From an uncultured delta proteobacterium (GTDB taxonomy: Bacteria; Desulfobacterota; Binatia; UBA9968), in contig CAWFJP010000003.1 in NCBI GenBank assembly GCA_963816145.1, forward strand, positions 576,001-640,000: a stretch of 64,000 nt of DNA. The letters run 5' to 3'. This document shows, in pieces, positions 1 through 64,000 of the stretch. How positions within the stretch are numbered: position 1 is the first letter of the stretch; each line of letters begins with the position of its first letter. Both the position numbers and the translations under genes were made by a program. Below the pieces are notes generated by a model. It was given only the letters and a program-made list of their open reading frames with translations. It did not search any database and had not been told where the DNA came from.

Positions 1-421
1 CCATGCGAATCGCATCGCAGGGACAGGCCTCGACGCAGTAGCCGCAATAAATGCAGCGCAGCGTGTCGATCTCATATCGTATGGGAAACTTCTCCACCGA
101 TTTGTCGGCGTACTCACCGGCTTCGATGTAGATGCACTCGGCCGGGCATGCCGTCGCACAAAGATAGCAAGCCGTGCATTGCACCGTCTCGTCGGGTTTC
201 AGGGTCAGCCGATGCCGGCCGCGATAGGTCTCCGGATAAACCCAGGTCTCTTCGGGATACTGCACCGTGATCGACGCTGTGGAATCCTTGGCGAGGCCGA
301 ATTTTTGCAGCGAGTGAATCGCCAGGTTGCGCCAGAAGCGCCCCCCGGTGACCATCAAGCCGCGAAAAACCTCAGGGAAATAAAGCCGCTCCCACAGCGA
401 CATCTGTTCAATGCGTTTCAT
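1..421 (-). CDS. nuoI: NADH-quinone oxidoreductase subunit I (2x[4Fe-4S]), partial; runs off the window start
   Basis: Manual minus-strand translation from ATG at 421: MKRIEQMSLWERLYFPEVFRGL...QYPEE...YRGRHRL...CTACYLCATACPAECIYIEAGE...RYEIDTLRCIYCGYCVEACPCDAIRM, with two CxxCxxCxxxCP motifs. Absent from the ORF track because the gene is truncated. Confidence 0.9.
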   Translation of the reverse strand, partial: MKRIEQMSLWERLYFPEVFRGLMVTGGRFWRNLAIHSLQKFGLAKDSTASITVQYPEETWVYPETYRGRHRLTLKPDETVQCTACYLCATACPAECIYIEAGEYADKSVEKFPIRYEIDTLRCIYCGYCVEACPCDAIRM

Positions 422-505
422 CGTTCGATCCTAAGATGGTTCAGTGCCGGCATGTGGCGCTTGAAGACTCAGCATTTCACTGGCCCTCTCGGCCAAGCTG
501 ACTTC

Positions 506-535
506 AACTTATAGACGAATGCCAGGTTATGTCAA
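506..535 (-). promoter_or_regulatory. Candidate sigma70 promoter for nuoI
   Basis: Minus strand TTGACA (535-530), then 16-18 nt spacer, then TATAAG/TAAGTT. Lies in the apt-nuoI gap. Confidence 0.45.
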
Positions 536-572
536 GGAATGGAAACGCTGTAATTACAGAGATCTTGCGACT

Positions 573-1109
573 CTACTCCGAGTCGTACTGGAGCACCGAA
601 AAGACCCCGTGCGGCTTTAGTTTTTCCCGGCCGTTAAGAAAACTGAGTTCGATCACAAAGGCGCATTCGACGACGGTGGCGCCGAGCTTCGAGACGAGCT
701 CGGCAGTCGCGGCGGCGGTACCACCGGTGGCGATCAGATCGTCGGCGATTATCACCCGCGAGTTGGGCGCGACGGCGTCGATATGAATCTCCAATGTGTC
801 CTTGCCATATTCAAGGTCGTAACTGGCGCTGTGGGTTTCATAGGGCAGCTTGCCGGGCTTGCGTACGACACTAAAACCGGCGCCCAACTTATACGCGAGC
901 GCCGATCCGAAGATAAACCCGCGCGACTCTATGCCTAAAACGGTATCGATCTTTTGACCACGATAGCGCTCTGCAATCAAGTCGATCGTCTTGCCGAACA
1001 ACGGTCCGTTACTCAACAGCGGCGTGATGTCCTTAAAAACGATTCCCGGCTTCGGGAAGTCGGGGATATCGCGGATCGCTCCCCGAATACTTGCAATATC
1101 GTCAATCAT
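573..1109 (-). CDS. apt: Adenine phosphoribosyltransferase
   Basis: [42 protein letters not shown] and the PRPP-binding loop [12 protein letters not shown]. Confidence 0.97.
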
Positions 1110-1168
1110 ACGAAACTGCCTCTCAAAACTCTGAAATTTGGAATCTGATATGCCTCGCCGTGCGAGGC

Positions 1169-2317
1169 CTAGCCCCAGACCTGGCGGGCCGTCTCGACCA
1201 CGACTTCGAGTTTGCGCCGCTGATCGTCTTCGCTTATCAAATTACCGACTACGTCGGACGAAAAGCCGCACTGCGGACTGATCGCGATCTGCTCGATGGG
1301 GGCGTACTTGGCGGCGGCATCGATGCGCCGTTTGAGTTCGTCGACCGATTCGAGCTGCGCCACCTTGGTGCTCACCAGGCCCAAGACAATCACTTTACCC
1401 TTGGGCAAGAATCGCAATGGTTCGAAACCGCCGGCCCGCGGCGTGTCGTACTCAAAGAGAAACCGATCATGATTCAATTCATTGAGCAGCCGTTCGGCGA
1501 TCTCGTCGTAGGTGCCTTCACGATGCCACATGCTGCGTTGATTGCCGCGGCATAGGTGAATGCCGAACGTGACATCATCGAATCCCGCGAGGACGGCATT
1601 ATCGGCTTTCAAAGAGCGGCTGAAATTCTCATTCGGGTCTTCGCCGCGGGCGCGCATGGCCTTGAGTGACGGCTGATCGACGTAAGCGGTATAGCCCGGC
1701 GCATCGATCTGCACATAGCGGCATCCGGCAGCGACCAAACCGGCAATGATCTCGCGCTCCACTTTAACCACATCGATGACGAACTCATCGAGGCCGGTGT
1801 AAACCGCCTTGGAGTTCTGCCAATCGAATCTCTGAGAGATACGATCGGGGCCGATCAAGGCGACTTTGCCGGGCTTACCCGCCACTTGGTGCAAGAAACC
1901 AAATTCCGCCGCCGGCACGTTGCGCGCCAAACCGAGCCTAGCCACCACTGGCCGGCGCTGCGCCACGGCCGTGCCCTTCTGTTCGCCCAGGTCGGGAATT
2001 TCCCAGCGGCGTAAAGGGCTACTGCCTTCCACTCGGCTTTCGTAAAATTTTAGACTCGGCTTGCCGGCGTCGTAGCCCGACACTGATTCGCCGAAACTAT
2101 CCTGAAAGTTAAGCCGGCGATATTCGCCGTCGGTGACCACTGATAGTCCGATCGACTCTTGCAGTACGACCGCATCACGAATCGCCTGATCTTCAATTTC
2201 GCGCAACTGTTCGAGTGTCAGCTTGCCTTCGTCGAAATGATTGCGCGCATCCTTCAGTTTTGCGGGCCGCAACAAGCTGCCGACGACATCGTTGCGAATC
2301 TTGGCTAACTCTTTCAT
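1169..2317 (-). CDS. Cobalamin-independent methionine synthase II family protein (single barrel, MetE-like)
   Basis: [20 protein letters not shown], zinc ligands HLCRGN and [20 protein letters not shown]. Confidence 0.88.
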
Positions 2318-2329
2318 GATCGAAAACCC

Positions 2330-3082
2330 CTAATCTTTCGGCGCCACATTATCGGAAGCCTGCATGCAGCACAACTGCGGCAAGTAGCGCAGCGGATCTT
2401 GCGCGGTATTGTTCTTGCGGATTTCCAAATGCAGATGTGGCCCGGTCACCCGCCCGGTGCTGCCGACCTTGGCAATCACCTCGCCCTTGCCGACTTGCTG
2501 TCCCTCCCGCACAAGATTGACTTGATTATGCGCATACACCGAAACCATACCGCCTTGATGGCGCACGATGACGATATTGCCGTAGCCGCGAAGCTGATCG
2601 CTATAGATCACCTCGCCGCGCTCGATGGCTTGGATCGACGTGCCTTCCGGCGCTGCGATATCAATGCCGTCATGGAAACTCGACCCGCGTGGACCGTAGT
2701 TGGAATTGATCGTCCCGCTCACCGGCCAAAGCAACCGCTCGCCGTTAACTTCCGCGAACGGCAGCGCAAGGCGCGACCCCGGCTCCGCTTCCACCGGAGC
2801 TATGGTATCCACCGGCAATTGCCGGTTGGCTCCGGGGATCAATATTCGCTGGCCAACATAGATTTGGCTGGCGTCCTTCAAGCGATTGGCCTTGGCCAAC
2901 TCCTCGAAAGAAACGTCATAAACCTTACCGATACGGAAAAGATTCTCACCCGGCTTGACCACATGAAAAACATTCGACACCGGCCTAGTTGGAGCAGTTG
3001 GCGGGGGACTTTTGAACGAGGAACAGCCGGCTATCGCGACAATGCAAAGCACAACCCAGTGCGGGTGTAATCGAAAAGTCAT
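2330..3082 (-). CDS. LysM + M23 peptidase lipoprotein (NlpD-like)
   Basis: Lipobox-like IAGC, LysM motif HVVKPGENLFRI, M23 motifs HDGIDIAAP and HLHLEIR. Located directly after pcm. Start taken at MTFRL (3082); the ORF is open to 3154. Confidence 0.85.
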   Translation of the reverse strand: MTFRLHPHWVVLCIVAIAGCSSFKSPPPTAPTRPVSNVFHVVKPGENLFRIGKVYDVSFEELAKANRLKDASQIYVGQRILIPGANRQLPVDTIAPVEAEPGSRLALPFAEVNGERLLWPVSGTINSNYGPRGSSFHDGIDIAAPEGTSIQAIERGEVIYSDQLRGYGNIVIVRHQGGMVSVYAHNQVNLVREGQQVGKGEVIAKVGSTGRVTGPHLHLEIRKNNTAQDPLRYLPQLCCMQASDNVAPKD

Positions 3083-3165
3083 GAGACTTAGTCGTCCAGG
3101 ATCCACCAGCTTAAGACGCATTTGAAGTCGGTCACACCGGAACAATGCGACCATAGTTTGCGCCG

Positions 3166-3831
3166 CTATTCGCGCCAGCCGTACTTGCCTAGCAACTTGA
3201 CGAACTTACATTCGCCCAGCGGCTCTTTTTTGAAACTGGTGCGGGTCCGGGTCAAGCGCATGAGCATTTGCCCCTGTTCGTCGCCGATCGGAATCACCAA
3301 TCGGCCGCCGACGGCAAGCTGATCGAGCAGCGGCCGGGGCACCTGTGGCGCCCCGGCAGTGACAATGATCGCATGGTACGGCGCATGTTCCGACCAACCG
3401 ATGGTGCCATCGCCGACGTGGAGCGCGATATTGTGATACTCGAGCTGGTCTAAAAGAACGCGCGCCCGGCGTGACAGGGCGCGAATCTTTTCCACAGAGA
3501 ATACGTTAAAGCATAGTTCCGCTAAGAGTGCGGTTTGAAAACCCGAACCGGTACCGATCTCAAGCACCTTTTCATCACCGACCAGGCGCAGCGCCTCGCT
3601 CATGCGCGCCGACATATAAGGCTGCGACAAAGTCTGCTTATCGCCGATCGGCAAGGCACTGTCGTCATAGGCGCGATTGACGATGCCCGGATCGACAAAA
3701 ACATGGCGCGGAATCTTGCGAATCGCGGCAACCACCCGCGGGTCGGTGATACCGCGGGCGATGATCTGCTCCTGAACCATTCGGTCCCTAGCCCAAGCGA
3801 AATCATGTGCGATCGGTTCGGGATTCTTCAC
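3166..3831 (-). CDS. pcm: Protein-L-isoaspartate O-methyltransferase
   Basis: AYDDSALPIG, QTLSQPY, VLEIGTGSG, GDGTIGW, GGRLVIPIG, FVKL. Confidence 0.96.
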   Translation of the reverse strand: MKNPEPIAHDFAWARDRMVQEQIIARGITDPRVVAAIRKIPRHVFVDPGIVNRAYDDSALPIGDKQTLSQPYMSARMSEALRLVGDEKVLEIGTGSGFQTALLAELCFNVFSVEKIRALSRRARVLLDQLEYHNIALHVGDGTIGWSEHAPYHAIIVTAGAPQVPRPLLDQLAVGGRLVIPIGDEQGQMLMRLTRTRTSFKKEPLGECKFVKLLGKYGWRE

Positions 3832-4036
3832 TTAAGCTTCGACAAACATTATTGGCATGCGCCGAAGCGCATCCTGAGCGTTGAGACCGCTGCGCGGAAC
3901 AGGTTCGATGGATCGTTGGTAAACACGCCGATGTGACAAAAAGATAGACCCGATTGCATCCAATTCGGCAATCTAGCACAGCTGCAGGGGGATTTTCTAG
4001 TTTGACGGCGGTACGATCAGGGTTAACAGGATTATT

Positions 4037-4399
4037 TTACAGTTTGCCCAGCTCTTTTAGCTGGCGCAGGCGGGCCGCAAGAACCTCATCGGTTGATTCC
4101 ATCCCAACGGGCGTTGGCATAGCACTCGGATCGCCACCCAGCTGGACCAGCTTTTCACGCACCACGGCGAGCGAGCCATATAACCTTTGGTAATCTTCCA
4201 TCGAGGCCGAACACTCTTGCAGTTTACTGTCGATCACGCTCAAACTCTTTTCCAGACCGCGCTTTTGTTCTTCGAAAACCGCGTTGAGTTGCTGGCGAAT
4301 CTCATAGGTTTGCTGCTGCAAGGTTTCGTTGATATGCCCCAGATTCATCCGCATCTGGAGAATAATATCCATCAATCGCTCGACCGACTGCCCATCCAT
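4037..4399 (-). CDS. Hypothetical coiled-coil protein
   Basis: 120-aa helical ORF rich in Q/E/L, with GAGG RBS upstream. Family not recognised. Confidence 0.7.
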   Translation of the reverse strand: MDGQSVERLMDIILQMRMNLGHINETLQQQTYEIRQQLNAVFEEQKRGLEKSLSVIDSKLQECSASMEDYQRLYGSLAVVREKLVQLGGDPSAMPTPVGMESTDEVLAARLRQLKELGKL

Positions 4400-4593
4400 G
4401 ATGCCATCCTCATTTCCCTACATCGCTAGGGTCCGGCCGTTTGCCGCAAGCAGAACCAATGTCACACTGACCGCACTTCTAGACCGCCTCGGTCGATGAT
4501 GTCAAGTTGTGTCAATCTCGACATTCAGATTACGGCGCACATTAAAGTGAAATTAGCGCGTGAAAAAGTTTGGCTTAATTGCAGTGGAGAGAA

Positions 4594-4670
4594 TGGTCGG
4601 GGCGGCCGGATTTGAACCGGCGACCTCACGCACCCCAAGCGTGCGCGCTACCAGGCTGCGCCACGCCCCG
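4594..4670 (-). tRNA. tRNA-Pro(GGG)
   Basis: CGGGGCG-TG-GCGCAGCCTGGTAGCGC-G-CACGC-TTGGGGT-GCGTG-AGGTC-GCCGG-TTCAAAT-CCGGC-CGCCCCG-ACCA gives a full cloverleaf with encoded CCA. Confidence 0.97.
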
Positions 4671-4692
4671 ACAAGCACCTAAGACACCGGCG

Positions 4693-4721
4693 AATTTAGC
4701 ACCGCCGCTATGCCAAATCAA
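4693..4721 (-). promoter_or_regulatory. Candidate sigma70 promoter of tRNA-Pro
   Basis: Minus strand TTGATT-17 nt-TAAATT with an extended TG, about 22 nt upstream of the tRNA 5' end. Confidence 0.55.
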
Positions 4722-5068
4722 TTTATTACCCACAATCGTCAGGTATGCCAAAGTCGGACAGCGTGACGGAACCTCAGCATGTTTGCGTACCCCCCCATTG
4801 GCATTTCTACGGAAATCCCATTGGCCGTTACTGGCCGGGAGCCTTGCCGGAACTTGCATCCCCACGGCGCTCTGTTTTACGATTCATCCGTATCGACCAG
4901 GCCCTTTGTTCTGCAAGTCAAGACAACGTATTGAATTTTCTAAAGGGCTGATGCTCATCCTTGATTGTCGGCCGTTGGGCGGCTCCGGCGGCGTTAAGCT
5001 CATTACCCGTGGCAGGCAGGAACGCCACCATCACGAGCCGTGAACTTGCCGCGCCGAACGATCGCGCG

Positions 5069-5097
5069 GGGTTCCCTGCCTCTGCCAAGATGACGGT
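5069..5097. repeat. Degenerate REP-like palindromic element
   Basis: GGTTCCCTGCCTCTGCCAAGATGACGG resembles the widespread GGAT(T)CCCGCCTnCGCGGGAATGACGG intergenic repeat. Single degenerate copy. Confidence 0.3.
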
Positions 5098-5287
5098 TAA
5101 CCGAGAATTCTTCCAACCCAAATTCCTCAGAGCAGTCTCTATTGTGTTCCTGCCACGACTCGATACGCGCGATTGGAGTGCCGGGCAAAAAGGGGTCAGT
5201 CAGGTGTCTCGCCGCGTCTTTCGGGCAGTTGACCCACGCTGCGTCCACAATGCTGGGGTATCTTAGGAGCAACATGAGCCGTTCAGG

Positions 5288-5308
5288 GGTGTAAATATAA
5301 TTTACACC
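5288..5308. promoter_or_regulatory. Perfect AT-rich inverted repeat (operator-like) upstream of the NRPS array
   Basis: GGTGTAAAT-ATA-ATTTACACC, about 250 bp before the first NRPS ATG. Confidence 0.45.
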
Positions 5309-5559
5309 TGCTGACCGTAGATCCTTATTGAGGACTCTTGGGCCGCGGCGCTGCTAGAACTGCAAGAGGAAAGATCGCGGCATCGTGATTGCTATTATTA
5401 GTCCGTTCGTTACAACCTATTTCTGAAACCTTCCTGCCCCGGTGATCATCCCCGGAGGTTCGAATGACGACGATCAGGACTGGCACCGAGGTTGTGGAGA
5501 GAACACTGTTAACACGTGCTAAGCTCCGCTGATAAACATCTGCTCAAGAGCGTGTCGAG

Positions 5560-8500
5560 ATGATTCATATACTTAAAAATGGCTTAGACCCTGTGCCCGA
5601 ACAGCAGGCGATCCGCGACAAGTGTTTTCACCCCTCGGGCGCGTTCGTCGAGTTTCCGATCGAAGATGTCGAGGCTTCGATTCCGGCTCGGTTCGAAAAA
5701 ATTTTCCGGCAGCACCCTGATCGGATCGCGGTCAAAACCGAGACCGGCGTCGTCACTTACGGCGAACTCAATGCCATGGCTAATCGGTTCGCCAAGAGTC
5801 TGTTGCAATGCACCGGGCCACGAGCCGGGCTGGTCGCACTTCTCTTGGAAAAAGATGTGGCCCAGGTTGCCGCCATGCTGGGAGTGCTGAAAGCGGGAAA
5901 GTTCTTCCTGATTCTGGACCCAACCTTCCCCAAAGCAAGGCTCATCGCCATGCTCAAGGGCTCGTGGGCGAAGTTGGTGGTGACCAACCAGCGCAATGCT
6001 TCGTTAGCCAATGAAATTGCAACCCCGGACTGCGAGTTGATCCAATGGGAAACCATCAATGAGTCGATTCCCGGAGATAATCCCGAGCTACCCATCGCCC
6101 CGAAAGCACTCGCGTTTATTAATTACACTTCCGGCTCGACGGGAGAGCCTAAAGGTTTGCTTCGAACCCACCGGATGATTTTGCATAACATCATGCTGCG
6201 CACCAATCTCATCCATGTCTGTGAACAAGACCGTATCAGCCTGCTTTCGTCCGGCACATCCAACGCGATCACCAATTCCTTCCTGGCACTGCTAACCGGC
6301 GCGGGGCTTTATTCCTTGGAGGTCAAAAAGGAAGGTGCCGTACGGCTCGCCCATTGGCTCGCGGAGGAAAATATTACCATCGCGCCGATGAGTTCGCCGC
6401 TTTTTCGCGGCCTCTGCGAAACCCTGAATGGAATCAGAAACTTTCCAAACCTGCGCGTGATACGACTGAGGAGCGAGTCGGTCTACGGATCAGACGTTGG
6501 TCTTTACAAACAGTATTTCTCGCCAAATTGCAACTTCGTCACCGGGCTATCCTCAAACGAGACAGGACCTTTAGCGGATTACTTGATCGATCACGATACG
6601 GTTGTAACTGACAGCGCGGTCCCGGTCGGCTATGCGGCGCCGGGTAAAGAGGTGGTGCTTCTCAATCAGGACGGTGAAAGAATCGGCTTTGACGAAGTCG
6701 GCGAGATTGCGGTTCGGAGTCGATATCTATCGCCCGGATATCTGCGCAATCCGCGACTAACCAAGGCTAAATTCCGGCGCGATCCAACCGCAACCGGCAG
6801 TCGCATTTACCTCACCGGTGATTTGGGGCTGATGCTTCCCAACGGCTGTTTGATTCACAAAGGGCGCAAAGACTTTCGCGTGAAAGTCCGCGGCTACCCA
6901 GTCGATATCAAAGAGGTCGAGATCGCGCTTCGCGCCCATCCGAGCATGCACGACGCGGTCATCACGGCTCGACAGAACCAGTTAGGAGAAACCACGCTCG
7001 TCGCCTACTTCGTGACCGCCTCTGAACAGGTTCCTACGGTGAGTGAGTTAGCGAGGTTCTTGGGTCAGACCCTGCCCGATTACATGATTCCGGCCACTTT
7101 TGTTAGGCTCAACAGCATGCCACTCAACCCGCAGAACAAAGTCGATCGCGCGGCGCTTCCGCCGCCGGCCGAGACGCGCCCCAACCTAGACACCCCTTTT
7201 ATGGCGCCGCGCAGCGACGAAGAAAGAGCAGTGGCTGAAATATGGGCGGAGGTTCTCGGTATCGACCGCGTCGGCATTCACGACGATTTTTTTGACTTGG
7301 GCGGCCATTCGCTGGCGGCCACAAGGATCGTGACGCGCGTGATCGAAAAGTTTCACGCAGAGCTGGCCCTGCAGGTCCTATTTGATTCACCCACGGCGGG
7401 AAAAATGGCGGCGGCAGTCCGGGAGCGTCAAAGCTTGGATCATCAGCTTAGTTCTCAGCCATCCAGCGATTCGGTACAGGCACGACCTGGCGAACTCAGC
7501 ATCGACTTCACGCCATTTCCGAAGGAAGACGTTGAACGATCGATCCCCGAGCGCTTCGAAAAGATTGTGCGCATGTATCCCGACAAGATCGCGGTCAAAA
7601 GTGGGAATGAGGTGGTTACCTACGCGCAACTCAACGCCATGGCCAATCGGGTAGCACGACGCATAGTTTCCGAGAACGGAGCTGAGCCGGAACCGGTGGG
7701 ACTGTTAATCGACAAAGGTGTCGAACAGACAGCAGCCATGTTGGGGGTCTTAAAAGCGGGCAAGTTTTTCGTGCTTTTTGATCCGTCGTTTCCGTTGGAG
7801 CGAAATTCGGCAATATTCGAAGACACATCCCCTCGTTTGATATTGGTAGACGCTAAGAATACGCCGTACGGATGCAAACTGACAGACACAACTTCTAGCC
7901 TCATTACATTTGAATCGATTGATCCGAACTCAGTTTCCGATGATCTCACGGTAAAGATTGCACCTGATTCCCTCGCCTATGTCGTTTACACCTCAGGTTC
8001 AACGGGACAGCCGAAGGGTGTTCTTCAGACTCATCGGAGTAGGCTGCATTTCGTGATGGTGTACTCAAAGATGCTCAGTTTGTCGCCCAACGATCGGTGC
8101 ATCCTCCTGACCTCTGGCACGGCAAACACCGTTGCGAATAGTCTTTTTGCTTTGTTGAACGGTGCAGCACTGCATCCGATTAACGTGAATGAGCTCGGAC
8201 TTTCTAGGCTTGCCGGTTGGATCATTGACGAGAAGATATCTATATGCGCAATAAGCGCGCCGTTATTTCGCAATCTCTGTGAGTCTTTGACGGGCAACGA
8301 GAAGTTTGCGGACCTTCGCGTTCTGCGCCTCACGAGCGAGGCGTCTTATAAAAGCGACTTCGAACTGTACAAACGATTCTTCCCACGCACTTGTTGTTTA
8401 GCAAACATGTTGGCGCCTACCGAAGCGGGAATCCTACGACAATTTTTAATGGACCACGAAACTCAGATTAGTGGTGATGAAATCCCGCTAGGGTATCCAG

Positions 8501-11500
8501 TTGACGATACGGAGATCTTTTTACTTGACTCCAAGGGCAGAGAGGTCGGTTGCAACGAAGTTGGTGAGATTGTAGTGCGGAGTCGATATCTTTCTTCGGG
8601 ATATTGGCTCCGCCCGGAACTGAACAAAGCAAAATTCAAAGCCGATCCACACGAGGCCGGTCAACGGTTTTATTACACCGGAGATCTTGGATTGATGCTT
8701 CCCGACGGCTGTTTGATTCACAAGGGTAGAAAAGACTTCCGAGTAAAGATCCGCGGTTACGGCGTAGAGATTGGAGAGGTCGAAACAGTGCTCCGGAGCC
8801 ATGCAGCCGTCAAGGATTGCGTCGTTGTCGATCGCAAAGGTGATTCAGGCGAGACCAAACTCATTGCTTATTATACTTCGTCGGCGACATTTATCCCGAA
8901 CACGAGCGAATTGCGCAAGTTTTTGAGCCGATCACTTCCGGACTACATGGTGCCATCCATGTTTGTGGGGCTGGAGACAATACCGCTCACGCCCAACGGC
9001 AAGTTAGATCGTCATGCATTGCCGGAACCTGGCGGCCGACGTCCGGACCTGGACATACCGTTCCAACCTCCAAGGACAGACGTGGAAACACGCGTAGCTC
9101 AAATTTTTACCGAGTGTACGGGCATAGAGCGCGTGGGCATCGACGACAACTTTTTCGAGTTAGGCGGAGATTCGCTCCTTTTCACACGACTTCTTTCGCG
9201 AGTAAGCGTGATGTTTCAGCGGGAATTCTCGATACAGGAGTTATTTGAAGCTCCTTCTGTTGCCGGCATTGCTCGCCTGCTCGAATCACCAACGCAGCCT
9301 GCTGTCGTGAAAGCTGAACCCACTCTCTCGCTAATTTCGAAAGATACGCCAGTACCGCTCTCGTACTCTCAGCAACGATTGTGGTTTCTCGACCAGTTTG
9401 ACCCGAGAAGTTTCGCCTATAATCTCTTTGCCGCCTTCCGGCTCAAAGGCGACCTCAATGTAGCGGCATTAGAGCAGAGCTTCAACGCGATTATCAGGCG
9501 CCATGAAATCCTGCGAACGGTGTTTCAATCCGAGAATGGCAACCCGATACAGGTCATTTTGCCTAATTTGGCAATCAAGATGCCTTTGGTTGATCTGAGA
9601 GCGATCGCCTCGGAAGCAGCCCGCTGGACGGAAGCCCGCAGGATGTTCACAGAAGAAGCTCAGCGGCCCTTCGATTTGGCCACTGGCCCTTTGGTCCGAA
9701 TCACGCTACTGCAACTTGCCGACGATGAGTATATTTTACTGCGAGCGATACATCACATAGTTTGTGACGGCTGGTCTGTGGGAGTTCTGTTTCACGAGCT
9801 ATCCGAAATCTATGAGGCTCTATCAACCGGACAACCATCGCCGCTTGCCGACCTGCCTACCCAATACGGAGATTATGCCAAATGGCAGAGGCAATGGTTC
9901 CAGGATGAGCGTCTCGAGTCTCAGTTATCCTATTGGAAAGAGCAGCTCGACAATATCGCGACCTTGCAACTACCCACCGATCGTCCGAGGCGGACCGCAC
10001 AGGCGATTCGTGGAGCACGGCGGTATTTTGCATTCTCAGATGCACTCTCCACCGAGCTCAAAAAGTTAAGTCACGAACACGGGGCGACTCCCTTCATGAC
10101 CTTGTTGGCGGCTTTTCAAACGCTGCTGCACCGTTACAGCAATCAGACCGATGTCGTGATCGGTTCTCCGGTGGCCGGGCGAACCCGAAAGGAATTCGAT
10201 GAACTTATCGGGTTCTTTCTGAACATGCTGGTGCTGCGTCTTGACCTCTCGGCGGATCCAACTTTTGCCGAGACAATTGCACGAGCACGAAAGGTATGCC
10301 TAGGAGCCTTGAGTCATCAAGAGTTGCCTTTTGAGAAACTTGTCGAAGAGCTGCATCCCGATCGAAACCTAAGTCACAATCCGTTGTTTCAGGTGAGTTT
10401 TGCTTTTCAAAATACTCCACGATTTCCCCCGCGGTTGTCCGGTGTTGAAGTGGAGGAGCTGGAAGTCGACACCGGCATCGCCAGGTTCGACCTACATCTT
10501 TTCATGGAAGAGATGGACGGACATCTGCAAGGATACTGCGACTACGATTCGAACCTGTTCAATGCGGATACCATCGAGAGGATGCTCGGCCATTTTCAGA
10601 CTTTACTGCAAGGTATCGTGGCCGACCCCAACCAGCGCATCTCGGATCTGCCGCTGCTCACCGAGCGAGAAAAACATCAACTCTTGGTCGAGTGGAACGA
10701 CACCCAGACCGATTTCCCAAAAGACAAGTGCATCCACCAGCTGTTCGAAGAACAGGTCGAGAAATCCCCAGATGCCATTGCCCTGGTCTTCGAAGACCAG
10801 CAGCTCAGCTATCGAGAGCTTAACAGCCGCGCCAACCAACTGGCCCACTATCTTCGCAAACGAGACGTCGAACCCGACTCCATTGTCGCATTGTGCATGA
10901 ATCGTTCACTGGAACTGGTCATTGCCATCCTCGGCGTGCTCAAAGCCGGTGGCGCCTATATGCCCATCGACCCTGAATTGCCAGCTCAACGACTCCAGTT
11001 CCTGCTCGAAGACGCCCAAGTTAGGCTGCTTCTCACCCAAGACAAGCTCCGCTCCGCATTGGCCGATTTTGCCGGTCACATTGTTTGCCTGGACAGCGAT
11101 TGGCACAAGCTAGCGGACCAAAGCCATGAGGATCCCCAGCATCACGTCAGAGGACACCATGCGGCTTATGTCATCTACACCTCTGGCTCCACTGGAACTC
11201 CGAAGGGCGTGGTTAACGTTCATGACGGGCTACGTAGCCGCATACAGTGGATGCAGGAAAGTTATCAGCTTACTTCTGCAGACCGGGTGCTGCAGAAGAC
11301 CCCCTTTACCTTCGACGTCTCGGTCTGGGAGTTTTTATGGCCGCTGATCAGCGGGGCTTGCCTCGTCGTGGCGAGGCCGGGCGGCCATCGAGATAGCTCT
11401 TATCTCGTGCAGCTCATCCAATCCCAGCAGATCACGACGCTTCATTTTGTTCCCTCCATGCTCGAGGTGTTTTTGCAGGAACCCGGAGCCGAACGTTGTA

Positions 11501-14500
11501 CGAGTCTGAGGCAAGTTATCTGTAGCGGGGAAGCATTATCGTACGAACTGCAACAGCGCTTCTTTGAGCGCAGCACGGCCAGACTACACAATTTGTACGG
11601 CCCGACCGAAGCCTCGATCGATGTAACCGCTTGGGAATGCAGGAAGGATAGTGACCTTCGGATCGTCCCCATCGGACAGCCGATTGCCAATACGCAGATC
11701 CATATCCTAAACGTTAATCTTCAGCCGGCACCCATCGGTGTGACAGGACAGCTTCATATCGGCGGGGTGGGGTTGGCCCGGGGATATCTGAATCGTCCTG
11801 AGCTGACCGCAGAGAAGTTCATCACCGATCCCTTTAGCCAATTGCCCGGCGCCAGGCTCTACAAGACCGGCGATCTAGCGCGCTACTTACCTGACGGCAA
11901 CATCGAGTTTCTCGGCCGCATCGACGATCAAGTGAAGATCCGCGGCTTTCGCATCGAACTGGGTGAGATCGAATCCGTGCTCGCCCAACATCCCGCCATC
12001 CAACAGGCGGTGGTGCTCGCAACAGAAGACACGCCCGGAGACAAGCGGCTGGTGGCTTATAGCGTTGCTACTGATGGCTCCGCCCCTTCGGCGCACGATC
12101 TGTGCAGCTATCTGCAACAGAAGTTGCCCGAGTATATGGTGCCGTCGGCATTCGTATTCCTCGATTCGCTGCCACTCACACCCAACGGGAAGCTCGACCG
12201 CAAGTCGCTACCCGCACCCGACCCAATCAGACCCGAACTGGAGAAAACCTTCACCGCCCCCCGTACTCCGAAGGAAGAAATGCTGGCCAAGGTCTGGGCG
12301 GAAGTCTTGAAAATCGACAAGGTCGGCGTCAACGACAACTTCTTTGGCCTTGGAGGCCATTCGCTGTTGGCGACCCAACTCATCTCTCGTATTAGAAACG
12401 ACTTCAGAATCGATTTGCCGTTACGAACCCTATTCGAGAGTCCCACAGTGGCTGGTATAGCCGAGCACTTGGAATCGACTTGCAGGCTGCAAACAGTGTC
12501 AAGCACCTTACCCGTTTTGCTAGAAGCGAGAGACGAGGGATATCCGCTTTCGTTCGCTCAGGAGCGCTTTTGGTTTCTCGACCAACTTCAACCCAACAAT
12601 CTGGCCTACAGCATTGGATACGGGTTTAACCTCGACGGACCTTTAAACGTGAATGCCCTAGAGCAAGCGATTTCAGAGATCGTTACAAGGCATGAAGCTT
12701 TGCGCACAACGTTTCACCAACGAAATGGCCGGCTAGTCCAGATGATCTCCGAGCAATGGTCCTTTCGACTATCGAATGTCGATCTGAGCACGAAACGCGT
12801 AACCGAGATGGACGCGGAGGTCCAACGAATTTTTGAGAGCGACCGGAGGCGAGGTTTTGATCTGTCCGCCGACTTGCTGTTGCGGGCCACGTTGTTGCGA
12901 CTGGGCGAGAATAAACATGTTCTCATCCTCACAAGTCATCACATCGCTTGGGATCACTGGTGTATTGAGGTATTTTTCCGCGAACTCTCCGCGCTTTATC
13001 AGGCATTCGCTAACGGAAAACCCACTCCTCTGTCGGCGCCACGGCTTCAGTATAAGCACTATGCGCTTTGGCAGCGAAACGCGTTCCGGGATGAGGAGGC
13101 CGGACGTCATTTAGCATACTGGAAACAGCAGCTTGCCGACGCTCCGCGCGATTTACATCTACCTACTGATTATCCACGCAAGCCATTACAGAACCGACGT
13201 GGAGTCCGTCAAACCCTCATCCTTCCGGAGGAATTAAATAATGCGCTACGCTCCTTGAGCAGAGAAGCTGGGGTCACGCTCTTTATGACGTACCTAGCCG
13301 CTTTCCAAACACTGCTAAATAGAATCACCGGCCAGGATGATATTGTCGTCGGCACTCCGATTGCCGGTAGAAACCTCCTTGAGACAGAAAAACTCATCGG
13401 CTTATTTCTTAACACCCTCGCCTTGCGAACGAACCTTTCAGACGACCCGAGCTTTCTAAAACTATTGACAAGGGTTCGAGATCTAGCGCTCGGAGCTTAC
13501 GATCATCAGGACATCCCTTTTGAAAGACTTGTAGAGGAATTGCAGCCGGAGCGAGTTTTGACTCACACGCCGCTCTTTCAAGTGTTCATTAATATGTACA
13601 ACTTCAAAGAAGCCACGCTCGAGCTCGACCGGCTGTCGGTGAAACGTCTTCCTGTCGGTGAATCAGGAGAGCAGTTTGATTTAACTTTTACAATCCGCGA
13701 AGACGCCGACGGGACGCATTTAACATTCGGGTATGATGCCGAATTGTTCGAGCACTCTACTATTCGGCGCATGCTGGGTCACTTTGAGACGTTGCTGGAA
13801 GGGATTGTGGAGGATCCGGCCCGCTGCATTTCGGATTTACCGCTTTTGTCCGATGCCGAGAAGCAGCAATTGTTGATCGAGTGGAACGACACTCGGAGGG
13901 ACTATCCAAAAGACCAATGCGTTCACGAACTGTTTGAAACTCAGGTCGAGAAAACCCCGGACGCCGTAGCCCTTCGCTTCGAAGACCGGCAGCTCACCTA
14001 TCGAGAACTGAACGGAAGAGCCAATCAGTTAGCACACTATCTCATCAAGCTCGGCGTCTGTCCCGAGATGCTCGTCGGCATCTGCGTGGAACGATCTATT
14101 GAAATGATCGTCGGCTTGCTGGGTATTCTTAAAGCGGGCGGGGCCTATGTCCCCTTGGACCCAAGTTATCCCAAAGATCGTCTAAAACTTATAATGAATG
14201 ACTCCCAGATATCGGTATTGTTGGTGAACAGCGGCTTAGGCGAAAAGAGTGGATCAAGCAAAGATGACAGCGATTTTCCATCTGTCGTTTTCGATACTCG
14301 CATCAAACGGGTATGCCTCGACCGAGACCGACCGGTCATCGAGCAGGAAAGCCGGGAAAATCTCACTGCGCCTGTCCAGCCCGGTGATCTTGCCTACGTC
14401 ATCTACACTTCGGGCTCGACCGGAACCCCCAAGGGAGTCGCGATTGAACACCGCCAAACGGGGGCTTTCTTATCTTGGGCAAAATCCGTTTTTAATCAGG

Positions 14501-15789
14501 ACGAGCTTTGTGGGGTTTTGGCCTCCACCTCGATTTGCTTTGATCTTTCGGTCTTCGAGATCTTTGCCCCATTGAGCAGCGGCGGAACCGTTATTGTGGC
14601 ACAGAACGCCCTTGCCCTCACCCGCTTACCGAAGCCATCGACGGTCAGTCTGGTAAATACCGTGCCTTCGGCCATGAATGAATTACTGAATCTAGCCGCA
14701 ATTCCAGAGTCCGTACTTGTGATCAATCTTGCCGGGGAGCCGTTGCGAACCGACTTGGTGCGGCGCATCTACGAGTCCTCATCGGTACGTAAAGTTTATG
14801 ACCTTTACGGACCGAGCGAATGCACGACCTATTCAACGTGGACCTGTAGGACGCCGGACGGTCCGCAAACGATCGGCCGTCCCATCACGAATACCCAGGT
14901 TTACCTACTCGATAGCGGTCTCAATCCTGTGCCCATTGGCACTGTTGGCGAGATCTACATTGGCGGGAATGGAGTGGCCCGGGGCTATCTCAACCGTCCC
15001 GAGCTGACGGCGGAAAAGTTTATCGCCGATCCGTTTAGCGACCAACCCGGTGCAAGATTATACAAAACCGGTGATCTGGCCCGTCACCTGCCCGATGGCA
15101 ACATCGTATTTCTCGGTCGCAGCGATCATCAGGTCAAGATTCGCGGCTACCGCATCGAGTTGGGGGAAATCGAAAGCGTGCTTGCTCAGCATCCCGCCAT
15201 CCAACAGGCGGTGGTGCTCGCGAGAGAAGACACTTCGGGGGACTGTCGGCTGATGGCCTATGCCGTTAATCCGGCGGGCTTGAACCCATCGGCTCAGGAT
15301 CTGCGTAGATTCCTGCAACAGAAGCTCCCCGAATATATGGTGCCCTCGACCTTCGTTTTTCTCGACTCGCTGCCCCTCACGGCCAATGGCAAACTCGACC
15401 GCAGGGCGCTGCCGGCTCCCGATCAGTCCAGACCCGAACTCGATGAAACCTTTATCGCCCCAACAACCCCGGTCGAAGGGATCCTCGCCAATATCTGGGC
15501 CGAGGTTCTCAGGCTCGACAAGGTCGGCGTCCACGACAACTTTTTTGAACTGGGGGGCCATTCGCTACTGGCTACTCAGATTGTATCTCGAATACGTAGT
15601 ACGTTTTCTATCGACCTGGCGTTACGCAGCCTGTTTGAGTCGCCAACCGTGGCTGAGATGGCAGTCATTATCATAGAAAACCAGGCAAAGCGGGCAACTG
15701 AGGCAGGGCTAACGGATATTCTGGGTGAGGTGGAGGCAACGACGGAGGAAGAAGTGCAGAAAACACTAGCAACATATTGGCCTCGATGA
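5560..15789 (+). CDS. NRPS A: A*-T-A*-T-C-A(Ser)-T-C-A(Ala)-T + acidic tail
   Basis: Four YTSGSTG P-loops. T motifs GGHSL, GGDSL, GGHSL, GGHSL. C motifs HHIVCDG and HHIAWDH. Codes read by eye are DVWHISLIDK (Ser) and DLFNNALTYK (Ala). The first two A domains lack the FD Asp. Confidence 0.93.
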   Translation: MIHILKNGLDPVPEQQAIRDKCFHPSGAFVEFPIEDVEASIPARFEKIFRQHPDRIAVKTETGVVTYGELNAMANRFAKSLLQCTGPRAGLVALLLEKDVAQVAAMLGVLKAGKFFLILDPTFPKARLIAMLKGSWAKLVVTNQRNASLANEIATPDCELIQWETINESIPGDNPELPIAPKALAFINYTSGSTGEPKGLLRTHRMILHNIMLRTNLIHVCEQDRISLLSSGTSNAITNSFLALLTGAGLYSLEVKKEGAVRLAHWLAEENITIAPMSSPLFRGLCETLNGIRNFPNLRVIRLRSESVYGSDVGLYKQYFSPNCNFVTGLSSNETGPLADYLIDHDTVVTDSAVPVGYAAPGKEVVLLNQDGERIGFDEVGEIAVRSRYLSPGYLRNPRLTKAKFRRDPTATGSRIYLTGDLGLMLPNGCLIHKGRKDFRVKVRGYPVDIKEVEIALRAHPSMHDAVITARQNQLGETTLVAYFVTASEQVPTVSELARFLGQTLPDYMIPATFVRLNSMPLNPQNKVDRAALPPPAETRPNLDTPFMAPRSDEERAVAEIWAEVLGIDRVGIHDDFFDLGGHSLAATRIVTRVIEKFHAELALQVLFDSPTAGKMAAAVRERQSLDHQLSSQPSSDSVQARPGELSIDFTPFPKEDVERSIPERFEKIVRMYPDKIAVKSGNEVVTYAQLNAMANRVARRIVSENGAEPEPVGLLIDKGVEQTAAMLGVLKAGKFFVLFDPSFPLERNSAIFEDTSPRLILVDAKNTPYGCKLTDTTSSLITFESIDPNSVSDDLTVKIAPDSLAYVVYTSGSTGQPKGVLQTHRSRLHFVMVYSKMLSLSPNDRCILLTSGTANTVANSLFALLNGAALHPINVNELGLSRLAGWIIDEKISICAISAPLFRNLCESLTGNEKFADLRVLRLTSEASYKSDFELYKRFFPRTCCLANMLAPTEAGILRQFLMDHETQISGDEIPLGYPVDDTEIFLLDSKGREVGCNEVGEIVVRSRYLSSGYWLRPELNKAKFKADPHEAGQRFYYTGDLGLMLPDGCLIHKGRKDFRVKIRGYGVEIGEVETVLRSHAAVKDCVVVDRKGDSGETKLIAYYTSSATFIPNTSELRKFLSRSLPDYMVPSMFVGLETIPLTPNGKLDRHALPEPGGRRPDLDIPFQPPRTDVETRVAQIFTECTGIERVGIDDNFFELGGDSLLFTRLLSRVSVMFQREFSIQELFEAPSVAGIARLLESPTQPAVVKAEPTLSLISKDTPVPLSYSQQRLWFLDQFDPRSFAYNLFAAFRLKGDLNVAALEQSFNAIIRRHEILRTVFQSENGNPIQVILPNLAIKMPLVDLRAIASEAARWTEARRMFTEEAQRPFDLATGPLVRITLLQLADDEYILLRAIHHIVCDGWSVGVLFHELSEIYEALSTGQPSPLADLPTQYGDYAKWQRQWFQDERLESQLSYWKEQLDNIATLQLPTDRPRRTAQAIRGARRYFAFSDALSTELKKLSHEHGATPFMTLLAAFQTLLHRYSNQTDVVIGSPVAGRTRKEFDELIGFFLNMLVLRLDLSADPTFAETIARARKVCLGALSHQELPFEKLVEELHPDRNLSHNPLFQVSFAFQNTPRFPPRLSGVEVEELEVDTGIARFDLHLFMEEMDGHLQGYCDYDSNLFNADTIERMLGHFQTLLQGIVADPNQRISDLPLLTEREKHQLLVEWNDTQTDFPKDKCIHQLFEEQVEKSPDAIALVFEDQQLSYRELNSRANQLAHYLRKRDVEPDSIVALCMNRSLELVIAILGVLKAGGAYMPIDPELPAQRLQFLLEDAQVRLLLTQDKLRSALADFAGHIVCLDSDWHKLADQSHEDPQHHVRGHHAAYVIYTSGSTGTPKGVVNVHDGLRSRIQWMQESYQLTSADRVLQKTPFTFDVSVWEFLWPLISGACLVVARPGGHRDSSYLVQLIQSQQITTLHFVPSMLEVFLQEPGAERCTSLRQVICSGEALSYELQQRFFERSTARLHNLYGPTEASIDVTAWECRKDSDLRIVPIGQPIANTQIHILNVNLQPAPIGVTGQLHIGGVGLARGYLNRPELTAEKFITDPFSQLPGARLYKTGDLARYLPDGNIEFLGRIDDQVKIRGFRIELGEIESVLAQHPAIQQAVVLATEDTPGDKRLVAYSVATDGSAPSAHDLCSYLQQKLPEYMVPSAFVFLDSLPLTPNGKLDRKSLPAPDPIRPELEKTFTAPRTPKEEMLAKVWAEVLKIDKVGVNDNFFGLGGHSLLATQLISRIRNDFRIDLPLRTLFESPTVAGIAEHLESTCRLQTVSSTLPVLLEARDEGYPLSFAQERFWFLDQLQPNNLAYSIGYGFNLDGPLNVNALEQAISEIVTRHEALRTTFHQRNGRLVQMISEQWSFRLSNVDLSTKRVTEMDAEVQRIFESDRRRGFDLSADLLLRATLLRLGENKHVLILTSHHIAWDHWCIEVFFRELSALYQAFANGKPTPLSAPRLQYKHYALWQRNAFRDEEAGRHLAYWKQQLADAPRDLHLPTDYPRKPLQNRRGVRQTLILPEELNNALRSLSREAGVTLFMTYLAAFQTLLNRITGQDDIVVGTPIAGRNLLETEKLIGLFLNTLALRTNLSDDPSFLKLLTRVRDLALGAYDHQDIPFERLVEELQPERVLTHTPLFQVFINMYNFKEATLELDRLSVKRLPVGESGEQFDLTFTIREDADGTHLTFGYDAELFEHSTIRRMLGHFETLLEGIVEDPARCISDLPLLSDAEKQQLLIEWNDTRRDYPKDQCVHELFETQVEKTPDAVALRFEDRQLTYRELNGRANQLAHYLIKLGVCPEMLVGICVERSIEMIVGLLGILKAGGAYVPLDPSYPKDRLKLIMNDSQISVLLVNSGLGEKSGSSKDDSDFPSVVFDTRIKRVCLDRDRPVIEQESRENLTAPVQPGDLAYVIYTSGSTGTPKGVAIEHRQTGAFLSWAKSVFNQDELCGVLASTSICFDLSVFEIFAPLSSGGTVIVAQNALALTRLPKPSTVSLVNTVPSAMNELLNLAAIPESVLVINLAGEPLRTDLVRRIYESSSVRKVYDLYGPSECTTYSTWTCRTPDGPQTIGRPITNTQVYLLDSGLNPVPIGTVGEIYIGGNGVARGYLNRPELTAEKFIADPFSDQPGARLYKTGDLARHLPDGNIVFLGRSDHQVKIRGYRIELGEIESVLAQHPAIQQAVVLAREDTSGDCRLMAYAVNPAGLNPSAQDLRRFLQQKLPEYMVPSTFVFLDSLPLTANGKLDRRALPAPDQSRPELDETFIAPTTPVEGILANIWAEVLRLDKVGVHDNFFELGGHSLLATQIVSRIRSTFSIDLALRSLFESPTVAEMAVIIIENQAKRATEAGLTDILGEVEATTEEEVQKTLATYWPR

Positions 15790-15805
15790 AGAAATAGTGA
15801 CGGAT

Positions 15806-16624
15806 ATGAATGATTCGGCAAACCAGGAATTCAAGCTTCCGCCAGAACAGCAGGCGATCCGTGACAAGTGTTTCCATCCGTCGGGAAAGTTTATTGAATT
15901 TCCAAAAGAGGACGTCGAGTCATCGGTCCCGGAGCGGTTCGAAAAGGTCGTCGCACAGTTTCCCGAGCAGCTCGCGGTCAAAATGGGAGATCGAACGCTG
16001 ACGTATCAGGAATTAAACCACGCCGCGAATCGCCGGGCACACGCCATCCTGACACAACGGGGAGAAACGCAAGAACCCATTGCGCTGCTGATGGAACATG
16101 ACTCTCCATTGTTAGTCGCAATCGTCGGAGTATTGAAAGCCGGCAAGATTTGCGTGCTTCCGGACCCACCGTTTCCCAAAGCCAGAAACGCCTTCCTGTT
16201 AGAAGACTCGCAAGCAGGTCTCCGCATCACCGACAGCACAAAGCTTTCCTTAGCCGTAGAATATGCCCATGACAGGTGTCCATTTATAAATGTTGGCGAG
16301 TTGAACTCCGGGCATTCAATTGACAACCCGGGATTGTCAATCGCGCCCGATCAATTTGCTTTTCTCGTCTACACATCGGGCTCGACCGGACTACCTAAAG
16401 GTGTCATTCAGATTCACCGAAATCTGCTGCCCGATAGCCTGTTCGATTGCAATGGCCTTCATATTCGTACTGACGACCGGGTAGCGCTTCGCCACTCCTG
16501 AGGGTCAAGGGGACTGGGCAAATAGGAGATGGAAGGGAGCTTGTCTAAACTAAAGTCGCTTACCGATGAGGAAGCAATGCAAATCCCAGCGGAAGAACGC
16601 AAAACAGAGCACAAGCGAGACTGA
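15806..16624 (+). pseudogene. NRPS B remnant: N-terminal part of an A* domain joined to an orphan C-terminal tail
   Basis: Close paralog of the 33315 A* domain up to RVAL, with a stop at 16501. The next ~120 bp encode GLGK*EMEGSLSKLKSLTDEEAMQIPAEERKTEHKRD*. Confidence 0.8.
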
Positions 16625-16625
16625 G

Positions 16626-19600
16626 ATGAAGTCACTGGCAATTAGCCATGGCCCATCACTGGTGCATAGTCCCGATGCGCCGAAAACACTGCCGGATTGT
16701 CTTTATGGAGCAGCACGACAATCCCCGGACCGGGGGATTGTTTATCTCCACGAGGACGGTTCAGCAGAATTTCAATCCTACCCAGCGTTGCTCAAGGAAG
16801 CGAGACAACTTCTTGGCGGTCTTAAAGATGCGGGGCTCGAGACCGGAAATCGAGTTATTTTCCAGCTCGATCGAAATGAAGATTTCATCCGCGCATTCTG
16901 GGCCTGTACAATAGGCGGATTTGTCCCGGTGCCAATAGGGGCAGGTCTGAAACCCAGTGGCGGCGCGGTCGGCAGGCTCCTCAATGCCTGGGAAAACCTT
17001 GGGTATCCGATCATTTTAACTACGAACAGAATGATCGACTCGGTGCGGGATTGTTTCAATTTTCACGAATTGACGAATCTGCGAATTGAGGCCATCGACG
17101 GTCTATCGAAAACGGAATGTGACCCCGACGCCCACTACAGCGAGTCCGATCATTTAGCCGTGTTGATGTTAACTTCCGGCAGTACCGGCACAGCCAAAGC
17201 CGTAAGGCTGTCTCATGCAAATCTCTTGAGCCGGTCGTGCGCCTCGATTCAAATGAACGGCTTTTCGCCACGAGACGTCTCTTTGAACTGGATGCCTTTG
17301 GATCACGTTGCCGGATTGATCTACTTTCATCTTCGGGACGTTTGTCTTGGCTGCCAACAGGTTGACGTGCCGACGGACCTTATATTAACAAACCCGCTCA
17401 AATGGTTGGACCTCATTGAGAAATACAGAGCGACCATCTCCTTCGCGCCGAATTTCGCCTACGGTTTCATCAACGACCGCGCTCAGGAATTATCTCGGCG
17501 TCATCGGGATCTGTCCTCGATGCGGGTCATCTTGAATGGCGGTGAAGCTATCGTCGCTAAAACCGCAAGGCAATTCCTCAAGCTTCTTAGTTCTCATGGA
17601 TTATCGCCCAGTGCAATGCGCCCGGCGTGGGGAATGTCCGAGACATCATCGGGGATTACTTATGCGGATACTTTTAGTTTAGACAACACAACAGATGAGG
17701 ATTCATTTGTCGAGGTAGGAAGGCCTATTGCCGGCGTATCGTTGCGCATTGTCGATGAGCAAAATAATCTGATGGAAGAAACGACAATCGGATCGTTACA
17801 GGTTAAAGGATTGCCGGTGACCACCGGCTACTACGGTCGACCGGAGGCTGACCGAGAAATATTTACGGACGATGGTTGGTTGAAAACAGGGGATTTAGGA
17901 TTTCTCCGCCACGGACGTTTGACCGTTACCGGACGAGAGAAGGATGTCATCATCATCAATAGTCTAAACTATCCGAGTCGCGATATCGAATCAGTGGTCG
18001 AGGAAATCGCCGGAGTGGAGAGCTCTTATACGGCGGCGTGTGCGGTTCGGAACCAAGATGCACAGACTGATAAACTAGTGGTGTTTTTTCATCCGTCGTC
18101 TGAGAAGCGTTGGCCACTGTCGCAGCTTCTGAAGGACGTCCGCCGCTGTATTGTGCGCAAGCTTGGTATTGGGCCGGATTATTTACTGCCGATCGAAAAG
18201 CAGGATATTCCTAAGACCTCAATCGGCAAAATTCAGAGATCGCAACTTGCCGAGCGCTTCCAGGCCGGTGATTTTGATCACATTGTCAAACGAGTCGCAG
18301 GCTCGGAGGTTTTCCTCGACTCAAGGTACGTGGCTCCTCGAACTGCAGTGGAGGAGATTTTAGCAGAGATCTGGGCTGAAGTTCTCAAGCTCGACAAGGT
18401 CGGCATCGACGACAACTTCTTTGAGTTGGGGGGCCATTCCGTATTGGCCACTCAGGTGCATTCCAGGATTCGTTTGGCGTTCGAGCTTGACATCCCACTG
18501 CGAAGTTTGTTTGAGAATCCCACGGTTGCCAGTTTGGCAGCGCACTTCGAGGGAGTGCAAAACGAAGCCCCGCGGTTACAAACCCTACTCACCTCCTCTA
18601 TCTCGAGTCAGAAGAGTCTCCCGCTTTCCTTTGCCCAGCAGCGGTTGTGGTTTTTAAACCAACTGGAGCCGGATAGCCAAGTTTATAACGAACGCAAGAC
18701 CTTGAGACTGCGAGGCAGACTGAACCGTAAAGCCCTGCAAAAAGCTCTCGACACTATCGTAAAGCGTCACGAAGTTCTGCGTACTACGTTTTCCTCGGTC
18801 GATGGCAAGCCGATCCAGATTATCCACGAGGGCGCCAACGTCCAACCAGAAATGACCGCGATCGACCTGATGGGTTTATCTGACGAGCAGAGGGGCGACG
18901 AGTTAGACCGGCTTTTGAGTGAACTTACCCACCGCCCATTTGACTTACGAAAGGATTGGCCGCTGCGCGGAACGCTGATCCGATTGGGTGATGAGGAACA
19001 TGTCCTCCTTTTTATCATACATCATATTGTGTTCGACGGCTGCTCCAGTGACATACTGTTTAGGGAATTATCGGCACTGTATAAAGCCTTTTGCCAAGGA
19101 AAGGGTTCAACGCTCAAGGACTTGCCGATCCAATATGCGGATTATGCGGTATGGCAGAAAGAATGGCTGCAGGGGGAAGTCCTGCAGCAACAACTCTCGT
19201 ATTGGAAAAGGCAGCTCAAAGGTGTTTCCCCACTCGAGTTGCCGACAGACCATCCGCGGCCAGCCGTGGTGGGACATCTTGGCCAGACCAAGACGTTAAA
19301 ATTCCAACCAGCGTTGGCCCGGGATTTGAAAAACCTCAGCCGCCAAGAAGGCGTTACTTTGTTCATCACCTTGCTGGCGGCGTTTCAGACCCTTTTGCAT
19401 CGTTATTCAGGCCAGGACGACATAGTGGTGGGCAGTCCCGTAGCCGGTCGTACGCGGGAAGAGGTTGAAGGACTCATTGGATTTTTTGTCAACACACTGG
19501 TGTTACGCAATGATTTTTCGGGCAGCCCGACATTTCGAGAGTTATTGGCACGGGTCAGGAAGAATGCTTTAGACGCCTATAGTCACCAAGACGTGCCGTT

Positions 19601-21846
19601 TGAGAAGCTGGTGGAGGAACTCCAGCCAGAGAGAGACTTGAGTTACAACCCGTTTTTTCAGGTGATGTTCCAACTTGGACACTATCCGACACAGTCTGTT
19701 TCACCGGGGGATATGAACATTGAGGAATATGAGTTTGGCAATGACATCGCAAAGTTTGATCTATCCGTGGGGTTACGGGACGATGAAAGGGGGCTGACGG
19801 GATCGGTCGAATACCGGATTGACCTATTCGATCAAACGACCATCGAGCGCATGCTGGGTCATTTTCAGACCCTGCTCGAGGGCATCGTAGACGATCCGCA
19901 TCAGCCGATCGGCGAACTGCCACTGCTCACCGAACCTGAAAAGCACCAATTGCTGGTTGAGTGGAACGACACCAAGACTGAATATCCCAAAGACAAATGC
20001 ATCCATAATCTGTTTGAGGCTCAGGTGGAGAGAACACCAGATGCCGTAGCGGTTGTCTTCGAAGACCAACAGTTGAACTATCGCGAGTTCAATAACCGAG
20101 CCAATCAGTTAGCGCACTATCTCATCAAGCTCGGTGTCGGCCCCGAAGTGCTGGTCGGCATCTGCGTGGAACGCTCCATAGAAATGATTGTTGGGTTGCT
20201 GGGCATCCTCAAAGCCGGCGGCGCCTACGTGCCACTGGATTCTTCGAATCCCACAGACCGCTTGGGTTTCGTGCTAGAGGACACCCAGGTCGCCATAGTG
20301 ATAACCGAAGTAGTTTCGCTAACGAACCTACCGCCAACAAGCGCCCGTGTGATTTGTCTTGATCGAGACTGGGAACAAATATCCAAACAGCCGCAAGATA
20401 ATCCAGACAACGAAGCCACAGCCGACAATCTGGCCTATGTCATTTACACTTCAGGAACTGCAGGTACTCCAAAGGGAGTCATGATCAATCATCGGAGTCT
20501 TGGTAAATTACCTTTGCTGGTTCAACGAAAGTCCACTGGCCCAAACTGTGCAAAGTTTGCCCGTGCTCACCAGAACAACCTTCGACGCAAGTTTGAAGCA
20601 GCTATTCGCATCGCTTCTGCGAGGCGGTCAAGTGTGGATTCTGTCGGATGAGCTCGTGAACCAACCGACTGCGTTACTAGAGGCGTTGACCACGCGTAAC
20701 AGGGTTGGGCTTAATTGCGTTCCCACCTTGTGGAGGGCTGTACTTGACGAGCTAAATCCGGATCGTGCGACTGCAGTGAGGAACTCCCTGTCGGCTGTAT
20801 TACTAGGAGGTGAACAATTAGATCAGCATTTGGTGGATCGAACGTTCGCCGCCATGCCCGAAATTGAGATTTGGAATCTCTACGGTCCAACTGAGGCCAC
20901 AGCTAACGCGTGCACAGGAATGGTCACGCCGCATTGCTCTCCAACCATCGGACGGCCGATTGCCAACACGCAAATCTATATTCTCGATCGGCAATTGCAG
21001 CCGGTTCCCATCGGGGTAGCGGGAGAACTGCATATAGCCGGCGATGGCTTAGCCCGGGGTTATCTGAACCGTCCGGAACTAACAGCGGAGAAGTTCATCG
21101 CCAATCCATTCAGCAAGGTTCCGGGCAGCCGACTTTATAAGACCGGCGATCTAGCCCGCTACTTACCCAACGGCAACATCGAGTTGCTCGGCCGCATCGA
21201 CAATCAAGTCAAGATCCGCGGCTTCCGCATCGAGTTGGGTGAGATCGAGGCCGTGCTTTCCAAACACCCCGCAGTAGGAGAAACGGTTGTGCTCGCACGA
21301 GAAGACACACCGGGAGACCGCCGCCTCGTGGCCCATACCGTCGCCACTGTGGGCGCCAACCCTTCGGCCGACGACCTGCGCAAATTTCTCCAACAAAAGC
21401 TCCCCAACTACATGGTGCCCTCGGCCTTTATGTTCCTTGATTCTCTGCCGCGCACCACCAACGGCAAGCTCGACCGCAAAGCGCTGCCAGCTCTCGATCA
21501 CAGCAGACCCGAGTTGGACGATGCCTACACCGCCCCGAGAACTCCTGTAGAGGAGATCCTCGCTAACATTTGGACCGACATCCTCAAACTCAACAAGGTC
21601 GGCATCCATGACAATTTTTTCCACTTGGGGGGGCACTCCCTGCTGGCCACGCAGGTCGTCTCGCGCATCCGCGACTCTTTCAAACTCGATTTGCCCTTAA
21701 GGACTCTGTTCGAAGCGCCGACGGTTCAAGGGCTCGCACAGAGGTTACAAGAACTGGGACACACACACGATGTCCCTCAAACGGCGGGGATTGCCCCCGT
21801 TGCGCGCGAGCAATATCGAGTTCGAACATCGAATTCTCAGCAATGA
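16626..21846 (+). CDS. NRPS C (one +1 frameshift at ~20501): A(alpha-keto-acid type)-T-C-A(Glu-like/unknown)-T + IAPVAREQYR tail
   Basis: WMPLDHVAG and PAWGMSETSSG in the first A domain, T motif GGHSV, C motif HHIVFDG. ORFs 16566..20651 and 20500..21846 join as HRSL/VNYL. Second A code is about DAKNLGLANK. Could be a pseudogene or a sequencing error. Confidence 0.82.
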
Positions 21847-21901
21847 GTAACCATGAGCCGTATTACTAAGAAAGGCGGACCGTTCTCGATCGGAGGTCAC
21901 T

Positions 21902-22026
21902 GGGAGTGATTCTTCCAAGCGAAACCGGCTAATGACCAGGAGATAGCTCGAATGATACGCGAGATAGAGGATATGGCGAAAGACGAAGCTGAGAAACAGC
22001 TCATTGGACAGAAAATGCGAAGCTGA
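21902..22026 (+). pseudogene. Deletion scar of an A*-T gene (5' end joined to 3' tail)
   Basis: GGAGGTCACT-GGG-AGTGATTCTTCCAAGC matches the start of the 30509 gene with ATG changed to GGG. It continues directly into QAKPANDQEIARMIREIEDMAKDEAEKQLIGQKMRS*. Confidence 0.75.
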
Positions 22027-22040
22027 AAACCACACTAGAT

Positions 22041-25000
22041 ATGAACCAATCTATGAATCATGGGCTCTCGCATCCGCCGCAGCAACAGGCGGTCTGTGAC
22101 AGGTGCATTTACCCATCAGGGACGTTTGTCGAGTTTCCCGTGGAAGACATCGACAGCTCGATCCCGGCGCGGTTTGAGAAGATCGTGCGGCTATATCCCG
22201 ACCGGATCGCAGTCAAGATGGGCGACCGCACGCTGGCTTACAAAGAGCTGAACCGTACAGCCAACCGGATTGCACGAGCAATTTTAGCGAAACGCGGTTC
22301 GGGCGCTGAACCGATAGCTCTCCTATTTGAACATGGCGTCGATGTTATTGCCACGATCTTTGGAATTTTAAAGGCCGGCAAGTTCTACGTTGTCATCGAT
22401 CCATCATTTCCGGTGGAAAGAATCAGCTTTATTCTGGAGGACTCAGGTGCAGGCTTAATCGCCCACAATAGCCACAATTTGGCTCTTGCTAATGAGCTGA
22501 AAAATGACACTCGCACGTTGTTGAATATCGACGAAATCAGCGACTCCGCGTCCCCCGACAACGTCGGCCTTTCTGTGTCGCCGGATGATCTTGTGACTAT
22601 TTGCTACACTTCTGGTTCTACCGGCAAGCCAAAGGGGGTGATCGAGGCACATCGCAGCGTTCTCCATAGAGTCAAACTATTTATAGAGAGAGAGAGCATT
22701 TGTGTTGATGACCGATTAACCCTTCTTCATCCGCTTAGTTTCGCATCAGGGCATACCCACTTGCGAGTATCCCTCCTAAATGGAGCTTCTCTGTTTCCTT
22801 TCGATATCAAGTCGGAGGGCATCGATCGTTTGTCGCGATGGCTTCGGACGGAAAGAATCACTATTTACCATTCGCCTCCGTCTTTATTTCGGCAGCTTGG
22901 AGAATCACTCACTGGGCATGAAAAGCTCTCGAATATACGTTTGATCCATCTTACGGGAGCGCCGGTAACTCGATTGGACTTCGACCTCTACAAAAACTGC
23001 TTCGGACCAGAGACCTTGCTAAAATTTGGAATGGGTTCGACGGAAGCACGAGGTATTTGTTCCGCGATCGTGGACCAGACTTTTTCATTTCCTGAAAAAG
23101 GCACACCGATCGGATATCCCGACCCGTACAATAAAATCCTCTTGCTTGATGAAAACGGTAGCGAGGTTGGACCTAATGAGGTAGGCGAGATCGCCGTCAA
23201 GGGCCGCAACCTGAATCCAGGCTACTGGCAGAGAGCGGACCTTACCCAGGCTAAGTTCCGGTCCGATCCGACTGGCGGCGACGAACGGACCTATTTAACG
23301 GGTGATCTTGGGCGTATGTTGCCGGATGGTTTTTTGATTCATTTGGGCCGCAAGGACCTGATGGTCAAAATCAGAGGTTACCGAGTCGAACTCGCAGAGA
23401 TCGAGAAATTATTACTGGCTCACCCTCAGGTGAAAGATGCGGGCGTGGTCGCATGGGACCGTGAACCAGGGGAGAAATATCTGACTGCATACGTTGTCCC
23501 ACGCCATAATCCACCGCCTACAAGAAATCAGCTCAATGATTTCCTGATGACGAAATTGCCCCAATACATGATTCCATCGGCTTTTATGTTTCTCGACTCG
23601 TTTCCTTTAACAAACGGCAAGCTGGATCGCACGGCTCTGCCTAAGCCCGGGGGAAAAAGGCCAGACCTTAGCCAACCATATGGCGCTCCACGAAGTGAAG
23701 TCGAGCGGGAGTTGGTCCGGATGTGGGAGGAAGTTCTCGATGTTCGTCCGATTGGTATCCACGACACCTTTTTGGATTTAGGAGGTCATTCGCTCGCAGC
23801 AACACGGGTCGTCTCTCGGGTTACTAAGAATTTCGAATTAGAGCTGTCACTTCGATCTTTGTTCCAATCGCCCACCGTTGCCGATATGGCGGCCATCATC
23901 CTCGGTGAACTGACAGCGGAACAGCGTGTTGAGTTAGAATCGCGACTGTTGCAGAAGATCACACTTCCTAGCAACAGCGCCATTCCCCGACGAGACACTT
24001 TCTCGCCTTGTCCCTTATCCTTCGGCCAAGAGCGCCTGTGGTTCCTTAATCAACTAGAACCGGAAAGCCCGGTTTACAACGAGTCGAGCGCTCGGCGGTT
24101 AATTGGTGCGCTCGATGTCAACGCTTTAGAAAAAGCCTTCAATTGCGTAATTGCGCGCCACGAAGTTCTACGGACCACGATTGCGCTTGTTGACGGAAAC
24201 CCCATGCAGCGGATCGCGGCTTGCCGAACGATCGAACTGCCGGTGATAGATCTCAGGTCGCATTTCGACAAAGACCGCGATACCGAAGTGCAACGACTGA
24301 TCGATGAAGCGATCCGCCGCCCCTTCGATCTATCCAGCGACCTGATGCTGCGCACTTTACTACTCCGGCTCGACCACCAAGAGCACATCCTTCTTGTGGT
24401 CAAGCACCATGTTGCTACAGACGGCTGGTCCTCGGAACTCTTCTGGCACGAAGTTGCGACTTTGTATGCCGCTTTTAGCTCTGGACAGACCGCTAACTTA
24501 CCGGAGCTGCCGGTTCAATACGCAGACTACGCAGGTTGGCAGCGAGAACGGTTGCAGGGGGAGGTTTTAGAAAGTCAGCTTTCCTACTGGAGGAAGCAGC
24601 TAGCGGATGTTGCACTGCTGCAATTACCGACCGATCGGCCCCGGCCGGCGGTGGAGAGCTATCGGGGAGAAAAACAATCTTTCGAGCTCTCCAAGGAACT
24701 GGCCCTGAAGCTCAAAGTGCTCAGCCGAAGCCATGACGCAACACTGTACATGACGCTGTTGGCCGCATTTCAAACCCTGCTCTTTCGCTACACGGGGCAG
24801 GACGACATCGCCGTGGCTTCTCCCATCGCCGGTCGAACCCACGATGCGATCGAGGGACTAGTTGGATTCTTCGCAAACACACTTGTATTGCGGGCGGATC
24901 TCTCAAGCAGACCAACATTTCGTGAGCTGTTGGGACGGGTGCGCAGCGTCTGCTTGAGCGCATACTCCCACCAAGATTTACCTTTCGAGAAGCTCGTCGA

Positions 25001-28000
25001 GGAGTTGCACCCGGATCGACGTCTCAATCAAAATCCGCTATTTCAAGTCACGTTCCAGCTCAATAGCAATTCGCGGAAGCCGTTGACGCTCCCCGGCATT
25101 CGGGTTGAACAGATCGAGTTGGACCAACCGATGTCGAAATTCGACTTGAGCCTGTCCATGACGGACAGCGAAGAGTCGATGAGCGGGCGGATCATTTATA
25201 ACACCGATCTGTTCGACGCTGAAACCATTTCCCGTTTGCTCGGCCATTTCGAGGTCTTGCTGCGAGGCATAGTCGCTAATCCAGAGCAGAGAATATCCGA
25301 ACTACCGCTGCTCACCGAGGCTGAAAAACATCAAATCTTAGTCGAGTGGAACGACACCAAGACCGCATACCCGAATGATAAGTGCATTCACGAACTATTT
25401 GAGACACAGGTAGAGAAAACGCCGGATGCCATCGCCGTGGTATTCGAAGACCAGCGACTCACCTACCGAAAACTGAACCAAAGAGCCAACCAACTGGCGC
25501 ACTACCTAAGAAAACTCGGCGTCGGTCCGGAGGCATTGGTGGGCATTTGCGTCGAGCGATCCTTGGCAATGCTCGTGGCGATTTTGGGAATTCTCAAAGC
25601 CGGGGGCGCCTATGTGCCACTGGATCCGTCTTATCCTACGGAGCGACTGGCTTTTATCCTCGAGGATAGCCGGGCAGCGCTGCTGATCAGCCAAAGCTCG
25701 CTGATCGCGGGACTGCCGGTTCACAACGCAACGGTTCTTTGTTTGGATCAAGACTGGGGAGAAATTTCGACCCAGAGCCAAGACAATCCGCCGCCTTTAA
25801 CCACCCCCGACAATCTCGCCTATGTCATTTACACTTCCGGATCGACCGGAACACCTAAAGGGGCGCTGATCCCCCATCATAATGTCGTGCGACTCTTTCG
25901 CGCCACCGACTCCTGGTTTCACTTTGGCCCGGATGATGTCTGGACGCTGTTTCATTCCTATGCCTTTGACTTCTCCGTCTGGGAGCTTTGGGGTGCCCTT
26001 GTTCATGGTGGACGGCTGGTCATCGTGCCCTTTGACGTGAGTCGATCGCCGCGGGAGTTCTACGAGCTGTTATGCCGGGAGCAAGTCACGGTTCTCAACC
26101 AGACCCCCTCGGCGTTCCGACAGCTCGTGCAAGCGGAAGAGTCCATTACCGACACTAGCCGGCTCGGACTTCGTCTGGTGATTTTCGGCGGTGAAGCGCT
26201 GGACTTTCAGAGTCTCAGGCCATGGTTCGAGCGCCATGGCGATCAAAGGCCCCGGCTCATCAACATGTACGGGATCACGGAGACCACCGTCCATGTGACC
26301 TACCGGGAGATCAAGGAAGCGGACCTGAGTGTCGGCGGGTCTAGCCTGATCGGTGCGCCGATCCCGGACCTGGAACTTTACGTTCTCGATTCCCATCGCA
26401 ACCTGGTGCCGATCGGCTTACCCGGAGAGCTTTATGTCGGCGGGGCCGGTCTAGCCAGGGGGTATCTGAATCGGAGCGGGCTCACCGCGGAGCGATTTGT
26501 CGGTCATCCTTTCGATGATGGTGAAGGGCGAAGGCTGTATCGGTCCGGGGATCTTGTTCGGCGGCGCGCCGACGGGGACATCGAGTACTTGGGCCGCATC
26601 GACAACCAGGTCAAGATCCGCGGCTTTCGCATCGAACTGGGTGAGATCGAGGCAGTGCTCGCTCAGCACCCCTCCATCCAACAAGCGGTCGTCCTCGCTC
26701 GTGAAGACTCTCCAGGCGATAAGCGGCTGATCGCCTATGTAGTCACCGCTGACGGCTCGGCTATTTCGGTTCACGACTTACGTAGCTATCTCCGACTCAA
26801 GCTGCCCGACTACATGGTGCCCTCGGCCTTTGTGTTCCTCGATTCGCTGCCCCTCACGCCCAACGGCAAGCTCGACCGAAAGGCGCTGCCGGCTCCCGAT
26901 CACAGTAGGTCGAATTCAGATCAGAGCTATAGCGCACCTCGCACTCCAGTGGAAGAATTGCTCGCTGGGATCTGGGCCGAGGTCCTCAAACTCGACGAGG
27001 TCGGTATCCATGACAACTTCTTCGAGCTAGGTGGACATTCCCTCCTAGCCACTCAGTTCGTCGCGCGCATAAATACAGCGTTCCAGATCGATTTCCCCTT
27101 GCGCAGACTGTTCGAGACACCGACGATTGCCGGCCTCGCCGACTCGGTCCAGGCTAGTATGGAAATCGAGAAAGACTCACGCACAGTTCGATCCATCGTG
27201 CCGGTTCCGCGCAGCAACCACACCCCGCTCTCTTTCGCTCAAGAGCGTTTATGGTTCTTGGACCGTCTCGACCCCGATAGCCCAACCTACAACGTCCCGG
27301 CGGCTTTCCGCTTGGCCGGTGATCTCAACCTCAACGCACTGGAACAGAGCCTAAATGAGGTCGTGCGCCGTCATGAAGTTCTGCGCACGCTCTTTGCCAC
27401 CGTCAATGGCAATCCAGTGCAAAAGATTCTGCCCTCGTTGGCCATTGCGCTTACTCCCATCGACATTAGCCAGCAGCCAGAAAACGAACGCCAACCGGCT
27501 CTACAATCCCTGCTCAAAGAAGAAGCCGAGCGGCCCTTCGATCTTAGCCGTGGACCGCTGATACGGGCTCGGCTCCTGCGACTCTCCCCCTTGGACCACG
27601 TGCTCGCCTTGAACCTGCACCATAGCGTCTCCGACGGTTGGTCCATGGGCGTGCTCTTCCGCGAACTCTCGGCACTCTATCAAGCATACGGCTCGGGAGA
27701 ACCTAGTCCCTTGCCCGAGCTACCGGTCCAGTATGCCGATTATGCGATATGGCAGCGTGATTGGTTACAAGGTGAGAACCTCGACGTTCAACTTTCCTAC
27801 TGGAGAAAACAACTCGACGGTCTATCGACGCTCCAGCTCCCCACTGATCATCTCCGCCCGCCGGTGCAAACTTACCGCGGAGCTAGCCAGTCCCTAGAAC
27901 TTTCGGCGCAACTTTCTCAGGCGATCAAGGGTCTAGGCCGGCGTGAGGGCGTTACCCTGTTCATGACCCTGCTGGCGGCCTTCCAGACCCTGCTCTGCCG

Positions 28001-30453
28001 CTACTGCGGCCAGCAAGATATTGCCGTTGGCACTCCCATCGCCGGCCGTGTCCGTCAGGAGATCGAGGGACTGATCGGCTTTTTCGTCAACACCCTGGTC
28101 CTGCGCGCCGATCTTTCCAATAACCCGACCTTCAAGGAACTACTGCGACAAGTCCGTGAAACTACTCTGGAAGCCTATACTCACCAAGACCTGCCGTTTG
28201 AAAAACTCGTCGAGGAACTCCATCCCGAGCGCAATCCCAGCATCTCGCCGTTGTTCCAGGTCATGTTCATACTTCAGAACAACACTGAACAGCCTTTGGA
28301 ATTCAAACATCTGACCGTCAACCCTATTCGTAGGGGTAGTCAAGTCGCTAAATTCGACCTGTCGCTGACAATGTCCGAGAGAGACGGCACACTCCGCGCC
28401 GTGCTCAACTACAACACCGATCTGTTCGACTCGTCGACCATCGAGCGCATGCTGGGGCATTTTCAGATTCTACTCGAAGGCATTGTCGCCAACCCGGAAC
28501 AACCCATCAGTGGACTGCCATTGCTGACCGACCCCGAGAAACACCAACTCTTAGTCGAATGGAACGACACCAAGACCGACTATCCCAAAGACAAATGCAT
28601 CCATCAGCTCTTCGAAGAACAGGTAGAGAAAACTCCTAATGCCATCGCCCTGGTTTTCGAGGATCAACAGCTCACTTACTGTGAACTCAATGCCAGAGCC
28701 AACCAACTGGCGCACTACCTGACCACAGAGCGGCGCGCAATCAGGGACTGCGGTCGGTGTCTATCTCGAACGCTCCATCGAACTCGCGATCGCCTTATTA
28801 GCAGTTCTCAAAGCCGGAGGCGTTTATGCCCCTGTCGATCCGAGTTACCCGATCGAGCGAGCTACGTTTATTTTGCAAGACGTGCAGGCGCCTTTCATCG
28901 TGACCACTCGGGATCTAGCGTCGCAGCTTTCGTTAAATGGCGCGCGAACCGTCACTCTCGATACAGAATTGCAGAAACTCGATTGGGCCGATAATTCCAA
29001 TCCACGCATTGTCGTTGGGTCTCGGTCTCCGGCCTATATACTTTACACCTCGGGTTCCACGGGCACGCCGAAGGGCGTTGTGATGAGCCACCGGGCTCTG
29101 AACAATTTGATCTCCTGGCAGGTGAACAACTTCGGTGACGCCTTGCCAGCTCGGACCTTACAATTCGCACCCTTAGGTTTCGATGTTTCCATCCAGGAAA
29201 TGTTCTCCACCTGGTGTTCGGGCGGTTCGTTATACTTGATACCAAACGATGTGAGACAAGATGGCTTATGTCTAATGAAGTATATCGAAAAGCATTCGAT
29301 CGAGCGGATATTTCTGCCGTTTGTCGCTCTTCAACACTTCGCGGAGGTCGCGGTAACCGAAAGTTGTACTCCTCAGAGTTTGCGTCAGATCATCACCGCC
29401 GGCGAACAGTTGCGACTAACTAAACCGCTAAGAGTATTTCTGGACAGACTTGAAAACTGCCGCTTACATAATCAATACGGTCCCACGGAAAGCCATGTGG
29501 TGACCGAATATACACTCAACCCATCATTCCAACATGAGCCTGACCTTCCGCCCATCGGTCGTCCGATCGCAAATACAGAGATTTATATTTTGGATCCACA
29601 TCTAAATCCGGTACCAATCGGTGTCGCCGGGGAACTCTTGATTGGCGGAGTTGGCGTGGCACAGGGTTACTTCAATCGTGCAGAACTGACCCAAGAGAAG
29701 TTCATCGCTAGCCCATTCAGTACCACTCCAGGAGCGAGGCTATATAAAACCGGCGATCTGGCTCGCTACCTACCGGACGGCAATATCGAGTTCCTCGGCC
29801 GCATCGATAATCAGGTAAAGATACGCGGCTTTCGCATCGAGCTCGGTGAGATCGATGCCGTGCTCACTCAACACCCCGCCATCCAACAGGCGGTTGTGCT
29901 CGCGAGAGAAGACACACCGGGGGACCGGCGCCTCGTCGCCTACACGGTTGCGACTAGTGGCTCTACCCCTTCGGCGCACCAACTGCGCAGCTTTCTCCAA
30001 CTCAAGTTGCCCGACTACATGGTGCCTTCGGCATTTGTGGTTTTAGACGCTCTACCTCTGACGCCCAACGGTAAGCTCGACCGAAAAGCGCTGCTAGCTT
30101 CCGATCACATCAGACCCGAATTCGACGACGCCTTCGCTGCCCCAAGGACCCCCGTCGAAGAGATTCTCGCTAACATCTGGGCCGAGGTCCTCAAACTCGA
30201 CACGGTTGGAATCCATGACAACTTCTTTGACTTGGGCGGCCATTCTCTGCTGGCCACTCGGGTTATCTCGCGCATCCGCGACTCTTTCAAACTCGATTTG
30301 CCCTTAAGGACCCTGTTCGAAGCTCCGACGATCCGCGGTCTCGCCCGGAGGTTAACCGACTTCGAAATCAAACAAGATGTCACACACACCGCGCAAATTG
30401 CCCCAGTTGCGCGCGAGCAATATCGAGTCCGAACATCGAATTCTCAGCAATGA
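22041..30453 (+). CDS. NRPS D (one +1 frameshift at ~28725): A*-T-C-A(Thr)-T-C-A(Pro-like)-T + IAPVAREQYR tail
   Basis: ORFs 22041..28994 and 28873..30453 join as HYLT/QSGAQSGTAVGVYLERS. C motifs HHVATDG and HHSVSDG. Codes DFWNIGMVHK (Thr) and DVQFIAQVVK (Pro-like). Confidence 0.85.
26604..28714 (+). repeat. 2,111-bp direct repeat, copy 1 (Asub-T-C-start of next A)
   Basis: Identical line by line to 43344..45454 (offset 16,740). The ORF track shows identical alternative-frame ORFs in both copies. Confidence 0.93.
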
Positions 30454-30508
30454 TTAACCATAGCCGCGCTACTAACGAACGGGGAACCGTTCTCGATCGG
30501 AGGTCACT

Positions 30509-32479
30509 ATGAGTGATTCTTCCAAGCAGCAATCGACAATTCCGCCTGAACAGCAGGCGATCCGGGACGAGTGTTTTCATCCGTCGGGAACGTTCGTCGA
30601 GTTTCCCATAGAAGATATCGAGACTTCGATTCCGGCGCGGTTTGAGAAGATTGCCGGAATGTTTCCCGATCGGACTGCGATCACCACCAGGTTCCAAAGC
30701 CTTACATACGACGAGCTCAACCGTCTAGCGAATCGGTTAGCTCATGAACTGCTTGCCCAAAGAGGTAACGCGTCGGAACCGGTCGCGCTGTTTTTAGGTC
30801 GCTGGGACACTTTGGTCGTTGGACATCTTGCCGCTTTAAAGTCCGGTAAGTTTTCTCTGGCATTGGACCCAGGGAGCGAAATTGAGAGAACTACTCACCT
30901 GCTCCGTGATTCTGGAGCCGAAGTTGTGATCGTCGATGACGAAACCATCAAATCAATACATGGGTTGGTTGCGGAAAAGTGTGTGGTGATTCAGTTGAAC
31001 GAACTCTCGCCGAGTCTTTCGGAAGATAATCCACAGATCCTGGTACGTCCCGACGCCTACGCCTATGTTCGCTATACATCGGGGTCGACAGGGAGCGCCA
31101 AAGGCGCCGCGAAATCTCATCGTCACGTTCTTAAAGCCGTGATGGACTTTGTCAATCATTTCCATCTATGCGCCGATGACTCTGTCACGCTTCTCGGTTT
31201 CGCTTCGATAGGCAAGCACCTATTAATAGCCCTGCTCACTGGAGCGCGATTCTGCCCATACGATGTTCGGAACGAGGGGATCATTCATCTCGATGATTGG
31301 CTGCGTGAAGAGAGGATTTCGGTGTTTTACTCCTTCCCCACCGCGTTTCGTTATTTTGTCAGGAGCCTTGCCGACTCAGCGGTATTTCCCCAATTACGCC
31401 TGATCGAATTCGAAGGAGAACCTCTCTACAGAAGTGACGTTGAGATATTGATGAATCACGTTACTTCTAATTGCATCTTGGTCAACACTTTGTCGTCCGC
31501 CGAAACGGGGACCGTTAGTCTCTATTTTCTCGATATGAAGACAATCATAAACAGCGACAGGGTGCCGGTGGGCTATCCGGTAGAAGGGGTGGAGATCCTG
31601 ATTCTAAATGATGCGAGGCTGCCGTTGGGTATTGACCAAGTTGGCGAAGTTGCGGTTCGCAGCAGCTTTCTTTCCGGTGGTTATTGGCAAAAACCCGACG
31701 CCACCAGTCAAAAATTCATACCGCAAGCCGAAGACGGATCGAGCTTTATGTACTTGACCGGTGATCTTGGCCGCCTGTCGCAAGACGGTTGCCTGACGTT
31801 ATTCGGTCGTAAAGATTTTCAGGTCAAGATTCGGAGTTTCAGAGTCGATGTAACGGAAGTCGAAACGGTGCTTAGTCAACATGACGAAATATGCAGCGTC
31901 GCCGTGTCGGGGAGAGACGACCAGATCGGAAACAAAAGACTCGTGGCCTACGTAGTCCCGCGCGGTCGCCCTGAGCCCACGGTAGCGGCTTTGAAATTAT
32001 TCTTACGTGACAGACTGCCCGAATACATGATTCCTAGCGAGTTTGTATTCTTAGACGATCTTCCTTTAATGAGCACCGGCAAGATAGATCGTCGCGCGTT
32101 GCCCGACCCGAACAACCAGAGACCGGATCCTCGGTTAACTATCGTGGAACCGAGAACGCATGTAGAAAAAACGCTCGCTGACATATGGGCCGAAGTCCTG
32201 CTTGTGCCTAAGGTTGGTCTCCATGACAATTTTTTCGACTTAGGCGGCCATTCGCTGGCGGCTTCCCAAGTGATCTCGCGGGTGATCCAAACATTTCAGC
32301 TAGAGCTACCAGTTAAAGCGCTTTTCGATGCTCCCACAGTCGTCGATATGGCGCTCATCATCACGCAAAACCATGCGAAGCTGGCAAGCGAGGCGGAGCT
32401 AGCGCGGCTGCTGAGCGAGGTCGAAGCAATGACCGATGTAGAAGCTCAACGACAACTAGCACCGATCGACGGCAAATAG
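30509..32479 (+). CDS. NRPS E: stand-alone A*-T didomain + acidic tail
   Basis: PEQQAIRDECFHPSG, YTSGSTGSAKG, LTGDLG, GRKDFQVKIRS, TGKIDR, GGHSL, tail LLSEVEAMTDVEAQRQL. GGAGG RBS present. Confidence 0.9.
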   Translation: MSDSSKQQSTIPPEQQAIRDECFHPSGTFVEFPIEDIETSIPARFEKIAGMFPDRTAITTRFQSLTYDELNRLANRLAHELLAQRGNASEPVALFLGRWDTLVVGHLAALKSGKFSLALDPGSEIERTTHLLRDSGAEVVIVDDETIKSIHGLVAEKCVVIQLNELSPSLSEDNPQILVRPDAYAYVRYTSGSTGSAKGAAKSHRHVLKAVMDFVNHFHLCADDSVTLLGFASIGKHLLIALLTGARFCPYDVRNEGIIHLDDWLREERISVFYSFPTAFRYFVRSLADSAVFPQLRLIEFEGEPLYRSDVEILMNHVTSNCILVNTLSSAETGTVSLYFLDMKTIINSDRVPVGYPVEGVEILILNDARLPLGIDQVGEVAVRSSFLSGGYWQKPDATSQKFIPQAEDGSSFMYLTGDLGRLSQDGCLTLFGRKDFQVKIRSFRVDVTEVETVLSQHDEICSVAVSGRDDQIGNKRLVAYVVPRGRPEPTVAALKLFLRDRLPEYMIPSEFVFLDDLPLMSTGKIDRRALPDPNNQRPDPRLTIVEPRTHVEKTLADIWAEVLLVPKVGLHDNFFDLGGHSLAASQVISRVIQTFQLELPVKALFDAPTVVDMALIITQNHAKLASEAELARLLSEVEAMTDVEAQRQLAPIDGK

Positions 32480-32489
32480 AGCGCAGACG

Positions 32490-33308
32490 ATGAATTCAGG
32501 CGATCTGAAAAAGCAATTAGACGAACTATCTTCTGCAAAACTTACGCTACTCGAGAAGCGGCTTCTCGAAGCCGGCATCAAGAGCTCGGCGCTACATAAA
32601 ATTCCGCGACGGACCGACCGCGAGTTTGCACCGCTTTCATTTACTGAGCGGCGGCTATGGTTTTTAAACCAACTAGAACCGAAAAGTCCTGCGTACAATG
32701 AAGCCCGCATTCCACACCTCACGGGCCCTCTAGACTCGAAGGTTTCGGAGCGATGGTTCAACGCCCTCATCGACCGCCACGAAACTCGGCGAACGACGTT
32801 CGCGACGGCTGCCGGCTCGACGATCGCAATCCGTGACCTCCGCAGCCTTCTCCAACGCAAGCTCCCCGACTACATGGTGCCCGCGGCCTTCGTGTTCTTA
32901 GACTCGCTGCCGCTTACGCCCAACGGCAGGCTCGACCGCAAAGCGTTTCCGGCTCCCGATCAGTCCAGACCCGAGCTAGACGATACCTTTGCCCCCCCAC
33001 ACACTCCGGTGGAGGAATTACCCGCTAACATTTGGGCCGAGGTTCTCAAACTCGACAAGGTCGGCATTCACGATAACTTCTTCCAACTGGGCGGACATTC
33101 CCTCCTCGCCACGCAGATCGTTTCGCGCGTTCGCGATGCCGTCAAATTCGATTTGCCGTTAAGGACCTTGTTCGAAGCACCGACGATCCATCGCCCGGTT
33201 CGACAACTGCAAGACCTCCGAGATAAACAAGATGTCACACAGACGGCGCAAACTGCCCCCATTGCACGGGAGCAATATCGAGCTCAAAACTCGAGCGATC
33301 AGGACTGA
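32490..33308 (+). pseudogene. NRPS F: internally deleted C-A-T gene, in frame (docking helix + start of C fused to end of Asub + intact T)
   Basis: PLSFTERRLW...RHETRRTTFAT runs straight into AAGSTIAIRDLRSLLQRKLPDYMVP. GGHSL is retained and A10 reads NGR. Confidence 0.8.
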
Positions 33309-33314
33309 TGGACA

Positions 33315-36300
33315 ATGAGTGAAGCTTCCAAACCGCAGAATAGACTTCCCCCGGAGCAGCAGGCGATCGGGGATAAGTGCTTTCATCCGTCGGGGAAGTT
33401 TATTGTGTTTCCCAAAGAGGACGTCGAAACATCGATCCCGGAGCGATTTACGAAAATTGTCGGACGATTCCCTGATCGCCTCGCCGTCAAAATGAGAAAT
33501 CGAACGTTGACGTATCGGGAATTAAACCACGCCGCGAATCGCGTGGCCCACGCCATCCTGGCGCAACGGGGAGAAACGCAAGAACCCATTGCGCTGCTTA
33601 TGGAACATGACGTTCCATTAATCGCCGCGATTGTCGGCGTCTTGAAAGCCGGCAAAATCTGTGTGGTACTGGACCCGTCGTTTCCCAAAGCCAGAAACGC
33701 TTTCCTGATAGAGGACTCGCAAGCGCGTCTCCTCATCACAGATAGCAAGACTCTTTCCTTAGGCATCGACTACGCTGAAGACAGGTGCCAAATTGTAAAT
33801 ATAGACGAGTGGAACTCCGGGTTTTCAATTGACGACCCTGGATTGTCAATCGAGCCCGATCGCTTTGCTTTTCTTATCTACACATCGGGCTCCACAGGAC
33901 AACCCAAAGGGGTTATTCAAAACCACCGAAATTTGCTGCACGATTGCCAGCTCTACTGCAATGGTCTTCATATTTGCTCTGACGACCGGGTAGCGCTTCT
34001 ATATTCCTGTAGCGCGAGTCAGGGTTTGAAAATTACCTGGGCGGCATTACTCAATGGCGCGGCGCTCTGCCCATTCCAAGTGCGACATCGAGCAGTGGCC
34101 GAATTACCCTTGTGGCTCAACCAGGAAGAAATCACAATTTACTTTTCGATACCCATCGTCTTCCGTCAATGGGTCGGCAGCATCGGCGAACAAGAACCGT
34201 TTGCTCGTCTCCGGATCATACAATTGGGATCGGACCTGGTTACTCTGAGAGAACTCGAAGAGTACCAAAAGCACTTTTCTACCGACACCATTCTGATTAT
34301 CAGATTCGGCACGACCGAGACCGGCACCCTGCGAAGAATCTTCTTCAACGCAAACACTTGCGTTGATGAAGCCACGGTTCCGGTGGGGTATGCGACCGAA
34401 GATACGGACATTTCCTTGCTTGATGAGGATGGCAAGGACGTGCAGTTCGGTGCCGTTGGAGAAATAGTGGTCGAGAGCCGCTACATTTCTCCCGGATATT
34501 GGCGGCGGCCTGATCTTACTCGAGAAAAGTTTTTCTCTGACCCAAACGGCGGTGACAAACTTATTTTCCACACCGGCGACTTGGGTCGGCTGCGCTCCGA
34601 CGGACTGCTTTACCACTTGGGCCGAAAAGACTTCCAGTTAAATATCAGAGGATACAGAGTGGAGGCCGGCGAGATCGAGGCCGTATTGTTAGCTCAAGAC
34701 AACGTTAAGGAGGCCATTGTCGCAACGGGCAAAACATCTACGGGAGCAGAATCCGATCGCTTGATCGCCTACATCGTTCCTTTTTCGAAGCCTTTGCCAT
34801 CGATACCTGTACTGCGAGGAGCCGTCGGAACGAAGCTGCCGGCCCACATGATTCCGTCGGATTTCGTATTCTTGGAATCGCTCCCGGTTACACCTAACGG
34901 CAAGGTCGTTCGGCGTGCACTCCCGGCTCCTGGCAATGCGAGGCCTGAACTGGATATGACCTACGTTATTCCGCAGTCTGATATCGAGGAGCAACTGGCA
35001 CGGATTTGGGAGGAAGTGCTTGATGTTCGTCCTATAGGCATCCACGACAACTTTTTCGATCTTGGGGGCCATTCGCTTTCAGCCACACGGTTGGTCTCCC
35101 AGATTATAAAACACTTTCAGTTGGAGATCCCACTCCAATCTTTGTTGCAATCGCCCACGGTGGCCAAGATGGCGGCTGCAATTACCGAACACCAGGAAAG
35201 AAAGCTCAAAGATAAAGTTGGAGGGTTCGCCGCCGGCGCGGCATGGTCTCTCCGCCCCCTCCCCAGAGATCCAAAACTTGAGCTCTCCTTTGCCCAGCAG
35301 CGGTTGTGGTTTTTAAACCAATTCGAGCCGGATAGCCCGGTTTATAACCAGTGCAGGGCCCTGAGGCTACGAGGGCGACTGAACCGCCCAGCCCTGCAAC
35401 AGGCTCTCGACACTATCGTCGAGCGACATGAGGTTTTGCGTACGACGTTTTCGTCCGTCGATGATCAGCCGACCCAGATTATCCACGAGCACGGCAACGT
35501 CGAACTCAGCGCAATCGATCTAATGGGTAACCCCATCGAGAAGCGGGAAGCAGAATTACAGCGGGTTTTGAGTGAATTCAGCCGCCGTCCTTTTGACTTA
35601 GAGAAGGATCGGCCGCTGCGTGCAGCGTTGATTCAATGGGCTGATGAGGAACATGTCATCTTTCTCGTCACGCACCATATCGCCTCCGACGGCTGGTCCA
35701 ATGACATCCTGTTTAAGGAACTATCGGCACTGTATGAAGCCTATTGCCAAGGGAAGGGTTCTCCGCTTACGGCCTTACCGATCCAATATGCGGACTACGC
35801 GGTTTGGCAGAAAGAGTGGCTGCAGGGAGAAGTCCTGCAAGAACAAATCTCGTATTGGAAAAAGCAGCTCGATGGTGTTTCCCCACTAGAGTTGCCGACA
35901 GACCGTCCACGGCCCGCTGTACTAGGATATCTAGGCCGAACAATAAGATTTTCATTTCCTGGAGCCTTGGCCCAGAGTTTACGCAAACTCAGCCGTCAAG
36001 CGAATACGACGTTATTCATGACCTTGCTGGCGGCCTTTCAGACTCTTCTGCATCGTTACACGGCTCAGGATGACGTTGTCGTGGGCAGTCCCATAGGCGG
36101 TCGCACACGGGCAGAGACCGAACGACTCATTGGATTCTTTGTCAACACGCTAGTGCTGCGTAACGATTTTTCGGGCAACCCGACATTTCGGGAGTTATTG
36201 GGGAGGGTCAAGCAGAACGCCTTGGACGCCTATACCCACCAAGACGCGCCGTTTGAGAAGCTTGTAGAGGATCTCCAGCCCGAGAGAGCTTTAGGTCGCA

Positions 36301-38471
36301 ACCCGTTTTGTCAAGTCATGTTTCAACTGAGGAACTATCCGAAACAGGCTGTTTCACTAGGCGATCTCAACATTGAGGAGAGTGAGTTTGACACTGACAT
36401 AGCCCAATTTGATCTGTCCGTGGGGTTACGAGACGATGAAACAGGACTGAGTGGGTCGGTAGAATACCGAACCGAATTGTTCGATCCAACCACCATCGAG
36501 CGCATGGTCGGTCATTTTCAGGTCTTGCTCGAAGGCATCGTGGTTAACCCAGATCAAAGCATCAGCGACCTGCCCTTGCTCACCGAGGCCGAAAAGCATC
36601 AACTTTTAGTCGAGTGGAACGACACCAAGACCGACTATCCCAAAGACAAGTGCATCCATGAGCTCTTCGAGGCTCAAGTAGAGAAATCTCCAGACACCGT
36701 TGCCGTGGTCTTCGAAGACCAGCGACTCACCTATCGAGAATTAAATCGAAGAGCCGATCAGTTGGCGCACTATCTAAGAAAGCTCGGTGTCGGCCTTGAG
36801 GTGTTGGTGGGCCTCTGCGTGGAACGCTCCATAGAGCTGATCGTGGGGCTACTTGGCATCCTCAAAGCCGGCGGCGCCTACGTGCCGTTGGATCCTGCCT
36901 ATCCCAAAGAACGCCTGAAGTTCATGCAAGAGGACACACATCTCGGCATTGTTTTGACCGATGTAGTTTCGCTAACGAACGTCCCGCCCACAAGCGCCCG
37001 TGTGATTTGTCTCGATCGGGACTGGGAAGAGGTAGCCAGAGGGTCGCAAGTTGATCCCATCAGTCGAAGTACGGCAGACAGTCTAGCTTATGTGATCTAC
37101 ACCTCGGGTTCCACGGGACAGCCGAAAGGAGTCGCCGTGTCACACCGAGCAGTCAATCGCTTGGTGATGAATACGGACTACGCGCAGGTTACACCATCGG
37201 AGGTAATGGCTCAGGTATCTAATGTTTCGTTCGATGCCGCTACTTTCGAGATCTGGGGCGCGCTCTTAAATGGTGCGCGGCTGGTGTTGATCACCAAGAA
37301 TACGCTGCTATCGCCGCAGTCTTTGTCGACGGCAATCGAACGGGATAGGATCACCACGCTCTTTTTGACCACGACATTGTTCAATCAGATGGTGGAACAA
37401 ATACCCGCCGCACTCGGCAAGTTGCGACACCTGCTCTTTGGCGGGGAGGCTGCGGATCCACAAAGGGTCAAAAGGCTGTTACACAAATATCCACCGAGGC
37501 GCTTACTCCATGTGTACGGGCCTACAGAAACGACAACGTTCGCAACTTGGCACCGGGTAAAAGCCGTTGCGCCGGATGCCGCAACGGTTTCCATCGGCAA
37601 GCCGATCAGGAACACGCAAATCTACATTCTCGATCGGCAATTGCAGCCGGTCCCCATCGGGGTGCCGGGAGAGCTGCATATCGGCGGCGACGGCTTGGCT
37701 CGGGGCTATCTAAACCGTCATGAACTGACCAGAGAGAAGTTCATCGCCAATCCATTTAGCGCCGATACCACCAGCCGGCTCTACAAGACCGGCGATCTAG
37801 TCCGCTATTGGCCCGACGGCAATATCGAGTTTTTGGGTCGCATCGATAATCAGATCAAGATACGAGGTTATCGCATCGAGCTGGGTGAGATCGAAACCGT
37901 CCTCGCTCAACACCCTACCGTCCAACAGGCGGTTGTCCTCGCGCGAGAAGACATTCCGGGGGATCGTCGGCTGGTGGCCTACGCCATTGCTACCGATGGC
38001 TGTGCCCCTTCGGCAAGCGAACTGCGCAGCTTACTTCAGCACAAGCTGCCCGACCACATGGTACCATCGGCATTCGTGTTCCTCGATTCTCCGCCACTCA
38101 ATTCAAACGGCAAGCTCGACCGCAATGCTCTGCCGGCGCCAGATCACAGCAGACCCGAGCTAAACGATGCCTTCACCCCCCCAAGAACTTCTGTGGAAGA
38201 GATACTCGCTAATATCTGGGCCGAGATCCTCAAACTCGACAGGGTCGGTATCCACGACAACTTCTTTCACCTGGGCGGCCATTCCCTGCTCGCCACCAAG
38301 TTGATCTCGCGCGTTCGAGACACCTTCAAACTCGACTTGCAGTTACGCAGCGTGTTCGAAGCTCCGACGATCCGCGGTCTCGCCCAGAAGCTGCAAGAAC
38401 TCGGAGACCAACGAGAAACCAAACCGACGGCGCAAATTGCACCCGTTGCGCGCGAGCTATATCGAGTCTAA
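33315..38471 (+). CDS. NRPS G: A*-T-C-A(Ile/Val)-T + IAPVARELYR tail
   Basis: PEQQAIGDKCFHPSG, C motif HHIASDG, code DAFFLGVTFK, two GGHSL motifs. Confidence 0.92.
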   Translation: MSEASKPQNRLPPEQQAIGDKCFHPSGKFIVFPKEDVETSIPERFTKIVGRFPDRLAVKMRNRTLTYRELNHAANRVAHAILAQRGETQEPIALLMEHDVPLIAAIVGVLKAGKICVVLDPSFPKARNAFLIEDSQARLLITDSKTLSLGIDYAEDRCQIVNIDEWNSGFSIDDPGLSIEPDRFAFLIYTSGSTGQPKGVIQNHRNLLHDCQLYCNGLHICSDDRVALLYSCSASQGLKITWAALLNGAALCPFQVRHRAVAELPLWLNQEEITIYFSIPIVFRQWVGSIGEQEPFARLRIIQLGSDLVTLRELEEYQKHFSTDTILIIRFGTTETGTLRRIFFNANTCVDEATVPVGYATEDTDISLLDEDGKDVQFGAVGEIVVESRYISPGYWRRPDLTREKFFSDPNGGDKLIFHTGDLGRLRSDGLLYHLGRKDFQLNIRGYRVEAGEIEAVLLAQDNVKEAIVATGKTSTGAESDRLIAYIVPFSKPLPSIPVLRGAVGTKLPAHMIPSDFVFLESLPVTPNGKVVRRALPAPGNARPELDMTYVIPQSDIEEQLARIWEEVLDVRPIGIHDNFFDLGGHSLSATRLVSQIIKHFQLEIPLQSLLQSPTVAKMAAAITEHQERKLKDKVGGFAAGAAWSLRPLPRDPKLELSFAQQRLWFLNQFEPDSPVYNQCRALRLRGRLNRPALQQALDTIVERHEVLRTTFSSVDDQPTQIIHEHGNVELSAIDLMGNPIEKREAELQRVLSEFSRRPFDLEKDRPLRAALIQWADEEHVIFLVTHHIASDGWSNDILFKELSALYEAYCQGKGSPLTALPIQYADYAVWQKEWLQGEVLQEQISYWKKQLDGVSPLELPTDRPRPAVLGYLGRTIRFSFPGALAQSLRKLSRQANTTLFMTLLAAFQTLLHRYTAQDDVVVGSPIGGRTRAETERLIGFFVNTLVLRNDFSGNPTFRELLGRVKQNALDAYTHQDAPFEKLVEDLQPERALGRNPFCQVMFQLRNYPKQAVSLGDLNIEESEFDTDIAQFDLSVGLRDDETGLSGSVEYRTELFDPTTIERMVGHFQVLLEGIVVNPDQSISDLPLLTEAEKHQLLVEWNDTKTDYPKDKCIHELFEAQVEKSPDTVAVVFEDQRLTYRELNRRADQLAHYLRKLGVGLEVLVGLCVERSIELIVGLLGILKAGGAYVPLDPAYPKERLKFMQEDTHLGIVLTDVVSLTNVPPTSARVICLDRDWEEVARGSQVDPISRSTADSLAYVIYTSGSTGQPKGVAVSHRAVNRLVMNTDYAQVTPSEVMAQVSNVSFDAATFEIWGALLNGARLVLITKNTLLSPQSLSTAIERDRITTLFLTTTLFNQMVEQIPAALGKLRHLLFGGEAADPQRVKRLLHKYPPRRLLHVYGPTETTTFATWHRVKAVAPDAATVSIGKPIRNTQIYILDRQLQPVPIGVPGELHIGGDGLARGYLNRHELTREKFIANPFSADTTSRLYKTGDLVRYWPDGNIEFLGRIDNQIKIRGYRIELGEIETVLAQHPTVQQAVVLAREDIPGDRRLVAYAIATDGCAPSASELRSLLQHKLPDHMVPSAFVFLDSPPLNSNGKLDRNALPAPDHSRPELNDAFTPPRTSVEEILANIWAEILKLDRVGIHDNFFHLGGHSLLATKLISRVRDTFKLDLQLRSVFEAPTIRGLAQKLQELGDQRETKPTAQIAPVARELYRV

Positions 38472-38723
38472 CAAACGCGCATTGATAGACGTGACAGCCT
38501 ATGACGAACGGGTTTTAAAGAAAGCGTTATGCGATGTGGGAAAGACGACTACACCTTTCCTCGTTCTGTTGCTCTGGAGCGCTCGTGGTCTCTGCAACGG
38601 ATGTGGGCCGAATGCGCCCCGTATCTGGCTCGTCGGCTACTCGAATGGGGTGTGAGATCACCGGAAGTAACGCGACCACGACTAGCAACTTAGTTGTATC
38701 AAGCAAGAAAGAACGCTGTAATT

Positions 38724-40655
38724 ATGAATGATTCGGCAAACCAGGACTTCAAGCTCCCGCCAGACCAGCAGGCGATTCGCGGCAAGTGTTTTCATCCGTC
38801 GGGCCAGTTCGACCCGTTTCCAACCGAAGATGTGGATAAATCGATACAGACGCGGTTCGAGAAAATTGTCGACCGATATCCAGACCACGTTGCCATCAAA
38901 GCCGGCAATGAAGAGATCACGTATTCAGCTTTGAATAAGGCGGCTAACCGCCTGGCTCATGGAATCTTGGCGATACGCGGCGCGAGCCGGGAACCTGTGG
39001 GGTTTTCGCACGCGCACGGTATCTTACCTATCATTTCGCATCTGGCCATTCTCAAGGCAGGTAAGATTTCTGTCGAGCTAGACCCGGCCGCACCAACGAG
39101 CCGTAACTCTCATATTATGGTTGATTCAACCGCTCTAGTCCTCGTGACTGATAATCAGACAGTATCGGTGGCAGGCGGATGGATCAACGCTGACCAATTT
39201 TTGTTAAATCTCGACGAGCTGAACTCTGCCCTAGATGATCGAAACCCAAATATCCCTTCCTCGTCGGAAGATATTGCGTATATACGCTATACTTCCGGCT
39301 CCACAGGACAGGCAAAGGGCGCGATTAAAACCCATCGCCATGTGCTGCATGAAGTCAGGGATGCCACCAATTGTTTCCGGCTCTGTATCCACGATCGAAT
39401 TTCCCACTTGAGTCGGGAATCCATGGGGAAGTTCGTCTTTTCGGCCTTGCTGAACGGTGCAACACTGTATCCACTGGACACTAAACAAGGTGTCTTAGTG
39501 CATTTAGGCGAATGGCTCGTTCGAGAGGGAATTACCACCTACCAGTCATTTCCAACGGCCTTTCGTTATTTTACGCGCAGCTTGAACGGCCACGAACGAT
39601 TTCCCAGCCTCCGCTTGATCCGTCTCGAAGGTGAACTGTTATACAAGGGAGATGTCGAACTGTACAAAAAGCATTTTACCCCTGAGTGCCTGTTGGTGAA
39701 TGTCTATTCATCGGCCGAAACTGGTACGGTCTCCCTCTATTTTATCGACCACAAAACTGAGATTGCCGGGAACGGAGTCCCGATGGGGTACCCGCTGGAG
39801 GGTAAGCAGGTTATGCTGCTAAATGATCAGGGCAACGACCTTGGTAACAATCAAGTAGGCGAAATCGCCGTAAAAAGCCGGCTTCTTTCATCGGGCTACT
39901 GGCAACGGACAGACATCACTCAGCAGAAGTTCTTAAGAGACCCAAAAGAGATTGGTCAGCAAACCTATTTGACCGGAGATCTGGGAGTCTTTTCAGAACA
40001 AGGCCTTTTGCACCATCTTGGTCGAAAGGATTTGCAGGTAAAGATCCGCGGTTTCCGAGTAGACGTTGGGGAGGTTGAGACGACTCTCGCCGATCATGAA
40101 GTCATAAAAGAAGCTGTCGTTGTCGCGCGAGACGATCAATTCGGCAACAATGAACTTTTAGCCTACATTGTGACGCAAAATGATGCGACGGTGAAAACCT
40201 CAGTGTTGCGAGAGTTCTTGCACGAAAGACTCCCCGAGTACATGATCCCAGGGCATTTTGTGAAGCTGGACCGTATTCCGCTTACCGCCACGGGTAAAGT
40301 GGATCGGCTTCAATTGCCGGCGCTTAATGACTTGCGGTTGGAAAACAGCGGGCGTTACGTTGCGCCGCGAACCGAAGTCGAAGCAAGGGTCGCAATCATT
40401 TGGCAGCAGGTTTTGTCTTTGGATCGGGTCAGTGTCGAAGACAACTTCTTCCAATTGGGCGGCCACTCCCTGCTGGCAATCCAGGTCGTCTCGCGCATCC
40501 GCGAGAATTTCGCTGTCGACGTGCCCTTAAGCGACATATTCGAGGCGCCAACCATTGTAGCGTTCGCGCAACTTATTCAAACCCATAACATCAAGAAAAA
40601 AGCTTCCCATCAACAACCAATTTCTCGCCTTGTACGAGAACATTACAAGGCATAG
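38724..40655 (+). CDS. NRPS H: stand-alone A*-T didomain
   Basis: MNDSANQDFKLPPDQQAIRGKCFHPSG (start inferred from similarity to 15806), YTSGSTGQAKG, GGHSL, tail QPISRLVREHYKA. Confidence 0.9.
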   Translation: MNDSANQDFKLPPDQQAIRGKCFHPSGQFDPFPTEDVDKSIQTRFEKIVDRYPDHVAIKAGNEEITYSALNKAANRLAHGILAIRGASREPVGFSHAHGILPIISHLAILKAGKISVELDPAAPTSRNSHIMVDSTALVLVTDNQTVSVAGGWINADQFLLNLDELNSALDDRNPNIPSSSEDIAYIRYTSGSTGQAKGAIKTHRHVLHEVRDATNCFRLCIHDRISHLSRESMGKFVFSALLNGATLYPLDTKQGVLVHLGEWLVREGITTYQSFPTAFRYFTRSLNGHERFPSLRLIRLEGELLYKGDVELYKKHFTPECLLVNVYSSAETGTVSLYFIDHKTEIAGNGVPMGYPLEGKQVMLLNDQGNDLGNNQVGEIAVKSRLLSSGYWQRTDITQQKFLRDPKEIGQQTYLTGDLGVFSEQGLLHHLGRKDLQVKIRGFRVDVGEVETTLADHEVIKEAVVVARDDQFGNNELLAYIVTQNDATVKTSVLREFLHERLPEYMIPGHFVKLDRIPLTATGKVDRLQLPALNDLRLENSGRYVAPRTEVEARVAIIWQQVLSLDRVSVEDNFFQLGGHSLLAIQVVSRIRENFAVDVPLSDIFEAPTIVAFAQLIQTHNIKKKASHQQPISRLVREHYKA

Positions 40656-40682
40656 AGATCGGCTCAAACCTCTGGATGATCC

Positions 40683-43600
40683 ATGACCAATCGACTTGAG
40701 GCAGAATCTTCCGCAAATGTTCATCGCGACACCTACGCGTTTCCCCTCTCCTTCGCGCAACAGCGATTATGGTTTCTGCAACGTCTTGACCCGGATAGTT
40801 CGACTTATAACATACCGACGGCGTTGCGCCTCCGCGGTGAACTCAACATTAAGGCTCTGCAACAGAGTATTGATCATTTGATTGAACGCCACGAGGTTCT
40901 TCGCACCACGTTTGCGATACGTGAGGGCGAGGCGGTGCAAATCGTTCATCCAACATTGCCAGTATCGATCTCGAAGACAGATCTGCGCGACATCGGGGCG
41001 TCTCGACGGGAAGAAACGCTCCGCGGTCTTGTACGATTCGATGCTCGACAACCGTTTGATTTAGACCGCGGTCCACTTTTAAGGGTTAAGTTAATTCAAA
41101 TCGCAGATAACGAGCATGTGTTGGTTTTGAACCTGCACCATATCGTTTCTGACGGTTGGTCCATGGACGTGATGTTCCGCGAGCTATCGGTGCTTTATCA
41201 AGGCTACTGTGGGGAGAAGCCAATATCTTTGCCCGACCTCCCGATCCAGTATGCCGACTATTCTGTCTGGCAGCGCAATTGGCTGCAAGGGACCAACCTC
41301 GACCAGCAACTTTCCTATTGGCGAAAACAACTCGATGGCCTATCGACGCTACAGCTCCCTATCGACCACCCGCGGCCAGCGGTGCAAACTTACCGAGCCG
41401 CTAACCAGAGTCTGGAACTTCCGCCGCACCTCTACGAGGCAATTAGAAATCTAAGCCAGCGCGAAGGCGTCACCCTGTTCATGACCCTGCTGGCGGCGTT
41501 TCAGACTCTGCTCTACCGCTACTGCGGCCAGAAAGACATCGTGGTGGGATCTCCCATCGCCGGCCGAACCCGCCAGGAAACCGAGGGACTGATCGGCTTC
41601 TTTGTCAACACGCTGGTGCTTCGCACTGATCTTTCCAAAAACCCGCCATTTCGAAAATTACTCACCCGGGTGCGCCAGGTGGCGCTGGACGCCTACGACC
41701 ATCAGGATATCCCCTTTGAAAAACTGGTCGAGGAATTACATCCCGAGCGCAATCCCAGTATCTCGCCGCTGTTTCAGGTCATGTTTGTCTTCCAGAACAA
41801 CGCCGATCGGCCCTTGGAATTCAAAGATCTCACCGTTGTACCTATGCGGACGGATAGTCAAGTCGCTAAGTTTGACCTTTCGCTTACCATAGCCGATAGA
41901 GAGGGTACACTCCGCGCCTCACTCAATTACAATACCGAGCTTTTCGATGCCTCGACCATCGAGCGCATGGTCAGTCATTTTCAGACGTTGCTCGAAGGCA
42001 TCGTAGCCAACCCCGATCAGCCGGTCGGCGAACTGCCGCTACTCACCGCGGCCGAAAAGCACCAGTTGTTAGTCGAATGGATCGACACCAAGACCGACTA
42101 CCCCAAAGACAAGTGCATCCATGAGCTCTTTGAGGCTCAAGTAGAGAAATCTCCAGACGCCATCGCCGTGGTCTTCGAAGATCAACAAGTCACCTACCTG
42201 GAACTCAACAGCCGCGCTAACCAGCTCGCTCACTACTTACAAAAGCTCGGCGTCGGCCCTGAAATGCTCGTCGGACTTTGTCTGGAAAGATCGATCGACA
42301 TGATCGTCGCCCTGCTCGCCATCCTCAAGGCCGGCGGCGCTTATGTCCCGCTTGATCCGAGCTACCCCAAAGATCGCCTGGATTTCATGCTCCAGGATTC
42401 CAACACGTCGGTCATTCTCACGCACAAGCCTCTGGCATCGATGCTACCCGCGGCGAACGCGCGAATAATATTTCTTGACGAGGAAGACTGGCGAGCGATG
42501 ACGCCGGGCCTTGCTGATAGGGCCAACCTAACTGCCCAAATCAGTCCGAACCAAGCCACCTACGTGATCTACACTTCAGGCTCCACTGGCACACCCAAAG
42601 GCACCCTGGTTACCCATTACAATGTGGTGCGTCTATTTCAAGCGACCGAAGCTTGGTTTGGGTTTAATTCAAACGACTCTTGGACGCTGTTTCACTCCTA
42701 TGCGTTCGACTTCTCGGTCTGGGAGATCTGGGGCGCCCTATTGCACGGCGGCAAGCTTGTCATTGTGCCCCAGGAGACTACCCGTTCGCCGCAAGAATTT
42801 GCCGCGCTACTGCTCAGGCACCAAGTGACCGTGCTCAATCAAACCCCTTCTGCGTTCCGCCAGTTGATTCCCGTGCTGATTGGCGATAACGGCCATGATC
42901 CACTCTCTCTGCGGTACGTGATCTTCGGCGGCGAGGCCCTGGATCCCCAGAGCTTAAATCCTTGGTTTGACCGGTTCGGCGAAGACCCGCCCAAACTGAT
43001 CAACATGTACGGCATCACCGAAACGACCGTGCATGTCACCTATCGACCAATTACCAGGGCCGATGCCGCATCGGGAGCCGGCAATGTAATCGGCAAACCG
43101 ATTCCAGACTTGCGAGTCTATCTCCTCGATCGGCACCACTCTTTGGTTCCCATCGGTGTCGCCGGCGAGATCTGTGTCGGCGGTGCAGGCGTTGCCAAGG
43201 GATACTTGGGGCGCAAAGCGCTGACAGCTGAACGCTTTGTCACCGATCCGTTTAGCGAAGACCTTCAAGCGAAGCTTTACCGCAGCGGCGATCTGGCGCG
43301 CTGGCTGCCCAACGGTGAGCTGGAATATCTCGGCCGCATCGATAACCAGGTCAAGATCCGCGGCTTTCGCATCGAACTGGGTGAGATCGAGGCAGTGCTC
43401 GCTCAGCACCCCTCCATCCAACAAGCGGTCGTCCTCGCTCGTGAAGACTCTCCAGGCGATAAGCGGCTGATCGCCTATGTAGTCACCGCTGACGGCTCGG
43501 CTATTTCGGTTCACGACTTACGTAGCTATCTCCGACTCAAGCTGCCCGACTACATGGTGCCCTCGGCCTTTGTGTTCCTCGATTCGCTGCCCCTCACGCC

Positions 43601-46600
43601 CAACGGCAAGCTCGACCGAAAGGCGCTGCCGGCTCCCGATCACAGTAGGTCGAATTCAGATCAGAGCTATAGCGCACCTCGCACTCCAGTGGAAGAATTG
43701 CTCGCTGGGATCTGGGCCGAGGTCCTCAAACTCGACGAGGTCGGTATCCATGACAACTTCTTCGAGCTAGGTGGACATTCCCTCCTAGCCACTCAGTTCG
43801 TCGCGCGCATAAATACAGCGTTCCAGATCGATTTCCCCTTGCGCAGACTGTTCGAGACACCGACGATTGCCGGCCTCGCCGACTCGGTCCAGGCTAGTAT
43901 GGAAATCGAGAAAGACTCACGCACAGTTCGATCCATCGTGCCGGTTCCGCGCAGCAACCACACCCCGCTCTCTTTCGCTCAAGAGCGTTTATGGTTCTTG
44001 GACCGTCTCGACCCCGATAGCCCAACCTACAACGTCCCGGCGGCTTTCCGCTTGGCCGGTGATCTCAACCTCAACGCACTGGAACAGAGCCTAAATGAGG
44101 TCGTGCGCCGTCATGAAGTTCTGCGCACGCTCTTTGCCACCGTCAATGGCAATCCAGTGCAAAAGATTCTGCCCTCGTTGGCCATTGCGCTTACTCCCAT
44201 CGACATTAGCCAGCAGCCAGAAAACGAACGCCAACCGGCTCTACAATCCCTGCTCAAAGAAGAAGCCGAGCGGCCCTTCGATCTTAGCCGTGGACCGCTG
44301 ATACGGGCTCGGCTCCTGCGACTCTCCCCCTTGGACCACGTGCTCGCCTTGAACCTGCACCATAGCGTCTCCGACGGTTGGTCCATGGGCGTGCTCTTCC
44401 GCGAACTCTCGGCACTCTATCAAGCATACGGCTCGGGAGAACCTAGTCCCTTGCCCGAGCTACCGGTCCAGTATGCCGATTATGCGATATGGCAGCGTGA
44501 TTGGTTACAAGGTGAGAACCTCGACGTTCAACTTTCCTACTGGAGAAAACAACTCGACGGTCTATCGACGCTCCAGCTCCCCACTGATCATCTCCGCCCG
44601 CCGGTGCAAACTTACCGCGGAGCTAGCCAGTCCCTAGAACTTTCGGCGCAACTTTCTCAGGCGATCAAGGGTCTAGGCCGGCGTGAGGGCGTTACCCTGT
44701 TCATGACCCTGCTGGCGGCCTTCCAGACCCTGCTCTGCCGCTACTGCGGCCAGCAAGATATTGCCGTTGGCACTCCCATCGCCGGCCGTGTCCGTCAGGA
44801 GATCGAGGGACTGATCGGCTTTTTCGTCAACACCCTGGTCCTGCGCGCCGATCTTTCCAATAACCCGACCTTCAAGGAACTACTGCGACAAGTCCGTGAA
44901 ACTACTCTGGAAGCCTATACTCACCAAGACCTGCCGTTTGAAAAACTCGTCGAGGAACTCCATCCCGAGCGCAATCCCAGCATCTCGCCGTTGTTCCAGG
45001 TCATGTTCATACTTCAGAACAACACTGAACAGCCTTTGGAATTCAAACATCTGACCGTCAACCCTATTCGTAGGGGTAGTCAAGTCGCTAAATTCGACCT
45101 GTCGCTGACAATGTCCGAGAGAGACGGCACACTCCGCGCCGTGCTCAACTACAACACCGATCTGTTCGACTCGTCGACCATCGAGCGCATGCTGGGGCAT
45201 TTTCAGATTCTACTCGAAGGCATTGTCGCCAACCCGGAACAACCCATCAGTGGACTGCCATTGCTGACCGACCCCGAGAAACACCAACTCTTAGTCGAAT
45301 GGAACGACACCAAGACCGACTATCCCAAAGACAAATGCATCCATCAGCTCTTCGAAGAACAGGTAGAGAAAACTCCTAATGCCATCGCCCTGGTTTTCGA
45401 GGATCAACAGCTCACTTACTGTGAACTCAATGCCAGAGCCAACCAACTGGCGCATCACTTACAAAAGCTCGGTGTCGGCCCCAACGTGCTCGTCGCCGTC
45501 TACCTGGATCGCTCGATAGAAATGATCATAGGACTGTTGGGAATTCTCAAAGCCGGTGGGGCCTACGTCCCGTTGGATCCAAGCTATCCCAAAGAGAGAC
45601 TGAGCTTCATGCTGGAAGATGCTCAGGTTCGAGTCCTGTTAAGTCAACGGACTTTCTTATCAAACCTCGACCATCGAAGCGTCGTGTGTCTAGACAGCGA
45701 CTGGCACAAGATCGCCACCCAGAGCACCAACAACCCTCAAAGCAATTTCACTGCCGATAACCTCGCCTATATCATCTACACCTCAGGCTCCACAGGTGCT
45801 CCTAAAGGAACAGAGGTATTTCATCGCGGCGTCTTACGTCTGCTGTTTGGCATTGATTACGCCCGACTCGATAGATCCCAGATGATTCTTCAGCTAGCGC
45901 CGATCTCTTTCGATGCCGCAACCTTTGAAATCTGGGGGGCACTGCTGCACGGCGGTAAGTGCATCTTGTTTCCCGGTAAACCGTCCGACCCTCGCGAGCT
46001 TGGAGCCGTACTAAAAAAGCACCAGATCAACACACTATGGCTCACGGCGGCTTTGTTTAACACGGTGATCGACCAAGAGCCACAGGCCTTAGCAGAAGTA
46101 AAACAGCTACTGATCGGCGGCGAAGCGCTGTCCGTACCCCATGTTAAAACAGGACTCGCGCTGTTACCGCACACCCAGATCATCAACGGTTACGGTCCGA
46201 CTGAAAGCACGACGTTTACTTGCTGCCATAAAATCCCGCGCGCGCTCGATGACAGATTATCTTCTATTCCGATTGGCCGACCGATCGCCAACACGCAAGT
46301 TTATATTCTTGATCCACACCTCAACATCGTGCCAATTGGAGTTGTTGGTGAGATCTATATCGGCGGCGATGGTCTAGCCCGCGGCTATCTCAATCGTCCA
46401 GAACTGACAGCAGAAAAGTTCATCGCCAATCCCTTCATTAGCGATCCCGGAGCGAGGCTTTACGAGACCGGCGATCTAGCCCGCTACTTGGCCGACGGCA
46501 ATATCGAGTTCCTCGGCCGCATAGATAATCAGGTCAAGATCCGAGGATTCCGTATCGAACTGGGTGAGATTCAGGCGGTGCTGGGTCAACACCCCGCTAT

Positions 46601-47192
46601 CCAACAGGCGGTTGTACTCGCAAGAGAAGACACTCCCGGAGATCATCGGCTGGCGGCCTACGCCGTGGCTACTGATGCCTCTACCACTTCGGCGTACGAC
46701 CTGCGTAGCTATCTGCAACACAAGCTCCCGGACTACATGGTGCCGTCGGCATTCGTGTTCCTGGAGTCCTTGCCTGTCACTCCCAACGGCAAGCTCGACC
46801 GAAAAGCCCTGCCCGTTCCCGACCACAGCAGACCCGAGCTAGACGATGCCTTTGCTGCCCCAAGAACTCCTAGCGAGGAGATGCTCGCTAGCATCTGGTG
46901 CACTGTCCTCAAACTCGACAACGTCGGTATCCATGACAACTTCTTCGACCTGGGTGGCCATTCACTGCTCGCTACGCAAATTGTATCGCGGATACACAGC
47001 GCTTTTTCCATCGAACTACCACTACGTCGGCTGTTTGAGTCTCCAACGGTCGCCGAAATGGCGATCATTATCACGCAAACCCAATCGAAACCGGCGCCCG
47101 CGGCAGCGTTAGCGCAAATGCTCCGCGAGGTGGAGGCGATGACGGACGAAGAAGCTGAGAAACAGATTACCAAATCGAGCATGGAAAACTGA
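40683..47192 (+). CDS. NRPS I: C-A(Thr)-T-C-A(Val)-T + acidic tail
   Basis: FPLSFAQQRLW, C motifs HHIVSDG and HHSVSDG, codes DFWNIGMVHK (Thr) and DAFWLGGTFK (Val), tail MLREVEAMTDEEAEKQI. No TE. Confidence 0.93.
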   Translation: MTNRLEAESSANVHRDTYAFPLSFAQQRLWFLQRLDPDSSTYNIPTALRLRGELNIKALQQSIDHLIERHEVLRTTFAIREGEAVQIVHPTLPVSISKTDLRDIGASRREETLRGLVRFDARQPFDLDRGPLLRVKLIQIADNEHVLVLNLHHIVSDGWSMDVMFRELSVLYQGYCGEKPISLPDLPIQYADYSVWQRNWLQGTNLDQQLSYWRKQLDGLSTLQLPIDHPRPAVQTYRAANQSLELPPHLYEAIRNLSQREGVTLFMTLLAAFQTLLYRYCGQKDIVVGSPIAGRTRQETEGLIGFFVNTLVLRTDLSKNPPFRKLLTRVRQVALDAYDHQDIPFEKLVEELHPERNPSISPLFQVMFVFQNNADRPLEFKDLTVVPMRTDSQVAKFDLSLTIADREGTLRASLNYNTELFDASTIERMVSHFQTLLEGIVANPDQPVGELPLLTAAEKHQLLVEWIDTKTDYPKDKCIHELFEAQVEKSPDAIAVVFEDQQVTYLELNSRANQLAHYLQKLGVGPEMLVGLCLERSIDMIVALLAILKAGGAYVPLDPSYPKDRLDFMLQDSNTSVILTHKPLASMLPAANARIIFLDEEDWRAMTPGLADRANLTAQISPNQATYVIYTSGSTGTPKGTLVTHYNVVRLFQATEAWFGFNSNDSWTLFHSYAFDFSVWEIWGALLHGGKLVIVPQETTRSPQEFAALLLRHQVTVLNQTPSAFRQLIPVLIGDNGHDPLSLRYVIFGGEALDPQSLNPWFDRFGEDPPKLINMYGITETTVHVTYRPITRADAASGAGNVIGKPIPDLRVYLLDRHHSLVPIGVAGEICVGGAGVAKGYLGRKALTAERFVTDPFSEDLQAKLYRSGDLARWLPNGELEYLGRIDNQVKIRGFRIELGEIEAVLAQHPSIQQAVVLAREDSPGDKRLIAYVVTADGSAISVHDLRSYLRLKLPDYMVPSAFVFLDSLPLTPNGKLDRKALPAPDHSRSNSDQSYSAPRTPVEELLAGIWAEVLKLDEVGIHDNFFELGGHSLLATQFVARINTAFQIDFPLRRLFETPTIAGLADSVQASMEIEKDSRTVRSIVPVPRSNHTPLSFAQERLWFLDRLDPDSPTYNVPAAFRLAGDLNLNALEQSLNEVVRRHEVLRTLFATVNGNPVQKILPSLAIALTPIDISQQPENERQPALQSLLKEEAERPFDLSRGPLIRARLLRLSPLDHVLALNLHHSVSDGWSMGVLFRELSALYQAYGSGEPSPLPELPVQYADYAIWQRDWLQGENLDVQLSYWRKQLDGLSTLQLPTDHLRPPVQTYRGASQSLELSAQLSQAIKGLGRREGVTLFMTLLAAFQTLLCRYCGQQDIAVGTPIAGRVRQEIEGLIGFFVNTLVLRADLSNNPTFKELLRQVRETTLEAYTHQDLPFEKLVEELHPERNPSISPLFQVMFILQNNTEQPLEFKHLTVNPIRRGSQVAKFDLSLTMSERDGTLRAVLNYNTDLFDSSTIERMLGHFQILLEGIVANPEQPISGLPLLTDPEKHQLLVEWNDTKTDYPKDKCIHQLFEEQVEKTPNAIALVFEDQQLTYCELNARANQLAHHLQKLGVGPNVLVAVYLDRSIEMIIGLLGILKAGGAYVPLDPSYPKERLSFMLEDAQVRVLLSQRTFLSNLDHRSVVCLDSDWHKIATQSTNNPQSNFTADNLAYIIYTSGSTGAPKGTEVFHRGVLRLLFGIDYARLDRSQMILQLAPISFDAATFEIWGALLHGGKCILFPGKPSDPRELGAVLKKHQINTLWLTAALFNTVIDQEPQALAEVKQLLIGGEALSVPHVKTGLALLPHTQIINGYGPTESTTFTCCHKIPRALDDRLSSIPIGRPIANTQVYILDPHLNIVPIGVVGEIYIGGDGLARGYLNRPELTAEKFIANPFISDPGARLYETGDLARYLADGNIEFLGRIDNQVKIRGFRIELGEIQAVLGQHPAIQQAVVLAREDTPGDHRLAAYAVATDASTTSAYDLRSYLQHKLPDYMVPSAFVFLESLPVTPNGKLDRKALPVPDHSRPELDDAFAAPRTPSEEMLASIWCTVLKLDNVGIHDNFFDLGGHSLLATQIVSRIHSAFSIELPLRRLFESPTVAEMAIIITQTQSKPAPAAALAQMLREVEAMTDEEAEKQITKSSMEN
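43344..45454 (+). repeat. 2,111-bp direct repeat, copy 2
   Basis: Identical to 26604..28714. The copies diverge at GAC/GAT just before the repeat and after ...AACTGGCGCA. Confidence 0.93.
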
Positions 47193-47225
47193 AGTGAATT
47201 TGGATAAGAGCGATTCGCTCACAGA

Positions 47226-47408
47226 ATGCGCCACACGACGCTGGAGCAGCGGGTAATCCAGGCTCATCTTTCAGGTCATGTTGACCAGTTTCCAGCCGAA
47301 GATATGGAAAAATTGATATGGACGCGATCCGCCGAAATTGTCTACACACAGCCGGACCGGATCGCCATCAAAGTCGGCATTGAGATTAACTATTCTATTT
47401 ATTTGTAG
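47226..47408 (+). pseudogene. Decayed N-terminus of a further A* gene
   Basis: LEQRVIQAHLSGHVDQFPAEDMEKLIWTRSAEIVYTQPDRIAIKVGIEINYS aligns with the gene H start (DQQAIRGKCFHPSGQFDPFPTEDVDKSIQTRFEKIVDRYPDHVAIKAGNEEITYS). It ends at the merR stop. Confidence 0.7.
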
Positions 47409-47411
47409 GTG

Positions 47412-47765
47412 CTACGATATTAACTTACGCAGCGCCTCAAGGTCTTTCTTGACTTTAATCAAGGCGCTTTTGTATTTTTGCTCGGCAAGCGGCAATTTGA
47501 GCTGATCTTTTTCTTCTTTTTTTACTTCTCTTAGCTTTTTGCGTGCGCCCTCGATGGTGAAGCCTTCGGTGTAAAGCAAGCGCTTGATGTCGAGTAAGAG
47601 TTCGACGTCGCGTTTCTTATAAAGGCGATGTTTCGACGGCGCCTTGGACGGTTTGAGCAAATCGAACTCGGTTTCCCAGTAGCGTAACACGTAGGGTTCG
47701 ACGCCGACGATATCACTGACCTCACCGATCTTGAAATAGATCTTCTCCGGCAGTACAGGCGTCAT
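47412..47765 (-). CDS. MerR-family HTH regulator (conserved ihfA-adjacent type)
   Basis: [12 protein letters not shown]...VLRYWETEF...RLYKKRD...[13 protein letters not shown]. Confidence 0.93.
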
Positions 47766-47773
47766 CGCGTGAC

Positions 47774-48097
47774 CTACTCCGACGCGGGCGCGTCAGGCGC
47801 GGAAACCGACGCCGAAGAGCCCATCGTGTTGAGGCTCTTTTTCATGATCTGACTGGCTTTAAAGGTCAAGACTTTGCGACCGTCGATGATGATCTCATCG
47901 CCGGTTTGGGGGTTTCTACCTTTACGCGGGCGTTTTGTGTTGACGACAAAGTTACCGAAGCCGGAGATCTTTACCTTATCGCCCTTCTCCAAACAGCTCT
48001 TGATGATATCGAACGTCGCTTCGACGACATCGGTGGCGTCCTTCTTCGAAAAACCCACCTTTTCATAGATACGCGTGATGATTTCCGCCTTGGTCAT
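47774..48097 (-). CDS. ihfA: Integration host factor subunit alpha
   Basis: MTKAEI...VKISGFGNF...RKGRNPQTG, located after pheT. GGAGG RBS precedes the ATG at 48097. Confidence 0.93.
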
Positions 48098-48134
48098 GTT
48101 CCACCTCCTCGCTGTACCGGCCGGTTCCGTACCA

Positions 48135-50213
48135 TTAGCTGCGCCGTTCGGCACCGAATTCCTTGCCGATCCGGTCGATGACTCTCTGATGTAACGGATT
48201 GACCTCACTATCCGTGAGTGTTCGGCCCTCGGCCCTGTAACATATGTTGTATGCTAAGCTCTTCTTTCCGTCTGGAACCGGTGCACCAATGTATTGATCG
48301 AATACTTGGACGTACGCAATTAAGGACTCGTTAAGGTTCTCGATCCAATCGATAATTCGCTGTGACGCGAAATCGCGATCCACGACGATTGCAAAGTCCC
48401 TCTCTATGGCTGGAAACTTGGGCAGTGCACGCACTGCCATTCGCCGCGGAGCATACTCAAGCAGTTTCTCGAAGTCAAGTTCAAATACATAAACTTGCGG
48501 CACTTCTAGCTGCTCAGAGATATCGGGATGAAGCTCGCCGAGAACCCCGATGCGACAATCGTGGTGGGCGAATTGCGCCGCCCGTCCCGGATGCAAGATT
48601 TCCAGTGCCAGGGTAGTCCAAGATATCGAATCGCGCAGTCCGAACAGATCGAGCACGCCTTCAACGGCGCCTTTGCATTCGAGGAAACCCACTGCGGGCC
48701 CGTTCTTTCGGCGCAGACCGCGAACAGCCCGCGTGCCATGCATGAGCCCGCCAACGCACAAACGTTCTTCGTAGCCGCCGGCTGGACTGTAACGGAAAAC
48801 TTTTCCCAGATGGTAGGCATAAAAGCTTGCCGTCTTGTGCGCCCAATTGAGCCGCAAATTATCGAGCAGCCCCGGCACCAGGCTCTGGCGCATGGCGCTA
48901 TTTTCCTTGGCTAGCGGATTGATCAACGGCACCGCGGTACGCGGTCCTTCCCACAGCCCAAAATACAAATCGTTGAGAGCGTCCGACGTGAATGGCAAAT
49001 TAACCGTCTCGACAAAGCCTTCGCCGGCAAAGAAATGGCGCAGCTTGCGCTCGGCGGTGAGCTTGAAATCCATCCTACTACCGGTGGGTCGGAGCGATGG
49101 CAGAGTCGTGGGAATATTGTCATAACCATGCAAACGCGCCAGCTCTTCGATCAGGTCGACTTCTCGAGTGAGGTCGGGCCGGCTGGTCGGGACAACCACG
49201 TTTAAGTATTTGGCTTGCCGGATCGTCTTCAAACCCAACGACCGTAACAGAGTTTCGGCTCGTTTGAGTTCGATACCGATGCCTAAGAGTTTTTCGATGC
49301 GCTGTTCGCGCACGCGAATCTTCAGCGGCGCGATTTTTTTCGGGTAACGATCCACCACCCCAACCGAAGGACTGCCGCCGCCGCTTTCGAGTATAAGTTG
49401 CACTGCCCGATCGAGCGCGCGAATGGTTCCTTCGGGGTCGACACTGCGCTCGAAACGATGCGAGGCTTCGCTATGCAAAGCCAAACGCTTGGCCGTGCGC
49501 CGAATCGCGGCGGGTGCAAAATTGGCGCTCTCAAGGAGTATCGCCTGAGTCGCCGCGCTCACTTCGGAGTTCATGCCGCCCATCAGACCGGCGAGCGCCA
49601 CCGGAGAGTCACCGTCACAAATCACCAAATCCTCGTGCGCCAACTCACGCTCGACACCGTCCAGAGTCACAAACTTGCGGTTTTCACGGGCCTTGCGCAC
49701 GACGATTTGCTTGGCAGAGAGCAGCGCCAAATCGAAGGCGTGCAGCGGCTGTCCGGTTTCAAGCATCACGTAATTGGTCACGTCAACGATATTGTTGATA
49801 GGGCGAATACCGCAGGCCTCTAAACGGAAGCGCAGCCAAGCGGGAGCCGGAGCAATTCTGATATTGTCGACAATGCGCGCCGAGTAACGGGCGCACTGTG
49901 CGGCATCTTCGATTTTGACCGCAACGCGCTGGTGAATGCTAGAAACTTTCTTGCTGGCATGGACGGGCGGGATGCGCACCTTGGCACCGGTCAGCGCGCA
50001 AACTTCCCTCGCGATCCCGAGCAGCCCGAGACAATCACCGCGATTGGGCGTCACACCGATCTCAAACAGCCAATCTTCCCGTTGGCTATGGGGCTCGCGC
50101 AGCGACGTTAGCGATTCGACTTCCAATCCCGCCATGGTGAGCAATTTGGAAAGTTCGTCGCTGCTGCCGTCAAAGTCGACGAATTCTTTAAGCCAATTGA
50201 GTGTAAACTTCAT
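48135..50213 (-). CDS. pheT: Phenylalanine--tRNA ligase beta subunit (short form)
   Basis: TPNRGDCL, INNIVDVTNYV, GQPLHAFD, RPDLTREVDLIEE, ferredoxin-fold C-terminus. Confidence 0.96.
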   Translation of the reverse strand: MKFTLNWLKEFVDFDGSSDELSKLLTMAGLEVESLTSLREPHSQREDWLFEIGVTPNRGDCLGLLGIAREVCALTGAKVRIPPVHASKKVSSIHQRVAVKIEDAAQCARYSARIVDNIRIAPAPAWLRFRLEACGIRPINNIVDVTNYVMLETGQPLHAFDLALLSAKQIVVRKARENRKFVTLDGVERELAHEDLVICDGDSPVALAGLMGGMNSEVSAATQAILLESANFAPAAIRRTAKRLALHSEASHRFERSVDPEGTIRALDRAVQLILESGGGSPSVGVVDRYPKKIAPLKIRVREQRIEKLLGIGIELKRAETLLRSLGLKTIRQAKYLNVVVPTSRPDLTREVDLIEELARLHGYDNIPTTLPSLRPTGSRMDFKLTAERKLRHFFAGEGFVETVNLPFTSDALNDLYFGLWEGPRTAVPLINPLAKENSAMRQSLVPGLLDNLRLNWAHKTASFYAYHLGKVFRYSPAGGYEERLCVGGLMHGTRAVRGLRRKNGPAVGFLECKGAVEGVLDLFGLRDSISWTTLALEILHPGRAAQFAHHDCRIGVLGELHPDISEQLEVPQVYVFELDFEKLLEYAPRRMAVRALPKFPAIERDFAIVVDRDFASQRIIDWIENLNESLIAYVQVFDQYIGAPVPDGKKSLAYNICYRAEGRTLTDSEVNPLHQRVIDRIGKEFGAERRS

Positions 50214-50240
50214 AAGATTGGAGTTATGAAGTGGTGGAAA

Positions 50241-50283
50241 ATTGGAGTGATGGGTTTCGGAAGCAACACTCCATCACTCCAAT
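50241..50283. repeat. Intergenic inverted repeat between pheS and pheT
   Basis: ATTGGAGTGATGG-17 nt-CCATCACTCCAAT, flanked by degenerate GGAGT/ACTCC 8-mer units. Confidence 0.7.
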
Positions 50284-50303
50284 ACTCCCTCATTCCATTC
50301 TAT

Positions 50304-51344
50304 TTAACTGAACTGCCGCAAAAACCTGAGATCATTCTGAAAAAACAACCGGATGTCGTCGATACCGTATTTCAGCATGGCGATGCGTTCGACGCCCATG
50401 CCGAAGGCAAACCCGGTAAACTCTTCAGGGTCGTAACCGACAAATTTGAATACCGCAGGGTCGATCATGCCGGCGCCAAGAATCTCCAACCAACCGCTCG
50501 CCTTACACACGCGGCAGGCTTGGCCATTGCGCAAAGTGCCGCCGCCACCGCAAATGACACATTGAATATCGATCTCGGCGCTGGGCTCGGTGAACGGAAA
50601 AAAACTCGGCCGGAAACGCACACCGGCATCGCGATTGAAAATCTCCCGCAACACATGAGTCAATACGCCCTTCAGATCGGAAAAGGCGATGTTCTGATCG
50701 ACCATGAAGCCTTCGACCTGATGAAACATCGGCGAATGGGTTGCATCGTCGTCGTGGCGATAGACCGCGCCGGGAACAACAATCTGCAACGGTGGCTTTC
50801 GGGTCTCCATGGTGCGAATCTGTACCGGCGAAGTATGGGTTCGCAGTAAATTGCCGCCGGCGACAAAAAATGTATCCTGCATGTCGCGCGCCGGATGGTC
50901 TTTGGGAATATTGAGCGCTTCGAAGTTATGATAATCGTCTTCGATATCGGGGCCGCGGGCGATCTCGAAGCCCATGCCGGAAAAGATATCGACGATTTCA
51001 TCGATCACCAGCGTCACGGGATGGATATGGCCAGGCTCGAAGCGCGTCCCAGGCAAGGTAATATCAATTTTTTCTTCGGCGAGCGTCTTTGATTTGGCTT
51101 GCCGATCGACGGTTTCCAAGCGCGCATCAAGCTCTTGCTCCAGAGCGCGGCGCAGCTGGTTGAGCCGTTCGCCCATGCGCGGCCGTTCCTCCGCCGGCAG
51201 GTCTTTTAACCCGCGCAGGAGCAAAGTAATCGAACCGCTGCGGCCGAACGCTTCGATGCGCAGCTGTTCAAGCTCCTTGACGGAGTTGGCTTGCTGGATG
51301 CGCTCCAGAACCTCTCCGCGGAGAGCTTCCAGGGAATCGGTCAT
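50304..51344 (-). CDS. pheS: Phenylalanine--tRNA ligase alpha subunit
   Basis: HPARDMQDTF, LRTHTS, THSPMFHQVEG, FPFTEPS, GFAFGMGVER. Confidence 0.98.
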   Translation of the reverse strand: MTDSLEALRGEVLERIQQANSVKELEQLRIEAFGRSGSITLLLRGLKDLPAEERPRMGERLNQLRRALEQELDARLETVDRQAKSKTLAEEKIDITLPGTRFEPGHIHPVTLVIDEIVDIFSGMGFEIARGPDIEDDYHNFEALNIPKDHPARDMQDTFFVAGGNLLRTHTSPVQIRTMETRKPPLQIVVPGAVYRHDDDATHSPMFHQVEGFMVDQNIAFSDLKGVLTHVLREIFNRDAGVRFRPSFFPFTEPSAEIDIQCVICGGGGTLRNGQACRVCKASGWLEILGAGMIDPAVFKFVGYDPEEFTGFAFGMGVERIAMLKYGIDDIRLFFQNDLRFLRQFS

Positions 51345-51365
51345 GGCACTGAATCGAAAGAGCGG

Positions 51366-51725
51366 CTATTGGCTCAGGTGGGCTTTGGCGGTTTCCGCCA
51401 ATCGGCCGAATCCCGGCATGTCGGCAACCGCAATCTCCGCAAGAATCTTGCGATCGATCTCGACATTGGCTTTTTTGAGTCCACTAATCACTTGGTTATA
51501 GGACATGCCATTTAGCTTCGCCGCGGCACCTATGCGGATAATCCACAGCCCGCGAAAGGTGCGTTTTTTGACACGCCGATCGCGATAGGCGAACACGAGA
51601 CCCCGTTCGACCGTCTCTCTTGCCGAGCGGTACAGACGGCCACGGCCGCCGACGTACCCCTTGGCAAGTTTCATGATCTTCTTATGTCGCTGTCGCGACT
51701 TACTTCCACCCTTAGCTCTAGGCAC
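51366..51725 (-). CDS. rplT: 50S ribosomal protein L20
   Basis: MPRAKGG...AYRDRR..KRTFRGLWIIRI...IDRKILA. GTG start. Confidence 0.97.
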   Translation of the reverse strand: MPRAKGGSKSRQRHKKIMKLAKGYVGGRGRLYRSARETVERGLVFAYRDRRVKKRTFRGLWIIRIGAAAKLNGMSYNQVISGLKKANVEIDRKILAEIAVADMPGFGRLAETAKAHLSQ

Positions 51726-51757
51726 TTTAGAAACTCCTCTCCAATCCAGATTTTAAC

Positions 51758-51818
51758 CCGCCGGTGACGTATACCTCGTGCGAGTCATGCCAATTGATGA
51801 TTCATCGATAGCCGGCGG
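51758..51818 (-). ncRNA. Candidate structured ribosomal leader upstream of rplT
   Basis: Outer stem CCGCCGG/CCGGCGG encloses GATG-AAT-CATC and TGAC...GTCA stems in the rpmI-rplT gap. Confidence 0.4.
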
Positions 51819-52016
51819 CTATTTATAAGGAATCATCTGACGAATGTTCTTGGCTTCCACCGCCGCCACCGTGGTCCCCTTGCGTAAATTTCTTTTGCGC
51901 TTTTTACCCTTGGACGACAAGATATGGCGCTTGTAAGCCTTGTTGCGCTTAATCTTGCCGCTCCCGGTCACGCGGAAGCGCTTCGCTGCTGCTCGGTTAG
52001 TTTTAATCTTCGGCAC
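51819..52016 (-). CDS. rpmI: 50S ribosomal protein L35
   Basis: [24 protein letters not shown]...HIL. Confidence 0.97.
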
Positions 52017-52049
52017 GTTTCACTCCCTCTCGTTTGCTTCAATCTAGAT

Positions 52050-52550
52050 TCACTTCGGTGTCAGTAGCATCGCCATGCTGCGGCCTTCGAGGCGCGGCTG
52101 GATGTCGACCTTGGCGACATCCTGCACCAGCTCGACGACGCCGCTGAGCATCTGCCGTCCCAGTTCAGGATGGGTAATCTCGCGGCCGCGGAAGAACACC
52201 GAAACCTTCACACGTTGGCCTTCTTCGATAAACTTGCGAATGTTTTTGACCTTGTGCTCGACATCATGGCCGTCGGTCCTCGACCCCATCTTGACTTCCT
52301 TGATCTCGACGACGGTCTTTTTCGGTCCATGCTGTTTTTTCTTTTGCTCGTAGCGAAATTTGCCGTAGTCCATCATCCGGCAAACCGGCGGTTGAGCGTC
52401 CGGCGCGACTTCGACCAGATCCAGCTCCAAGGCTTCCACCTGCTTCAGCGCCTCGTGCAACGGCATCACTCCAAGCTGTTCGCCTTTGGAGCCGATGATG
52501 CGGACCTCACGGGCACGAATTTGATGATTGATTCGCGCTTCCCTAGCGAT
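52050..52550 (-). CDS. infC: Translation initiation factor IF-3 (ATC start)
   Basis: GGAGG RBS then ATC GCT AGG GAA...RINHQIRAREVRII, LDLVEVAP, PPVCRMMDYGKF, FFRGRE. Confidence 0.95.
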   Translation of the reverse strand: MAREARINHQIRAREVRIIGSKGEQLGVMPLHEALKQVEALELDLVEVAPDAQPPVCRMMDYGKFRYEQKKKQHGPKKTVVEIKEVKMGSRTDGHDVEHKVKNIRKFIEEGQRVKVSVFFRGREITHPELGRQMLSGVVELVQDVAKVDIQPRLEGRSMAMLLTPK

Positions 52551-52593
52551 AAGACACCTCCCTAATTACTAATTGCAGCATGATCCTGTATTT

Positions 52594-54504
52594 CTATGCC
52601 TCTCCCATTTCTTGTGCAACCTCGGTGTGGAGATTCTTGACGAACTCGCCCACTGGCAGCGGCGCGATATTTTCCCCGCCGCGCCGCCGGGGCGCCACCG
52701 ACTCCGCGGCGACTTCCTTGTCGCCGATGATCACCGCATAGGGCACCTTGGCGAGCTGCGCCTCGCGAATCTTGTAGCCGAGCTTTTCGTTACGGCTGTC
52801 GAACTCGACACGCCAACCGTCAGCTTTTAGCTGCTCAACGACTTTGCCGGCATACTCTTTATGGTCATCGGTAACGGTCAGAACTCGCAGCTGCACCGGG
52901 GCCAGCCACAGTGGAAAGGCCCCGGCGCAGTGCTCAAGGAGAATTGCGATAAAGCGTTCAATCGAGCCCAACACCGCCCGATGCAGCATCACCGGTGTCG
53001 CCTCGGTGCCATCGGAGGTAACATACTTGAGACCGAAACGTTCCGGCATGGCGCAATCGATCTGCACCGTCGCCAGCGTCCAGGAACGTTCCAAGACATC
53101 GCGAAAATCGAAACCGATCTTGGGACCGTAGAAAGCCCCCTCGCCTGGTAAGACTTTAACGGAAAACCCCGAGCGCTCAAGACAGCGCCGCAGACCGGCC
53201 TCCGCGGCATCCCACAGTTCGATGCGGCCGAGGAACTTTTCCGGACGAGTTTGCAAGGTCACTTCGATGCGGTCGAAGCCGAATACTTTATAGACCTCTT
53301 TGGTCATCGCCACGAACTGCTCAAGTTCAACGTCCAACTGATCCGGCGTACAGTAAATATGCGCATCGTCTTGGGCAAAGGAGCGCACCCGGGTCAACCC
53401 CGACAGCACCCCGGAGGGTTCGAAGCGATGCAAGCGGCTGAAATCGGCTAAGCGAATCGGCAGATCGCGATAGGAGTACTTGCGCGAGTTAAAGAGATAA
53501 CAATGGCCTGGGCAATTCATCGGCTTCACGCCATACTCGCCGTCATGCACGTTCATCAAAAACATGTCATCGTGAAAGGCGTCGTAGTGTCCGGAGGTTT
53601 TCCACAAATCCGTCTTATAAATCAGCGGCGTGACTACTTCGGAGTATCCGTAGCGCTGGTACAGATCTCGGATGTACTGGATCAGGATATTGTAGATGAT
53701 CGTACCCTTGGGATGAAAAAACGGCGATCCCGGGGCGATCGGATGAAGCGAGAACAGGTCCAACGCCGGGCCGAGACGCCGATGATCCCGCTGCTTAGCC
53801 TCTTCGATGCGCTTTAAATAAGCTTCTAAATCCTTCTTATTGGCCCACGCCGTGCCATAGATCCGTTGCAACTGCTCGTTGCGCGAGTCGCCGCGCCAAT
53901 AGGCGCCGGCAATGCTCGTCAACTTGAACGCCTTGATCGATCCCGTGGACAGCACGTGGGGGCCGCGGCAGAGGTCGACCCAATCGCCCTGCCGATACAG
54001 CGAAACCTTGTCGGCCGCGATGCCTTCGATGATCTCGACCTTATAGGATTCACCCATTTTACGAAAAAGCTCGATTGCCTCTTGGCGCGGTAATTCTTCG
54101 CGCACCACTTTCAAATTGGCCTTGATCAACTCCTGCATGCGCTTTTCAATCAGTTCGAGATCCTCCGGCGAGAATGGCTGGTCGCGCTTGAAGTCGTAGT
54201 AAAACCCATCTTCAATGGTCGGACCGATGGTCACCTGGGTTCCCGGAAAAAGGCTCTGCACCGCTTGGGCCATCAAATGCGCAGTCGAGTGGCGCAAAAC
54301 ATCTAGGCCATCGGCGCTTTCGGGCGCGACCCACTCCACGACACAATCCTTCTCGATAACCCGATTCAAATCGACGACCTGGCCGTCGATTTTGGCCGCG
54401 ACCAGATTCCTGGCGCCGGCGGTCGTAACAAGTTCGACCACCCGAGTACCAGGGCAAACGTCGACGGCACTGCCGTCAGCAAAGGTGACGTGAAGACTAT
54501 CCAT
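52594..54504 (-). CDS. thrS: Threonine--tRNA ligase
   Basis: RHSTAHLMA, DLCRGPH, RDHRRLG, KPMNCPGH, QDDAH, GAFYGPK, MLHRA. Confidence 0.98.
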   Translation of the reverse strand: MDSLHVTFADGSAVDVCPGTRVVELVTTAGARNLVAAKIDGQVVDLNRVIEKDCVVEWVAPESADGLDVLRHSTAHLMAQAVQSLFPGTQVTIGPTIEDGFYYDFKRDQPFSPEDLELIEKRMQELIKANLKVVREELPRQEAIELFRKMGESYKVEIIEGIAADKVSLYRQGDWVDLCRGPHVLSTGSIKAFKLTSIAGAYWRGDSRNEQLQRIYGTAWANKKDLEAYLKRIEEAKQRDHRRLGPALDLFSLHPIAPGSPFFHPKGTIIYNILIQYIRDLYQRYGYSEVVTPLIYKTDLWKTSGHYDAFHDDMFLMNVHDGEYGVKPMNCPGHCYLFNSRKYSYRDLPIRLADFSRLHRFEPSGVLSGLTRVRSFAQDDAHIYCTPDQLDVELEQFVAMTKEVYKVFGFDRIEVTLQTRPEKFLGRIELWDAAEAGLRRCLERSGFSVKVLPGEGAFYGPKIGFDFRDVLERSWTLATVQIDCAMPERFGLKYVTSDGTEATPVMLHRAVLGSIERFIAILLEHCAGAFPLWLAPVQLRVLTVTDDHKEYAGKVVEQLKADGWRVEFDSRNEKLGYKIREAQLAKVPYAVIIGDKEVAAESVAPRRRGGENIAPLPVGEFVKNLHTEVAQEMGEA

Positions 54505-54521
54505 GACCGCAGATTAAAAAA

Positions 54522-54596
54522 TGGTAGGCACGGGCAGGATTGAACTGCCGACCTCTTCCGTGTCAAGGAAGCGCTCTCCCACTGAGCTACGTGCCT
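54522..54596 (-). tRNA. tRNA-Val(GAC)
   Basis: AGGCACGTAGCTCAGTGGGAGAGCGCTTCCTT-GAC-ACGGAAGAGGTCGGCAGTTCAATCCTGCCCGTGCCTACCA. Confidence 0.97.
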
Positions 54597-54773
54597 GCAA
54601 GGCATGAAAGAATCGGCCGTTGGCCGTTGAAATGTCGGATAAGGGATGCATTGTGTTAAGCGCCTTGGAAAGCTACGTTGGCAACCCTTCTGGGTCACCT
54701 GTTATGGCTCCTCGGCATTGTCGCATTTGATGCTGCAAGAGATCGATTTTATTACCAATTCTAAGCCATTATG

Positions 54774-55340
54774 TCAACCAGGCGGGGTGATCGACGGAGC
54801 CCGTTTCTGCAACCAAATGAGGCCACGATAGAGATATTGCAGCCCCGAAGCCACGGTCGCCGCCGCGCTCAGAGCGATAAAGATCTGTAGGACAAACGGA
54901 TGCAGTAGGGTACCATCATGCAACGTCACCAAGGCCACCGCCAATGTTAATAACTGAAAAGTAGTGCTGAACTTGCCGATCCAGCTGGGCCGAACTGGCA
55001 TGTTTTCCTCGACCAGCAGGTAGATCGCCGCATAGCCGACGACGATTAGAATATCGCGGACCACCACGACCACCGTCAGCCACATCGGGATGCCATCAAT
55101 GAGCCCGAGCATAATGAACGAACTGATCACCAGCAACTTATCCGCCACCGGATCGAGATAGGCACCCAACGCGGTCTGTTGATTCAACCAGCGCGCGGTC
55201 AAACCGTCGAAGAAATCGGTAATGCCGCCGATGGCAAAAACCACCAGGGCCTCCCAATAAAGGTGGTAAGCGAGACACTCGAGAAAAATCGGCACGGTCA
55301 GAATACGGATGAGCGTCAGCGTGTTCGGCAGGTTGAGCAT
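54774..55340 (-). CDS. CDP-alcohol phosphatidyltransferase (PgsA-like)
   Basis: NLPNTLTLIR, signature TDFFDGLTAR...GAYLDPVADK, several hydrophobic helices. Confidence 0.9.
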   Translation of the reverse strand: MLNLPNTLTLIRILTVPIFLECLAYHLYWEALVVFAIGGITDFFDGLTARWLNQQTALGAYLDPVADKLLVISSFIMLGLIDGIPMWLTVVVVVRDILIVVGYAAIYLLVEENMPVRPSWIGKFSTTFQLLTLAVALVTLHDGTLLHPFVLQIFIALSAAATVASGLQYLYRGLIWLQKRAPSITPPG

Positions 55341-55348
55341 GGACCGGG

Positions 55349-56653
55349 CTAATTGCCACTGCCGTTGCCGGCCCGGCTCGAACGTAAGGATTTGCGAATT
55401 TGCCCGGCAAGCTTGGGTGTGACCAAGGCCGTGACCCTAATCGATTCGCCATCGTGATGTTCAGCAACCACCTGGCCGCGCTCGCGCAGGAGCGCCACCA
55501 GCCAGCCCTGCGCCGGGGAAAATTGGGCATCGATCCGCTCCTTGGAGCGGTCCAAGACCCGGCCGACACCGGCGAGCAATTCGTCGACCCCTGCACCGGT
55601 CAACGCCGAGATTGGACAGACCTGCGCGACGCCATTGGTTTTGAGCCGAGCCAGCGGAACCGGGCCGGCCAGATCAAGCTTATTCGGCACTAAAATTGTC
55701 GGAATCTCACCGGCACCGATCTCGCCCAAGACCTTTTCAATGATTTGAATCTGTTCTTCGTAGAGCGGGTTGGCCAGATCGACCATATGCAAGAGCAAAT
55801 CGGCGCGGCTCACCTCCTCCAACGTGCTCTTGAACGCCTCGATCAACGAGTGAGGAATCTTGTTAATGAAACCGACCGTGTCAACGATCATCACCTTGTC
55901 ACCGTTGGGCAAACGCAGCGCCCGGGTCGTTGGATCCAGAGTCGCGAAGAGCTTATCCTCGACGAACACTCCGGCGCGGGTGAGCAGGTTCATCAGCGTC
56001 GACTTGCCGGCATTGGTGTAACCGACCAAGGCAACCGTGGCGAAGGGCACCTCGTTGCGCTCACGGCGTTGCAGGCTGCGGGTGCGTTCGACGGTGGTCA
56101 GGCGGCGCTTCAAGTGACCGATGCGCTCGCGAATGCGCCGGCGGTCGACTTCCAATTGTGTTTCGCCCGGTCCGCGGGTGCCGATACCGCCGCCCAAGCG
56201 CGACAAGTGGGTCCACTGCCGCGTCAGCCTCGGCAATAGATATTCCAGCTGCGCCAGTTCCACTTGCAGCTTACCTTCATTGCTGCGCGCCCGCTTGGCG
56301 AAGATATCGAGTATCAATTGGCTGCGGTCGACGACGCGAACTTTGAAGGCATTTTCCAAATTGCGCTGTTGCGCCGGGGTCAGATCCTCGTCGACGATCA
56401 CCAAGTTGGCGTGATGTTCTTGAAGCCCGGCGTAAACTTCGTCCACCTTGCCGCGCCCGATCAGAGTCGCCGGCGTAACGCTGCGCACCTGCTGCGAGTA
56501 CTTATGCACCACCAGTGCGCCGGCGGTCTCGGCAAGCCGTTCAAGTTCCTCCAAACTGTAATCGAGCGGCACCTTGTGGTCGCGCGAAGGCAGATCGACG
56601 CCGATCAGAACGGCCTTCTCCTGCGGTTGCCGGGTGGAAATCGTCTGCTTCAA
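55349..56653 (-). CDS. hflX: GTPase HflX
   Basis: GKLQVELAQL, GTRGPGETQLE, GYTNAGKS, LFATLD, DTVGF, NKLD. Confidence 0.97.
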   Translation of the reverse strand: MKQTISTRQPQEKAVLIGVDLPSRDHKVPLDYSLEELERLAETAGALVVHKYSQQVRSVTPATLIGRGKVDEVYAGLQEHHANLVIVDEDLTPAQQRNLENAFKVRVVDRSQLILDIFAKRARSNEGKLQVELAQLEYLLPRLTRQWTHLSRLGGGIGTRGPGETQLEVDRRRIRERIGHLKRRLTTVERTRSLQRRERNEVPFATVALVGYTNAGKSTLMNLLTRAGVFVEDKLFATLDPTTRALRLPNGDKVMIVDTVGFINKIPHSLIEAFKSTLEEVSRADLLLHMVDLANPLYEEQIQIIEKVLGEIGAGEIPTILVPNKLDLAGPVPLARLKTNGVAQVCPISALTGAGVDELLAGVGRVLDRSKERIDAQFSPAQGWLVALLRERGQVVAEHHDGESIRVTALVTPKLAGQIRKSLRSSRAGNGSGN

Positions 56654-59600
56654 GTGTTTAGGGAGTTGAAACTGACGCGCATGCCGAACCGTTCACCGAC
56701 CAGGGCCTCGAGTTCGCGCGACGGCGCGATGCGCACTTGCTCGGGCAGCTCGATGACAGTCTCACCGGCCGCCGGCGCGCGCAGGTGCAGGTAGACGGTA
56801 TGCTTTCCGGGATAGTCGAGCAGCATGTCGCGTAAACGCACCAGCTCGTCGGCGGACACCGCATCTTCGCGGACGTAGAGATCAACTTTCTCGGCGACCG
56901 TGGCGGCAACCGCGTTCTTGGGATTCTTCACGGCATCGGCCAAGGCGGTCACTTCGTTGGCGATCACTTGAATACGATCTTCACCAACTTCCATCTTACC
57001 TTTGACATAGATCGGATCGTCGGCGCCGAGCAGATCGGCGCACTTCTTATAGGTTTCCGGCCAGACGATCACTTCGATAAAGCCCGTTTTGTCTTCTAAA
57101 TTGAAGCTGCCGTAGCGGTCGCCCTTTTTGGTGTTACGCAAGCGCAACGCCGAAACCACGCCGCCGAGCCGGAACTCGCCGGACTGGGCGCGCTCCTTGA
57201 GCGCGGCAACCGTACCGTTGGTAATTTTTTTCAGCAAACGTTCGTATTTGTCGAGGGGATGGCCGGTTATGTAAAATCCCAGCGCTTCCTTCTCGAACGC
57301 CAGCGCCTCTTGCTGCGACCATTCGGCCACCGGTGGATAGCTTTCGCCGGCTTTCTTGGCGGCCTTGGTCAGCGTGCCGAGCATGGAAAAAATATCGATC
57401 TGATTGCTCGCCTGATCGCGCTGGTACGCTTGTCCGCCCTTCATGGCGTCGTCCAACGCGCCGCTCATGCGCGCCCGCGACACCTGCGTCGAATCGAAGG
57501 CGCCGCACTTGATCAAGCTCTCGATCACCCGCCGGTTCACCGCGGTCGTGTCGACGCGCCGGCAAAAATCGAAGAGCGATTCGAACGGGCCGTCCTTGGC
57601 GCGGCTTTCAAGAATTACTTCGACGGCCTTCTCGCCGACATTTTTGACGCCGGCCAAACCGAAACGAATTTTGTCCCCTACCGGGGTGAAATTGGCGCCG
57701 CTCTCGTTCACGTCGGGCGCCAGCACCTCGATATCTTTGTCGCGGCAGTCGGCCAGGTTTTTGATGACCTTATCGGTATCGCCCATTTCCGAGGTCAACA
57801 GCGCGGCCATGAACTCGACGGGGTAATGGGTTTTTAGATAGGCTGTCTGATAAGAAACCAGGGCGTAGGCCGCCGAATGCGACTTGTTAAAACCATAACG
57901 CGCGAAGGTTTCCATCTGGTCGAAGATTTCGGTGGCGCGTTTCTCGTCGATACCCTTGGCCACCGCGCCGCTGACGAAACGCTCGCGCTGCGCCGCCATC
58001 TCCTCGGGATCTTTCTTGCCCATGGCGCGGCGCAGGATATCGGCATCGCCCATGGAATAACCGGCGAGGATTTGCGCCGTCTGCATGACCTGCTCTTGAT
58101 AGACGATGACGCCGTAGGTGTCCTTGAGAATGGTTTCGAGCAGCGGGTGGAGATATTTGATTTTTTCCTTGCCGCTTTTGCGATTGATAAAGTCTTCGGC
58201 CATACCGCTATCGAGGGGGCCAGGCCGGTACAGCGCGAGTATTGCGACCAGATCCTCGAAACAATTCGGCCGTATGCGCACTGTCATCTCGCGGATACCG
58301 GTGCTTTCCAGTTGGAAAACGCCGGTGGTGTTGCCCTGGCAGAGGGTCTTGTAGGTCTTTTTGTCATCGAGCGGTAAACGGTCAATGTCGACTTTGACGC
58401 CGCGCGCCGCTTCGATGAGCTTCAAGCAATCATGGATCAGCGTCAGCGTTTTGAGCCCGAGGAAGTCGAACTTCACCAGACCGATTTTTTCGACCCAGGT
58501 CATTTCATACTGGGTGACGATACCGCCCTCTTTATCGACAAATAGCGGGCAGTGCTCGACCAACGGTAGATTGGACAAAACCACGCCGGCGGCATGGGTC
58601 GACGCATGCCGCACCAACCCTTCCAAACGCAGCGCGTGGTCCATCAATGTTTTCACGCGCAAGTCGTTTTTCATCAGCTCGCCCAGCCGCGGCTCCATCT
58701 TCATCGCCTCGGTCAACGGATAGTCGAATCCTTGCTTGGGCGGCGGGATCAGTTTGGCAATGGAGTCGGCTTCGGCAAAGGAAAAACCCAAAGCCCGCCC
58801 GACATCTTTGATCGCCGCCTTGGCTTTCAAGGTTCCAAAGGTGGCGATCTGCGCCACCCGGTCGGCGCCGTATTTGTCTTTGACGTATTGGATCACCTGC
58901 GCCCGGCCGCGGATGCAGAAATCGACATCGATATCCGGCATCGACTTGCGTTCGGGATTGAGAAAGCGTTCGAACAACAAGACGTGGCGGATCGGATCGA
59001 GATCGGTGATGCGCATCGCATAGGCGACCAAGCTGCCCGCCGACGAGCCGCGCCCTGGGCCGACCGGAATGCCGTTTTGCTTGGCGTAATTGATGAAATC
59101 GGCGACCACCAGAAAGTAGCCGGGGAACTGCATGTCGATGATCACGCCGAGTTCGTATTCCAAGCGCTCGGCATAGGTCTTTCTAACTTCCGGATCGGTG
59201 ACGCCTTCGAGCCGCTGTTCCAAGCCCTTTTTCGCCAATTCGACCAAATAATCGTCGAGGCTGATTTCCTTGGGCGGCGTAAAGTTCGGGAAATGATACT
59301 TGCCGAACTCGATTTCAACGTTGCAGCGGTTGGCGATCTCGACGGTCCGCTCCACAGCGCCAGGGCAGAATTCGAACCCCTGCGTCATTTCCTCAGCCGA
59401 TTTTAGATAAAGTTCATCGGTCTCGATCTTGAGCCGATTATCATCGTTGAGAGTTTTACCGGTCTGGACACAAAGCAAGACGTCATGGGCATGATAGTCG
59501 GCGCGCTCGCCATAATGGCAATCGTTGGTCGCCACCACGGGAATCGACGTATCCTTGGCCAGCTCGACCAGCAGCCGGTTGACCTTTTCCTGTTCGGCCA

Positions 59601-60150
59601 ATTTATTATCTTGAATCTCGATGTAATAACGGTCGCCGAAGATCGACGCGTACTGCTCGACGGCAAGCTTGGCTTTCTCGTAATTGCCGTAGTTGAGCGC
59701 CTGCGACACTTCGCCTTGCAGACAGGCGCTGAGCGCGATCAAGCCGCCGTTAAACTGCCTAAGCAGTTCCTTGTCGATGCGCGGTTTATAGTAAAACCCT
59801 TCGATGTAGCCTAAGGACACCAGCTTGCACAGATTGCGGTAGCCCTCATTGTTCATCGCCAGGAGAATGAGGTGATTATTGTATTCCTTGGGCCCCTTGT
59901 CGACGCCTTTTTTCTCGAAACGGCTGGTCGGCGCGACGTAGATCTCGCAGCCGATGATCGGCTTGACGCCACGGCTCTTGGCCTCGCGGTAAAATTCGAT
60001 GGCGCCGAACATATTGCCATGATCGGTCATCGCCACCGCCGGCTGGTTGAGCGCCTTGATGCGCTCGAACATCTTATCGACCTTATTGGCGCCGTCTAAG
60101 AGACTGTACTCGGTATGACAATGAAGGTGAACGAAATTGGCTTGATCCAT
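56650..60150 (-). CDS. dnaE: DNA polymerase III alpha subunit
   Basis: HLHCHTEYSLLDG, TDHGN, GPGRGS, PDIDVDF, KFDFLGL, YGFNKSH. Confidence 0.98.
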   Translation of the reverse strand: MDQANFVHLHCHTEYSLLDGANKVDKMFERIKALNQPAVAMTDHGNMFGAIEFYREAKSRGVKPIIGCEIYVAPTSRFEKKGVDKGPKEYNNHLILLAMNNEGYRNLCKLVSLGYIEGFYYKPRIDKELLRQFNGGLIALSACLQGEVSQALNYGNYEKAKLAVEQYASIFGDRYYIEIQDNKLAEQEKVNRLLVELAKDTSIPVVATNDCHYGERADYHAHDVLLCVQTGKTLNDDNRLKIETDELYLKSAEEMTQGFEFCPGAVERTVEIANRCNVEIEFGKYHFPNFTPPKEISLDDYLVELAKKGLEQRLEGVTDPEVRKTYAERLEYELGVIIDMQFPGYFLVVADFINYAKQNGIPVGPGRGSSAGSLVAYAMRITDLDPIRHVLLFERFLNPERKSMPDIDVDFCIRGRAQVIQYVKDKYGADRVAQIATFGTLKAKAAIKDVGRALGFSFAEADSIAKLIPPPKQGFDYPLTEAMKMEPRLGELMKNDLRVKTLMDHALRLEGLVRHASTHAAGVVLSNLPLVEHCPLFVDKEGGIVTQYEMTWVEKIGLVKFDFLGLKTLTLIHDCLKLIEAARGVKVDIDRLPLDDKKTYKTLCQGNTTGVFQLESTGIREMTVRIRPNCFEDLVAILALYRPGPLDSGMAEDFINRKSGKEKIKYLHPLLETILKDTYGVIVYQEQVMQTAQILAGYSMGDADILRRAMGKKDPEEMAAQRERFVSGAVAKGIDEKRATEIFDQMETFARYGFNKSHSAAYALVSYQTAYLKTHYPVEFMAALLTSEMGDTDKVIKNLADCRDKDIEVLAPDVNESGANFTPVGDKIRFGLAGVKNVGEKAVEVILESRAKDGPFESLFDFCRRVDTTAVNRRVIESLIKCGAFDSTQVSRARMSGALDDAMKGGQAYQRDQASNQIDIFSMLGTLTKAAKKAGESYPPVAEWSQQEALAFEKEALGFYITGHPLDKYERLLKKITNGTVAALKERAQSGEFRLGGVVSALRLRNTKKGDRYGSFNLEDKTGFIEVIVWPETYKKCADLLGADDPIYVKGKMEVGEDRIQVIANEVTALADAVKNPKNAVAATVAEKVDLYVREDAVSADELVRLRDMLLDYPGKHTVYLHLRAPAAGETVIELPEQVRIAPSRELEALVGERFGMRVSFNSLNT

Positions 60151-60194
60151 CGCTGTAAAGAATTTCTATCACAATCCAAGTGATGCGACAAATC

Positions 60195-60641
60195 TCAACC
60201 AAGTTTTTTGCCGCGAAAGTTATCCACAGCGTCGGGCCATAATCCGGCGGCGATGAAGTCTTCGACCACGGCGCCGAGAATATTGGCGAACTTGTAGTCG
60301 AACCGCTCCGCCGCCGCGATACTTGTTAATCTTTGCCCTTCGAAAAGTGTCAAGTCGGCGGCACGCCGGTTGATCTCGGAAAAATAAATGAACTTCTCGT
60401 TGGGATAAGCATCGCCGGTCAAACATTCATAACGGCGAAACAGTCGCCACATTTCCAGCGCCACGCCAATCTCCTCTTGCAGTTCCCGGCACAGCGCCTG
60501 TTCCGGCGTCTCCCCCGCTTCCACATGGCCGCCAAACAAATCCCAATGATTGGGAAACGAAATCGTCGGCTTGTCGTCGCGCAAGTAAATGAGCAACTTG
60601 CCATCCCGGTCGAAGAGCAGCGCTTGGGCGATCTGGACCAT
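60195..60641 (-). CDS. NUDIX hydrolase
   Basis: Nudix box GGHVEAGETPEQALCRELQEEIG. Start taken at MVQIAQ. Confidence 0.88.
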   Translation of the reverse strand: MVQIAQALLFDRDGKLLIYLRDDKPTISFPNHWDLFGGHVEAGETPEQALCRELQEEIGVALEMWRLFRRYECLTGDAYPNEKFIYFSEINRRAADLTLFEGQRLTSIAAAERFDYKFANILGAVVEDFIAAGLWPDAVDNFRGKKLG

Positions 60642-60792
60642 CGCATTTAATGCTAATGCATGTGCAGGAAAATCTAAAGCCGGCCTCAAGCTAAACTTGA
60701 GCTTGAGCAATCTGTCAGTCAATCGAATTCGCCTTGATCTATATCAAGAATCTGTAATAACGAGTACAAGAGCAGTTATTTTGGGAGAAGCC

Positions 60793-62250
60793 ATGGAAAC
60801 CATAAAATTCGTCGACACGACCATCCGCGACGGCCATCAAAGCTTGTGGGCGGAAAATATGACCACCGGCATGATGCTGCCAATCGCCAGGAACTTGGAC
60901 GACGCGGGCTTTGAAGGCATCGAACTGATCTCGGGGTCGCATCTCAAGAAAACCGTGCGCGATCTGAAGGAAGACCCTTGGGAGCGCGTCCGGCTGGTGT
61001 CTAAAATCATCACCAAGACACCGCTTCGGCTGATCGCTGGGCGGGTCAATACTTTTGAATACAACCCGCCGTCCATGTACCGGCTGTTCGTCGAGCGCAT
61101 GTTCGCCAACGGCATCAAGGAAGCGCGTATCTCCGACGAATGGAATGATTACGAAGGCTGGAAATTTCGCGTCGGCGAGTGCCATCGCGCTGGCATGAAA
61201 TCGATCTTGAACTTGATCTACTCGGTGTCGCCCAAACATAGCGACGAATATTTCGCCCTGCGCACCCGCCAGGCAGCGTCGCTCAATCCCTACCGGCTCT
61301 GCCTCAAAGACCCCGGCGGCTTGCTGACGCCGGAACGAATGGAAACCCTGGTGCCGATCATTTTCAAGAATGCCAACGGCATTCCGATCGAACTGCATAC
61401 CCACTGCACCACCGGTCTCGGCCCGCTATGCTGCATCAAAGGCATGGAGTTGGGCATCCGTTCGTTCAATACTGCGCTGCCGCCGCTGGCCGACGACACG
61501 TCGAATCCGTCTTTGTTCAACGTCGCCAAGAACGCCCGCGCATTAGGCTACAAAACCGATATTGACGAAGAAATATTGCAGCCCGTATCGCGCCACTTCA
61601 CCGCCATCGCCAAGCGCGAAGGCTTCACCATCGGCGCCCCGGTGGAATACGACTACTCGCAGTACCAGCATCAGGTTCCCGGTGGCATGCTGTCTAACCT
61701 GCGTTTTCAACTCCGTAAAGTCGGCCTGGAGCACAAGTTTCCCGCGGCTTTGGAGGAAGCGATCAAAGTGCGTGAAGAGTTCGGCTACCCGATCATGGTG
61801 ACACCGCTGTCGCAGTTCGTCGGCAGCCAGGCAGCGATCAATGTGATCGTCGGCGAGCGCTACAAAGAAGTCACCGACCAAGTGATCAAGTTCGCCCTCG
61901 GCCATGCCGGCGCCGAGGGCGCCCGTGACATGAACCCGACGGTCAAGGACAAGATCCTCGACCGCCCCCGCGCCAAGGAATGGGCCAAGTGGACCCCCGA
62001 CGAACCTTCGCCGGACGAGATGCGCCGCCGCTTGGGTGCCGAGGGCACTTCCGACGAAGAGCTGCTGCTGCGTTGGATCATCGGCAAGGAAGATATCGAA
62101 TTCATGCGCGCCAACAAACGCCCGTTGGAGTACTTGAATTCCGAACAACCGCTGGTCAATCTGCTGCAAGAGCTATCGAAGCGGACTAGGAACCGGCAGA
62201 TTCATGTGCAGACGCCAAATTTTTCGGTGACCTTGGAAAAGCGGGTTTAG
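60793..62250 (+). CDS. Pyruvate carboxylase subunit B / oxaloacetate decarboxylase alpha-like carboxyltransferase, no biotinyl domain
   Basis: DTTIRDGHQSL, KDPGG, HTH, HQVPGGM, GYPIMVTPLSQFVG. No EAMKM motif. GGAG RBS precedes the ATG at 60793. Confidence 0.85.
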   Translation: METIKFVDTTIRDGHQSLWAENMTTGMMLPIARNLDDAGFEGIELISGSHLKKTVRDLKEDPWERVRLVSKIITKTPLRLIAGRVNTFEYNPPSMYRLFVERMFANGIKEARISDEWNDYEGWKFRVGECHRAGMKSILNLIYSVSPKHSDEYFALRTRQAASLNPYRLCLKDPGGLLTPERMETLVPIIFKNANGIPIELHTHCTTGLGPLCCIKGMELGIRSFNTALPPLADDTSNPSLFNVAKNARALGYKTDIDEEILQPVSRHFTAIAKREGFTIGAPVEYDYSQYQHQVPGGMLSNLRFQLRKVGLEHKFPAALEEAIKVREEFGYPIMVTPLSQFVGSQAAINVIVGERYKEVTDQVIKFALGHAGAEGARDMNPTVKDKILDRPRAKEWAKWTPDEPSPDEMRRRLGAEGTSDEELLLRWIIGKEDIEFMRANKRPLEYLNSEQPLVNLLQELSKRTRNRQIHVQTPNFSVTLEKRV

Positions 62251-62357
62251 AGTCTTACGTCTCTAGACGTACATGTGCTCCCCGGACGCAAGACAAGGTT
62301 GAATCTAGGCATCAGCAGTGCAATAAGGAAAGAAATTCCACGAGGAGGCAGTAAAAA

Positions 62358-63215
62358 ATGGCAAGAGATATTGTAGCGATCGACGTTCACGTCCATCTTT
62401 CCGATGAAGCAAGTCAAAAATCTAAAGGCGACCGCACCGCGCAGATGGCGCGCTATTTTGGTCGCGAACGGCCGCCGGTTTCCATTGACGAGATGGCGGA
62501 TCAGTATCGCGCCCGCAAGATGATGGCGGTGATCATGAACACCCGCGATGAAACGATCACCGGCTTAACGCCGCTGCCCAACGATCACGTGGCCGGCGCC
62601 GTGAAAAAACATCCAGACGTTTTCCTGGCCTTTGGCGCCATCGATCCCTGGACCGGCAAGCTGGCGCTCGACGAAATTAAACGTTGCCAGGACTTGGGAC
62701 TTACCGGCATGGGCGAGCTCAATCCGGCGCGCCAACATTTTTATGCCAACGATCCGCGCTTCTACCCGTTGTGGGAACAATGCGCCAAGCTCAACATGCC
62801 GATCCTCTTCCATGGTGGAATGGCCGCGGCAGGCGCCGGCACGCCGGGCGGCATGGGCATCAAGCTCAAATATAGCCAACCGATCCACCTGGACGAAGTC
62901 GCCGCTGACTTTCCTGAATTGAAAATTATCAGCGCTCATCCAACCTGGCCGTGGACCGCGGAAAGCTTAGCGATCGCACGCCACAAAGCGAACTACTTTA
63001 TTGATCTGTCCGGCTGGGCGCCGAAGTATTTCCCCGCGGAGCTGCTGCACAACATCAACACACTGCTGCAAGACAAGGCGATGTTCGGCTCCGACTGGCC
63101 GGCCATCGGCGTCGAGCGCTGGTTGGAAGAGTTCGGCCAAGTCAATATGAAACCCGAGATCCGCAAGAAGATCATGTTGGATAACGCCGTTAAGTTCTTT
63201 GGCTTAACGCTTTAG
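62358..63215 (+). CDS. Amidohydrolase_2 family metallohydrolase
   Basis: IDVHVH, FHGG, SAHPTWPW, IDLSGWAPKYF, FGSDWP. Confidence 0.88.
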   Translation: MARDIVAIDVHVHLSDEASQKSKGDRTAQMARYFGRERPPVSIDEMADQYRARKMMAVIMNTRDETITGLTPLPNDHVAGAVKKHPDVFLAFGAIDPWTGKLALDEIKRCQDLGLTGMGELNPARQHFYANDPRFYPLWEQCAKLNMPILFHGGMAAAGAGTPGGMGIKLKYSQPIHLDEVAADFPELKIISAHPTWPWTAESLAIARHKANYFIDLSGWAPKYFPAELLHNINTLLQDKAMFGSDWPAIGVERWLEEFGQVNMKPEIRKKIMLDNAVKFFGLTL

Positions 63216-63236
63216 CAATAACGGAAAAATCCTTGA

Positions 63237-63314
63237 TCACCACGAAGGCACGAAGATCACGAAGTTCGGAGTAGTTTTTCCTAACCCTTCGTGTCCTTCG
63301 TGACTTCGTGGTGA
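63237..63314. repeat. Intergenic inverted repeat built from CACGAAG units
   Basis: TCACCACGAAGGCACGAAGATCACGAAG ... CTTCGTGTCCTTCGTGACTTCGTGGTGA. Confidence 0.75.
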
Positions 63315-63340
63315 ATAGTATTCTCGCAATCAATCACAGT

Positions 63341-64000
63341 ATGGACGGGATAAGATTCGTCGACACTACCATTCGCGACGGCCACCAAAGCCTGTGGGCG
63401 GAAAGCATGACCACGGGCATGATGCTGCCCGTCGCCGAAGCCATGGACCGCGCCGGCTTCGACGCCATTGAATTGATCTCGAGCTCGCATTTAAAGAAAT
63501 GTGTGCGCGAGTTAAAGGAAGACCCCTGGGCGCGCGTGAAACTGGTTAGCCAGCGCATCAAAAACACGCCGCTTCGTTTAAATGCCGGTCGCTTCAGCGC
63601 CTTCGATATCACACCGCGTTCGATGTACCGCTTGTTCATGGAACGGATGGCCGCCAACGGCATCCGTGAAGCGCGTATTTCAGAAGAGTGGAACGAACTC
63701 GAAGGCTGGGAGTGGAAGACCAAGGTCTCCCGCGATGTCGGTATCAATCCGGTGCTCAACATCATCTACTCCGTGTCGCCGAAACACACAGATGAATACT
63801 TTGCCGAGCGCACGCGCCAAGCGGCATCGTTGAAAGTGAATCGACTCTGCCTCAAAGATCCTGGCGGCCTGCTCACGCCGGAACGCGTGCAAACGCTAGT
63901 GCCAATCGTCTTTGCCAACGCCAATGGCATTCCCGTGGAACTCCATACCCACTGCACCACCGGCTTGGGGCCACTGTGCTGTCTCGAAGCCGTGAAGCTC
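63341..64000 (+). CDS. Second pyruvate-carboxylase-like carboxyltransferase, partial
   Basis: MDGIRFVDTTIRDGHQSLWAESMTTGMMLP...KDPGGLLTPER...ELHTHCTTGLG. Paralog of 60793..62250; runs off the window end. Confidence 0.85.
   Translation, partial: MDGIRFVDTTIRDGHQSLWAESMTTGMMLPVAEAMDRAGFDAIELISSSHLKKCVRELKEDPWARVKLVSQRIKNTPLRLNAGRFSAFDITPRSMYRLFMERMAANGIREARISEEWNELEGWEWKTKVSRDVGINPVLNIIYSVSPKHTDEYFAERTRQAASLKVNRLCLKDPGGLLTPERVQTLVPIVFANANGIPVELHTHCTTGLGPLCCLEAVKL

Follow-up and report, generated by a model that had tools for sequence, protein, structure and literature searches.

The window, a stretch of 64,000 nucleotides from the genome of an uncultured soil bacterium, carries a 42.7-kb (~43-kb) island of nonribosomal peptide synthetase (NRPS) genes adjoining a tRNA gene. 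This gene, tRNA-Pro(GGG) (4594..4670, minus strand; ARAGORN), forms the left border of the island, which abuts it on the 5' side of the tRNA, and a gene for a MerR-family regulator (47412..47765, minus strand; Pfam) is the first past the right border. In the congeners G004 and G006 the gap between the tRNA-Pro and MerR genes is ~100-120 nt (BLASTN); by this comparison, the island is an insertion into a site that is empty in both. The tRNA-Pro stretch is 98.8% identical to that of G004, and the surrounding flanks ~78%. No integrase or transposase was found among the flank ORFs scanned by Pfam (inside the island, this search took in the 11 NRPS frames), and the locus is thus not classed as a tRNA-targeted integrative island. 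Transporter, tailoring and MbtH genes were not found among the island ORFs scanned by Pfam, and the island contains no PABA biosynthesis or tailoring genes.

Pfam analysis of whole ORFs and of 78 overlapping tiles of 330 aa resolved the block into A*-T-A*-T-C-A-T-C-A-T / A* relic / FAAL-like-T-C-A-T / A*-T-C-A-T-C-A-T in its first half and A*-T + C/A-deleted remnant-T / A*-T-C-A-T / A*-T + C-A-T-C-A-T in its second, where A* denotes the divergent adenylation domains described below. The domain string of the original prediction was thereby reproduced gene by gene. Positions 5560-47192 score only for AMP-binding, AMP-binding_C, PP-binding and Condensation, the one exception being a DIP2-like C-subdomain in ORF C (23-25 bits against a cut-off of 27). 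The A3, A10 Lys, HHxxxD and GGxS motifs are present in all modules, and the block is a modular carrier-protein NRPS system of A, T and C domains with catalytic motifs. Substrate specificities were read by comparing extracted A-domain codes with reference codes in PheA numbering. On this basis, the earlier calls of Ser, Ala, Thr, Pro-like, Ile, Thr and Val agree with the extracted codes.

All genes and relics of the block lie on the plus strand. Gene A (5560..15789, 3409 aa) has the order A*-T-A*-T-C-A(Ser code)-T-C-A(Ala code)-T, with the C-domain motifs HHIVCDG and HHIAWDH, four GGxS sites and a type-1 C-terminal tail (..EVEATTEEE..). It is followed by relic B (15797..16501), a dead remnant comprising the first ~230 residues of an A*; it matches our own HMM at positions 1-230 only and shares 74% identity with the beginning of gene I. 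Relic B, which was not listed in the original prediction, carries a 5-nt insertion in run X4, and both its junctions are bridged by independent contigs. Gene C+D (16566..21846) reads FAAL-like A-T-C-A(unassigned code DAKNLGLAN)-T by Pfam. The D-E spacer holds a relic of a type-1 C-terminal tail (..IREIEDMAKDEAEKQL..; 21930..22026), recognised by its likeness to the A, G and K tails, and gene E+F (22041..30453; Pfam) reads A*-T-C-A(Thr code)-T-C-A(Pro-like code)-T.

Gene G (30509..32479) is a standalone A*-T with a type-1 tail (Pfam). Gene H (32490..33308; Pfam and our own HMMs) consists of an N-terminal docking helix, positions 3-65 of a C domain, positions 42-75 of an A C-subdomain and then a T; its sequence identifies it as the in-frame leftover of a C-A-T module from which ~2.5 kb has gone. 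The deletion junction (~32811-32826) showed no clear bridging among the contig matches listed. Gene I (33315..38471; Pfam) encodes A*-T-C-A(Ile-type code)-T and ends in a type-2 tail. Another standalone A*-T, likewise with a type-2 tail, is gene J (38694..40655; Pfam), whose real start is probably the ATG near 38724. The AlphaFold model of J has a mean pLDDT of 80.9, with ~88-91 for its N-terminal extension (residues 21-50), and NRPS A-PCP structures are its closest folds. Gene K (40683..47192) encodes C-A(Thr code)-T-C-A(Val code)-T (Pfam, codes); its tail is of type 1, and its C-domain motifs are HHIVSDG and HHSVSDG. At the right edge of the island, a 60-aa ORF (47226..47408) is an A* N-terminus relic: its segment C3:623262-623399 is 52% identical to residues 33-79 of J (E 5e-5), and it has no Pfam or NCBIfam match. 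A C-terminal tail resembling a T-C linker (..APVAREQYRV..) is common to D, F, H, I and J.

The apparent breaks between C and D and between E and F are single-base consensus errors of this assembly, and each pair is one gene. The spurious extra base at the C/D break (~20499-20505) is missing in all three independent metagenome runs with cover, and that at the E/F break (28731-28732), which falls between positions 51 and 58 of our own HMMs, in four of four. Short-read contigs of four other runs bridge the junctions A/B, B/C, D/E, E/F, F/G and G/H, where the gene order of the block is real. A 2,111-bp repeat spanning the end of an A, a T, a C and the start of the next A occurs in gene E+F (26604..28714, plus strand) and, as a perfect match, in gene K (43344..45454, plus strand). 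The copy in E+F has a depth about twice that of its flanks in runs X4, X7 and X8, and its right junction is bridged by X7 record 23. This perfect repeat, the two A* N-terminal relics and the internally deleted gene H are real scars; together with the starter exchange in gene C+D discussed below, they bear out the reshuffling proposed earlier. The three relics and one deleted module of the island count against the working lines that we propose below.

In a colinear (type A) NRPS, a single initiation module is followed by subunits that start with a C domain, and the line ends in a TE, R or terminal C domain. The island has seven C-less A-T starters, six A* and one FAAL-like, two of them in gene A. 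Only K and the remnant H start with C, K being the sole intact C-first subunit (Pfam). Hidden N-terminal C domains, named at the outset as an observation that would tell against C-less initiation, were looked for by domain parsing, and none was found at the starts of A, E, G, I, J or relic B; the ~45 residues that precede the AMP-binding profile there leave no room for one. Most subunits, as predicted, therefore cannot take a chain through a C domain in cis. No TE, R, E or MT domain was detected in the island (whole ORFs and tiles), no Pfam tile matched KR or adh_short, and no TE (PF00975) or reductase (PF07993) is linked to any NRPS genome-wide, which leaves the products with no stated release route. 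With seven C-less starters, C-first starts confined to K and H, and no release domain, assignment to a colinear type A line was rejected.

In the tree, the 34 A* rows form a clade of their own among NRPS-type adenylation domains, with an SH-aLRT of 99. Against TIGR01733 (cut-off 317.4 bits; canonical K_A1, 472.7), the A* of J reaches 262.3 bits, that of A 243.2 and that of G 257.0; with these scores and without Asp235, A* was rejected as an amino-acid adenylation domain of that family. A* has a conserved N-terminal extension, PPEQQAIRxKCFHPSG. With numbering transferred from canonical domains within the same alignment, position 235 is S, A, A, A, S and E in the six A* of the window; it is neither D nor E in 85 of the 97 anchored homologues of J, and other than D in 83 of the 101 of I. 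Gene J has the Glu, which might still bind an amine and counts against our main proposal. Asp235 of amino-acid A domains holds the alpha-amino group. Its loss marks a non-alpha-amino substrate both in 2-keto-acid A domains and in PABA A domains, according to the available portions of PMC13643306 and PMC8837603, respectively. We infer that A* loads some carboxylic acid that is not an ordinary alpha-amino acid, for example a 2-keto, 2-hydroxy, aryl or aromatic-amino acid, and the loading units of the island probably do not load an ordinary amino acid.

The idea of non-amino-acid starters thus stands insofar as a distinct clade without Asp235 fits a non-alpha-amino acid. Elsewhere in the genome, however, one true A* sits behind a C domain (C3:20728-29268), so at least the substrate of that A* must carry a nucleophile; 'non-amino-acid' may here stand for a hydroxy acid or an aromatic-amino acid instead of a simple acyl group. 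Tandem expansion, also proposed originally, is not supported for the starters: the six A* of the window share only 38-50% identity and spread over no fewer than four old subclades, all of which include solo genes from other parts of the genome, which argues against recent expansion.

Two known groups of adenylation domains resemble A*. In the 2-keto-acid Ak/KAL domains (CrpD-M2, cereulide, Dol15D-M2), Asp235 is likewise replaced within an NRPS; as described in the accessible part of PMC13643306, these always have KR next, are preceded by a C domain and make up an ANL clade of their own, whereas A* has no KR, is usually N-terminal and has amino-acid A domains such as LgrA as its closest solved relatives. 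A* shares the loss of Asp235 with an Ak/KAL-KR-T module but has no adjacent KR, and was rejected as such. The PABA A domains of albicidin, cystobactamid and lapcin have Ala for Asp at 235 and are common in soil metagenomes, as far as the available text of PMC8837603 goes; Lys at 239, as in PABA A domains, is found in G, I and J and in 61 of the 97 homologues of J. As a DNA pattern, the published signature F-A-[VIM]-x-x-K-E (PMC8837603) had no match genome-wide, and as a peptide pattern it had three, in unrelated ORFs; A* was rejected as a PABA-specific A domain because that signature is absent from the whole genome.

The starter of ORF C, first called 'Aketo', is better described as FAAL-like: its top NCBIfam matches are FAAL, FadD and PvdL-N models (245-313 bits, all below the curated cut-offs), the PvdL model aligning over its positions 6-567, and the Aketo identity is not supported. 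Gene C+D resembles PvdL-type FAAL-T-C lipoinitiation in placing a FAAL-like A-T before C-A-T, and differs in scoring under the curated cut-off of every FAAL model. Since relic B immediately precedes it, and C_C1 and I_C1 share 74% identity, the FAAL-like module appears to have taken the place of an A*-T.

The genome contains 34 A* copies, 20 of them solo A*-T genes outside the window; a scan of 135 neighbouring ORFs across these 20 loci found no C or TE domain. The A*-T therefore need not be a peptide starter. Soil metagenomes contain runs of A*-T genes, including runs of two to five before a C-first gene (loci such as L121, L125 and L170), and C-less (A*-T)n-TE forms; solo genes are also common in metagenome contigs. 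C-less proteins exist in the layouts (A*-T)2-3-TE and A*-T-A*-T (P0126, P0133, P0183, P0203, P0149, P0152), relatives of A* occur as A*-T-TE (P0035, P0075), and A*-T is also fused ahead of PKS KS domains (L091, L089). Relatives of residues 1-640 of I cluster near 1,700, 2,340 and 2,800 aa (120 matches listed), and 20 of the 120 listed have a cis thioesterase. Full-length relatives of gene I in metagenomes measure 1689-1715 aa with 61-81% identity. Judging from these homologues, an A*-T + module unit of the gene I type can stand alone, and the predicted short self-contained units do occur singly elsewhere, some with their own TE. NRPS clusters of this many-starter kind are widespread, yet appear unstudied.

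We propose, with about an even chance of being right, that the island encodes parallel short TE-less NRPS lines, each primed by a non-alpha-amino acid. Five or six such lines would lie side by side, each with its own C-less loading didomain: five different A*-T types (two A*-T in tandem in gene A) and one FAAL-like A-T. The next C domain would join the cap to one or two ordinary amino acids, acting in cis in A, C+D, E+F and I and on the next protein from J to K and, formerly, from G to H. The amino acids added would be Ser-Ala; x; Thr-Pro-like; Ile; and Thr-Val, giving capped mono- or dipeptidyl thioesters, which would have to be released in trans or spontaneously. Independence of the lines is presumed here; D, F, H, I and J share a tail, yet K alone is intact and C-first, which hints at convergence on K.

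Such convergence would mean that D, F, (H), I and J hand their chains to K (C-Thr-T-C-Val-T), formerly also to H, yielding a combinatorial set of X-(aa)n-Thr-Val products whose starters and front ends can be swapped. We regard this as a serious but fairly unlikely reading. The shared tail motif, (I/T)(A/S)P(V/I)(A/V)RE(Q/L/H)Y(R/K), stops exactly before the C-domain PLSFAQ and is present in J, the partner of K by adjacency; through the perfect repeat, E and K have the same T-C segment, and runs of A*-T genes before a C-first gene occur in metagenomes. Precedents in print, in the accessible parts of the sources, are alternative starter modules (cited in PMC8097286) and one PKS shared by two NRPS lines (PMC7524897). 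However, the tails may be a heritage of duplication, as DNA homology crosses stop codons into the spacers (20945-21920 versus 29552-30527), and K likewise has no release domain. Unlikely, too, is that A*-T are free-standing acyl or aminoacyl carriers serving other enzymes in trans (side-chain acylation of Ser/Thr, C-independent coupling or a role outside peptide synthesis), fusion to C-A-T being one of several uses. The solo genes without C or TE neighbours, the C-less multimers, the fusions to KS and the two consecutive A*-T of gene A with no C between them all favour this; against it, an intact C stands covalently behind A*-T in A, E+F and I, the normal donor position, and this order is retained in the split pairs J|K and G|H.

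That the island is a decaying, non-functional leftover of a larger cluster seems improbable. Relic B, the deleted H, the A* and tail relics, the lack of release, transporter, tailoring and MbtH genes, and the absence of the island from both congeners speak for decay, but both frameshifts stem from the assembly, the island has ~13,000 open codons and its catalytic motifs are intact, and near-identical sequence (0.59-0.79 of sampled 31-mers) is kept in 20 of the 24 runs listed, from 17 studies (2019-2025). It is very improbable that the layout arose in the assembly, by chimeric joining or collapse of paralogous NRPS genes. The genome is metagenome-derived, with a contamination estimate of 6.7% and two proven single-base errors in the block, and a perfect 2.1-kb repeat is a classic assembler trap; however, contigs of four other runs bridge six of the gene junctions, and the depth of the repeat is doubled in those same runs.

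Several known systems resemble the parallel lines that we propose. NRPS-like A-T-TE and A-T-R enzymes, such as furanone and quinone synthetases, are C-less and activate non-amino acids; relatives of A* exist in comparable form, as A*-T-TE and (A*-T)2-3-TE, but the units of the island lack TE and R domains and are connected to C-A-T modules. The anabaenopeptin synthetase is said to have alternative starter modules (reportedly described by Rouhiainen et al. in 2010), and the vatiamides reportedly come from another shared-module branching cluster. As far as the available accounts of the anabaenopeptin system go, it too has more than one C-less A-T loading unit side by side, which can feed one C-first subunit; it combines two amino-acid starters with one complete TE line, whereas the island has seven starters (six A* without Asp235, one FAAL-like), several short lines and no TE. 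In the laxaphycin/scytocyclamide clusters, as presented in the accessible part of PMC7524897, one cluster likewise holds several lines with colinearity broken, and near-identical segments at subunit joints may permit promiscuous hand-over both there and in the island. There, however, one initiation part feeds several long TE-ended lines, whereas the island has many initiators and very short lines.

Between 5560 and 47192 of the window, eleven long ORFs (A to K), all on the plus strand, form an NRPS island whose named homologues include proteins from Candidatus Binatia, Methylomirabilota and Chloroflexota. The source genome is metagenome-derived (7.82 Mb in 31 contigs; 99.5% complete, 6.7% contamination). 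Pfam analysis identified housekeeping genes on the island flanks, with pcm and an nlpD-like gene upstream and MerR, ihfA, pheT, pheS, rplT, infC, thrS, pgsA, hflX and dnaE downstream. From pheT to the nlpD-like gene the distance is 2.1 kb in the congener G004, whose PheT is 73% identical, and 3 kb in a second congener, G006. The tRNA-Pro gene at 4591-4675 is 98.8% identical in G004 by BLASTN, and the sequence from 47425 onward lies ~120 nt from this gene in G004 and ~100 nt in G006. Since the borders are only ~100-120 nt apart in these congeners, the block from ~4676 to 47410 is a 42.7-kb insertion adjoining tRNA-Pro(GGG). It is located on the 5' side of the tRNA gene, and no integrase was detected by Pfam among the flank ORFs scanned. 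The downstream flank also carries two HMGL-like/carboxylase-type gene segments (60802-61449 and 63350-63997) with 72% DNA identity, 2.5 kb apart; an ORF at 60589-62250 overlaps minus-strand ORFs. The 692-aa PheT (48135-50213, minus strand), in which the B3_4 domain starts at residue 106, appears to be devoid of the usual N-terminal tRNA-binding domain; congener PheT open frames of 700-722 aa fall in the same length class.

Parsing of the whole ORFs and of 78 overlapping tiles with Pfam HMMs confirmed the gene-by-gene domain string of the original prediction. With A* for adenylation domains of a distinct clade without Asp235, T for carrier and C for condensation domains, gene A reads A*-T-A*-T-C-A-T-C-A-T, genes G and J are A*-T, gene I is A*-T-C-A-T and gene K is C-A-T-C-A-T. 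ORF B represents the first half of an A domain. ORF C encodes A-T-C and the N-terminal part of an A domain, the C-terminal part of which is supplied, with a T, by ORF D; likewise, ORF E (A*-T-C-A-T-C and the start of an A) is completed by ORF F, which supplies the rest of that A and a T. In gene H, positions 3-65 of a C domain are fused to positions 42-75 of AMP-binding_C, followed by a T. The subunits predicted to start without a C domain were searched for hidden ones and none was found; only ~45 residues precede each A profile, which leaves no room for such a domain. No thioesterase (TE), reductase (R), E, MT or KR domain was detected in the island ORFs by Pfam, and no other family scored.

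The A3, A10-Lys, HHxxxD and GGxS motifs are complete across the modules, the second C of gene A having the motif HHIAWDH. From the canonical A domains we extracted the specificity codes DVWHISLID, DLFNNALTY, DAKNLGLAN, DFWNIGMVH (found twice), DVQFIAQVV, DAFFLGVTF and DAFWLGGTF. By comparison with reference codes, they match the predicted specificities Ser, Ala, x, Thr, Pro-like, Ile and Val. The proposal of a keto-acid-type starter ('Aketo') in ORF C was not sustained: the best NCBIfam matches of its first domain are the FAAL, FadD and PvdL-N models, all below cut-off, and we refer to it as FAAL-like.

Of 24 public runs listed, 20 contain a fraction of 0.59-0.79 of the words sampled from 15700-25600; these come from 17 wetland/soil metagenome studies dated 2019-2025. 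Logan contigs of four independent runs (X1, X4, X7 and X8) were compared with 15001-35000. One base is absent at 20499 (X4) or 20505 (X7, X8) in all three runs with cover at this site (X1 has none), and one base is absent at 28731 (X1, X4) or 28732 (X7, X8) in all four. Each single-base removal joins the frames, of C to D and of E to F; thus, C+D and E+F are single intact genes, and the breaks in them stem from errors in the consensus of this assembly rather than from pseudogenisation by frameshift. As two of the four apparent breaks in the block are assembly errors, any gene of this genome called a pseudogene should be checked against reads. NRPS or A*-T genes split across adjacent frames also occur at four other loci on contigs of the source genome (C29:128624-137211, C10:52886-54866, C31:112900-114991 and C30:271305-273531), where the splits may likewise be errors, given that both tested in the window are. 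Contigs of the independent runs span the A/B, B/C, D/E, E/F, F/G and G/H junctions and thereby speak against a chimeric gene order; the deletion junction of gene H is not clearly bridged in the contig rows shown, X1 cover being incomplete. Apparent joints such as that from 15566 to 18623 (X1 and X7, sides of 41 and 34 nt) and rows going back from 35000 to 15526 were considered as structural variants and read instead as cross-mapping of paralogous T-domain sequence.

The reshuffling proposed for the block is visible as scars. The match of ORF B to the A* HMM is limited to positions 1-230, and ORF B shares 74% identity with the start of I. The first C of ORF C likewise has 74% identity to the first C of I, and the beginning of the A that follows has 72% identity to the second A of I. 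On account of these identities, B-C-D looks like a paralogue of I in which A*-T was swapped for a FAAL-like A-T. A 5-nt insertion within B in run X4 is as expected if B is dead DNA. What is left in gene H is a docking helix, C over 65 positions, the last part of an A and an intact T; a 60-aa ORF at 47226-47408 is a relic of an A* start, and the D-E spacer contains a relic of the type of C-terminal tail found on A, G and K. Finally, 26604-28714 and 43344-45454 form a perfect 2,111-bp repeat, so that the A-end, T, C and A-start of E and K are identical. The repeat lies in a 4.1-kb region that is otherwise ~60-80% identical, and X4, X7 and X8 have roughly twofold depth across the repeat.

The six window A* domains share 38-50% identity with each other and ~35% with canonical A domains. 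On NCBIfam TIGR01733 they score 243-262 bits, below the cut-off of 317.4, versus 472.7 for the canonical first A of gene K. Aligned with canonical domains, they carry S, A, A, A, S and E at position 235, and their A5 motif is (L/Y/F/M)(S/G/A)(S/T/P)(N/T/A)E versus YGPTE. In homologues, residues 235 and 239 were located by an ALLxGA anchor. Among the matches listed for J (120, of which 97 could be anchored), position 235 is neither D nor E in 85 of the 97 and position 239 is K or R in 75; position 235 is not D in 83 of 101 anchored homologues of I. Two papers describe Asp235 as the alpha-amino contact and report its replacement in 2-keto-acid domains (PMC13643306) and in PABA domains (PMC8837603). 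A* differs from the former in having no KR (Pfam tiles) and from the latter in that the published PABA signature is missing from the whole source genome, which places A* outside both groups. A conserved N-terminal extension, PPEQ(Q/E)AIRxKCFHPSGxFVEFP, precedes 18 A* domains in the source genome and has a pLDDT of ~88-91 in the AlphaFold model of J. Among solved structures, A* is closest in fold and in sequence to ordinary A-PCP units of NRPSs, LgrA and PvdL among them, and a Protein Atlas search with a homologue (P0084) returned only generic AMP-binding/PP-binding clusters.

The A* domains are not confined to the island. Our HMMs detected 37 A*-scoring domains in six-frame ORFs of the source genome; three of these have retained Asp235 and cluster with the canonical domains in the tree, and setting them aside leaves 34. 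Outside the window, 20 solo A*-T ORFs (624-735 aa; for example at C3:76828-78846, C13:225174-229579 and C17:99671-108268, within loci L072-L087) lie dispersed between genes of catabolic type (amidohydrolase_2, UbiD, OCD, LigB, Rieske and others), with no NRPS partner close by, and three further A*-T copies are broken. No C or TE domain was found in 135 ORFs around 20 scanned A*-T loci, four fused forms included. An NMT1-like gene occurs near 8 of these 20 loci, which is at chance level given the abundance of such genes in this genome; NMT1/THI5-like solute-binding proteins are greatly expanded there (at least 150 scored matches, 486 first-look candidates). Other A* domains stand ahead of PKS KS domains or within A*-T-C-A-T-C-A-T proteins, and one true A* follows a C domain (FAAL-like-T-C-A*-T-C-A-T, C3:20728-29268). 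In three genes (C15:136186-139515 on the minus strand, C17:264144-267566 and C31:177509-181117), A*-T lies behind ~480-570 N-terminal residues that have no Pfam match at 1e-5; the C17 gene has an asparagine synthase on one side and a KS-AT-KR-DH PKS on the other.

In a quick maximum-likelihood search with SH-aLRT support, the six window A* fell into at least four subclades, each including solos from elsewhere. This distribution, together with identities of 38-50%, led us to reject recent tandem duplication as the origin of the starters, contrary to the tandem expansion originally predicted. Of 12 further genomes of the genus, 8 carry 2-7 strong A* matches versus 33 in the source genome, in a tally that includes the unpublished G005; eight genomes representing other families of the order have none.

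For residues 1-640 of I, the lengths of the 120 relatives listed cluster near 1,700 aa (A*-T-C-A-T), 2,340 aa and 2,800 aa, and 20 carry a thioesterase. Six are without any C, including A*-T-A*-T-TE and A*-T-A*-T-A*-T-TE forms. Such C-less (A*-T)2-3-TE proteins (the metagenome homologues P0126, P0133, P0183 and P0203), in which several Asp235-less loading units run directly into a thioesterase, imply that bonds can form with no condensation domain involved. Two or more full A*-T units are adjacent in at least 14 of 78 metagenome loci, the longest runs being five in a row (L122 and L150); A*-T-A*-T-C fusions are present in L122, L162, L163 and the congener G012 (L100). As many contigs are short, these counts are lower bounds. 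Comparison of the A* alignment with genome contigs relied on generic A3 and T motifs; most matches were ordinary A domains of NRPSs (28-42% identity), which say little about taxonomy or synteny.

A set of parallel short lines is the best-supported reading of the island. Each A*-T (or FAAL-T) would load a cap, the following C would couple this cap to a single amino acid or to two, and the product would then leave. Domain order, intact motifs, the distinct Asp235-less A* clade, self-contained homologues with a TE in cis, the insertion and the recombination scars are direct observations; the substrate class, the independence of the lines and the release are what we infer here. A serious rival is a funnel, in which the short lines hand over to K. 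Against independence of the lines, D, F, H, I and J share one linker-like tail that ends just ahead of where a C would begin, and K is the only protein starting with an intact C. No NRPS-linked TE or R domain exists in the whole source genome, which has one MbtH gene, far from the island, and two PPTases.

We also consider a wider proposal, which we regard as rather doubtful: A*-T may be an undescribed, widespread and self-contained class of loading unit in uncultured soil bacteria, serving as a starter library for combinatorial capped peptides. A* would be an NRPS-type adenylation domain that lost Asp235 and gained a conserved Cys/His-containing N-terminal extension, with pockets diversified to many subtypes for non-alpha-amino acids. 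Genomes like this one would maintain dozens of interchangeable starters that connect, in cis or in trans, to TE-less C-A-T lines of short length, to PKS modules or to TE domains. The island would be no single assembly line but a means of generating capped short peptides combinatorially.

If true, a large unnamed group of NRPS loci of soil and wetland bacteria, with named matches including Binatia, Methylomirabilota, Chloroflexota and Acidobacteriota, would break the one-starter, colinear rule. A* would be a new adenylation subfamily with substrates beyond the call of current predictors, genome-mining tools would read such clusters differently, and engineering would gain examples from nature of how starters are swapped and modules exchanged. 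The island should be of real interest to NRPS specialists, and it raises the biochemical questions of what A* activates and how products leave TE-less lines.

Binatota BGCs were first reported in 2021, according to PMC8692599. The literature found on Binatota BGCs or NRPSs contains nothing on this layout, and none was found that joins Binatia with nonribosomal peptides. Our search, which lay outside subscription journals and MIBiG, turned up no account of Asp235-less A-T starters arranged in runs, and an albicidin code string gave no literature match. Among ideas described so far, the island comes closest to alternative starter modules, shared-module branching clusters, Ak/KAL and PABA domains, NRPS-like A-T-TE enzymes and FAAL lipoinitiation; each of these has one feature in common with it and fails on others.
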